Below are positions 1 to 64,000 of a stretch of 64,000 bases of DNA, piece by piece. Source of the DNA: Ylistrum balloti (Eukaryota); assembly GCF_031769215.1 (NCBI RefSeq), contig NW_026781940.1, forward strand, positions 1-64,000, in the 5' to 3' direction. Positions within the stretch are counted from its first letter, which is position 1. Each line of letters begins with the position of its first letter. A program made the translations under genes and the position numbers. The notes below the pieces were generated by a model that was not told where the DNA came from, searched no databases, and saw nothing but the letters and a program-made list of their open reading frames with translations.

Positions 1-1004
1 CTTGTTCCTCAATGTGAGAAAATTCCATTAAGATCAGAACAATGGCTCTTGTGATGAAATAATCAAGTGCACTCCTATAAACCATTCCCCCCCACAAAAA
101 AATCTAAAGGTCCAAGTAAAATTAAAAAGCTTTGTGCAAAAGAAAAAAAAAATTCAACAATATTATTTGTCTTTCAGATCAATATTTTAAAAGAGATAAT
201 TGGGGATATGGAGCCACTCACATTAGGTGACTGTTTATTCAAGACAGAAAAAATATTAAATTAAATGTTAATGAAATTAAATTCCACAAAAGGTGAAATG
301 CATGAATGAATACTTATTTCCGTAACATTTCTATATTGAAATGGTATCAGAATATTCAGTTCAAGTCCAAAATTTAGGTCAGAGTATTCTACTTTTGATA
401 AATGAAACATCGCCTTTCCAAAGTAAGCCCTTACTCAAAGTATGAAGTTCCAATGACTAGTAGTGTAATAGAGCCCAAACAACCTTTCCAATTTGATTTA
501 CGTCACAGGTTAAAATGTAGGTCAGAGTATCAGGTAAACCTTAAGTCCAATAAGGAAGTTCTAATGACATTGTCAGTAAAGATAGCAAAAGGACTGGCTG
601 ATATAATGCAAAACTATAGTCCATATTGTAGTGGGTTAACAAATTAGAGACAATAGGCTAAATTTTCTTAATTTTGATACTTACATTTTGGGTAAAAATA
701 AAATGTTTCCACCAATAACAGTATTCATGTTATCAGTGGAAGTTTATGTTGGGTCAAAGTCACGGCTCAGAGGTCTTTAAATCTCCTCTAGCTTTGGTAA
801 TCAACCCATTTCTCGTATTGAATGTCATGTATCAACTTAAGTTATCCGTTTCATATTGAGTAATACATTTACAGTGAACTCATCTTTACTTTTTCAATGC
901 AGAATAATTTATTGATGAAATATATTTAGCATAATAAATTTTTGTAACCAGCCATTTAAATAGACTGTAGATGGGAACAAGTGCAATATTTTATATAGCC
1001 ATAC

Positions 1005-1612
1005 CTTGAGTACTTAGCTGTCTTTGTAGAGACTGGGCAGACAGACATTGAGTGGTCGCAACCGCAGAGGGCCCAGGAGCACCTGCAGTGAAGATGCGCT
1101 CCAGGTCTTGTGAGGACACGACCACAGTCTGGTGCTGGAGAGGTGTGCTGGAACCAATGACTGGGGTTGCCACATTGGAGCTTCCCAAGGACACGCCTGG
1201 GGATGCTGAGGGAAGCAAACCTAAAAAAAAGTTATGCCAAGTCTTGTTAATTTACAAATACAGCAGGAATTTAGCAAAATTGTTTCAGTGTCCCAGCTCT
1301 GATAACTATGACATTACTTTTATTTTCAAATTCAGCATACTGAAATAACATCCACAAGTATAAATAAAGACGAAATGATGGAAATTCTTTGAAATGAAAC
1401 AAAATTATAGGGTTGGTCACATTATAGCATCCCTACTTTTTTTCAGTTAAACAAATACCTAGCGAGGTCTGCCTTCCTGAACCCGTAATAGCCTGTAACT
1501 GGCCAGTCAACACATAGTGCTGGACGGACTCTTGTTGTGGTGACTGCCCACTTTGGTCCCTCGGACCGCTGCCACGACGCTGCTTCACATCGTTTGCATC
1601 ATTCCGTTGCAT
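1005..1612 (-). CDS. 5' coding part of an unidentified gene with a low-complexity Q/S/T/P-rich N-terminus (continues toward or beyond the left window edge)
   Basis: Coding exons 1612-1459 (ATG at 1612; acceptor ttttaag before 1625; donor G|GTATTT) and 1220-1005 (acceptor tttttag; donor G|GTATGG) join in phase 1: MQRNDANDVKQRRGSGPRDQSGQSPQQESVQHYVLTGQLQ...LQRQLSTQ. An upstream exon ends at 2828 (CAG|GTAAGC) and has an in-frame stop, so it is 5' UTR. No recognisable domain. Confidence 0.7.
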
Positions 1613-2739
1613 ACTTCTGCAACACCTTAAAATATAGAACAAACAAATAATTAAAATAATCAAATCAACAAAAAACACTGCAGCATTCTGTCAGTACCAA
1701 TGGGTTATACAGAAAGGGTAACAAAATTAATTTGAAAATAACATGTCCAAGATTTCCTATCAGAGGGACTGATCCGGAATGGTTAACTTATCAGTTCATA
1801 AACAATATCCGGCAAACTCTAACGGAAGGAAACTATCCTACCGACACTACGATGAAGAACCAAATTTGCAACATTAATTGTACATGTAATCCTGAGGTTA
1901 CAATTACTCCAATACTAAGTATCTAGACATTTCTAGACATACCTCCAACATGGTGCCACAGTACATATACCTATGATATGATGGCATTCAAAGATACTAT
2001 ATGGTATGGCTAAGCTAGCTATACATTCCAAATAATCCACAATGACATCACCCACAAGAGAAAGACATCTATCTAAATGATTACTGTTGAACCAGAAAAA
2101 AAATGGGAATTTTTAACAAGTCTATTGATCACATTAACCAGTTTCTTTAGTGATATGCCAAAGTAAGCATAAAATTGGAAGTCACTTTTCAAACTGCTAA
2201 CTTAAATAGTCGATATTTAACATGCATCTTTTAGAAATATGATTAATTGGTGCCTTCTGTTATCAATTTAAAAAATTTAATCATCCTTATATTCTAATTG
2301 TTTAATAGAAAGTAATTAAAAACATCCGGAAATATAGTTCAATGTAGCGATTTCGGGTAAGTGAAATGCTGGGAGGGTCGCAGATCCGCTGATGCAATCA
2401 GGCGGCCAAAGTCATCTTAGACGCATGAGAGTAAGGTATGCGATGCCTAGGCTTATACACCTTACACCATCACGTAATCAAGGAACTCTGAAATAATTGT
2501 TATTTAAAAGTTCAATAGACCTAAAATGCAACTTCAACTCTTGGCCCCCACATGTTGAATGTGCAGTCTTTTGTGAGAACTCGATCGAGTTCGAAACAGT
2601 TTATTATATTTTGGCATAGTCCAAGTATAACGTCAAGTTAAACACATTCTTCATTTCAAAAAGATACATTTATAGGTATATATATAAAGTCAATGTAAAT
2701 AAATATATATGTATTGCAACACTACGCGCTCGGCACCGG

Positions 2740-3194
2740 TGCACTTCGGCGCGCATGCGGTCCGCCATTCATGCCTTCCCATGAGTCGCAAGTCCGCCAT
2801 ATTGACATGAATACATTATATGCTTACCTGGATTTTGAGTTACAAATTTAACGATGAAAAACCACCCATCTTTGGTCAAAAACCCTCAATCCAACCTTAT
2901 CAGCAATTTATCTGAACATTTTGATACAGTGAACCTACAACCTCAAAAATAAAAGACATAAATTTCGATGCAACTATTTCTTGTCGCAAGTCACGGGATC
3001 TAAGCCATGACGCATCTCTAGCTGCAAGGAATAGTGAGAAAGGATGCGCATGCGCAAATTTGGACTCCGATGAAAATGTTCGGAAATTTGTCTGCTCAGT
3101 TTTAGGTTTGACATCATGTAAACATCCGAGAATCTCAAATGAAATGAAAATTTGTAAAAGCTTTTCTGATTGGTGGTTACTCCAGAGCACCACA
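2740..3194. promoter_or_regulatory. Bidirectional promoter region between the minus-strand gene and NOC4L
   Basis: Local CpG enrichment; perfect NRF1-type palindrome TGCGCATGCGCA at 3045-3056; GCGCATGCG at 2751-2759; YY1-type CCGCCATATT at 2794-2803; divergent first exons (minus exon ending 2828, NOC4L ATG 3195). Confidence 0.65.
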
Positions 3195-6100
3195 ATGGCG
3201 GAAAAGATACCACATGGACCGAAGTCGGATATTTTAAATGAGATTAAAACTGCCATGAAAACTTGTACAGAAAGTAGAAAGGAGTCAAATAAAATAATTG
3301 ACATTATAACATATGCAGAGGTAAAAAATATTCAACTGTTTAAACCTAGAAGTAAAATATTATAAAATAAGTTATGCTTCATCAAAACTGTCAAAGTTTG
3401 TGTTATTGACACCAAATTATTAAACATACACTAAATGGTTTCGAATTCACAGAGGATTCTAAATACTATAAAAGTTAATCAGGAACTTGATATGACATAT
3501 TATCTTTCAACTATGTCATTTTTCTATGCGCTGTTGTCAACAGAATGTTATCTAAGTCCACGAGATGCTTAGGGTGACTCTAATACTGATTTTGTTCCAC
3601 ATTTTTGATATTTCAAATAGAAATTTCAATTCTGTGATGTGGTAGATGGTACTTGCGCATGTTTTATTACTGACAAGCAGATGTTAAAAACGGACCAAGC
3701 TTAGGCAGTTAACTATCAAGTTTTTCGGATATTTCATTCTTGTAGCTAGTATTTTGACCAAAACGTTCAATAATTCTTCGGTCTTTTTAATGTCATTTGC
3801 AATGTGTTTGGCATTAAATACTAAAATAACATATATAATAAAAAGCTGCATTGTGATTTTCATGGTATAATGTCTCATTTAAAAATAATTTGATTTGTTT
3901 ACCCGAATAAATATTATTAATAAAAATGTGTGGTCAGTTGATTTATATGTTTTTATTCACGGAGAAGACCAATACATCTTGTATTTCTTTCAGATCAATT
4001 GATTTCAAGTGTATTTTAATTATAATTCATTTATCCACTTTTATTTTCAGTCACCAGAAAAGGATATTTTACTGGCATGCATTCGAGCATTTCACAAAAT
4101 TTTTGTCAAGTTTTTGACAACAGGGGAGATGTTCCTGGAAACTGTACCTACAGACACAACTGATAAAGGTTAGTGGTAACTGAAATACCATAAAGATAAT
4201 GTACTGTAATATTCCTCTTCATATTGTTTTGTTCGGAGTTTCTGGTATCATACAGAAGAAACATTCATTTTACAGAGGAAGATTAAAAACCATAGTGAAT
4301 TTTCTTAACAATCTTGATTGGTATGAACTTAGTATTGATCAAATTTTCTTCTGCTTTTTAGCCCACAATCTTCAGATGATAATCATCTTGGATTTTAACT
4401 TTGCAAGTTTGTCATTTCTATCTCTTAAGAAGTACTTGATGGATCTCTCTGAAATTTCATATGTAAGTTCCCCTGTCCCTAGTTGTGTCCATGTAATTTT
4501 GGGACTGATCAGAAATACGAAATGGCTGACAGGTGCCCATCTGGGATTTTGACTTTGCAAGATTGTTCTTGCTATTTCTCAAATTTCATATATAGGTTCC
4601 TTTTGGTCCCTTGTTGTGCCCATCACATTTCAGGACTTATCTGAAAAACAAAATGGCTGACAGGTGACCATCTTGGATTTTGTTGCCTTTGTGGTGTTTT
4701 CAAGTCTATTTCTTCCAACAAACTTTAAAATTGTTCATCATTTATCGTGACAAATCTTCTGTAATCAATCACCTTGTCAAAAAATGTCATAAGATCATGG
4801 TGTTCTGATGTCATGTAACGTCCCTTATTACTTTATTTGGGTATAAAGTGGTGTTGCTGGATTGTTATATGTACAAAGAATGCTATTATGACATCACGGA
4901 AAGTCCCTTGTTCCTAAATTTGGGTATAAACTAATATTGCTGGATAGATTGATGGTTGATGTGTTTGAGCAATGCAGAATTATTTAGAATTAGCAAACCA
5001 GAAAACAAGAAAAAACAGTCACACACATAATGATAGTTTTTATTGGTTGTTTCTTTTTAAATGAATCATTGGTCAGTCATCAATAATTATACAAATATTG
5101 ATAATCAATGTAATGAATTGTGATGTGATTCTCACCTGCCTGACTGATCTGTAACATTACAAATCTTGGACTGCTCCCTGTCCATGCAATTGCTGACATA
5201 ATTGAAATGAGAATTTGAGTTATTATTTGGATTTTTATCATGTTCATGACTGCAGAATTTTTTACATTGTAATATCCATGATTACAGCTTACAGTCAGGT
5301 CATTACAATTATTCTTATTTTTCTATAAAAAAAAAGGACACGGTCACAAATTCATTGCTACAGAATCTAAACACTATCAAAGGAAAATTGACATGTCAGT
5401 GACCTCTCACTTTCACCTAAAAATGGTCATGTGGTGTGTCACAAGATTGGTTTAGTTAATTTTTTTTTTTATATTTTCAGGCTTAAGCAAAGAAGTTCAA
5501 TATAAAGTTTGGTTGATGGATCGTTACCAAGATGCCATTGACTGTTTGATCCAACTTCTGAATTCTGAATTCTCATCTGTACAGGTAGGTAATAATTTCA
5601 CTGGTTTTATTTGTTTACTGGGTTTTATTATGCCACAAACAGGCAGGATAATTTTGAGACAGAGTCTCCTCACAATAGCTGGAAGTACATCATACAGAAG
5701 GCACATTGCATACTATCCATGCAATTGGAGTAAAAGTTGCTTCCTCAAGGACAAAATCCAGGCAGCACAGAGAGTAAGTGCTCTCAGCTATCTGAGAAAC
5801 ACAGATGTCTTGAGAAAGGATCAGAGAACACACAGTGTTCTTACAATTTAACAATATTGCGAGCCATCATACAAAACATGTCACTTACGCAGGAAGGTTT
5901 TAAGAAAGTGCTGGACCTGTCAAAGCTTACCTTATTGACCTGCTGGTTGAAATCTTTACAATAAAGGAAACCAAGCATATTGAAGTCATTCAATCGTCTT
6001 TGATATTCTTCCAATGGTCACTGATTGAGTTTAAGTTAATTTAAAGTTGAACGAATTATTTTACAAAAAGTTTTACAAACAATCAATTCTGAAGCATGTC

Positions 6101-9100
6101 GCATTGGCTTATATGATCTCATATAAGAAAATTTAACAAATCTAATGAGAAATTATGTTTACAAAGTCTTTTTTGAAATGTAAAAAAAATTCAGATTACC
6201 CGGTTTATGATTTTTGTTTGTTTGTTGTGTTTTTCTCATTTTTTTTTTTTTTTTCAATTTTCTAGGAACTGGCTCTTTGTACTTTGTTGAAGTTTGTGGA
6301 GACAGAAGGAAAAAATCCTGTTACAAAAATTTCTTCAAAAAAATCTCATTTTCCTGTACCTCTGTTTATGGTAAGTCAGAATTATGTTTGTTTTTATTTT
6401 CTTGTCAACAGCCAGAATCACTTGAAATAGGATCTACTTGTAGTAGCTGGAAGCTTTTGTAGTCTTATGATAAGAATGGAAGAAAAATATTGACTTTTAG
6501 TTAAAACTGCCTCTTCAAAAATCTATTAATCTTGTGATAAACAGATAATGAAGTGGATCCTTGTTAATTTAGTGATATGTCATTTACAGAAGATAATGAC
6601 CCAGCTCATGAATACAGAAATCAACCTCCAGGACCTGATAGGAAAATTTCAGGAGTACCTGGCTTATGATGATGTACGATTCCATGTATTAAAGTCAACC
6701 ATGATGGACCTAAAGGGAAAACGTAACACGGTCAGTTCATTTAAATACAGAAAAACCCATGTCAATAGTCCCAGTTGAGAACTCATTCATATTCTGTTGC
6801 TGTGTATATGTTATTCAGTCTTTTGGTAGTAAGCAAGACGCAAACTTTTGTTTCAACAGCGGTTGATTTTTCTATGACAATCTATTTATAGAACAATAAA
6901 ACAGTCACTCTGTAGTAGATGACAGTACAAGTATGTGTTCACACCACCATGACCATTAATCCCATAATTATCTGCTGTTGGGGCGGACATAAACATGCAA
7001 AAGTTATCAGCACTGATACACTAAAGTTGCATGTAGTCATGTGTGCCACAGGTAAATTCTGGCGAGCGTGACATAACTATTCTACAAAAAGGTGAGACAA
7101 TACTAAGGGATGGGGACAAAAATGAGTTCAAAGAATGTGGGGTATTTATGGAATAATGGTTCGTGGAATTAAGGGTTAAATAACAAGGATTATGTAAGAA
7201 CGCGGTCAGAACCAAGGAATTGGTTAGTATTAGAGAAATGCGGGTTTCAAGGGGCTTTGATGTTCTAACTGATCTTTTATCCAATGAGACGTTCAAGTAG
7301 ATGATCCAAATTCATTAAAACATGTTGCTTTGTTCATGTAGATTCAGTACATGTATAACATATGTACAATATAACCACATATATTATAAACATTTTTGTG
7401 TAGGATGCCAAGAATAAATCATTCATGGATTGTGTTTGCCACTTATAATACATTTCAACACAGTCTGCTGATTTAGTGCTGATGTTAGGAAAATTGTTTG
7501 TTATGGACTTGAAAGATGATGTCTGCTAAAATAATAACCCATACTTCTATGTTGTAGAAACCTGGAGACATATATCTTAACAATATTTTTGCTGTCTTGG
7601 AACGCGTGACATTTCCAGCTTCACCAGAGGAAAATCTAACAACATATTTAACCACATTGCCAGGTAAAAAAAGAAATCTGCTATTTTCAAAACATATTAG
7701 TTACATTTTGAGTTAGATCTAAAACCAAAGTTTTCTTAAATTTTAGTCACTCCAGTCATATGGCATTTCAGTTTTGTTAGCCCAAGGCACTTACTGTCTG
7801 CTCAATAGATAGTTAGCATCAAGGGGAATTTCAATTCATCAGCCAGGGCTCTCACACCCCATTTTGGGACCGGGGCCCGGGGTCCTTAGAATTGGGAATA
7901 AAAACATTGTTTTCCTTAGAATTGGGAAAACTTGGGGTCTAAATTGGGAAAAAAGATACTATTTTGCATTGGGATTCGGCCCCAAATCTGGCAGATCAAG
8001 AGCCCTGTCAGCGCATTATTCTCCTGTGAATAGATGATGTAATGATGGAAATAAAGAGAGAAAATGCCATAAAATATCTGTTATTTCAAGCAGGATAGTC
8101 TGTCACTTTGGAGATTTATCCTGTCAATATTCACTTATGTGTGGCATGCTTTTAATACTAGCATGATTCAAAGTCTTGATTGATGAAGAAGTTTTTGACA
8201 GTCCCTTGAACATTGAAACATGGAAATTTAACTCTTATTTTGTTTTAAAATGCTACTCTTTCTTAATGCTTAAACAGATTTCAACCATATTTGGTCTGAA
8301 ACATATTTAAGAGTGGGGAATCATTTCTTCAATTCTGAATTTTTATTTGACCTCTAGGGACCTGGGGAAAGAGCCCCAAAAGAGTATTAAGACAATACTT
8401 TCTTCAAAATGATGCTCTTTCTTAATGCTGGAATGGATTTCATTTAAATTTTGTCTGTATTATCAGTAGGGTTGGTAAATAATACAAAATTCATTAAGTT
8501 GATTTAACCCCTAGAGACTTAGGGGTGGGGCCCAAAAAGGGGAAATTTTTACTTCAAATGCTACTCTTTCTTAATGCTTGAATGGATTTCAACCAAATTT
8601 GGTCTGCAACAGCATTAAGAATGGGGAATCATTTCATAAATTCAGAATTTTGATTTGAGGCTTAGAGACTTAAGGGCGTGGCCCCAAAATGGCTGGGTAG
8701 ATTTCAACCAAAGTTGGTACAAAACATTATTGTGGATGGAGAATCATTTCTTACATTCAGAAAGTTGATTTGATCCCGAGGGGCTTAGGGGCAGGGCTCT
8801 AAAAGGGGAAATTGGACAATATTTTCTTCCAAAACACTGCTTCTCCTAATGCCTTGGTAGATTTCAACCAAATTTTGCTTGAAAATTCATTAGGGAGTGG
8901 CATTGATATCAAAAATGCATGAAGTGAACCTCAGATTGTCTTGACCAAAACTTATTTTTATGCATTGGTCCAACATAATTCATCTAGAACTTTTTTCATT
9001 CACACTGATGACAAAAATATTTGGAGGGAAAGAAAGAGATGATTTGTTATTTTTCGGTCTGATCAAATATTCAACATGGTAGCCACAGTAGTCATTTTGT

Positions 9101-12100
9101 AACATGATTGTGCACAGAACCTACCATTTATGAGTTTCTGCTACTTTCAAGTGAATTCTGTGGTTCATTCATTCATTCATTGATTGTCAGATGACCGCTG
9201 AGGACCATATCCCTCTTGTTTCTAGCAGGACTGATTCATCACCATCAAATGGTGCTTACCATTAGATAGTCAAAGCGTTTTGTATGAATTGATATCATTA
9301 TACTGAACCGGATGTTTCATATTTCTAGCAACAGAATGGTAAATTTCTGTTTGCGAATTTTTTGCGTGTACCTTTCGCATTACTGGCACTACTGGAACAT
9401 AAATGTCTAGAGGCAGATGATTATTAAAACATTCAAGCATTAATGTGTATGTCATCAATAGGTGAACTACGTTGTTCTCAAACTACTCATTTTGATATGG
9501 TTAGTTAATTAGAATTTCATTTCAAAGTTTATTTCAAGATTCAAATTTTGTCAAGCCCCTCAGCTTGTAAAGTGCATAATACAAACTTTCATTTCTTTTC
9601 ATCCTTTCAGATGAAGACGTTCACTTGAAGATGTCGTCATTGAAGGAACATAAGCGTTTGTTCACTACTTCCTGGGTAACATTTCTGGCCTTCCAGGTAT
9701 GATACTATGATACTGAACAAACGATACATTCAAAAGGAAAAATATTCAAATTTTTAAACTGAAACATCTCAAAGTCTTAGGTCACAAGATACTCCAGGTC
9801 CAATTACATAGTGGAAAGGGCAACTGAGTTTGGATTCTAAATTTCTTAGATTCTTCTCATATAATTCTGTCTTCTAATTGTCTCCCTTGACACTGCCTTG
9901 CTTTTGGCCTCTATGTTAACTCTCTACCAGTATAAAGATAGATTCTTAAAAAGAGAATCAATCAACAACAACAACAAAAATTGGACTAAAAATTAAAAAA
10001 AAAAGATAATCAAACATTTTTACAAATTTATGTTTTCTCAACAATAGCTAGAAAAAAATCCAGGAAATATTTTGATCTGTGAATTAGAAGATTATAAATT
10101 CTCTTTTAATCATTTTTATTTGCATAAGTATACATTGTATATATATCCAGAAGCCTCCTTTTCTGTTTGTTTTTCATTCACTCTCTGTAAAGTTGTCATT
10201 TGTTTGGACAAGCTCTAAGTGTTTACAAAGTCTGATACATTGATTTTAGTTTGAAGATAAATGGAATTTCCATTTCAGCTGCCAACTAACCTGTATCGAC
10301 GGACTCTGATCATTCTCCATGACAAGGTGATGCCATATATGACAAGTCCACTGATGCTGTGTGACTTTCTTACCGAGTCTTACAACATAGGTAAGTCAAC
10401 TTCCTACCCAGTAATCAGACTTTTCCTTTCTAAAATTACATACAAACTCCAACTGGAGAGCAGTTTAATGCTTTAGCTACGAAAAGATTTTCATCTGAAG
10501 GATGTCAAAATTAAATTACATTTCTTGCTTTGATTGACATATATTTATATGTCAATGTAGCAGAAGATGCTTACTCTTCTGCAACATCTGGTCCTATTCT
10601 CCTTATTTTCCATGTCTCTGTGTAAATCTTTCTTTTGTTTGTATTTTTACCAAGTTTCACTGAATTTGAGTTTTTGATTATGTTGACATGTTGGTATTTT
10701 CTTGTATGTGTTTTGTATATATATATATTTGTTTGTAGACACAGATAAGCAAAGAAATTCATGAATAGTAACATGTGATATCACAACATATACTTTCAAT
10801 TTATTCCTACAGGTGGTGCCATCAGTCTGTTAGCCCTAAATGGAATATTTGTTCTTGTTCAGAAATATAATCTGTGAGTATTTCATATCAGTCTGCAGAT
10901 AAAACACCATTTTTGTGAAAATTAAGGTTTCCATCATTCAGTCCTCCACTACTAAATAAGTCCCCCTCTCCCTTACCCCCCACACTACCAGAGAATTTGT
11001 CCAAGAGTTATTGCCCTTTGTTAAGTTTGATTTCCATCAATGGAAGATGTTGACTGACTTGATGTATACTACTGAATCTTCCTGACTTGTTATGTCTATC
11101 ATATATTAAGTGGGATGGGGGTGTACAGTTACCTAATATTGTAAATTTTATAATGTCTTCCTTAATAAAGAGGCCTCAGAGGATGTAGTTCATAGAGTTG
11201 GCTTTTTCTGCTCTTTGTTGTCAGTAGACATTTCGAAGTAGCATCAGGGGTATCATTTCTATGAATAAATTTAGCCCCATATAATTAACCTCATCTGTCC
11301 AGTAAGTGTCTTGTGCTCTGGTTAAGTAAAAAACAGTATGTAATAGCCCAAAAAGAGAATACATTTATAATCTAGATTCTTCAACTATTAGAAAGAGTGT
11401 CATACCACTTATAAATAACCTTTTTAAACATCACTATAATATGTATTCTGTTAACAGAGACTACCCAGACTTCTATGGTAAACTGTATGCCTTATTCGAA
11501 CCGTCAGTCTTTCATGCCAAGTACAGAGCAAGATTCTTCTTTCTGGCAGACCTGTTTTTAACATCCACGTAAGTAAAATGGAATAAATTTGTTCCAAGTT
11601 TAGTGTTGAAATGGAAGATTTGATGGTTTAGATAAATTCTTTACACCTATTGACAAACAGAACGTAATCAAAACACCCCTTTATCCAACAACACTCTGTC
11701 ACCCATCCTCATCTCAATTATAATCCTCTAATTCTCGTTCCTGTTTTTGTCTTAGCTGCAAGACTGTATTGTTACTTTCTGGCAGTGGTATCAATATTTC
11801 ACTTTAAAATTTTGCATTTAGACAAATTTTGTGTTTCGGGTTGGGGGTAGGGGAGACATAAATTACAGTGTGTTTGGTATTTTACTTAGTAATTTCAAGA
11901 CTTACAAAGTAAGACAGGAGAGACATATAGTTACCTGTCATTTTTGTCCTTGAGATGTCACTCTTCTTCTGTCACTCCCAAATTGATTTTTTCAAACTTT
12001 CTACTATCTTAACTTTACTGAATAGTATAACACAATTTCAGTGAATAGCAAAACACCAAAACATTGTGAGGTTTGTCAAACAAGGTTGCTTATTTGCAAA

Positions 12101-15100
12101 GAAGTCTGGAGCAATATGAAATTCTGAAGAAATACATCAAACAAATTTTCAAAAGGTTATCAGTTCCCAACCAAAGAAGCCATTTTCAGTTTCTTTCTCG
12201 ATCCATCTGTATATGTACATATGTCATCACTCTTGTGGTACGATTCCTTAAGAGACAACAAGTTTCAGTTTCCGAATCCTCAGCATTCTAGCTGCTTTGT
12301 TCCATACACGACTTTTATCAAACCTCACACACTCAGAAACAAGCATAATATCTTGAGACAAATTTGATTTTAGAGTTGTTTGATCAAGATCAACGTCACG
12401 GTTACTTTTATTAGAAAATTGTTGTCAACATTGTAGGGCTTCATTCCACACGTACAAACAACTACAATATTGTGGAGTTTCAAAATTGTTTTGTCAAGGT
12501 CATGTTCAAGTTCACTGTTGCTGTTTTTAAGGAAATCATTGTCAGCACTCTAGCTGCTTCATTCCTTAATCAAACTTCAAATACATGTAAAGGACCATAA
12601 GGTATGGAATGAGTTGGAGTTTCCTGGTTGTATAGTCACTGTCAACTCAGTAGGTACTGTTTATAGAAAATACTCGACAAATGGTAGCTTCCAGATCAAC
12701 AATTTATATTGAATTGGAATTAAACATACCTTTTGCCTTCCTTTCCCCAAAGTAACACCAAACAACACCATTATTACCATGTAATAGTTTGTAGAGGCCA
12801 ATAGGGGACACCTATTGCTTTAACAACACTTTGTATTTTTGTTTTGCCTAGCACACCAAACGTTTGTAAGATTCAAAACAACATTGATAAAGTAAAAATG
12901 ATGTGCTTAAAAAAAATTTCATAAAGATGAAAAATATCTATATTTCATTCTTCAGCCACCTGCCTGCTTACCTGGTTGGAGCATTTGCTAAGCGACTAGC
13001 CAGAATTTCACTAACAGCTCCTCCTTCTGGTCTGACGGTGTCCATACCGTTCATCTATAACCTCATCCACAGACACCCAAACTGTCGTGTATTATTACAT
13101 CGCACGGAGGGACCATCAGGTAAGGTCTGATGGAACTTAGGACTACTTCTGTTTGTTTGGCAACAATCTTTGTGATGGGTCCAACATACATGTTTATAAA
13201 GAATAATAATTATTGAAACCTCTGTAATAAGACGACACCTGATTTATAGGGATGGTTTCTTTGTTGGCCTCAGGAGCTTAAAATCAAATAAGGAACTGAA
13301 TTTATGGTTTTATGAAGCATGGTCAGTTCCCACTTTTTAATTAAGTTAAAACTGTTTAGCATACAAGGAAACTCATCTGAGACATTATCATACTCAACAG
13401 ACACCTAGCTGCTGGTGACAATAATTATGCCTGTGCCTGTTGATAAGCCCACACATATTTAATTCAGTCTGTAGAAAAGCCAGCACTTTCAGATTGATGT
13501 AATGTGTTGACTTTCTGGGCCCGATTATAGATTATATGGCAACATACTCATTCATTTCTCTTACATGGTGAATACTCACCTGTTTGTTATGAATGTGATT
13601 CCAAGCTTATAGTTGAACATGTTATCTTCATACAAAGTGTTTCCTGAATCTGGAAAGCTTTTTCATCTCCATGTGGAAATGAACAAAATTAGGAATTTCA
13701 TCAGAGAGATTAGCCTTTTTGTCAAAGCATAAACAACACCTGTTATGACAAGATGTGCGTTTTTCTATTTATTTGTGTTTTCAAACAAAAACATGTTTTT
13801 AACTGAAATTTTTATTTTTGTGTTATTTACTACCTTTTGTTTCACCCTTAACACATTTTGTTTGACCACGTTTTCCTATGGTAGTTTAAAATAGTTTAGA
13901 CGAAATCATCCTGGCTCTCAAGAGGATGTGAAATATCTGGCGTTGATTCAGCAGAAATTAATATAATCGCTCTTGTTTACATAAATATTTCAGAAATTTC
14001 TACTCTACACGGACACTACGTAGAAATGAAAATAAACTTAATGACTGACTTGAATTTAGTTGTGGCTTTCACTCTTCAGAGGTCATTTCAAGTTTCATAG
14101 GATATGTTAATAAGGATATTCGACCGAGAACGTTTGCCATGTAGAATCAAGTTGTAATGATAAACATGTGTATGAAAGTTTTCCTGTAAACATTAAAGGT
14201 TTAATGTTTTAGAAATACACGAGGACCCCTATGATCCAAATGAACCTGATCCTACAAAGTGTCACGCTATGGACAGCTGTCTTTGGGAACTTAAGGTATG
14301 ATATGGAACTTAATCTAAGGTATAAAACAGATATTCTGTCTTAAAATTTATGTAAAAACTTCAAATTTGTTTTGAAAGTAAAAATGAAAGATGTCTTTGG
14401 GAACTTAAGGTATGATATGGAACTAAATCTAAGGTAAAAAAACTTATATTCTGTCTTAAATATTGTGTTAAAAACTACACATTTGTTTTGAAAGTAAAAA
14501 TGAAAGATGTTTTTTGCAGTCTCAGATTTTAGAAAATATAATTTCGCATTGGTTGGTAAATCATTGTGTTCGTTTGATAATGAACTACGTTTCAAGATTT
14601 ACTCAAGAATATTTTAAAAATCTGGTTATTTTGATGCCTATTTGATAAATATTGATGTTTATTTTTTTGTCCATGTCATTTCATAGAGGTGATAGGGAGA
14701 GATGAAATGTTACCATGTCTGCTTCAGCTCTATCTCAAATTGGTGACCTCTGTCTGGTAACTTCATTTTCTAGGTATGAGGAAGATAATGTCTGTTTAGT
14801 TTGGACTCCCAGTTCCAAGCTCACCATTATTACTATTTATAGAATTTGTTCTAATTTACATATGTATTTGTTAGAGCCTACAGTCTCACTATCATCCAGA
14901 CGTGGCCAGGAGCGCACAGAGGATTGATGGCGAAATCCAAACCACAGAAACTGACCTCTCGGACCTCTTTGAAACCTCATATGATGATGTAAGTAAAGTT
15001 ATTGAATTTATAGGCTTAAAAAATACATTGCAAAATATTGTAATTCACTTATCTTCTCTGCATTTGTTTTTGTGTATAAAATATGCAAAATTAAGGAACG

Positions 15101-15554
15101 TAAAATTTTGGGTTTCAAGATTTTTAAGTTTTACCGTGTTTAATGAAATGTGTCATTTCATTCAGTGATGAGATTCATTATGATGTGCCGACGAAAGAAA
15201 AATGTACAAAAAAGAGCAAGTGAGCTGGTTTCCAATGCAGTATTTATATCACTAAAAACAATGCTCTATATTCCATGCAAAGGATTGGAAGTTTTACTTC
15301 AATATGTCATATAAAAATATTTTACTTATTTTGTTTAGTGTTTCTTTCTTTATTATTTCTAGTTTATTAAATTTTTTGAAAAGAAATACTCATTTGTTCT
15401 ATCCTCAATTTTGTATCTCTTTCAATTTCAATTTCAGCTGTTTGAAAAAGAAACACGAAAGAAAGTAAAATTTGTACCTGTGAACTTTGAAACTCCAAAA
15501 GGACTGCTGGGTTCAAAATCTGATCGAATGAAGTTGTGTTGGAGACTGGAATAA
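3195..15554 (+). CDS. NOC4L: Nucleolar complex protein 4 homolog (CBF/Mak21 domain), 515 aa, 14 coding exons
   Basis: Exons 3195-3320, 4051-4168, 5481-5584, 6266-6370, 6590-6730, 7558-7663, 9611-9696, 10279-10390, 10813-10873, 11458-11568, 12956-13119, 14213-14295, 14875-14988, 15438-15554. All GT-AG, phases consistent, total 1548 nt. Motifs EYLAYDDVRF, GGAISLLALNGIFVL, DYPDFYGKLY, KYRARFFFLADLFL, HLPAYLVGAFAKRLAR, DSCLWELK and HYHPDV match NOC4L as I recall the family. Confidence 0.95.
4380..4680 (+). mobile_element. Fragment of a HINE/Helentron-like non-autonomous element (about two diverged ~140-bp core units)
   Basis: Repeated blocks aaatggctgacaggtg..catct.ggatttt; shares gtccctagttgtg with the inverted element at 55196-55504. 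Confidence 0.5.
7844..8007 (+). mobile_element. MITE with CAGGGCTCT TIRs and 5-bp TSD (hAT5-like)
   Basis: cagggctct at 7844, agagccctg ending 8007, flanked by direct repeat TCAGC on both sides; internal repeated aattggg(aa) motifs; second copy inverted at 59823-59998. Confidence 0.8.
8246..8905 (+). repeat. About five diverged ~150-bp units, typical of HINE/Helentron central repeats
   Basis: Recurring blocks aaatgctactctttcttaatgct, gatttcaaccaaa.ttgg, ggggaatcatttc and ccccaaaa at ~140-155 bp spacing in NOC4L intron 6. Confidence 0.6.
14278..14510 (+). repeat. Tandem duplication (~114-bp unit, 2 copies) of NOC4L exon 12 end, donor and intron start
   Basis: tgtctttgggaacttaag|gtatgatatggaact at 14278 and again at 14392; both units end ttgttttgaaagtaaaaatgaaaga. 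Confidence 0.9.
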
Positions 15555-15878
15555 TTATTTTAAGTAGTCAAGAGAGATGTTGGAGGGTGAATATGGTTGG
15601 ATAAATAGGAAGGGAAAATGGGATGGAGGCATATGTTGGAGGGGCTGGAAGTGAAGGGGTATGAAGGAATGAGGAGAAGGGGTTGGGGATTGTCTGACCA
15701 GGAGCTGAGAATCATCATTACCATCATTATCAGTTGCATGAAACAAATTATTAAAAAAATCATAAAAATAATTACACATATTGTATTGTTTTATTTGTGT
15801 GTTCACTTGGCCCCCATAGTTCAGTGAAGCTTGTGTTGTTTTTGTTTACTGTAAACACACATGTTTCAGTGGTGTTTT

Positions 15879-16075
15879 TATTATAGACCTTCTCATGCTG
15901 AAGGTATGGCACTAAAAATTTTTGTGCTGATTGCAGTTTTTAATCTGTTGTTTAGTGTTGCGGATGTATATATTCGTCCTTGAGCTTAATCAAATATCAT
16001 ACACTAGAGTTTCAACGTTGCAAATCAGAAAAAATGTTAGTGCCACACCTTCAGCATGAGAAGCTCCTACAATAA
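15879..16075. mobile_element. ~200-bp MITE with long (~45-55 bp) imperfect terminal inverted repeats
   Basis: cttctcatgctgaaggtatggcactaa (from 15889) is the near reverse complement of ttagtgccacaccttcagcatgagaag (ending 16063). Confidence 0.75.
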
Positions 16076-17664
16076 TTTTCATCAAATTTTAATTACAATT
16101 CCCTTAAATTTCTCTACTACATGATGTTTACTTTTAATTTTAAATCTTTTACAGAAAAAATTAAATGCTATTCAGGTCAACTGGATATTTTGTTTTGGAA
16201 ATTTAAACATTCAACTTGTTAATGTTTTCCCCGATCACCAATAATTACTTTTAGAACCCATTTCATGATGTTAGCCCTGATCTTCAGCCCCCTCTGGTGA
16301 AAATTTTATTTCCACTGAGGAAATTCTCAATGTTTGGTATCACTTCTCTAAACTAAGCTTCGCTGTAACATTTACAACAAGATCAGAAGGATACCGAACC
16401 CTGAAATTCACATAAGAAAATTTTAAAAGTTCATCAAATTTTCTTGCTTATTAAGATCCATTCTTCCATTATACAAACATCTGGTAAGAACACATCTATT
16501 GTGGGTATAAAAATATAGACAGTGAAAAAATCTTTTTTTATCATTTCAAGTTGAAAGAAATTAATGAGACACAAGTTGTTTTAATATCAGCGGTATGTAC
16601 AAAGCCACCTTAAAAAACAAATTTGGTGAATGTAAATCGTGAGGGAAGTGCTATTTTCATGCGATTTTCATCCTTGATATATGAAACTTTTTTTTTTATT
16701 ATATTTTTCACTTCTCTGCAAAATACTAAAAGTCTGCAATAGGATTGGGTCCCTTACCGATAAAACTGGGGGAGGGGAGCAATTTTTCTTCCCTTTCCTT
16801 CTGTTCGTCTGTGAAAGTTTGTCAGCACTCTAACAGTGGATTCTCATCAAACTTCACACTTATAAAGCATGGATTTCAAGTTTCACGGTTTTTGGGTCCA
16901 AGTCAAGGTCACACGGAGGGGTCGGTAGGGAACATGTATTGCTTCAGCAATACTTGATATGATTTGTCAAAGTAGATTTTTATGTTGGGAGGATTTTGGT
17001 GTTTCAATTTATCTGGTTGTCAATTAGAGAATGCGTCAGAGAGGCACTTATCTTACTTCTAGTTTGTGCTCTGCTCGAAGTCTGTCTTGCCATTTATCGT
17101 TTTATATTTACTGCTACAGTACTATAACCTACCAAATTCAGTAAAGTATAATCAGCTTATCAACTACCAACAATACAGGAATTGACTTCCCCTATAAAAA
17201 AATGAAAATTGAAAATGAGAAATATGAACTGAGTTACATTTGATTAGTTTATCTAATTGTAACAAGAAAGGTAGCGTAGCCCTGGAGGGCTTGAATCCGC
17301 GACACCAGGCTTACTGGTCCGCCACTTTACAGATAGAACAAAACTCCCTCTAGTGGAAGCTAGAAGGCGACAATTAAACTAATATGCATACTGACTGGAT
17401 ATAAAAGACAGATGTCCTCATCCTCGTGATATTCATATGTGCACGAATATGAAATGAAATATCTACTGATGCTTTGTTAAACTCATGACACCAATAGCTT
17501 GAAACGAAAAGTTGTTCACAAAGATGCTTGTTACCTCTACTACAAGACACCATGGTCTGGATTAAATACCACCAGGAACTATTGAACAATTGGGTTGTAG
17601 ATATGTAGAAGTTGGGAGCACATGTAACCTAACTTGATTCCGACAGTGGAATTTTCCCTTCATT

Positions 17665-17740
17665 TGAGTGGTAGAGTGTGCGGTTAGAGACTGCAGGGTC
17701 ACAAGCTCTCGAACCCCAGTAGTAGCAGTGTTTTTCATGA
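17665..17740 (+). mobile_element. Decayed tRNA-derived SINE head
   Basis: A-box-like tgagtggtagag and B-box-like gctctcgaaccc at tRNA spacing; a similar decayed head lies inverted at ~17275-17340. No intact cloverleaf. Confidence 0.35.
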
Positions 17741-18229
17741 CTCTTTCATGTTACATATAAATGGAATAGTATGCCGGAAAAGGTTATATCTGCAAGAGAC
17801 CTGAAGTCCTTCAAATCGCGATTAAACAAACACAGCGATGAACCCTCTAATATTTCACTTACATATTAAAGTGTTATCTGATGGAACAAATGGTCACCAT
17901 AAGGTCACGCCCCCAAAAGCCTAAATGGACATATATAAGTTATCAGAATGTTGACATAGTCAAAGAAAAGTTACTTTTGTTATGATTTTGATTAAAACAG
18001 AAACCTTTGTAGAACTCTATGCATTAAATGTTATGGTAATACTATCAATGGAAATAAACTAGCATTTAGCTTAGTGACACTGGCAAATTATTACATATTC
18101 TCCACACCCTCAAAGAGAAAAATGTAGTGTCTTATATATGATTTTGTCCTCTGTGGAAATACTTTCATGGAAGTTTCTTGTGGAGCTGAGACAATTACAA
18201 TGATCGAGTATATCATTAACCCTGTTGTC

Positions 18230-18850
18230 ATATGTACCATTTACAATTATACAGCTTGAGGTAACACTAACTTCCTCCTTTTTCATCACGTGTGAGATCC
18301 TTCAACACTAGAATAACTTGTCTCTGTACTCTCTTTTCAATGTTCTTACTTCTACATCACGACCAGACAGAGCTGACAAAATCTCGATGAGTGGGCACTA
18401 CTGTTTTGTATAATGTCAGATTTTTTTTTTTTTTTTTTTCATCCATAAAGCATTGCAACCATGGAGTTTGCTTTATGGAGTGACATCAGAACCCATGCCT
18501 ATAGTATGCCTGTATCCTTCCACTTTCCATATCGGTGAGCACTTATTATTTATAGAATATGTTGTTTATTCTGTTGATTTGTAGATATGTTTACATTTTG
18601 GAGGATGTTCCACTACAAGCTATCTTTAATTCCATTCTTCCATGCTATCCGTGTCCTTTTGTAAGGTAACCTCGTCTTTTTCCTGCTCGGTCCTAAAAAT
18701 GTTTGCATCGTCTGCAAATAAGAACATGTAAGATTTGACTAGATCAGGTAGATTAGATTGTTGGCAAACGTAATGAAAAGAATGGGCTGCATAACTGACA
18801 CTTGTGGCATTCCAGCCATCACAGTTGACAATTCTGGTTACAAGATAAAC
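18230..18850 (-). mobile_element. Decayed CR1/L2-clade LINE reverse-transcriptase 3' fragment
   Basis: Minus-strand translation with frameshifts and stops gives GMPQVSVMQPILFI..NNL..PDLVKSYMFLFADDANIFR, LQKDTDSMEEW, KANSMVAML, LTLYKTVV...SSVWS and RVQR...LKDLT, matching the order of CR1 RT motifs (GVPQGSVLGP, FADD, LQ.DLD.L..W, LYK.LVRP.LEY). Confidence 0.75.
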
Positions 18851-18873
18851 GATACTTTATTTTATGTCAAATG

Positions 18874-21800
18874 TAAAGTAAACATCACAAAAACTGAAAA
18901 GAGAATGTAAACATCACAAAACAAAAAGGGACACACATGAAAAGTAAACATCACCACTGAAAACAGTAATAATCACAAAAAAAAGTAAATTACAACACAA
19001 AAACACTGAAAAGTAAAATAAACATCACAAAACACTGAAAACGAAAATTAAACATGGAAAAAATAAAGTAAACATCACAAAAATGAAAACGTAAAATAAA
19101 ACACACTGAAAAGTAAATAAACATCACAAAACAAAAATAACACTGAAAACGTAAATAAAGTAAACATGAAACAATTCAAAACACTGAAAATAAAGTAAAC
19201 ACACAAAACATGAAAACGTGAATAAAGTAAACATCACAAAACACTGAAAACGTAAAATAAACATCACAAAACACTGAAAACGTAAAATAAACATCACAAA
19301 ACACTGAAAACGTCAAATAAACATCACAAAACACTGAAAACGTGAAATAAAGTAAACATCACAAAACACTGAAAACGTCAAATAAAGTAAACATCACAAA
19401 ACACTGAAAACGTAAAATAAAGTAAACATCACAAAACACTGAAAACGTAAAATAAAGTAAACATCACAAAACACTGAAAACGTAAAATAAAGTAAACATC
19501 ACAAAACACTGAAAACGTGAAATAAACATCACAAAACACTGAAAACGTGAAATAAACATCACAAAACACTGAAAACGTAAAATAAAGTAAACACCACAAA
19601 ACACTAAAAACGTAAAATAAACATCACAAAACACTGAAAACGTAAAATAAACATCACAAAACACTGAAAACGTAAAATAAAGTAAACATCACAAAACACT
19701 GAAAACGTGAAATAAACATCACAAAACACTGAAAACGTGAAATAAACATCACAAAAACACTGAAAACGTAAAATAAACATCACAAAACACTGAAAACGTG
19801 AAATAAAGTAAACACAAAAACACTGAAAACGTGAAAAAAAGTAATCATCACAAAACACTGAAAACGTAAAATAAAGTAAACATCACAAAACACTGAAACC
19901 GCAAAATAAAGTAAACATCACAAAACACTGAAAACGTAAAATAAAGTAAACATCACAAAACACTGAAAACGTAAAATAAAGTAAACATCACAAAACACTG
20001 AAAACGTAAAATAAAGTAAACATCACAAAACACTGAAAACGTAAAATAAAGTAAACATCACAAAGTACTGAAAACGTAAAATAAAGTAAACATCACAAAA
20101 CACTGAAAACGTAAAATAAAGTAAACATCACAAAACACTGAAAACGTAAAATAAAGTAAACATCACAAAACACTGAAAACGTAAAATAAAGTAAACATCA
20201 CAAAACACTGAAAAACAAATAAAGTAAACATCACAAAACACTGAAAACGTAAAATAAAGTAAACATCACAAAGTACTGAAAACGTAAAATAAAGTAAACA
20301 TCACAAAACACTGAAAACGTAAAGTAAACATCACAAAACACTGAAAACGTAAAATAAAGTAAACATCACAAAACACTGAAAACGTAAAATAAAGTAAACA
20401 TCACAAAACACTGAAAACGTAAAATAAAGTAAACATCACAAAACACTGAAAACGTAAAATAAAGTAAACATCACAAAACACTGAAAACGTAAAATAAAGT
20501 AAACATCACAAAACACTGAAAACGTAAAATAAAGTAAACATCACAAAACACTGAAAACGTAAAATAAAGTAAACATCACAAAACACTGAAAACGTAAAAT
20601 AAACATCACAAAACACTGAAAACGTAAAATAAAGTAAACATCACAAAACACTGAAAACGTCAAATAAAGTAAACATCACTGAAAACGTAAAATGAAGTAA
20701 ACATCACAAAACACTGAAAACGTAAAATAAAGTAAACATCACAAAACACTGAAAACGTAAAATAAAGTAAACATCACAAAACACTGAAAACGTAAATAAA
20801 GTAAACATCACAAAACACTGAAAACGTAAAATAAAGTAAACATCACAAAACACTGAAAACGTAAAATAAAGTAAACATCACAAAACACTGAAAACGTAAA
20901 ATAAAGTAAACATCACAAAACACTGAAAACGTAAAATAAAGTAAACATCACTGAAAACATAAAATAAAGTAAACATCACAAAACACTGAAAACGTAAAAT
21001 AAAGTAAACATCACAAAACACTGAAAACGTAAAATAAAGTAAACATCACAAAACACTGAAAACGTGAAATAAAGTAAACATCACAAAACACTGAAAACGT
21101 AAAATAAAGTAAACATCACAAAACACTGAAAACGTAAAATAAAGTAAACATCACAAAACACTGAAAACGTAAAATAAAGTAAACATCACAAAACACTGAA
21201 AACGTAAAATAAAGTAAACATCACAAAACACTGAAAACGTAAAATAAAGTAAACATCACAAAACACTGAAAACGTAAAATAAAGTAAACATCACAAAACA
21301 CTGAAAACGTAAAATAAAGTAAACATCACAAAACACTGAAAACGTAAAATAAAGTAAACATCACAAAACACTGAAAACGTGAAATAAAGTAAACATCACA
21401 AAAACACTGAAAACACAAAATAAAGTAAACATCACAAAACACTGAAAACGTAAAATAAAGTAAACATCACAAAACACTGAAAACGTAAAATAAAGTAAAC
21501 ATCACAAAACACTGAAAACGTAAAATAAAGTAAACATCACAAAACACTGAAAACACAAAATAAACATCACAAACACTGAAAACATAAAATAAAGTAAACA
21601 TCACAAAACACTGAAAACGTAAAATAAAGTAAACATCACAAAACACTAAAACGTAAAATAAAGTAAACATCACAAAACACTGAAAACGTAAAATAAAGTA
21701 AACATCACAAAACACTGAAAACGTAAAATAAAGTAAACATCACAAAACACTGAAAACGTAAAATAAAGTAAACATCACAAAACACTGAAAACGTGAAATA

Positions 21801-23874
21801 AAGTAAACATCACAAAACACTGAAAACGTAAAATAAAGTAAACATCACAAAACACTGAAAAAGTCAAATAAAGTAAACATCACAAAACACTGAAAACGTA
21901 AAATAAACATCACAAAAACATTTAAAACGTAAAATAAAGTAAACATCACAAAACACTGAAAACGTAAAATAAAGTAAACATCACAAAACACTGAAAACAC
22001 AAAATAAAGTAAACATCACAAAACACTGAAAACATAAAATAAAGTAAACATCACAAAAACATTGAAAACCTCAAATAAATTAAACATCACAAAGTACTGA
22101 AAATGTGACATAAAGTAAACATCACAAAACACTGAAAACGTAAAATAAAGTAAACATCACAAAACACTGAAAACGTAAAATAAAGTAAACATCACAAAAC
22201 ACTGAAAAAGTCAAATAAAGTAAACATCACAAAACACTGAAAACGTAAACATCACAAAACACTGAAAAAGTCAAATAAAGTAAACATCACAAAACACTGA
22301 AAACGTAAAATAAAGTAAACATCACAAAACACTGAAAACACAAAATAAAGTAAACATCACAAAACACTGAAAACGTGAAATAAAGTAAACATCACAAAAA
22401 CACTGAAAACGTGAAATAAAGTAAACATCACAAAACACTGAAAACGTAAAATAAAGTAAACATCACAAAACACTGAAAACGTAAAATAAAGTAAACATCA
22501 CAAAACACTGAAAACACAAAATAAAAGTAAACATCACAAAACACTGAAAACGTAAAATAAAGTAAACATCACAAAACACTAAAACGTAAAATAAAGTAAA
22601 CATCACAACATGAAAACATAAAGTAAACATCACAAAACACTGAAAAAGTCAAATAAAGTAAACATCACAAAACACCGAAAACGTAAAATAAACATCACAA
22701 AACACTGAAAACGTAAAATAAAGTAAACATCACAAAACACTGAAAACACAAAATAAAGTAATCATCACAAAACACTGAAAACGTAAAATAAACACCACAA
22801 AACACTGAAAACGTAAAATGAAGTAAACATCACAAAACACTGAAAACACAAAATAAAGTAAACATCACAAAACACTGAAAACACAAAATAAAGTAAACAT
22901 CACAAAAACATTTAAAACGTAAAATAAAGTAAACATCACAAAAACATTTAAAACGTAAAATAAAGTAAACATCACAAAACACTGAAAACGTGAAATAAAC
23001 ATCACAAAAACATTTAAAACGTAAAATAAAGTAAACATCACAAAACACTGAAAACGTAAAATAAAGTAAACATCACAAAACACTGAAAAAGTCAAATAAA
23101 GTAAACATCACAAAACACTGAAAACGTCAAATAAAGTAAACATCACAAAACACTGAAAACGTGAAATAAAGTAAACATCACAAAACACTGAAAACACAAA
23201 ATAAAAGTAAACATCACAAAACACTGAAAACGTAAAATGAAGTAAACATCACAAAACACTGAAAACACAAAATAAAGTAAACATCACAAAACACTGAAAA
23301 CACAAAATAAAGTAAACATCACAAAAACATTTAAAACGTAAAATAAAGTAAACATCACAAAAACATTTAAAACGTAAAATAAAGTAAACATTACATAAGC
23401 TGGAGATGGATTAATATAAGTAAACATCAACAATTGTTAAAACACATTGTAAAGAGAAAAAATGAAATGAAATAAAGTTTACAAGAAACACTGAAAACGT
23501 GACATAAGGTAAACATCACAAAACGCTGAAAACGTAAAATAAAGTAAACATCACAAAACGCTGAAAACGTCAAATAAAGTAAACGTCACAAAACACTGAA
23601 AACACAAAATAAAGTAAACATCACAAAACACTGAAAACGTGAAATAAAGTAAACATCACAAAACACTGAAACCGCAAAATAAAAGTAAACATCACAAAAC
23701 ACTGAAAACGTAAAATAAAGTAAACATCACAAAACACTGAAAACGTCAAATAAAGTAAACATCACAAAACGCTGAAAACACAAAATAAAGTAAACATCAC
23801 AAAACACTGAAAACGTCAAATAAAGTAAACATCACAAAACACTGAAAACGTAAAATAAAAGTAAACGTCACAAA
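18874..23874 (+). repeat. 5-kb satellite array, 35-bp consensus AAACATCACAAAACACTGAAAACGTAAAATAAAGT (30- and 25-bp variants), roughly 140 units
   Basis: Directly visible; degenerate left edge (to ~19230), homogeneous core, ~95-bp interruption at ~23392-23485. Confidence 0.97.
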
Positions 23875-24541
23875 GCTCTAGTAAAAGCAACATGAACAAT
23901 TTAAAAACTACACATTACAAAGTACTGAAAAAATCATCAAAAAGCTAAACAAACTCTTACACCACAGGATGAGGGAAAGAATACATCACAATCTTACAGC
24001 CCTACCCTACATACGGAGCAACATACAAAACTCTTAATGATTTCTACCTTTCGCAGGTAATTCGGAAGGCCGTTCCATTTGCGGGATGCCTCTTACCTGA
24101 TAGAACTTTTTCTCTACCTGGATGTTCATTTTTTAAAAAAATTAGACTTTATATAAATCCATGATTAATATTATAAAAAGAACAAAAACTTCATGTAGAT
24201 TTTTGAAGATCAGCATTGCAATCATTAAAAACAATTTGAAAATCTCTTTTTTGCACTTTCTCAATTTTCTTGATGACCAAAATATCGCAAATACCGTGGT
24301 AATTAAAATTTAAAAGTCTACTGTCAGACTCTTCCATGTCCACTTATACACAACTTCTAATATTTGCAGAGATATTGATCTACCATGCAGGAAGCTGATA
24401 TTGTATTAAAACAATATTTGACGATAAAAATTACATTGACATGTGACATAGACCCTCCAGCCGATTATTTCTCTTAAGACCCGGAAGATCTATTTTTCCG
24501 TGTCCAAATTTAGAAAATAGCCATGTGACATTCAAGTAAAG

Positions 24542-27500
24542 ATGGCAGCCTCCATGTGCAACGTGAGTGTTCTTCGTCGACAGTTGTTTTCATCGGTACA
24601 AAAGAAATCATGTTGTCATTATCATCTTGTAGGAAGACTTTGTTCAAGTATAGCAGAAAGAGACGACATTGATCATAAAGACAAAGAAGCAACATTCCAG
24701 TCCCGTGTGGCAGACGAAGACGACTATTTTGGTGTGTCGATTCCAGAAGACAGGTGGTCTGTACCTCGATCATCATCTCTCTCTGAAAAGGAATTATTCG
24801 AAAAATATCAGGCAGGTAGATTAAGCGAAAATGAAACATACAACATGCAATTTGTAAACTTGCGGTTTGGAAGGATGCGTTTCGATAACGTGACAGATTT
24901 AAAACATCAAAAAGATGCGAGGATGAAATTTCATGACTTAAATCAAGTTGGTGTGAAAAAAGATATTTTGAATACTATGGCACGTATTAACGACGGAAGA
25001 GAAACATCGTATTCGGAAGAAAGTTATTATGCTTCTCTTTTAGATCAGTTCAAAAGTGATTCGAAATATCGTGAGCCTTCTGTGGCGCAAGATTTAGTTT
25101 CAAAGAGATCTAGATCAAGGACACGTAAAGCAGGGAATGGAAAAGTTGATTCCCTTCAGGTGAGTAAATCAGGAGCGATGGACAATGTTGAAACTGATCA
25201 GGATGTGGAAGGAAAGACATCACCATATCATACTGCTACACCTACTACGGTTGAATATGGTGATGAAAAATTGACAGTTTCAAATGAAGCTAACGATGAA
25301 AGTTCTGATAGAAATAATGGTGATTTGAACTTTATAGATCAACAGTATTTTCAAGGAGATCTTGTTTCAAATGAGGAAATTAGCACCAAAGTTAAAGATA
25401 GTGATAGCTGTGATTTGAACTTCATAGATCAACAGTATTTTCAACAAGATACAGTATTAACAAAAGCTGAAAAATCAGCCGGGTTATTAAACTTTGAATC
25501 GTCACAAGGAAATCATCCTAATGAAGTTATACCAGAACTAGAACCAGATTTCTTGTTTTCTCATGCAAAGAAAGAAATATCTTCGGAAAAGAACAGAACA
25601 TTTTCCGATCAAGAAATTATATCTTCTAGTGTAGAAACAGTTTCTCATACTTATCCGAAAGATCATACAGAAAAGCTGCATCCAACTTCAAAGTCAAAAA
25701 CGATGAAAACCAAAGAAAACCCCAGAGCAAAGCCTGAGAAGATAAAAACTGAAAATTTTGACAGTGAAGTATTATCTTCCTACCAAGAGACTGCAATTTC
25801 AAACCCCGATCAGGTATCTGAGAGTGCAACTCCAAAGATTCAAAACTTGGAAACTGAAGGAGGCAGTACAAAAACAAGATCTAGCGATATTAATTTTATT
25901 GATCAACAGTTCTTTGGCGAGCACTTATCTGATGATGATTTGAAAACATCCATAAATAGCGAATTTTGGAATGATCAAGAATCAGATTTGAACTTTATAG
26001 ATGAAAAATATTTCAAGGAAGCTGAATCTACTCCTGAAAGGAAACCAATTGATTTGCTGACTCCAGACCATGAAGGGCCTGAAAATAAAGCGTCTGTAAG
26101 AGATGTAAAACATTCTGGTAAAGGAAAAAAATCTAAAAAAAGGGAAAAAGAACTTAATAGAACTGACATGGATAAGCGCAGTGATCGTCTTTTTCAATTT
26201 CAAGTTATGGATGACCTTGAAAGAGATAGCTTAATAAAAAGAAAACGTGCACTGTCCACAGGGAAGGAGAATGAGACTGAAAATTTGTCGAGCTCAGCTT
26301 ATGGCACAGTGCAGAAGCTACGAGGCAGTCAAGGAATTAATCTAGAAGGTAAACTTTTTTTATCATCTGTTCAATCTTTCAGTGGTAATTGGTTTTCAAG
26401 TATATTTTGAAATGATTAAAAGTAATTACATTTTTTGAAAAAAAAAAAGAAAAAAAAAAGCATGCAAATAAAATTGTATAAAAGTCTGGGGAAAAATACA
26501 TTTATCATAGAATCTTACCAGACTTTATTGATAAACTTTTTATTTGTTGTCTTTTCTGATGTATAGAGTTAATGTTTAATTAATAGATATTAATTAATGT
26601 CTTAATAAGTAACTAAGATGATGAAGTCTTCACAAAATTAAGACACTGTAAGATCATTATAGCAAGGTCAAAATGTATATTAAGTGCATGTGTAGTAATA
26701 TATGCATGACAGGCACATCTAGACCTGCACAAACCCTCAAGGCTAATGATGTTCCCTTATCTTCATTTCTTTGAAAAATGTGTCATTCAAGTTAAAAATT
26801 TATAGCATTTTCATCAAGTTTTTTTGAATTTCTTATCAATTAAAAAATCTCGAAAGTTAATCTGATGTGAAAAAAGAAATCATCTTTTTAGCACAATGTT
26901 ATTAGATTTTAGGCTATTCAGATCACCTTTCGTCCATGGCCCATGGTCTGTCATCTGTCGGTAAACAATTCTTGTTATCGCTTCTCAAGAATCGTCGAAC
27001 CATGCACCTCCAGTCTCCATCTTAGGCTGAATAGGAAAACGATCTTGGTATCAGGTATTTCAAAATGGAAGCAAAATACATTTAATTATACATTTATGAT
27101 TTATCATATTTTGATGATATCCTTTTTTTCAGGAGGGGCCCCTCTTCGTGACAGCAAAGGAATGAAGGTTATGAAAACTGTAGTTCCTCAACTCCATAAA
27201 ATGACAACTGTTGAGATTGTAAATATGATCACCAGACACATCTTGTATGACAGTGGTAAGTTGGAAATCAAACCACAAATGGTCAACGGACACAAGAATC
27301 ACTGCAGTTATTAGTGGGAAGTTCCAATTTAAACCTAACTATCAGGCACATAAAAAAATTATTTTAGGTAATGTAAGGCCAAAATTCTATTCTGTCCAAG
27401 TGTCCTTTTGTTAAAATATTTCCAAATGATCACAGAGTTCAGAAATATTTGTTATCTGCATTTGATACTAAGATGATAGGAAATTTTTCAAAGCACTGGC

Positions 27501-30500
27501 TAGGAGCAAGCAGACCTCAGAAATTCAGTTACAGTTTGAGGAAAAAAAAAAAATATATATACAGTTGTATATATATATATATGATATTAAGTAAGGGCAA
27601 TGTCAGTTGACTTAGATTGATGAGCCTGGACTGAGAGCCTGTTGTGATACATCTATCCTTTACTAAGCTCAGGGAGGTAATACATTGCTTCTTACTCAAA
27701 GTCATAGGGTGGGCTTATTACAGGACAGCAAGTTAACATTACTGTACAGCAATACATGTAAATATTAGAGTTATTGTCTTATAAATGTGGTATATCCTCC
27801 ATAACAGCTCTCCGTTAATATAAATCTAAAGCTCCTCATATTTTAAACAACGTACATAAGTGCATATGAATGATGTTGAAACACAAAACATTTGATAAAA
27901 TTGTGTAAATATTTTTCTGTTGATCTGTTTACAACAATTCAATTATTTCTGTTTTGTTTATATGTAGATGACATTGTGGCCATATATAAACCCTATGGAC
28001 TGCCTTCCCATGGTAAGTTTGAGAGTAAAATGTCAAAGTCAGATGCATCCTGTTTGAATCAAAATTTTCCATGACAAATTGTAAAATTAACAAAACAACC
28101 TTTTCAATAAAAGAAAACTCGTGTTTATTTTCTTATGGTACTTTTTTATATTTCTCAAGTGGAGAAATAAGTTATTGCTCCGTCTGAATATTTTCCTTTA
28201 GGAGGCCCAGGTGTAGCCATAAGTGTTGCACAACTTCAAGAGGAAATTGGTCAAAAACTACCCAACAAAGCGGACAGTCTATACATGGTACACAGACTGG
28301 ACAAGGACACCACTGGGGTAATGCTTCTTGCCAGGTAGGTAATCTAAATATGGAAGATTGGGGTAACAACAGCATACAAGCTTTAACTTTGGTAACCAAG
28401 GTTTGATTCCCTAATTAGGCATGAAAAGGCATAGTTTTCCCCCTTCACAACCACATGGGTTTTTCCTAGGTTTTTAAATATCTGACTTTCACTTTCTTTT
28501 TCACAGTAAGACCCTTGACATGCTTTTATTTGGGCCAACAAGAGTGAGAAACATGAATAGCTGAATTTTTTTAATTTTTTAATTATTGTGTGATAGAAAA
28601 AGTTTTTAAGGTCAAAGAAAGGCTAATGAACTATTTTTGGGAGAAAATGTTTAATATTTTCAGTGAAGTTTATGCTATGTAGCTGACTTAATTGAAGATT
28701 TGTGGCCTGGAAACTATTTTTGAAGACTTTCGTCATCATTTGTCATAGATGTCTACCAAAGAGAGTTTTGGTCAGACACATTTTGGAATTTCCTTTGGCA
28801 ATGAGTAGTGAAATGTGAATTGCAGCAAATGTTGACACCATCTAGAAAGCATGACAACAGATAACAAAAATTTATCTTTGTACTGATGATGAAGTTAACA
28901 CAACGGCAGTTATACAGCGTTTAATGATTTTAGAGACAGGTTTTTCACAATAATATTCTAGAAGTTAACATAATTATTTTCTCCTGTCATCATACGAATT
29001 TCAGATCAGACATTTATCAAAACTGATTATCATACTTTATTAGAACTCAGGAAATGGCAGCAAAATTATCTCAAGCCTTCCGGGAACAGAAAGTGGTAAA
29101 AAAGTACTGGGCCATCACTAAAGGGATTCCTAATCCAACAGAGGGTGAGTCCATTGTTTATAGAACAGGGTCATCATTATAGGGATTGCTAATCCAACAG
29201 AGGGTGAGTCCATTGTTATAGAACTGGGTCATCATTATAGGGATTCCTAATCCAACAGACGGTGAGTCCATTGTTATAGAACAGGGTCATCATTATAGGG
29301 ATTCCTAGTCCATCAGAGGGTGAGTCCATTGTTTATAGAACCAAATCATCATTACAGGGATTCCTAATCCAACAGAAGGTGAGTCCATTGTTATAGAACC
29401 AAACCATCACTATAGGGATTCCTAATTCAACAGGAGGTGAGTCCATTGTTATAGAACAGGGCCATCACTAAAGGGATTCCTAATCCAACAGAGGGTGAGT
29501 CCATTGTTATAGAACCAAACCATCATTATAGGGGTTCCTAACCCAACAGAAGGTGAGTCCATTGTTTATAGAACAGGGTCATCACTAAAGGGATTCCTAA
29601 TCCAACAGAAGGTGAGTCCATTGTTATAGAACAGGGCCATCACTAAAGGGATTCCTAATCCAACAGAGGGTGAGTCCATTGTTATAGAACCAAACCATCA
29701 TTATAGGGGTTCCTAACCCAACAGAAGGTGAGTCCATTGTTTATAGAACAGGGTCATCACTAAAGGGATTCCTAATCCAACAGAGGGTGAGTCCATTGTT
29801 ATAGAACCAAACCATCATTATAGGGGTTCCTAACCCAACAGAGGGTGAGTCCATTGTTTATAGAACCAGACAGATATTCCTGGTCCCACTGGAGGTGGTT
29901 TGCGGTTAAAAGCATTTTTTTAAAAAATCCTATGTTTACCTTATACACAATGTTGACCTTTGACATGACCATGACCTTTTGACATGACCTTGACATTTTA
30001 CATGACCTTGTCTTTATACTTAATCTTGTTTATAATGTTGTCTTTTTTCTGTCTTCAGGTATCATTGATATCCCGATGATGGAAGGAACTGTTGACGGCA
30101 AGAGCAGGGTCAGTAGTCTAAACATTATCAAGGGAAATTACTCTATTTGACCATTCAATTAACTGAACTTGCCAGAAATCTTACGATTTATAAGATTTTT
30201 GCCATCAATGAGGGTTTCCTAATTAATAAGGCTTAGCTATATTGTAAAATGTTTATTTTCATTCTAGAGTACATGTACCACCAAATTTTTATATATTTAT
30301 AAAAAAAAATTTTTGTTGATTGTTTGTTGTTTATACATTGTACTGAAGTGATACTGTATAGTTGATAATATTTGCGGGGATTTGATTTCGGTATATCTAC
30401 GATCAATCAAAATAGTGTAAAATTAGATACCCAGAAAATATTTTTACGGTGGATGGAAAATCTCAGAAAATCGCAGTAATACCTGTATACATGAACATCA

Positions 30501-33500
30501 CTTCAAATACATATGCAAAATTTAATACCTGTGAATTTGCCTGCCTATATTAGTCTTGTAAAATTAAACTGTACAGTACTTGAATTGTACCTAAAACAAA
30601 GAATATATTTCCTAAGGTCATTTGACCTAGAACAAAAATATCATCAGACGAATTTCTGTCAGATTTTAAGTTATATTTTCTTTAAATGGTTTTCAAGTGA
30701 TTATAAAATTTGTCAGTCTTTATCAGTCGTTATATGGTAAGTGTTTGCTACTTTCACCATTTTAAACAAAAGACTTCACATCTTAATTCGAAAAGTGTAC
30801 CCCATGATTTATCTAAGTATGCAAAATGATATCAAACTTAATTTAAAGCATTTATTAAACTCATTGCTTAAAAATGGAAAATTATGAATTTTCATCATAA
30901 CTAAACTAACATAACTAACACTTTCAAAAATATAATGTTTTGTTAGGTCATCAGACATTGTGCTTTGTCCGTTGTCATCTGCAGTGCATAAACTTTTGAC
31001 ATTTTAAACTTCTTCTTAAGTTCCACCAGTGGGATTGGGCTCAAACTTGCATGAAATGATCCTGAGATGGTCCTGACCATGAGTTGTTATTTCTCAGGGT
31101 GATCTGAAATCCAAGATGGCCACCATCTTTTTATGCCCCCGCCATTTATGGCCGGGGGCATATAGCGTTGCCCATGTCCGTCCGTCCCGTCCCGTCCCGT
31201 TGCATCGCATCCCAAATCAGTATATACCACCTAACAACTTCATTCGTACCTTTCACTATTATTTCACATGGGGTGGGGGGGGGGGGGGGCATTCATGTCT
31301 TACAGACATTTTCTAGTTAAAACATATTTTGAACTTCTTCTCCAGCTCCACTGGTGCCATTGAGCTATAAATTGATGGCAATGTTAAGGAAATGTAGCCA
31401 ACAAAGTGTTGTTATTTTTTGAACTTGTCAAAACATTGATATGGCAGACAGGGAGGCCATTTTGTAACATGATTGCATAATCATGGTTTTCCTGTGCAAC
31501 ACCTATTTCAAACTTCTCAAATTTCACCAGTTGGTCAGCACTTCAAAAAATAGGTAACACTTATAACAGTTGCCAACTCCTCACCTCAACTACCATCTGC
31601 AACATGGAAAACAGCTTCTTAGTAAGATTTCATTCAAAGTAGAAGAAATAACCTTTCTCCCTGCTGAAAGTTTTGTATTCAGATGATTGTTAAGGCCCAT
31701 GGGCCTCTTGTTCTACCCACTGACTCATACTTAGAATCTTTGATCTTATAATTGTAGGCACATTTTTTATTGTTCTCACAGACATAGACACAAATCTAAA
31801 ATTGTAATTAACTGGTAGTTATGTTTACTGTATAACACTTTTGGGGTAGGAAATGTTTTTAGCTTCAAATTGGATAATTTAGTTGTTAATTTATTGGTTA
31901 AACCTAGGTTCTTCTCGTTTTTTTTCTTCTTTTTCCTCTCCTCCTCCTCCTCCTCCTCCTCCTCCTCCTTCTTCTTCTTCTACTTTTTCTTCTTCATCAT
32001 CTTCTTCTTCTTCCTTTTTTCTTCTTTATTTGGCTTTCTGCTTTAAAGGTTTCCAACTATTCTTAAAAACACATGTCAGATCTTCACTACACTTACAGGG
32101 ATTAATACTGATGGCCTCTAGATGTGCAAACAAGTGCCTTTTTCTGATTTGGCACTTTTATAGATGTATATCAGGGTTCCTGGCCAGTGTGATGTTTATT
32201 TTTGAAAATTAAGGGTATTCTGCAGACTTTCCTTGCCTGTGTTGAAGTACTTGTATCACTTAGGGGTAGTTTAAAGGACATTGGGTCCTGTTACAATTAA
32301 TAATTGTTTTAAATATCTTCGCAGATGGCCCTTAAGCTGAATTTTTTGCCTGATGGGAGGATTGCCACGAAGTCATCTGTAAAAACGTTTAAGGCCGAGA
32401 CATATTACAAGGTTAAAGCTAGTCATGAGAACACAGCCATTGTCGAGTGTCTCCCACTTACAGGTGAGTTCCATCATACTTTAAGAAATTTCTTGCTACC
32501 AAAGTTTCGCAAAGTTTGTAAAATACCATTGTGTCTGTGTAAAATAACTAGCTGTTTTATAGAGTAAGATCATAGGGCCAATATTTCACCATTGCCTAAG
32601 GCTAGGTCTTAGGGATTGAATTTCACGCAGGTCTTAATGTTTGTATCCATGTATACTAGTTTATAATATATACTTATAATATATTCAGCATCCATCGGCC
32701 GAAGGGATTATCGAGACACCTTAATTTACACCACCACTCTCAATTTTGATTTATAACTTTGTATTTGTTTTATGTTATATGTATATGATGTAATTTATGT
32801 AATATTTGTGACTTGATAAAGGGGCAGGTTGCCTCAAAAAATTTGACATTTCACTTGTCTGTGCTGGTGCGGTTACTTCTTTGATCATCTAATATATACT
32901 TTTCTGACATTTTCAAAAAATGTTTGCGGGGAAGTTAATTTTAACATCATCATTATTGACAATGTAAATAGGGAAATCAGCTATCACAAACATTTATGTT
33001 TTTAATGAATTCTAAAAAAAAAGTTGATTAAGTTGTCAATTGCCTGTTGGCTGAAAGATTTTAGCAAAGTGCTTTCTTTGGCATCGCAATGACTCCCAAA
33101 TTACAAAATCAACAACCACAATATGCATTTCATGCAAAGCATTTTTTTATTGTGTTTACTCCGAATAAGTCACTCGTAACCTATACGGGTGTTTTATTCA
33201 TTCATAACTGATATCTCAACAGTATGATTGACAGCTCAGACAAAAAAAAATGTAAATAATTTTGATCTAGTTGAGTGATTCAACACTTTTCTATTACAAA
33301 GGTTGGTGGATGGTGATATGCGGGGTAAAATCGTAAAACCACAGAAGTAATAATGAAGTGTTGCCAAATACTTCAGGCAATTTTCTTGTCTGAAGTTTGC
33401 ATTTTAATGAAACAATATGTTTGGTTTGATATTCTGAGAGAAACGTTTGAACATGTTTGTCAATTTCTGTACAACAGGGGTACGACATCAGCTCCGTGCT

Positions 33501-35583
33501 CACCTGTCATTTGGATTAAATACGCCCATCTTAGGAGATCACAAGTACTCAAACCTCCTCAAGTTTGCTCCACAGGTAAGTCTTAATACAAAATGAAGTA
33601 CTTAAACAGAGCTATAAGTAACAAAGAGATTGATTGGTGGAGAACTTCATTAGCCAACCAATCACAATGAATGTTACATAAAAACATTATGTGTTCATGT
33701 TCTGCTAGGTATATGACCATAATACACAAATGTTTGCTGATTGATAAAGCTTTGAATTGTCTTCTGATGGCGTTTATGATTGGTATGAATACCATAGCTT
33801 TGCATGCAGCCATCACATCAGGCGCTACTTATTGTGAATCATGGTATACTATCCACATCTGTGTGTCAGATCATCTGTCTGTCCCTTTACAATTGGTTTC
33901 AGTTTTGGTGCCGGTTTCTTCAGTGGTCTACAATTCAGTCAACTAATTGGTCATTGTCCTAGTTTTGTTGGGTCTGGTAATAATGGCATAGATTCATTTT
34001 GTGAAAATTATTTCTATTTTTTCCTGTCTTTAATGCGTGGGAGTTCACTTTTTACAGCATAAGTTTCGGTGTAGGTTGCTTCACTGGTCTACTAGTCAGG
34101 TAATGTGTTATGACCTAAACTTTTGAGTCTAAAATTAATGATATGTGTTCAATTTGGATGAAAAAATTTATTTTTTAAAATGTTTGAAAGCTGTCGGAAT
34201 TTACTTGTGTAGGTTTTGTTGTAAGTTTCTTAGTGGTCCTTGGTTCAGTTAAGTAAGGTTTAAGGACCCTAAGTTTTGACATGAATGTTCTTGTGGGATC
34301 CATCAATTACGAAACAGATTCAATTGATGAAAAGGATTTCTATTCATGATTTTTTTCACGTTTTGTTTCTGTTGGAATGACAAAATTGATATAATTTATA
34401 AAGATGTAATTTGTGAAAGTAATTTCTATTTTTCTTTTACATGGTTTGGATTTCACCGTTTTAGGGAACATTTCCATGTGATTTTCCTTCAGCAGTCATG
34501 GTTAAATGAATTTTTACATATTCAAACATGACACTTAGTACCATGTTTATGAATACCAAACAAGTAGGATAGGATCAGATGGGTGTATTTTGTAATTGTT
34601 TGCAGTGCTCTCATAATATTCATAATTCATTATGATAGTCATGTGCTGGATGGCATCTAAGGACCACCCTTGTTTAAAATCCCTGGAAAGATTTTTGGGA
34701 GCATATAGTTGCCACTCTATCCAACTATCCATCTGTCCTTTCATGTCTGTTGCATAACTTTTCTTACATTCAAGCTGTAATGAAACTTTGTCATACTAAG
34801 ATGAAGTACAGAGTAACATAGTCGGGCCCTTTGTCATACTAAGATGAAGTACAGAGAAACATAGTCAGGGCACTTAACCCCTTAATTATTAGCCATTGTT
34901 AAAACTTTTCTGTCCAGAGCATAACTTTCTTTTTATTTTACCTTGGACAATGAAACTTGGTGTATACATTTTGTCATACAAAAAGGGTGTGCAGTGTTCC
35001 AGTTTCAGGACCTGCAACCCCTTAATTACAGAGTTATTGCCCTTCGTTAAAACTCTGTTTGCCCTTTGCTGAAATTTTGTGTCCAATTAAGTTGTTTTCT
35101 GGGACTCTGTTTGTTATATAGAAGCATTGTCTCACAAATGTTAATATAAGTATTTGTACTAAAAAGGAAAACCAAATAAAAGAATTATTTCAAAAGAGTA
35201 CAGTGTTCTTTGTTGAAAATCATCATTAGAAGGGAAAATTTCATCTTTATTGAATTTTGGTTTTTCAGAGAGCTATGATAAAAACAAAAATCAACCTTCT
35301 TTTTCTTGTTGTTGAAAAAATTGTAAGTTTCATCCTGTGTTTAAAAATTGATGAATTTCAAATGAATTTTTTGTTTTTTCTTTTTAAGAAACTGGACAAT
35401 AGGACACTTAAGAGACTTGGAGTACAACAAAGTAAAGTTCGCTACATACCCTTGCATCTACATGCCATGTCCATCCTCATACCTGAATTTCTTAATGGAC
35501 GTAATCTCTTTGTAACGAGCAACTTGCCTAAACATTTCTGCAAGAGCATGAGATACCTCAAACTAAGTATGAGAGGAAAATGA
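24542..35583 (+). CDS. RPUSD4: RluA-family mitochondrial RNA pseudouridine synthase (RPUSD4-like), ~896 aa (912 with optional exon), with ~600-aa N-terminal extension
   Basis: Exons 24542-26348, [optional 26913-26960], 27133-27255, 27968-28012, 28202-28334, 29044-29144, 30059-30108, 32325-32463, 33478-33575, 35389-35583; phases consistent. Motifs KPYGLPSHG, HRLDKDTTG (catalytic Asp), KKYWAIT, GVRHQLRAHLSFGL..PILGDHKYS and YIPLHLHA match RPUSD4 as I recall it. Confidence 0.9.
28355..28545 (+). mobile_element. Decayed copy of the V-domain-type tRNA SINE
   Basis: ggtttgattccc B-box-like followed by gaaaagg..atggg..tttttcctagg..cagtaagaccctt, collinear with the copy at 59175-59422. Confidence 0.4.
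29109..29866 (+). repeat. Minisatellite, 13 copies of a 58-59-bp unit made of RPUSD4 exon 6 end, GTGAGT donor and intron start
   Basis: Unit gggccatcactaaagggattcctaatccaacagagg|gtgagtccattgtt(t)atagaaca; the first copy is the real exon end (donor at 29145). Confidence 0.95.
30941..31712 (+). mobile_element. HINE/Helentron-like element with a second HINE (31128-31318) nested inside
   Basis: Outer 3' end aggcccatgggcct palindrome + cttgtt. Inner element: ttttatgccccc...gggggcata 5' hairpin, (gtcc)n microsatellite, 3' ggggcattcatgtc...ctagtt. Confidence 0.65.
31921..32026 (+). repeat. (CCT)n/(CTT)n polypyrimidine microsatellite
   Basis: Directly visible in the RPUSD4 intron between 30108 and 32325. 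Confidence 0.9.
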
Positions 35584-36664
35584 AGACGAGATGTATTCTG
35601 TCTTTTCGCAATACAGAGTTGTCTGCCCTTTATAGCAGGTATTGATGATTATATCATTACTTTGCAGGCGAAAATTATTTCATTTTCTTACGAATTTGTA
35701 TAACATTTCTCTCACAAGCAAATGACACATTAATTAATACCTGCTCATAAAAAATAACCCCGCCCCACGAAAAGGCAGAATACATCTTCTGCTATCAAGG
35801 ATGATTAATGTTCTGCTTAGAAATGAAATTGTATACATTTATGATTTAATATCTTGAGGACATATAGACCAGTCAAATCTCTAAGGAAAACAAAGATTTT
35901 GAGGTAAAATTGAAATTTAAATACAGGTCCTGTTTTGCTAATAGAGATCTGAGTACAATTCAACCTTTATACAGCCTGGTCTTTCAAGATTTTTTTTTTT
36001 TTTTTTTTGTAAGATTAGCTGTTGGTTCAATGTTTTTGTGTATACATTCAACAGCTGATTATTATTGACAATTTTAGGTGTTCATAGTTTTTGAAGTTGA
36101 TGAAACTGATGAACGTGTGATATTGTTTAAAATAAGAATATTAAAATTATAGAAAAAGATAAAATATTTTGTTTTCTTTTCTGCTTTGTTTATAGTTGAG
36201 TAAGATATAAGTCACTTAAGGAAGTAATAGGATTTCAACTATAGTGAAAATTGAAAAAAAAACTTATATGGAAGTGGAAGAGAACCTACATCCTGATATG
36301 TAAATACAGAGAACATCAACAGTAATGTTCCTTTTTCTATGTCCTCTTTTGTGAAGGTTCATTAAATGCTATTGTTAACCTGGCAGATAGTCTTATTCTG
36401 CTCCGTTTAGCTGCATCATTTGAGTGTAAGGCCGCAGAGGCATTTGACTTGATCCATAGGAGATGCTAACTGTTAAACTCTCTTAAGATGATTTCATTTT
36501 GATAATGTTAACCTTTTAGTACTTACAAATTAGCCTTTTTCTTTACTTTATACAATTTTGTGGAGATACCCGTCCTCAGAGAGGAGTGGAGCCCGTAAGA
36601 TCCAGGATGTGTTCAAAGGAGAAGCAGAAATTTATAAAAAATACTTATTATAGAATATAAACTT

Positions 36665-36885
36665 GATATATTTTACAACAATTGCGAAAAAAGTTATTTC
36701 ATCTTGTCATTCTTGTTGGCCAAAATGTAAGTGCACGAGGGGTCTTATTATGGGAGGAATCCCGAGTACCCGGGAAAAAACAAATGTGGTCAGGCAGGTG
36801 CCCTTGTAGCTTTTCACTTATGTTCTGAGAATTCAGTCGACTAGGTGGAAAGTGAATGTATTACCACTGCACCACCTGACCACCC
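36665..36885 (-). mobile_element. V-domain-type tRNA-derived SINE, diverged copy
   Basis: Collinear with 59175-59422 (tgggagga..ccgagtacccggg, gtggtc.ggcaggtg, ttaccactgcaccacc.gaccaccc). Confidence 0.65.
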
Positions 36886-38971
36886 TTAACCAGAACAGTA
36901 ATCCAATTCCCTGTGTTGTAAACTTTTAATGTTTCCTTGAAAATCTGAAAAATAGTCCACAGCTGTTTTTATAAAATCTTTAAAGATTCATTTCTATCTC
37001 ACCTGGCCCAAAGAATGTTTATGCTGTGGTGTGGTGTTTTTGCCATATATTTAACTTTATACAACTTCTGCTCAATGAACATTGCCCAGAATCATGATAT
37101 TTTTCTCCATGATTCCATGGATAATGACTTATATTCAAGGTCACAGGGGTCAAATAGGTTGAAACCTTCAAGTTGCCACTGAAATAATAGGTTTTTTGAG
37201 ATTAATCCTTACAAAGTTTGTGAAAAGAAATGACCCTAGGAGCTAAATTTGTTAAAATCTTCAAACAACTTCTGATTAATCAAAAGGTCTAGAGTCATGA
37301 TATATGGCTGGTGTACCTCCTGGATGAAGCTCAATACAGTTTAAAAAAAAAGAAATAACCTTGACCCATATTCAACTTCACAAGGGTCGGATATATTCAG
37401 ACCTTCAATTGAGACTACTTCTAAAATGTCTAAAGTCATAATAATTGATTGGTAGACTCCTGGGATAAATCCAAACAAGGTGTACTGAAAAAAATGACAT
37501 TGACCGTTATTCCAGGACAAACAGGGTTCAAAGATGTTAAAGTCTTTAAATAACTTTCAACCAAAAGGTCAAGAATCAAGGTTTTTGTTTATAGGTTCCT
37601 GTGATGAATCCTGACTAAATGTTTGGGAAGAAACAAACCAATGTCATGAATTAAATTCTTTAAATGTTCAAATAACTTCTCCTAAACCGCGACTTTGAAT
37701 GTTGTTGATGTAAAAGCTTAAGGCAGTAATACATTGAGACTCTTGATTATGATATATCAGGATTTTTAAAATTTGAAAACGGATAAACATTTATCTGTTT
37801 TCTATATAAATAAAGCTTTTTTTCTGATGGAAGGATTCTGGTCTTTCATGGTCTTCTGTGTATCCAAATGTGGCTTCCTGCATGTTTCAGTGAGTAGCCA
37901 CCAACTGATACAGAGTGACAGAGTGACACATTTCGCTGGCTGCTGATTGGGTGACACAATCAATATCTATCATTATATTGGATAAATGCTGTCAACACAA
38001 ACTCAATTTGGCTTTTGTTATATGCTTCCTTCAATTAGTTTCTGAAAGAATTTCTTAAAAAATATGATCAGATAAGTTTAAAAGAAAATTAAGAAACTTG
38101 TAAAAATGATTTAACTCATGGTTGTAGTCCTGTGATCAATTCATTGGAGAATAAGAAAGAAATTTCATGTATGTTCACTTAAGTGTTTGACAAGAATGTC
38201 TCGTGCTGAACAAAACCTAGATATTTTATTTAATAGGTGTCTCACACTTATTAATTTTACAATCTCTTCAGCTGACCACTTCACTATAATAGAGGTACGG
38301 ATATTTTTATATCTTAATTTATTTTGGCATGAACTTCAAGCTGTTGAGCAACCAGACTCTAAGTACCTTAAAGCTTGACCGGTGTCCAGTGTGAATGGTG
38401 TATACAGGTCAGTTACTGACCCAGTGATCACGCAGGGGTCAGACACATACACTGTTTAAGGAATTAAAGGATTAATCCAAAGTGATCTGAAATGAGAGGG
38501 TTAGTTATAAATCTTCAACAGATACAACCACTCAATCAATATATAAATATACACTCTAGATGTACATAATAGATATGTACTAGTATCAAATTCAGGTACA
38601 ATCACAACATTTACCTCAAATCTGAAAACTTTCATTATATATATCTGTATGATGCCTTGTGTTGATTTACCAATATTTAGACATTGTAACACAGTTGACA
38701 AGGAAGACCATTTTTAACTTGAGCCCTGTCCGAACCTCAAACAACACCATCTGCTGCACTAAATCACTTAGCCTAGAAATTCTACAATTGCCTTGCCGTT
38801 ACAAAATCACAAACGTCCACCACTAGTAAAGGATGTTTGACAGTTAAAATGATTGACAGATAGAAATTCTCGACATAATCACAGTCATAGTGACAAGTTG
38901 TGGATATGATTCAGATCTTAACATCCTGTCATTAATGGAGGAGAGGTTGTATCCTCCATCAATCCAGACGC

Positions 38972-39142
38972 TAACATCCTCTCATTGGTCTAGGTTTTAA
39001 CATCCTCTCGTTGATCTAGGTTTTAACACCCCTCATTAATCTAGGTTTTAACATCCTCTCATTAATCTAGGTTTTAACATCCTCATTGATCTAGGTTTTA
39101 ACATCCTCTCGTTGGTCTAGGTTTTAGCATCCTCTCATTAAT
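38972..39142 (+). repeat. Minisatellite, ~6.5 copies of a 26-bp unit CTAGGTTTTAACATCCTCTCATTAAT
   Basis: Directly visible; flanked by diverged direct repeats attaat..aggaga..ttgtatcctcc at ~38931 and ~39137. Confidence 0.85.
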
Positions 39143-41616
39143 CAAGGAGATATTGTATCCTCCGTTATAAATAGCTTATAAATATCAGGTTTGTCATTGT
39201 CTTGGTGTTTTTATTTCCGTTCTTACTCATTATCCACGATTTTCATATGTTTGAGGAAATGATAAACAGATCAAATTGACATGGATTAAAATATTACTTG
39301 TGAATTTCGTGAGCAAAATTTATCCACGCAAACGAACATTTTAAAGAACCACGACTTTTGAACACCCACGAAAAAATGTGATTTTACAGTATGCATATAC
39401 CCCCCCCCCCCCCCCCCCCCCCCGCTTCTCTCTCTCTCTCTGTCTCTGTCTCTCTTATATCAATGTAATAGCTCAAGTGGCTATTTAATCCGTTTTTTGT
39501 CTCTTAGGTTAATACTATAGATGCCCCCATGTGACTATTGTTGTTGTACTATATGGTATATATATTGATGGGAGAAGTCGATCATAAGGTGGTAAAACTT
39601 TCAGACCAATCCCTTTGACATATTGTTTTGTCAATAAAAAAATGTTTCAACTAAACTAAAACCTAATATATTTCATGTTTCCATGCCTAATCATTAAGAG
39701 AAAATAACTAACTGCAATTATGCGACGTTAAATACAACTTGAATAAGTCCCAGAACACACACATACACAATGACAATGAAACGGACACGAGGACATTCGA
39801 GTTAATAAATGCAACACTTTTCAGAAGTAAAAGTTTTTGGACATACGAAAATACAGTTTCTATATAGTTTATTTATCAAGTTTTAAAGATGGGAAAATTA
39901 TTAGTGTGTAACATATTACTGAGCCATCTTTATTGTCGAATTCTTCTGAAAAGGAGATAAATATACATGTATAGCATACCTCCCTAAGTCCAACATTACC
40001 CTAACCTTATAGGCTCGGTATTATGAGATTTAGTCCTGTATACCGGATTAGCATAACACGAACTAGACGTATTATTGGAAACAGGTTCAAAGATAATCTG
40101 CCGGGTACAATGTACTTACATTGAGAAAGAGTGTACTCCGAAAACGCCCACTGTGAATATTTCAAAATGCCAGTACAAAGTTTTTATTTTGTCATTAGTG
40201 ACAAAAACACGTGTGCATGTGTGTGCAGTTTTATGTCAGAATGCATTTTTTTTGTTTTGTTTTGTTTTTTGTTTTTGTTTTTTGTATTTACGCTGACAGA
40301 TCGATGTCAGTCCTTAATTTGACAAGAAAACATCGCACCTCTCTAAGGAATTTATACACATTCAGCACACCTGATAGATCAACATACGTTTTACTGGTGC
40401 AATTGCAGTAGACACTAATTTGACCACATATACGATTTTCAATTTCAAATTATGTTATTTATATCAATCAAAAAACTTTTTTATTTATTTTTCTTTTTGA
40501 GAAACTGTCAGAATGGACCAAGGATGTTTTCGGTTCAAATTCACCTATTCTATGAGATCATCCGTTTGTCAAATTTCCATACAGAATTCAAATTCGTTTA
40601 TTTGGTAGTGACTTCGTGAGCTTTTCAAAGACGTGTAACTACATGTATATAATTTCTATGTAAGAAGTTGCCTAATTTTATAATTTGATTATTTACCCTT
40701 TTATTGCTTTAAAGCAATGTTGACGTACGTAATGTATATGAAAATTACATATCCATAAAAACGTCATACGGTGACCTACTGACCGCTGGTCAACGATTAC
40801 AGGCTGCAGTTTCCTTAACCTAACTTAATGAATTTTCAGTAACTAAAAATTGCTTATAGAAAAGTATAAAATAAAGTTTTAAAAATCTTTTTAATCTAAG
40901 TTTTTTTTTTTCCTGAAGTTACATGATAGTTTTCTATATTAGTCAAGATTTCCTTAAATTAAGGAAGATTCGTGAAATAGAGGCCTGGTAAGGATGACGT
41001 CATACCCAATTTAGTATTGAAATCTATAAAACGGTGCTATATTGTCACTATGAAAAGAAATAAGACTAAAATACACGCGTCCCCGGGTTTAATCTGTTAC
41101 CAACCGAAAATAATGACATTTTACACATTTTTTTAAAAATGTTTTAAAATCTGTAATTTACATTAAGCTGATAATACTTGATACAGTTGGACATATAATA
41201 ATTCTTTAAGCTTTGGTTTTGCCTATTTGCCAAAATAGAATTATGGTACATCTAACATTGCCTTTTAGCTCGGCCAATGTTAGCTTAATCTTGACAAAAT
41301 AACATCTATATTAATGGAAAAACTGAAGAAAAAATGTTCCAAAATTCTGTGACATTTTAATTACTTTTCACATCGATGGTGTTAAATATTTGAAAAAGCC
41401 CCGAATGACAGATCAAATTAAGCTTAAATATTGTTAAGATAACAATGCGTTCAGATTTGAACCCAGCTATATTGATTAAGTACTATTACTCCACTGTATG
41501 TTTAAGGTTGAAATATGGGGTAGACTGTTGAATTGAAAGTTACGAAACATTGAAAGGAAACTTCATTAATTTAATTAAAATTCTGTATTTTCTATGTAAT
41601 CGATTACACAACAAAA

Positions 41617-44600
41617 ATGGAGAGTCCCTGTGGAATTTTAATCATATTTGGACTTTTTCTTCCGGCGTTTGGACAATGTAAGTATATATTGATCGTTTGT
41701 ACGCAAATAAGTTAAAGCACTTCAAAATACATAAAAAGGGTGGGTGGAAGAAATCAATAGACATGTTAGTAATATTTCAATATTTGATGTTTATCTATTT
41801 ATTTATTTATTTTCTAATTTATTTTACATCTCTACTGACGTCTGTAAATGTGTCTGTTTTTTATTTTTATTTATTTATTTGAATATTTATTTTCGAGAAA
41901 GACATAAAATAAATGAAATCTCATAAATACAAGAAAACCTCGATATAATGTCCGTCATAATTCGAAGTCTTTCCTTTCTCCTTTCTGCGTTTCTTTATTT
42001 TTATTGTAAATTCATTCATGAATTCATTCATGGTCGCGCAATATTACACTATATGTTGATACTAACTTTACGTTTTGCTTGGAAACTGATGGGGATGTAA
42101 CGAGATTTAATAAATAAAGATTTCGAGGGCAAATCGAACAGAGGCAGCCATTTTGTTACGCCATTATTAATTCATGACGTAACGTCATTGTCTATATAAT
42201 GACATCACAATCGATTTGTTTCTGATTGGCACAGACAATGAAAACACTTCAGGGTCCTGGCGTAATGTTCTGAATAAAGGGGCTTTTGTCTGTGTTTTTA
42301 CAATAGTAAGAGAGGGAAAATAAACAAAAGAATGAAAAATAAAAGTAACATGGTTTTTATTCGTATTGTTCAATATTTTTTCAGTTATGCCTTCGAATTT
42401 TGCATGTTCGTCCCCGAATTCAACAACTTTTGTTTTTACCTGGGTCCGACCGAACGACCCTACAAGCCAAGTGCAGGGCTACCACCTTACCATCTCCCGG
42501 TCAGATGGTCTACAGGTCGACAATTTCCCGGTAAGTATCATCTACCACTCAGACGGTCTACAAGAGGGCAATTTTCCAGTAAGTATCATTTTCCGGTCAG
42601 AAGGTGAACAATTTCCCTGTAAGTATCATCTTCCGGTCAGACGGTCTACAGGTGAACAATTTCCCTGTAAGTATCATCTTCCGGTCAGAAGGTCTTCAGG
42701 TGAACAATTTCCCAGTAAGTATCATCTTCCGGTCAGACGGTCTTCAGGTGAACAATTTCCCAGTAAGTATCATCTTCCGGTCAGACGGTCTTCAGGTGAA
42801 CAATTTCCCAGTAAGTATCATCTTCCGGTCAGACGGTCTTCAGGTGAACAATTTCCCAGTAAGTATCATCTTCCGGTCAGAAGGTCTTCAGGTGAACAAT
42901 TACCCTGTAAGTATCATCTTCCGGTCAGAAGGTCTTCAGGTGAACAATTACCCTGTAGGTATCATCTTCCGGTCAGAAGGTCTACAGGTGAACAATTACC
43001 CTGTAGGTATCATCTTCCGGTCAGAAGGTCTACAGGTGAACAATTACCCTGTAGGTATCATCTTCCGGTCAGAAGGTCTACAGGTGAACAATTTCCCAGT
43101 AAGTATAAAAAAAAACAACTTATCGTCAAAATACAAGATGGCTGCATGTCCGTTTTTTCGAACAGTTATGAAATTGAACAAACATATGCATAATAAGGGA
43201 TTTTAACACAATTAATGTTTTGAGCATGTTGGCAGATATTTTATACAATAATTTTTTTCGGTATGTTTCTATGTGGCAGCTGAATACACAGAAGTAAGTG
43301 CGACACGTGTACCTTAAAGTAATAGTGGAATGGCATATACATGTAACACTCATTAACATGATAATTTTAAGAAAATAACGCATAATTGAATTTTTTCAGC
43401 AAATGGTGATCCCTGGTTACTTGGTACAGACGTACACTGTGTATGGTGTTGGGAAGTTCGCTGTTTACACGGCTAACTTACACTGTTATACCGCCAGCGG
43501 AAACGAGGCCGATGTCACAATTGACTGTAAATCTATGGCAGACGGTAAGATGTGTTTGTTTTTTCGATATATTTCGATATATATCTCCTTAAAATGACAT
43601 TAATGTCACTTTGAATGTAAACGCACAGAACTTGCAGACGATATTTTACAGCAGATCCCAGCCTCACCAATAAGCTTATTTTTCACGCTATTAACAGAAG
43701 CTTCGATTTGAGACCGATTTCATGATAACGTGCGTCGGAGATACTTCCTGCGATGGTTGCATTTAACATGTCAAAATTAGATTTATCAATCATATCACGC
43801 CACATTAAGGTTTCTATTTAATATCTAGTTGTTTACAGGAACGGTCTTCCAATGTCTCCATCGTTTAATTTAAGACCAAAGTCGCATTTGAAAGATGACA
43901 TTTTAAATAAATTAATTCCATATAAGGTGTTAATAATTTGGTGCATTAGTTTCGGACCCCTTAAGAATTGTACCTCCAAAGCTACGCCATGTAAACGAAT
44001 TGCCACCAAACAAATACTTAAATGAATTGAATTTTGCTCATATTATAATATTTATTTTAAAAAAAAAACTGACCGGTGAAAAACAAAGGGTTAGATTCAA
44101 ATGAGCCTCATTTCTTGGTAAACTTCATTTTATAACAGCAACTATTTAAATGAAGTTATTTTTGCATCTGTCGGTCAACAACTCGCTAGTTAATTCAAAT
44201 AAGAAATAAGTCACCAATTATAATGATTTTTAAATCACCGTTTTTCAATGAAAGAAGCGCATGTTCGGACTTCTGAGAAAAATTGCATTGAGATGTGGCT
44301 CATTGATAGACGGCAACAACATACTGGCGTTCAAATATGGATTGGTAGACTATGTTTTTTTTTCTTTCTGGATGCGTGACATGTTTGTACAACCAAAACC
44401 ATCCTGGTGTGAGGTCACGCTGGTCAATAGTTCACGTAATACAGCTGGACAAAATGACTGGTCCAAAATACATAACTTTCCAGAACCGATATCGATACGG
44501 TATTATGGGTAGTAAAAGTTATAATTTTTGAGAGAACAGAAGAAAACACTTTGATGATATAACTGATAAAAAAGCAAAGTTGGTATCTTGACTTTCGTGG

Positions 44601-47430
44601 GAAAAATACATACATTTTGGTTCATGCTATTATTTAAACAGAGAAAATTTTAACCGTCGTAAAATAGCCTTTCTAGCATGACATGTCTATAGTATACTTA
44701 CAAACATTTCACTTTCAGCCCCTAATGGTGCCCCAAATTACGTCAACGCGACAGGAATTTCCTACTCAGAGGTCGATGTTGTTTGGGACGAGGTAGAGGA
44801 AATTTACAGGAACGGCGTACTTCTTGGTGAGATCGGTGAAAAAAATTTTTATCAACTTCTTTTTCTGGACTAGTGACCAACTACCACAGTTTTCCTCTCT
44901 TCAAAAAGCAAACAAACAAAACATGAAGTTATAAAAATGCTTTATTTTACATTTATTTTTGAGACTATTTTGTCAGAAAGCTCATTGCTATAAACAAGTT
45001 TTTTCTGTATTCGTGACCTAACAGGCTACAAGATTATATATTTCGCTCTGGATAACTGGACCCCACAAACTGCTGACGTCAGCAACACAACTTTCAATTA
45101 CGTCATTAGCTCTCTAGATTATGACACCAAATATGTTGTCAGCGTACTTGCGTATACATCATACGGAGACGGCCCACAAACTACTGATATCGACAAGACC
45201 TTGGGTAAGTCACACGATCAACAAATTTTACTAAAAAAATAAAATAAAATGGAAATCCGGAAACAATGTCTTCACCGAGGAACATAACTTTTGCCCAGCC
45301 AATAAGTCATAGACATTTTCGCAAGCGATTTAAAAGGACACAGGTCTCTCGCTTGACAACTTCCCCAGTACTTGTATTACTTTTTACAGCTGGGTGTCCA
45401 GGCATCATGACGTCTGATCCTTGTTTCATATAAGATTTTATTGAGAATCATTCACTTAATTTCAAATATTCCAATAACTATTTAAATTCAAAACAATCGA
45501 AATCAAACCAAAAACAAGAAGATCAGAAATAATAATTATCTGTACACAGACATATATATATATATATCAAAGATTACTTCGAAAATTTCATTATTAACAC
45601 ACAAAGCTATTTACCTGTAACTAGTTCAAATGTTTTAATTTCCAAAATCTAATGATTTGAAAGAGACGTGTTCTAAGTTATTGTAATCATGAATAATTGC
45701 TTTTTTCAATATGTATTATGTTTTTTATTATCTATTTGTAATGCGAATTGTATTATTTCAGGTCCTACAACGTCGCCGCCGGGTGAGTAGACATTGCTAT
45801 AGATTTTCGTTGTAGTACTAAAAATATTTGAAATGAGTGGAATTAGAAAAAAATCTCATTTACAGTTTCTCATTCTCTTTGAATGATTCACCGAATATTG
45901 TTTCGCATGTTTTCCTTCTGAAAGACACAGGTTGGCACTTTTGATATGATTACAGTCTATACGCGTCCTCAATACTCCAGGGGTTACGATCACTTTCGCT
46001 CTCTCCACCCCCGGAACATGTCGTGGAAAATTGAAGGCTCAAGCGAAGTATTTTGGTTGGTTCCAGACGAAAAAACTGACCAATCACAGAAAGGAACGAC
46101 GATCGACATCAAAGCCATTATTTACAATGCACTGTTGTGCGATTTCAAGATTCGTCTGATGTACATCAAAGGACCAAACCGGTCTCTTCGTCTTGTCCAC
46201 AAAGTGCCGCACGTGGAACCTTAAATGTTCCAGGTGTGCAGAGAGCAAAAGAATCGTAACATATGGAGTATTGAGGATGGGCAATACTGGATGGCATTAT
46301 GTTAGGAACATATAGTTAGGCACTGTTTTGATACAAATCCCGGGGAGCGGGGAGTGGCTGCATACACACAAATAACATGTATTTCTCTACGTATTACAGA
46401 GGAAGAGAAAAAATACTTCTGCTATGAGATGATCCCGGGGGTGATCGAAATCGGCTGGAATGGCATGCCTTGTACAATCTATATGGGTGTAATCGGATTT
46501 CTCTTCGTCTTCGCTCTCATCTTCGGCATCGCATGCTGTTGTGGGGGTGGCGGTGCTGCAGCCGGCGCAGGGGCGTAAGTACTCGGAATTACTGTTCGAC
46601 ACGCAGAACCATCAACTTTTCAGTAATTGACGTGAAATGTTACATGGATGTATAATGATCAAATGTTCAACCAATGACGTCTAGCCTAATAGAGACTTTG
46701 AATTGTTAGTGTTGTATTATTCTAAAAAGCGACCCATATCCAAACCTCGCTGTGTGTTTTACCGTTTGATGGCCCTCATGACCTTTTATGTCTTGACGGA
46801 CCGTGAAGAATGTAATAATAATAATGATAATATCGAAAACATTAAGGCATTTCACTTTAAATTCATTATTCCAGCGTTCGAAAACAATATAGAGTATGTT
46901 TCTACAGTCTGAGAACAACAAAGACCACAAAATGATCGTCACAAAAGGACATCCTTTGATAGAATCACGAAATAGATTGATTATAAAAGATATTGTAGTA
47001 AGTATATTATCACAGGTTCCTTAAAGAACCAATGAAATTATCAGAAATCAAAACCCGTCTTTTAAAATATTGTTTCAGTGGCGGCGTTGGTGGTGGTGGC
47101 GGAGGTTCCCGGGTAGAACCATACAACGAGTACGATAGCGGAGATGATGATGACGATGGTTATGCAAATAACAAATCTCATAATTCAGCAAAGAGTACTG
47201 GACAGGTTACGTCACGTGACGTCTGGTTAGCAAGCCCCGCTCCCGGAGATTACGACGACGAACACGACGAAGTGTCGACTCCATTCCCGCCTCCGTCAAC
47301 ATTTATTCCTCGCGTCGGCGCAGTTGCGAAACCGAAACCAACTGATAATAACCCCGCACCGAATACTGAAACCACTACAAGAAACAATGACTCAAATATT
47401 GTGATTGAAGATGATGAAGGCTTTATCTAA
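41617..47430 (+). CDS. Type-I membrane protein: signal peptide, two fibronectin type III domains, TM helix, acidic Tyr-containing tail; 395 aa
   Basis: Exons 41617-41677, 42385-42530, 43400-43544, 44719-44826, 45025-45204, 45762-45782, 46400-46574, 47079-47430; phases consistent, 1188 nt. Signal peptide MESPCGILIIFGLFLPAFG; FN3 hallmarks (FTW..P..GYHL; PNGAPNYV..VVWD..NGVLLGYKIIY; LDYDTKYVVSVLAYTSYGDGP); TM IYMGVIGFLFVFALIFGIA followed by CCC. Confidence 0.85.
42497..43106 (+). repeat. Minisatellite, 13 copies of a 48-bp unit made of FN3-gene exon 2 end, GTAAGT donor and intron start
   Basis: Unit ccggtcagacggtcttcaggtgaacaatttccca|gtaagtatcatctt; donor-like GT at 42531 (real), 42579, 42619, then every 48 bp to 43099. 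Confidence 0.95.
45953..46289. mobile_element. Probable MITE (Tc1-like ends) in FN3-gene intron 6
   Basis: Perfect 14-bp inverted repeat tcctcaatactcca (45966-45979) / tggagtattgagga (46264-46277), extendable imperfectly to CAGT...ACTG; TA present on the left side only. Confidence 0.5.
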
Positions 47431-47524
47431 AGAGGAACGTGATCTAACATTAGGAATTAATTTGGTATAGACTTCGCAATAAGCCATTCGATAACGGCCC
47501 CCCCACCCCCTACTTCCCACTTTT

Positions 47525-47805
47525 TTTTTGCTCCCAAAAGGGAGAGCATAAAGTCATCGTTTTTTCCGCCCGTCATAATTGTGTCCGGAACATATCGCAA
47601 AAACTATAAGAGGTATCAACATGAAACCTCACAGGTAGTTATATCTCGATAAGGAGAAGTTCAGTGTACAAGAAACGTAACTCTCTTTAGCATAATTTAG
47701 GAGTTATTGCCCTTTTTTATTTTCAAACATAATACTGTCAAAGTAGCACTTTTGGAATCAGTGTTTATTCGGGGAGCATCTATCAGTTCTACCGATTCTC
47801 TTGTT
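47525..47805 (+). mobile_element. Full-length HINE-like element
   Basis: 5' tttttgctccc..gggagagc hairpin, ccgcccgtc motif, gagttattgccctt core, 3' ggggagcat subterminal repeat followed by a hairpin and cttgtt. Confidence 0.65.
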
Positions 47806-49471
47806 TCCTTACTCTCAAATCTCGACAGAAAAAAATGAATATTGACGTATACGAAGATCAATCTATATTTTTAGGATTCTGGTCACATCGCCAGGATGAT
47901 CCATGTATCCAAGTGTATATGTATATATACAAATGTAATCTCAAGAATATAATGATAAAAAGTGAAAATTGATTTAAGACGATGTGACAATGATGAATAT
48001 GCACAATACCATGTACTAGAAAATGATATGCAATTTAAAAAAGAAAGAAAAAAGATTTACGTGTTGAAAAATACACGGTTCTAGAAAATCGCCTCTCCGT
48101 ACTTTGATTAAATAAAAAAACTGTAGTTGCATGTAGTCTAACTGTGCCTTTCTTAAAACGGTATACTGTATAAACAGTGCTCTTTATATTACATATTTCA
48201 TTAAGCGCACATTTATTGGAAAGAGGGGAAAAACTTTTTTTTGTTATAATTCTTGAGCACCATCTATTGTTTTGAGTATAATGAAATAAAATTTCTTTGT
48301 TAAAATTTTGTTGTATGTTAAATAAAGTGATTTTAAATTTGTTGTATTCTAAACGTGATTTTAGAACTTCTTTAGTGCCGTGGTCATGCAGAATGGAATT
48401 TTCTGCCAACTTAAAACACACAACTGAGTGTAAAACTTTTCAGTGTCAAACACCGAGAAGTTGTTGTCACTACATTTTGGTCCCACACTAAATCTGGTAA
48501 AATATTAGAAAGGTGGGGTTTCCAGCCATGTTGATTCCTTATAGAGGTCGGCCTAAAGATTTGTTCATGCCTAGAGACCACTCACCAACACATGGCTTTG
48601 TGCCATCAAAGATGATTTCCTTGGTTTTACATTTCATCCTTTATCGATGACGCACTTGCTTTAGTCACTAATTACGTAACTAAATTACTAGATCATGTCA
48701 CAAAACATATCACAAATAATCATTTTAACGAAATAGGAAAGTTTGAACCATAAACTGAATACTAAAAACAGTTTTAAGCATTTTGTGAGAAAAACGTCAA
48801 AAATGACATTTTGTCTTCCATAATCAGTCCACCCCCTAAAAAATAGCATATAGAAAGCTTTATCTCTACCCTAACCTTACCCAAAGGTCGAAACCACCAT
48901 TTGTGCATAGTGTTGCTTTTTGGTTTTGATGTGTATCACCCCAATGACTTGTTGAACAATAATGGACATAGGAGACCACCCTGTTACACGCCAAACCTTA
49001 TTTACACACGTGCCTTTCCTAATATGTCAAAACTCCTAGCACGAACAGAAGTAATGCCGACATGTCCCTAAATGACTATATGTGTTAATTATACGTTATC
49101 TTAACAATATATTATATAATTCATATACTCAAATATTATCAATTATCATTTTCACATTACTTTCTATTTGTTCTACAGAGACGAAGACTTTAAAACATCT
49201 AATACAGCACCGTTCTCACAATGAGAGGTAGATCTGTAGGAGTGACATTAAAACCAAGAAATCTGCTGGAAATATAAGACTTCCCAAGCACAACTGTTTG
49301 TTTGATGTTTTAAAATCAGATAACTTTGTTTAATAATGATCAAGAGATTGGTATGTGTGCAAAATGTTTTAAAAATTATCACAAAATAATGCCTAAATCT
49401 GAATATCAAAACTTTGGTGTTGATGAAGATACGTAGTAAAACATTCCGCTATTATCCATAGTGCACACTAG

Positions 49472-50231
49472 AGATTCAATCATAACTCGGCCATATTGCC
49501 CAAGCACGCAAAACACCAGCTCATCTTTCATCACAAGTTGTGGTGTCCTTGTTACTCACGTGTTTGTTCACATCATCTCATTGGGAAATATCTTAACCCT
49601 AACGTTGATATCCGCACTGATGAAAGAGAAACTGGTTGGACAAGAACATAGTTTCTAAAAACTCTTATTTACACTCCAAACCATGAGGATGTACTACTGT
49701 TGTTCTGGGTAAAAATGAAGACAAACATTTCATGGGTTCAACTCTTGTCAGCTTCCAACCAGGATATCGAAAACATTCCATTCCATAGTGCCTTGGACAT
49801 GAACATCTTACAAGTGAAAATCTTCTGGAGCACAACTGTGTTCTCAGAAGTATTTCTTGGCCAGCAGACGACTGTAATACTTAACGGTACATATATCTTT
49901 ACTCCTAAACGTTCTGATCACAAGATCCAGAGAATCCCTTACTGTGGCCAGAAGAAGCAGAACTATTTGAAGTTCAAGAGCATAGCCCTACCTGATGGTT
50001 CGTGGAAGCGATATTGATGCGAAGATTACAAAAGCCATCATGGATAGTCTCCCCTTGCTGGACATAGATGATGTCGTTGTTGATCGAGAGTTTAGGGATG
50101 TTTTGTTAGATTTGGAATCACGTGGTTTGATAACAAATATGTCGTCTTATCTAAAATCTGGACAGACTCAATATGACGACCTACAAGCTAACCTTTATAA
50201 ATCCACAGTCAAATCCAGATGGGTAGTGTAG
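49472..50231 (+). pseudogene. Decayed coding sequence of unknown family (pseudogene or transposase remnant)
   Basis: One frame is open for ~180 codons (49472-50017) with a single stop, overlapping a 78-aa ORF (49995-50231) in another frame; less AT-rich than the flanks; no recognisable motif. Confidence 0.35.
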
Positions 50232-50478
50232 CCACATCACGAACGTTTCAAGCAATGTTTTTCAAAACATAACTGGCCTCCAGCTATTTCATTGATGTTA
50301 TCGAGGCACTTGTTAGAATAGTAACAGTCTGTCTCAATGAAATCCGAGAACCTTACAGGTTAGAACGCAAGAGCGTGACGCAAAAGATATGGGGTTGGTG
50401 GTCATTCTAGGACCTAATTTTACCACACGTGAGACACAATTTTCACTATCTACTACTAGACAACATTTTTACACTAAA

Positions 50479-50491
50479 CAACAGCAGCAGC

Positions 50492-50523
<32 letters not shown>
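50479..50523 (+). repeat. (CAG)/(CAA)n trinucleotide microsatellite
   Basis: Directly visible. Confidence 0.9.
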
Positions 50524-53248
50524 ACCATTCCATTCAAGTTTATTGACACTGAAAAAGATTATAGAGATATAAATTGCACATACATAATTAAACTCAATAT
50601 AAATTTCCATAAAAAACTAAAAAGAAATATTAAAAACTAACATATCATTTATTGCAACATATAGTTCTCTACTAAAATTTAATTAAATTAATACATGCAA
50701 TAAATCAATTTCACATTACTGTTTTGAAAATGTTTTTCTGATATTTGCAACATGGTGTAAACTTTTCATTATATATGGACAAATTGTGATCATGACAAGC
50801 CAAGCGAACCAAAACATCACAAAAAAAAAAGAAGCTCAGATTCAATATGTTTGGGGTCGTTTTTTAAAATTGTTTATTTATTACTCTGAATTGCAACAAA
50901 AAAAAACCCCATATCAATGTTATCAAAATAATAACTGACGACAATATCTTTGGTTCAAAGAGTATTTGCAGGACTTTTGTGTGGTTCTGCCTTCACTTGA
51001 TATATGGTGAATCCATTTGAAGAAGAGTTTATGTAAAATAGAATTTATTCACATGTAAATATTCCACAGTAGTCTTAACAACTAAACACCTGCAATCTTT
51101 GTAAAATAAAATGTACAAGAGGCCATTCGCATGACATCACAATTAGGGTAAAGAGCCTTAACAAGAACACAACCACAACACCACAGACTGGTCCATTTCT
51201 CAGCTCTCAAAGAAAAAGACACAGCCAAGGGTAGGGAGCAGTGAGACATCCACCTGGATCTGAGGTTATCAATATGTAGGCCAGCTGACCAGGCAATTGT
51301 GAATTCTGCTGGTAACTTGTGCTGTGTTTTACTGCACAAGACCAATGTTGCCTATATAAGTTGTGATGTCCAATGTTTTAATTCAGTAACTACATTACGT
51401 GAATGCAATATTTACGAAACATCCAGATTTAGCAATTTTGGGGTGCATATTAGAGAGGCTCCCGCAGACAAAAAGAAATGGTATACACAAGTGAAACGGA
51501 AAACATAACAAAAAGACTGGAATAAGTTTATCAGTAAAAATTTTGGCATATTCAAGGAAGGCTTTATCAATCTTACAAAGAAAATAAATACCAAATATTC
51601 ATCATTCACACAATTTGATTGTACAGTATATAAAAAATCAATTTTCAAATACAATAATTATTCTGAAGTCCAGCAAACTCGGATGTTTCATATCAAACTA
51701 ATACAAATCAATGACATTTGAACTTCAAGTAAAAAAATTTCAAAACTAAAACAAAAACAGATAAGGAGAATCAAATCCCTAAAGAATACTACACGTACCA
51801 GCCATTCTATAAAGCTTCCAAAAGCTCGAGGAAACTTTCTCTAAAAAAAAAAACGCTATATAATATTAACAAAACAGTTGTTACATGTCTGCATTGATAA
51901 AAATGTCCTAAAATGTATATTATATCATTTTTATATATATATAGAGATATATAGATAATAAAATAACTCACCACCACAGAACAAAATGCATCCACCTGAC
52001 AGGGATATATTGGTAAATTACCTCCCCTAGTAATAGTAACACATACAGTATGTGTGTAGACGTTAACAAACAATATCTCTCCCATGATTTATATATCATT
52101 ATGTAGATACAAATATTAAACCCTTATCTCCTTTTCTCTGCTGCATGTACAATCATAACATTATCATGTAGTGTGTTTTCGCATTTTGAACGATTCTGGC
52201 ATATGGTTTGTGCCCTTTGGAAGATTAGTGCATGCTACACGCATCTTACATTCAAGTGATGAAGCACTACAATGCAAAGCTGCCATTAAAATGAATTTCC
52301 ATCACAACTGATGAGTATTTTTTTCAAAGTCACAGATACAATACAAAATACAATGAAAGTATACTCAAAAAATTAAAGTCACATTCCAGCCAATCTGTTT
52401 CCTGTACAATCATTAAGTTATGTTTAAATTTTGTCCCTTTACAGACGTTCAACAAGAAATTCCCACAAAATTCCAAAGAAACTTCAACTTTTTTTAAGGA
52501 TTTAATTTTCTTCCTGGTGGTTTATCAAAGGATAAAGTTCATTGTAATATCAAAACTTGGAATTGACCTTGAAAAAATCCACAAATCAATATTTTTAAAC
52601 GATGTTTGAATTTTATCACAGAAAACACCACATGCTGTTCTTCACTTTAGACAGATGGTCTAGGTAAACAGGCGTTTATATTGGAAAGTCATGATTATTA
52701 ATTGTATATGATGTGATATGTATCATCAAAAAAACCCACTCACAAGCAAGAACTGACTTACAGATTGATTTGTTATTTATATTAAAAACTGTTCAAAACA
52801 AACTTCTCACAAACTAAAATAAAAATACAAGCTGGAATTAAAAAAAAATCTAGATTCTGTTTCCTAGATGTTATATCAGCAACAAAATAAATTGAATGAT
52901 AAAAAAAAAACAAAACAAAAAACAGAGCAATTGTGATTATTAATCATAATAACAAAAATATGTACCTGTTATATAAACTTATAGGTGCTATTACTTTTAG
53001 TCCAAAGTACAAACATTTCCTCAAAATTTCTGTTGGTAAATCTAGTATCTGTAAAATCAATCTTGTATCATTTAACCCTCCGCCTACTGCACCACAAACA
53101 AATTTAAAAAAAATGAAAATACAGTTTTATATGTATGCTTACAAAAAAAAAAACTGATAAATTTATATTCTAAAATAGAAACAGTAAATCTGTATAAAAT
53201 TGAGTTTTCTTTGATACATGTACTTATTTCACAGAGGAGTTGTCTCCC

Positions 53249-54706
53249 TTAACAATCGCCATGGTGACAGACTTCAGTGAGGGTGTTGATCAGCATGTAA
53301 CGAGAGAAGATGAGATAAAGGATGCGGAACCAAGTCAGCTGACTTCTGTGTGCGAACATTGCTCTCTGCAATAAAAATCAATATCAACAAGAAAATGCGA
53401 GAACTATCAATATTCTTATCAAAGATCATCCAAATGTGAAAATTTTATCAAACAAGAGTACTGCGAACAGTACAAAAGCTTGCCTCACATTGTTTACAGC
53501 TAAACTGTAAACTAGCACTCAGCGACAGACTTTTTTCCAAGAAATTACTCATTCGAACTCCATGAAGCAATAGTAAACTCCCACAACAACCCCCCTACCA
53601 AATATTAGTACCCTTGTACACTTCTATACGAGCCTATCAATGCCAATGCCAACGTCAAAAGTCTCCTAGAGTCTCCAGTAAAATATCCTCTTATTTTGAT
53701 GTTTGACCCTTAAGATGATGATAGTTCACTGAAGGCTTTAGGAGACTTTTGACGTCCTTTATGCTCATAAGATGTGTTTTTCAGCTTGCCTCTCAAAGAG
53801 GGCGGTGAGTCAGCATCCAGCATCGGCGTTGGCGTTGGCGTTAGCAAATGTACCTACATACCACAAATATCATTTGGTTTACTGATGAAGGTCAGCCATG
53901 TTTATCTCAAACTTTAAACTTTTCCTGTTTTGTATTTTACTTGTCTATTAGAACTGCTCTAGATTTCCTAATTATTGAAATTAAATTATTAAACTATTCA
54001 TATTTGATTTAATGACCATGAATGTCAAGGGTCAAGGTTATATATTAGCACAAACATGATAGTCTGTCACGTTACCATGCAAATGACTCATTAACTTGAC
54101 TCTAGGCTGCTTTGTAACTCAGATGGAGTTGCTTTGAAAAGTTAATGCTGAATGCGCCCAAACACACCAATGCATACGCGTATTATGCAAAATTTTCCAA
54201 ATCAACCCCCTTCTCTCGAACACTCCAACATCACAACCAATCTTTTTATACACTCTTAGTAAAAATAAAGACCAAAACAACAAGATTTGGCAGTTTGTAA
54301 AGAATTTTCCCATTTATCATTCTTTTTTTTAAATCTCACAATTTATTATCTGTTAAGTTATACAAGTGAAACCTTACCCAAGACTTAAAGACAGCTAATG
54401 GTGAGGAGATGTAGATGTTTCGTGACATAACATAGGACAACGGCAGATCCAGGATGGAGACATACTTGCGGAGGATGTTTACACTGTTCAGACAGAATAC
54501 TCTAGAATCTGAAAAATTAGAAAATGCACATTTTTACAACCATATCCATTAACACCTCTTTCAACATCTCCGATCATCACGTGTAGGTTGACTTCAGCTA
54601 AATAAACTTGGACAGTGTACATGCAATGTAATCACCTGAAGATGGCCGTGAGGCCTGAAAATGTTAGTGATATATTTGTTTGTCATGTTAAGTGATTAAT
54701 TCTCTC

Positions 54707-54748
<42 letters not shown>

Positions 54749-57700
54749 CTTCACCAGCTAAAATCAATTAAATTTAAGGAAAGCATATGATTATTTTGCA
54801 ATCTCTAAATGTCACCAACAACTAGTAGTTTGATGTTTACTGTCATGCTTGATGATTTAGAGTTACCACAATGACATATCTAAAAGAGAAATCAATTAAT
54901 TGATAAGTAACAATACGTACATTGTGGCATAATCCCTTGGTTACACAGGCTCCTGAAACAATCAATAATTTTCACTTTATCTTAGAATCTGCTTATATTT
55001 ATATTTATATTAATATAGATTTGTGAATTCTGTAATTCAAAACCTAAAACAAGCTGTCACCATCAGGAAACTTAAAAACCAAAAATCCTAACAAACAAAC
55101 AGCTGTTTTCGAAAGTTTTAAACTTTAAACATTTAGTGCTGATGTAGATGACCTCAATATGAATAATAAAAGTACAGGGTTAATAGGGGAAGTTTAACAA
55201 GAGATCCCAGAGGGTTCTTGTCGCCCACCATTGTTTGATCTTTATACAGTAGTTCTCAAGAAATAGCAATAACAAACTTTCAAAGTTAAAGTACAAGATG
55301 GCTGCCTGGAAGCCATTTTTGTTTTATCATAACCAAAATCAAATGGCACAACTAGGGACCAAGGGAAATCTACATACGCAATTTAAGAAAGATCCATCGA
55401 GAACTTCTCAAGAAATAGCAATAACAAAAATTGTTAATGGATGGACAGACCATGGATGCAGAGCGATTTGAATAGCCCACCCTCAACAGATGGCGGGCTA
55501 AAAATGCATAGGTTTCATGAAATCTGACATTGCTGTTAGTTAGAAAAAAAAAAAATACCCTAAGTCACATTAAAATATTTTGGTTTCTAATAGGTCAGTT
55601 TTGCTTAATTTTTTTTTTTTTTAATTTCATTTCATTCAAAGTTTGTTTCTAATGATATCTATTGTACATTGATATAGTATAATTGCATTTGATATGTCTC
55701 ATTAACTTACAATCAGGTACAATGACTCACTATTCAGCTCTATAAATGAACCAATCGTATTACATTGTAAAGGGAGATAAATCTTTTAGCCAGCAACTAC
55801 AGATGTAGACCAATACTTACAGGAGAGCAGAATAAACAGCTTTATGGTTACTGTGGCCACTAACTCCACTGGAGTCAAATGTGATAACCTGTTAACAAAC
55901 ATGTAGGTGTATTAAAGAAATCAGTTAGAGCTCGTATATCTGGTTATCAGATCTCCAGATATGATCGTATGATTGGTTTGGTAAAAATAAGACAAGAAAT
56001 TTTTGCAATATGTCTTTTTTTGTTTGTTTAATAGATTATCATCTTGCCAACAACCATGGTCAACTGGAGGCAGGGACTTCTTGTAGCAGGTGGCTATGAC
56101 ACTGAACAACATAAGGAAGGCCCATCACATGACTTGCATGCTACCCGAAGAAAATGGTGTAAAGTGTCTTGTCCAATGACACAAACACATCACAGGACAA
56201 ATCATGTTTTCAGTTTCCTGAGAAATACAAATAGTTCCCTTACTGAGAGCCCAATGCTCTACCCACTGACCTTACTTGTTTCATATACCTACATAACTTA
56301 CATTATCAAATGCTCCAGGAATGATTATCAGTATACTGCAGTCAGATCACATGTATTGTTATCATAGAAACTATTGAGAATGATTCTAGATTCAGTTCTA
56401 GGAAATTGTTATTCTTCACAGCTTTGATTGTCCTAATATTTTCATTCTACATTCAATTTTGTAGTTTAATTGTAAATAGTTACATTAAAGCTGTGCCCTT
56501 TCATTTTTCATTAAATTAAGATTACCACTCAATAAAGATTACTGCTTAAGTAAGATTACCACTTAAATATGATTACCACTAAATTATGATTATTGATAAA
56601 GTAAGATTTCCACTGAAATAAGTTTACCAATAAATTAAAATTACTGATACAGTAAAATTACCAATAAAATATGATTGCCACTCAATTAAGATTGCCACTA
56701 AAATAAGATCTCATCCAAGTTATGCTAGTTTACAGTACCATAAATCTGATGTGATATACTTACAGCATTTGGCTGTATTTTGTAGATGGTGGAGCGTATT
56801 CTGTCACTCACAACTTCTTCATCCCAAGATACGGAGGGATCATCAGGATAAAGGCTTAAAAATGACATAAAATTTCTAAATTATTCACTACAAAATCATC
56901 AACTTACTTATACACCTCTGTGCATTGTGTATACTTGTTTGACAGGCTAACAAATGATTTTTTTTTCATAATCATAGTTCAATTTTCAGTACAAATGATT
57001 TTGCAAAATACAATAACGAAATGTGATCTGTCTTACTTCTTACACTTGTATTTGTATCAAATTTGTGTTTCTCCAGACATTGACAAGTAAATCTAAAGTC
57101 AAAGGACGTCTTAATTTACACTACAATTATATCATAATTAATTTTAAGACTAATTAATTGATTATTGATACGTTACATTTATATTGTAAATATGTGCCTC
57201 ATTACCTAATGTGGGTATTATGTACATAAGTTGAGTCAAATTTCTACGACCAGAATGTTAGCCATATTCTGTCTGGGCTCAGATCATTAACTTGAAAATA
57301 TCTTTTATCTGGTAAGACATACATACATTTGTATACAGTATGAAGATGTAAATAAAGAAAAAAATCATTGCTGCTGGTTGTTTAACTAGCTTTTTTACCT
57401 GATGTGACGATAAGATTGTTATTTTTCATCACTGACCAGCAGTACCTTCATATTTTTGTTGCGTTTTAGCAAAAACAAAATACATATTACACTGTATGAA
57501 TACTAACAGTGTTAATTGACAATGATATTCATTCTGATGTAAATTTGAAGTAATTGAGATATTAAACAGTTACAAAAAAACTGAAGATTTTAGATGATAG
57601 TTGGTTATGGATTTTTAACCATTTCCTAGCATTAGTAATGGTAGTGTCAATCTAAATACTGATGAGTCAAAATGAACTTACTAACATGTAAACAGCTGTG

Positions 57701-60700
57701 ATCTCGGTGATGTCACAACATAAAACCACGATCTTACTAACATGTAAACAGCTGTGATCTCGGTGATGTCACAACATAAAACCACGATCTTACTAACATG
57801 TCTACAGCTGTGATCTCAGTGATGTCGTAACATAAAACCACGATCTTACTAACATGTATACAGCTGTGATCTCGGTGATGTCACAACATAAAACCACGAT
57901 CTTACTAACATGTAAACAGCTGTGATCTCGGTGATGTCACAACATAAAACCACGATCTTACTAACATGTAAACAGCTGTGATCTCGGTGATGTCACAACA
58001 TAAAACCACGATCTTACTAACATGTCTACAGCTGTGATCTCAGTGATGTCGTAACATAAAACCACGATCTTACTAACATGTATACAGCTGTGATCTCGGT
58101 GATGTCACAACATAAAACCACGATCTTACTAACATGTATACAGCTGTGATCTCGGTGATGTCACAACATAAAACCATGAACTTACTAACATGTCTACAGC
58201 TGTGATCTCGGTGATGTCACAACATAAAACCACGATCTTACTAACATGTAAACAGCTGTGATCTTGGTGATGTCACAACATAAAACCACGATCTTACTAA
58301 CATGTCTACAGCTGTGATCTCTGTGATGTCACAACATAAAACCACGATCTTACTAACATGTATACAGCTGTGATCTCCATGATGTCACAACATAAAACCA
58401 CGATCTTACTAACATGTCTACAGCTGTGATCTCGGTGATGTCACAACATAAAACCACGATCTTACTAACATGTCTACAGCTGTGATCTCCATGATGTCAC
58501 AACATAAAACCACGATCTTACTAACATGTCTACAGCTGTGATCTCGGTGATGTCACAACATAAAACCACGATCTTACTAACATGTCTACAGCTGTGATCT
58601 GGGTGATGGTAGCCATGATTCTTCTAGGTTATTTTTAAAAGAGGACATAATAACATTGTTTTATATGAAAGAAATAAACTTAAGTCGTGTGAATGAGAAA
58701 TTTCAGTATTTCAATTAAAAAAAAAAAAAAAAAAAACAGAAATTATCATTAAAATTAAATTTAACAAATTTCCAAACAATTTTGAAAATTTACACAAAAA
58801 TTGCACTTCAGAGAAATAATCTAATAAACAATACATTTAGGTTTCATCAAAACTATAGTGCATTGTTAAGATCATTTTGCAAACAAATATTTTTCTTGTA
58901 ATGTAACTTGTTGTCCATCAGCTGAAAAATATTTAAGTTAATTTAGAACTTTATATAAAAATAAAGTGTATTATGGGAATTTTTCATGATTAAGACTTGG
59001 AAAATCAACGAAGGTATAAAGTGTTAAGTTCACTTTACCATATAATTATCATGCTGGGCCCAGCTATTGTATCTCAGCAGATAAGATATTGGACTGGAAG
59101 CTACTGATAATACTGAAATAGGAAATCATATTGTATACATTGCTGATATTTTTTCTTTTCCTGAAGCTCTTTGTATTATAATAAACTTTATTTATTTTAC
59201 AACAATTACGAACCAAGTTTTTCCAACTTATATTAATCACTCTTGCTGGCTCAGATGGAAATGCACAAGGGATCTTAGTGTGGGAGGAAACCGGAGTGCC
59301 CAGGGAAAACCCACGTGGTCGGGCAGGTGACCCCATACCTTTTCACATCAATTCCGGGAATCGAACCCCAGACGGCTAGGTGAAAGGCGAGTGTGTTACC
59401 ACTGCACCACCCAGACCACCCCATTCTTTGTGTAATGTTGATATAGTCTATAATGTATGTCATTGTAGGTTTAACTAACCTGTTGTCCTCTATTTTGACC
59501 TGCTGTCTACCAACTCCCAACAGTTCACAGCTTCGTAAAAGTTCCCCTTTACGGCGTTCACCCAATCCATAGTAATTTCCTGCAACACAATAACTGAGAC
59601 CTTATATATATATATATATCATGTTTTACTTTTGTAAATATTTGGTTATGGTTCAAATAGTACAAAGAAGGAAACAAACAAACAACAATATACAGACTAC
59701 AACATGGTTCATATTATTTGCAGAAATACTTTTTTCAACTCAAGATTCTCTATCTGTTTTCCAAGTAAAATTGTGATGATGCAGTTGTAAATATCATCCA
59801 TTGAATGAATTAATTTTCATCTCAGGGCTCTCGATCTCCCAGATTTGGGGCCGATATTCGGCCCCATTCCCAATGCAAAATAGTATCTTTTTTCCCAATT
59901 TAGACCCCAAGTTTTCCCAATGCTAAGGAAAATACCACTATTTTTCCAAATTCTAAGGGCCCTCGGTCCCAGTCCCAAAATGGTGTGTGAGAGCCCTGCA
60001 TCTTCAATATCATTTCAATATAGGACTATTTTCAATTATTTCAAACTGATATTCAGATTATTAACAAATAATGAACTAAAAAAGTATATATATATATATA
60101 TAAATGTATCTATATATATATATATAAACGTTATGATAAAGAACTGTCAGATATTGATGTTTCTCATATTAATAGATACCAAGAAGAACTCAGTAAATCT
60201 TGCATGACTTTTTCCTGGAAAGTTCTGAACACCATTTCTAAAATATTGATCAATAAAAGATAAGATAGATTTCTATCCTATAAATAGGAAACTATCGAAA
60301 CATTCCTCAAAAATGGAGTGAGTCTCACATCATGAATCTTGGACTCAAATATCCAAAATGTTATGGACTAGTTATATGAATAAGTTGATAAATAATATGC
60401 AAAATGCAATATAATTTTCATTTTTTCATACTTTCTGTGTGAAGTATCATATTTATGATTTAATCATTTGTGTATATTTATATATTCATCAGAAAAAAAA
60501 TCTGCAATGTATATGCGTTAAAAGAAGGGAGGGAACTCCAGTCGAGTATAAGATCTCCAACAAGTTGTGTTTTATTGCACTGTAATGAAATGAAATATAA
60601 AATGATAAAAAATGAAAATGAAGATTCATTTTATATTCTTAAGATCTGTAGAGATTTATAGCATTAATATCGGAACACAAACGATCGATAAGCCAATATA

Positions 60701-61305
60701 GCCCCCCCCCCCCCGCCATTTCCTCCCTTTCAATACTAGTAGGAGAAAAAACTACTGCATGGATGCATGGAATATGCGGGAGAGTTTCAGCTAGAGAAGG
60801 TAAGGCTATTGATGTTACATGGGAAATTAAATCCAACGTCAGAAGGATTCGAACCATAACCTGGGGTAGTATGGTCTGTATCGTGTCAGATCAGCTCCAA
60901 ACATGGATATATCCTATGAGGACACGCCCACACAACATTGGTCATAATAGTGAGGTCTAATACTTCAGATTAATAACTGACCTTATTACGAACCGATAAT
61001 GTGTAGACGAAATTATTATATATACCTGTTGTAAGACACAATATGCTGACCAAATGTCCTTCCCGAACAAGAGACAACACAACCGGAGCCAAAAACATGC
61101 ATTCGTCATCTGGGTGAGCGGTGATCAAAAGGATTTTTTGATGTACAGATGCAGGTATTGTTCTATAATTGAAGCTTCGTATACTTCCGAAGACTAGATA
61201 TACCACTACCGCTAAGATCAAATATGGATATACAACGTAAGTTGTTATTTCTTCCTGGTGTGTTGATAAGAACTCCACAAAGTCGGCTGTCAAGTTTCCC
61301 GCCAT
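53249..61305 (-). CDS. PIGL: N-acetylglucosaminyl-phosphatidylinositol de-N-acetylase, 272 aa, 7 exons
   Basis: Exons 61305-61026, 59579-59480, 56854-56764, 55888-55821, 54952-54921, 54508-54378, 53365-53249; GT-AG, phases consistent, 819 nt. N-terminal TM anchor, [23 protein letters not shown]...[27 protein letters not shown] and HRSQL.WFR.LY..FSRYM are diagnostic. Confidence 0.95.
53652..53755. repeat. Short inverted repeat / mini-MITE with 28-bp arms
   Basis: acgtcaaaagtctcctagagtctccagt (53652-53679) versus actgaaggctttaggagacttttgacgt (53728-53755); lies among HINE fragments. Confidence 0.6.
55196..55504 (-). mobile_element. HINE-like element, inverted orientation
   Basis: Minus strand begins tttttagcccgcc..gggtgggcta (5' hairpin) and ends with a caagaaccc/gggatctcttg hairpin + tt; core shared with 4380-4680. 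Confidence 0.65.
56035..56190 (+). pseudogene. Kelch-repeat-like exon remnant, antisense within PIGL intron 3
   Basis: Strong acceptor (tttttttgtttgtttaatag) followed by [43 protein letters not shown]; the GG...W spacing fits a Kelch blade. Confidence 0.4.
56518..56710 (+). repeat. Degenerate 17-bp minisatellite (~11 copies, AAGATTACCACTNAAAT) with a 3-unit higher-order period
   Basis: Units are countable at 17-bp spacing; every third unit has the variant TA(C/T)TG.TA.AGT. Confidence 0.75.
57672..58608 (-). repeat. Minisatellite, 17 copies of a 56-bp unit, each carrying TTA|GTAAG in the PIGL sense orientation
   Basis: CTTAC occurs at 57677 and every 56 bp to 58573; plus-strand unit cttactaacatgt(a/c)(a/t)acagctgtgatctcggtgatgtcacaacataaaaccacgat. 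Confidence 0.95.
59175..59422 (-). mobile_element. tRNA-derived SINE with V-type central domain
   Basis: Minus strand: A box TGGTGCAGTGG, B box GGTTCGATTCC, core GTGGGTTTTCCCTGGGCACTCCGGTTTCCTCCCAC, A-rich tail aaataaataaag. Confidence 0.75.
59823..59998 (-). mobile_element. Second copy of the CAGGGCTCTC-TIR MITE with 5-bp TSD
   Basis: cagggctctc at 59823, gagagccctg ending 59998, flanked by CATCT on both sides; reverse complement is similar to 7844-8007. Confidence 0.85.
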
Positions 61306-61659
61306 CTTGGAATTTGAACTATTTCTGAAAGTCGTAGATTATGTTATAAAGTATCATTTTTAGATTGACTGATCAAATATTGTCGATACTACAAGATGTA
61401 TATATAATTGGACAATTATTTTAAGAGTTACTATATAGTCCCAAATTCTCGATGAATAATTTTCTTTGCGACATATATATATCCATTAATGGCAGTCGCG
61501 CATGCCCAAAGCATGTAAACAGTGTTGCTAGGGACAAACATGGTGGAAAATGTGTTACTGAAAGTCTTCCTATGGTTATTTTGAGGAATTTAAAGGGATA
61601 TAGGTGTATATAGAGACAATCTAGAGTCCTTATTCATCTGTGTTTTAGCGGAAACAAAT
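61306..61659. promoter_or_regulatory. Bidirectional promoter PIGL/CFAP251 with forkhead, RFX and NRF1-like sites
   Basis: 354 bp between divergent ATGs; GCGCATGC 61498-61505; GTAAACA 61515-61521; TGTTGCTAGG (RFX half-site, reverse CCTAGCAACA) 61523-61532; YY1-type AAGATGGCGG overlaps the PIGL ATG. Confidence 0.65.
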
Positions 61660-63949
61660 ATGGCTGACGAGGAGGGTCAAAGTGCTCCTGTAACACAAGA
61701 AGAAGAACAAAAACAAGATGATGTTGTTGCAGAGCCAGTGAAGGAGGGAGAGGGCGAAACGCAAGAACAAGTAGAAACTGAAACTAAAGTAGAAGCCCAA
61801 AAGGATGAAGACACAGAGAAAGATAATACTGGAGCACCGACTGAACAAGCTGATACAACTGAGGAAACACCTCAAGATGTAAATGAAAATGCTGGAGGTG
61901 CCCCAGAAGGCGAAAGTAAGGAAGACGGACAGCAAGAAAGTACTTCAGCACCACCAGCAGAACCCACAGCGCCAGACACTACAGAAGGGCCTGGGGAGGA
62001 GGCACAGCAACAACAAGAAGTATCGGTAGAGGGTGAAGCTAAAACTGACCCAGCAGAGAAAGAAGAGGATAATACACAAGAAACAGTGCAAGAAGGAGAG
62101 AATTTGGTACCAGTATTCACAACAGATACATCAATGGATGTAGAACAACCAAAACCAAGTGAAGTAAGTGAACAAGCACCTACTGAGGTTCCTACAGAGG
62201 CCCCAACCACTGAGGCTCCCCAAGAGGCACCAACCTCTGAAGCTCCCACAGAGGCCCCACCCACTGAGCCCCCCACAGAGGCCCCACCCACTGAGGCTCC
62301 AAAAGAGCCCACACAGACAGAAATATCTCAACAACAAAGTGAAACAGCTGGTCCAACGGAGGCAACTGTCCAAAGTCCACGCACTGTTACCCGTGAAAAA
62401 ACACTGTCTCCTCCGCCACCAACTGAAACCATGGGCACAATGAGCACACAACAGGAACCACCTCCTGAAACAAATGTGATTCCAGATGCTCCGAAAATTC
62501 CAGTTGTTGAGAGGGAACCTTCACAGATTGAAGGCACAATGTCAAATACAGCACTGGTATATATTTATGGTTTTATAATAGAATACTTTTAATAACTTCT
62601 ATACACAATTTAGAATAGTATTTTGTAGTTGGTTTCAGGAGGTTACATCAGGCATGAATGAAATATAAATAAGTGTTTATTGCCAGATTTTGCAGGCTAA
62701 ATGTAGTGCTAAAATTGTCACCTATACTTGATCAATGAAAGTTAAATGTAAAATTGAATTGAGTGAATGGTAACTACAAATAGTTTGTCTCAACATTATC
62801 TGCTGCAAAGTTTGCAGTCAAGATTTATTAAATCAAATTAACTTTTTTCTGTGTGTGTCTTTCAGAATGTTGTGTGGTCATTTGGACTGAACAGGAATAT
62901 TCCAGTGAAGAACCTCACTGACAATAACAGGAAGCTGATCATGTATGCCTGTGCACATGTTGGTGTTTTATATGACTACGAGGCTAACCGTCAACATATT
63001 CTACAGGGTCATGTGAGTCTCATTGCGTTGTAGCTTACATGTATAGTAAAGTTATGTTAATCTATGTGAGAGAATTACTAAGAAATGTTATATAGTATGA
63101 TATTTAGTATATATAACAAAATTTTCTTATGCAAACTAATTGATAATCTTATTTTCGATTCAGGCAAATCCTTTGACATGTACATGCATTAGCGAGGATA
63201 AGCGTTGGCTGGCAACTGGAGACAAAGGCAGGGACAGTATGGTCATCATCTGGGACACTTACACAGGGTCAGTATAACAAACCTGAGTCACAGGGTCAGT
63301 ATAACAAACCTGAGACACAGGGTCAGTATAACATACCTGGGACACAGGGTCAGTATAACATACCTGGGACACAGGGTCAGTATAACATACTTGGGTCATA
63401 GGGTCAGTAAAACAATCTGGGTCACAGGGTCAGTATAACATACCTGGGTCACTGAGTCAGTAAAACAAACCTGGGTCACGGGGTCAGTAAAACAATCTTG
63501 GTCACAGGGTCAGTATAACATACCTGGGTCACTGAGTCAGTAAAACAAACCTGGGTCACGGGGTCAGTATAGCAGACCTTGGCCACAGGGTCAGTATAGC
63601 AGACCTTGGTCACAGGGTCAGTGTAACAAACCTGGGTCACAGGGTCAGTATAGCAGACCTGGGTCACGGGGTCAGTATAACAGACCTGGAACCTTAATGA
63701 AACTACACATGTATAGGGTAAATACTTCTTATGATGTCAATTTCAGTGATATTTTATGTTCATGATTATGGTTCCTTTTAATTTCATTCCATTTTTTATT
63801 TGAATTAGAATATTTGTATATGATTTTTTAATTTACACAGGGTACCTGTACAAACAATTTTCGATGATGACCAGGAAGGTGGTGTTGTTGCAATGGCAAT
63901 GACCCCTGATGCTCGTTACCTAGCAACACTTAGTTCTGCAAAGAAGCAG
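61660..63949 (+). CDS. CFAP251: Cilia- and flagella-associated protein 251 (WDR66), 5' part; runs off the window
   Basis: Exons 61660-62556, 62866-63012, 63164-63267, 63841-63949, phases consistent. Acidic/TEAP-rich N-terminus followed by [51 protein letters not shown] and [13 protein letters not shown], matching WDR66 as I recall it. Confidence 0.9.
63250..63689 (+). repeat. Minisatellite, 16 copies of a 26-27-bp unit made of CFAP251 exon 3 end, GTCAGT donor and intron start
   Basis: Unit cacagg|gtcagtataaca(a/t)acctggg(t/a); real donor at 63268, GTCAGT copies to 63671. Confidence 0.95.
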
Positions 63950-64000
63950 GTAAGATTTATGTCCTTCGTTCCTTTAAATCCCAGGGGTCATGATTATTAA

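Follow-up and report, generated by a model that had tools for sequence, protein, structure and literature searches.

Four unrelated genes within the first 64 kb of a contig of the saucer scallop Ylistrum balloti (the window) carry intronic tandem repeats of their own exon end and splice donor, and we regard these arrays as probably being mirage-type exon-junction minisatellites, in which ordinary tandem duplications would have been tolerated and then homogenised. The kind of repeat is already known, and what distinguishes the scallop case is that it is unusually common and found at the same donors in related species. Arrays were located with TRF, which gave head-to-tail units of minisatellite size in CFAP251, an FN3-domain gene and RPUSD4 (periods of 27, 48 and 58 bp, in 13 to 16 copies), and alignment recovered the two 114-bp copies in NOC4L (Table 1). 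All four arrays begin inside a homology-verified exon end and run into the intron only, each unit spanning the real exon-intron boundary with its splice signal, and Pfam matches reach the end of each anchored exon. A sequence-only reading of the window had proposed that verified donors mark the start of these four arrays and that their units are unrelated, and hence not copies of one mobile element. TRF, alignment, homology and Pfam bear out the first proposal, and comparison of the units, which have no mutual relationship, bears out the second.

Table 1. Exons and arrays in the window, with the donor that follows each exon or the make-up of each repeat unit (a slash marks the exon-intron junction).
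Feature	Coordinates	Strand	Donor or unit	Evidence
NOC4L exon with the 3' end that gave rise to the duplicate	14209..14295	+	Donor directly after 14295, AAG/GTATGA	tblastx conservation with Pecten L002 2228-2315; Pfam CBF match to exon end
NOC4L duplicate, two ~114-bp copies	14279..14508	+	17-18 nt exon end + donor + ~96 nt intron	Alignment of 14272-14392 with 14386-14508, ~90% identity
RPUSD4 coding exon 5 (exon 6 of the sequence-only reading)	29044..29144	+	Donor after 29144, AGG/GTGAGT	CDS reconstructed exactly from annotated protein P0001; Pfam PseudoU_synth_2 match
RPUSD4 array, 13 x 58-59 bp	29109..29868	+	36 nt exon end + 22 nt intron start	TRF (29109-29866) and unit anatomy
FN3-domain gene exon 2	42385..42530	+	Donor after 42530, CCG/GTAAGT	Conserved in Pecten, Argopecten and Mizuhopecten; Pfam fn3 match
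FN3 array, 13 x 48 bp	42491..43106	+	40 nt exon end + GTAAGTAT	TRF and unit anatomy
PIGL intron 2 minisatellite, 56 bp x 16.6, not exon-anchored	57677..58608	-		TRF; exon mapping with Argopecten PIGL (P0007)
CFAP251-like WD40 gene exon 3	63164..63267	+	Donor after 63267, AGG/GTCAGT	87% amino-acid identity with Argopecten to the junction; Pfam WD40 match
CFAP251 array, 16 x 27 bp (TRF 15.9 copies)	63262..63689	+	~6 nt exon end + 21 nt intron	TRF and unit anatomy

The GT is kept in every downstream copy of the three longer arrays (12/12 in RPUSD4, 12/12 in FN3 and 15/15 in CFAP251), and the decoy donor cores are identical, or nearly so, to that of the real donor, which several decoys equal or exceed in consensus match. 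The banks of decoy U1 sites that had been proposed are thus present, as about 40 intact decoy donors in total across the four arrays. Use of a decoy is predicted to lead to a stop or a frameshift with a single exception: all 12 GTGAGT decoys of RPUSD4 would shift the frame or reach a stop, each of the 15 GTCAGT decoys of CFAP251 is followed by an in-frame TAA, and the one decoy of NOC4L would give an immediate stop, the exception being copy 2 of the FN3 array, one of 12 decoys there, whose use would add 48 nt in frame. Annotated proteins of the four species examined all use the first donor copy, and that choice yields the conserved protein. Copies within arrays differ by 2-25%, and higher-order periods are present, those of the RPUSD4 array being 117 and 175 bp.

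Recurrence in related scallops

When orthologous introns of related molluscs are compared, the same RPUSD4 donor has an array in Pecten (30 bp x 26), and the same FN3 donor has one in Pecten (52 bp x ~6) and a decayed one in Argopecten (50-58 bp). The presence of arrays at these two donors in other genera indicates that they are not assembly artefacts and that some of them are old, and some arrays are shown to persist across scallop genera. No array is found at the orthologous FN3 donor in Mizuhopecten or at the orthologous CFAP251 donor in Argopecten, and no duplicate was found at the NOC4L donor in Pecten, where a 117-bp array in the NOC4L intron begins 360 nt past the donor and not at the junction. 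A 62-bp array in the NOC4L intron of Mizuhopecten was considered as a hidden copy of the junction and rejected, since it has no similarity on alignment. In Mizuhopecten RPUSD4 a 51-bp array is present at a different donor, that of exon 2. One Mizuhopecten array is broken by an N gap.

Unit length and copy number vary between genera, the unit variants are species-specific, and where a donor has arrays in two or three genera the unit borders differ. Where one species has its own substitutions in the exon end, its array copies share them, and the ancestral AAG/GT is kept in half of the Ylistrum copies.

Donors, acceptors and arrays away from junctions

Four of the 10 non-coding arrays in the window are anchored on a donor against 0.24-0.35 expected (P ~1e-4, a post hoc value), and the excess over chance that the sequence-only reading had suspected repeats in the orthologues of three scallops, in that the orthologous genes of Pecten, Argopecten and Mizuhopecten have arrays at 4/30 donors and 0/30 acceptors. 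A scan for echoes of exactly mapped junctions, covering two genes in four species, detected copies in the same intron for 5/38 donors (~13%) and 0/38 acceptors, and the junction probes had essentially no match outside their own intron (one in one locus). The assertion that no array starts at a verified acceptor holds within this 64-kb window and for the 38 exactly mapped acceptors, and is limited to these. The anchored donors of the exact models read GT[AG]AGT in 5/5 cases, compared with 14/33 of the other donors.

The layout does not extend to the PIGL array, which had been assigned to the same class. Mapping with the Argopecten protein P0007 puts the end of PIGL exon 2 near 59478 and the start of exon 3 at 56853, so that the array lies ~870 nt inside intron 2 with no supported exon adjoining it; its best sense donor score is 4.9 compared with 8-13 for real donors, and it does not align to the exon 2 junction, which together rule it out as a donor array. 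In Argopecten, the PIGL donors that do have arrays are those of exon 4 (38 bp x 53) and exon 5 (54 bp x 17). A 35-bp A-rich satellite at 18.9-23.9 kb has no recognisable exon or donor at its start. More generally, a strong donor motif on either strand is found in 0/25 non-anchored intronic arrays, indicating that the presence of a donor motif is not enough to produce an array, and the possibility that non-anchored arrays carry sense-strand donor motifs, whether through U1-site selection or motif-driven expansion, is rejected on the same count.

Origin of the arrays and alternative explanations

In the history that we favour, replication slippage or unequal exchange would give rise to a short tandem duplication that by chance takes in an exon end (6-40 nt), the GT donor and 8-96 nt of the adjoining intron start. 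Such a duplication would be tolerated in that the exon is left intact and splicing presumably still takes the most upstream donor, as it does by experiment in the human F7 array, in which case the extra copies lie within the intron and are spliced out. The higher-order periods, together with the species-specific unit variants and copy numbers, suggest that arrays then grow, shrink and become homogenised, which may proceed through unequal crossing-over or gene conversion. The outcome would be a bank of intact 5' splice sites that is normally silent. It counts against this history that outgroups lacking the array already show microhomology at the unit borders for only 1/8 arrays, the introns being too diverged for the rest; the supportive case is the Mizuhopecten RPUSD4 exon 2 array, for which the Ylistrum outgroup alone stands out, with 7/10 matches, a level equalled at 2% of control positions.

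The sequence-only reading had left the choice between a selective filter on duplications and a mutational process coupled to splicing or transcription. The filter is the better fit, yet alone it leaves a several-fold excess at junctions unexplained, and the coupled process is unsupported here. Indeed, donor-anchored arrays make up 4/10 in the window and 4/20 in the orthologues as opposed to ~3% under a passive model (P 1e-2 to 5e-5), and fractions so far above expectation mean that random duplication plus a filter is insufficient and that birth or persistence must be biased in some further way. A more far-reaching possibility, which we think unlikely, is that minisatellites are born or retained preferentially at pectinid exon-intron junctions as genuine hot spots, via transcription, splicing or exon chromatin, with very long-lived arrays that swap sequence with the exon end; if so, the arrays would both keep a record of former exon states and return changes to the coding sequence. 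The excess at exon borders, the sharing of array-bearing donors among several genera and the older exon states kept in some copies bear on how minisatellites are born and maintained.

Somewhat less likely again is a mutational hot spot that acts specifically at donors, with Pol II pausing, R-loops or repair at 5' splice sites seeding the duplications. The several-fold excess of donor-anchored arrays, the restriction of the echoes to donors among the 38 junctions of each kind and the shared GT[AG]AGT of the five anchored donors in exact models speak for it, as do the two donors that have arrays with different unit borders in two or three genera; differing borders can, however, also come from internal deletion within an inherited array, and the donors of NOC4L and CFAP251 are non-consensus.

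Selection of the arrays as banks of U1 snRNP sites, which would promote use of the upstream donor or, in AT-rich introns, keep transcripts from being cleaved and polyadenylated prematurely, appears improbable. While almost every copy has an intact GT and arrays persist across genera, young homogenised arrays would show an intact GT anyway, and selection on the decoy donor core was not detected, its conservation being not significantly better than that of the rest of the unit (p ~0.11). Moreover, the GT is lost in 5/6 of the Mizuhopecten copies closest to the real donor, the Argopecten FN3 array is decaying throughout, and orthologous donors function without arrays in other species. That the arrays are assembly artefacts or a satellite carried by a mobile element is hardly credible, for although assemblies are error-prone at tandem repeats, as the interrupted Mizuhopecten array illustrates, the copies are divergent and show higher-order periods, independently produced assemblies of other species have arrays at the same donors, and a transposon-borne satellite is rejected since each unit holds exon sequence of its own gene, the units are mutually unrelated and the junction probes are confined essentially to their own intron. 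As a practical matter, arrays of this kind can cause errors in gene prediction and in short-read assembly when mollusc genomes are analysed.

Comparison with known junction repeats

The sequence-only reading named no earlier description of such a genome-wide system, but equivalents exist in the mirages of amphioxus (PMC3087553, PMC3902484) and in the VNTR of human F7 IVS7 (PMC1557585); for scallops or bivalves, our literature search found no report of junction repeats. Mirages are known from amphioxus Adh3, globins, TnC and PGBD5 (Canestro et al. 2002, as cited in PMC3087553 and PMC3902484). As summarised in those two papers, they resemble the scallop arrays in having repeats of 10-160 bp with a unit that lies across the exon-intron boundary and includes the splice signal, in the position of the real exon copy at the array edge with normal annotated splicing, and probably also in concerted evolution within arrays whose copy number varies between haplotypes or species. 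By the same accounts, mirages occur at both intron borders, whereas the scallop arrays are at donors only, within this window and the 38 junctions, and they belong to another phylum (Mollusca, Pectinidae), with arrays at orthologous donors in several genera. The Rogers model of intron gain by tandem duplication across AGGT, as discussed in PMC3087553, likewise has a duplication that includes the splice signal, but the scallop arrays create no new intron, and gain of this type is rejected since the intron positions are identical in relatives without arrays.

In the case of human F7, the first unit of a 37-bp VNTR in intron 7 extends across the exon 7 donor and is followed by 5-9 identical pseudo-donors (PMC1557585). 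In F7, sites that equal or exceed the real donor in consensus match could compete with it, a point against the favoured history given that several scallop decoys are of this kind. In scallops, too, the downstream copies retain 5' splice sites that could function, though use of the most upstream donor, demonstrated by experiment in F7 (PMC1557585), is presumed for the scallop arrays. Scallops have numerous naturally occurring arrays in which identical 5' splice sites lie directly behind a working one, and these are well suited to studying how the spliceosome chooses among equal sites, a question so far studied mainly at F7. Finally, F7 is treated as a single locus (PMC1557585), whereas the scallop arrays occupy four loci in 64 kb and, for two genes compared in four species, ~13% of the donors.

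Exon ends and arrays in the window

The sequence-only reading had proposed that five arrays, in NOC4L, RPUSD4, an FN3-domain gene, CFAP251 and PIGL, each begin at a 5' splice site with a unit composed of the exon 3' end, the GT donor and the intron start, and this observation holds for four of the five. TRF finds the four large arrays where they had been placed, and the exon ends and donors of NOC4L, RPUSD4, the FN3 gene and CFAP251 are real on independent evidence. An exact CDS rebuild from P0001, the annotated RPUSD4-like protein, gives an exon at 29044-29144 followed by GTGAGT; at the other three exon ends, translated conservation with Pecten or Argopecten runs up to the proposed junction and none is seen beyond it; and Pfam matches to CBF, fn3, WD40 and PseudoU_synth_2 extend to the four exon ends. 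In these anchored arrays the first unit begins inside the exon, 17-18 nt upstream of the donor in NOC4L, 36 in RPUSD4, 40 in FN3 and ~6 in CFAP251, and all later copies are intronic. The extra copies keep the GT (12/12 in RPUSD4, 12/12 in FN3, all 15 in CFAP251, and the one in NOC4L), for a total of ~40 decoy donors. In RPUSD4, CFAP251 and NOC4L, splicing at a decoy would introduce a stop or shift the frame, and only FN3 copy 2 (+48 nt) would keep it. Comparison of the units in the window agrees with the earlier statement that they are mutually unrelated.

The PIGL array, which had been assigned the same layout, is an ordinary intronic minisatellite. Mapping of P0007, an Argopecten PIGL protein, onto the window ends exon 2 near 59478 and begins exon 3 at 56853, so the 56-bp array begins ~870 nt into intron 2 and adjoins no supported exon; as a sense-strand donor it scores at most 4.9, compared with roughly 8-13 for the real anchored donors, and it has no resemblance to the PIGL exon 2 junction, which together rule out donor anchoring.

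Features of the window and of orthologous scallop loci (L002, Pecten maximus; L003 and L005, Argopecten irradians; L004, Mizuhopecten yessoensis)
Feature	Position	Strand	Details
NOC4L	ends at 15554	+	
RPUSD4-like gene	24542-35580	+	JAUZWB010000814.1, coordinates as in window; P0001, 896 aa, Pfam PseudoU_synth_2
FN3-domain gene	starts at 41617	+	
PIGL	61305 down to about 53250	-	
CFAP251-like WD40 gene	starts at 61660	+	head to head with PIGL
NOC4L duplicate	14272-14392 vs 14386-14508		~90% identity; sequence and alignment, below TRF score
RPUSD4 array	29109-29866		58 bp x 13; TRF
FN3 gene array	42491-43106		48 bp x 13; TRF
PIGL array	57677-58608		56 bp x 16.6; TRF
CFAP251 array	63262-63689		27 bp x 15.9; TRF
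A-rich satellite	18870-23874		4.9 kb, 35 bp x about 139
RPUSD4-like N-terminal extension	24542-26348		600 aa, single exon
RPUSD4 intron repeat	29953-30010; L003 14560-14760		short, TGACCTTTGACATGACC-like
PIGL/CFAP251 block	61474-61550; L005 9747-9823		~75 bp, non-coding
CFAP251-like coding repeat	62182-62307		27 bp, in-frame, PTEAP-rich
Mizuhopecten RPUSD4 exon 2 array	L004 12638-12980, 16557-17616		51 bp (45 nt exon + GTAAGT); interrupted by an assembly gap (N)
157-/321-bp family	L002 17400-19502; L003 16232-17671; L004 22847-23150, 26857-28678; L005 28111-30752		adjoins (CGTC)n microsatellite

Several other features were observed in and between these genes. The longest exon in the window, in the RPUSD4-like gene, is a 602-aa open frame matching P0001, a Ylistrum balloti protein, at 100%, and the gene position places the window as the opening 64 kb of contig JAUZWB010000814.1; the N-terminal extension of this gene shows 37-44% identity between scallop genera, compared with 70-97% for the catalytic exons. 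Ylistrum and Argopecten both have the TGACCTTTGACATGACC-like repeat close to the 3' end of the RPUSD4 intron that bears the array in Ylistrum; it may represent either a conserved element of the intron or a piece of transposon common to both species. The CFAP251-like coding repeat sits in an acidic, low-complexity first exon, and the block in or just beside the short PIGL/CFAP251 spacer, which is conserved in both Ylistrum and Argopecten, probably represents a promoter element common to the two genes. The A-rich satellite occupies the intergenic DNA that separates NOC4L from RPUSD4 and is extremely skewed in both AT and GC; its 5' edge decays gradually, with no recognisable exon or donor found there.

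Excess at donors and recurrence across scallops

Of the ten non-coding arrays in the window, which has about 35-50 donors, four have an exon-side unit that covers a donor, against 0.24-0.35 expected (P about 5e-5 to 2e-4), a post hoc figure, the window having been chosen for this pattern. The orthologous loci of the three other species provide an independent sample. Five exact gene models were rebuilt, and a 24-nt probe across each junction was searched in its own intron, where matches occurred at 5/38 donors (12-52 each) and at 0/38 acceptors, with essentially no matches outside the own intron. In the species that the reading had not seen, the counts are 4/30 donors and 0/30 acceptors, and the same four donors represent 4 of the 20 intronic arrays versus 0.95 expected (P = 0.01), or 0.40 if only units <=120 bp are considered (P = 5e-4). 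The array excess at donors is real, and the claim that no array starts at a verified acceptor stands as a local result, in this window and in the exact models.

Arrays at these donors in several species also show that they are not assembly artefacts. The identical RPUSD4 exon 5 donor bears a 30-bp x 26 array in Pecten and none in Argopecten or Mizuhopecten; at the FN3 exon 2 donor, approximately six copies of 52 bp are present in Pecten and at least ten of 50-58 bp, in decayed form, in Argopecten, with no array in Mizuhopecten. The authentic Argopecten FN3 exon 2 donor (L003 32276) is GTTAGT, whereas the stronger GTAAGT survives in several of the decayed copies downstream. Further arrays lie at the Mizuhopecten RPUSD4 exon 2 donor and, in Argopecten PIGL, at the donors of exon 4 (38 bp, 53 copies) and exon 5 (54 bp, 17 copies), while the Ylistrum NOC4L array has no counterpart in Pecten and the CFAP251 array none in Argopecten. 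Some arrays are old or recurrent at one site, with turnover present. Unit borders (exon + intron) differ between genera, being 36+22 in Ylistrum versus 17+13 in Pecten (or 21+9, by left-border placement) for RPUSD4 exon 5, and 40+8 versus 35+17 for FN3, which may stem either from the array arising twice or from a deletion inside an inherited array that then spread through it. Separately, tandem units of about 157 or 321 bp form a family that recurs in three scallop species, where it occupies various introns and intergenic positions; it resembles a mobile element with an internal satellite.

Origin and persistence of the arrays

The best-supported account has three parts, in which arrays would be born by ordinary tandem duplication across the exon-intron junction, would be tolerated because the exon-side site goes on being used and the copies all lie within the intron, and would afterwards be homogenised and persist for long periods. 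Species-specific exon-end substitutions are common to the array copies of that species. In the Ylistrum RPUSD4 array (29109-29868), half of the copies carry AAG|GT, the exon state in Pecten, Argopecten and Mizuhopecten, versus AGG|GT in its own exon, so the array is older than the AAG to AGG change and preserves an older exon-end state.

If a passive filter acted by itself, roughly 3% of arrays would be expected to span a junction; some further bias in how arrays arise or are kept is therefore likely, and the hypothetical splicing-coupled mutational process of the sequence-only reading is a possible source of arrays. A strong donor motif is absent from both strands of 25 non-anchored intronic arrays of these genes, indicating that the motif alone neither makes nor favours arrays and that there are two distinct array classes. 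In the exact models GT[AG]AGT occurs in 5/5 anchored donors versus 14/33 others, and the NOC4L and CFAP251 donors deviate from it. Within arrays the donor core is slightly, not significantly, less variable than the rest of the unit (p about 0.11). In the Mizuhopecten RPUSD4 exon 2 array, TT replaces GT in 5/6 copies nearest the real donor and 13/15 distal copies are intact (GGTAAGT), a pattern that may be due to selection against nearby competing sites or to the mere distribution of unit variants. Pre-existing direct repeats at unit borders, sought in array-free outgroups, were supported at RPUSD4 exon 2 and at no other locus; there, Ylistrum has TGGAGAT at exon -45 and TGGAAAT at intron +7, with related 7-mers (TTGAAAT, TGGAAAT) at the matching place in Pecten and Argopecten, and only the Ylistrum match exceeds control positions.

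Relation to mirages and the F7 minisatellite

Repeats of this kind are already documented. The name "mirages" was given to tandem repeats across the exon-intron boundary in amphioxus Adh3; further cases were later described in the amphioxus genes for globin, TnC and PGBD5, affecting 5' as well as 3' borders, with no aberrant mRNA (PMC3087553, PMC3902484). In human F7, the first unit of a 37-bp VNTR lies across the exon 7 donor, and among the 5-9 identical sites the choice always falls on the most upstream, with competition only from perfect-consensus pseudo-sites (PMC1557585). Our literature search found no genome-wide study of junction repeats and none on molluscs. The scallop arrays are fresh members of this known kind in a new phylum, notable for their frequency (~13% of donors, two genes, four species) and for their occurrence at orthologous donors.
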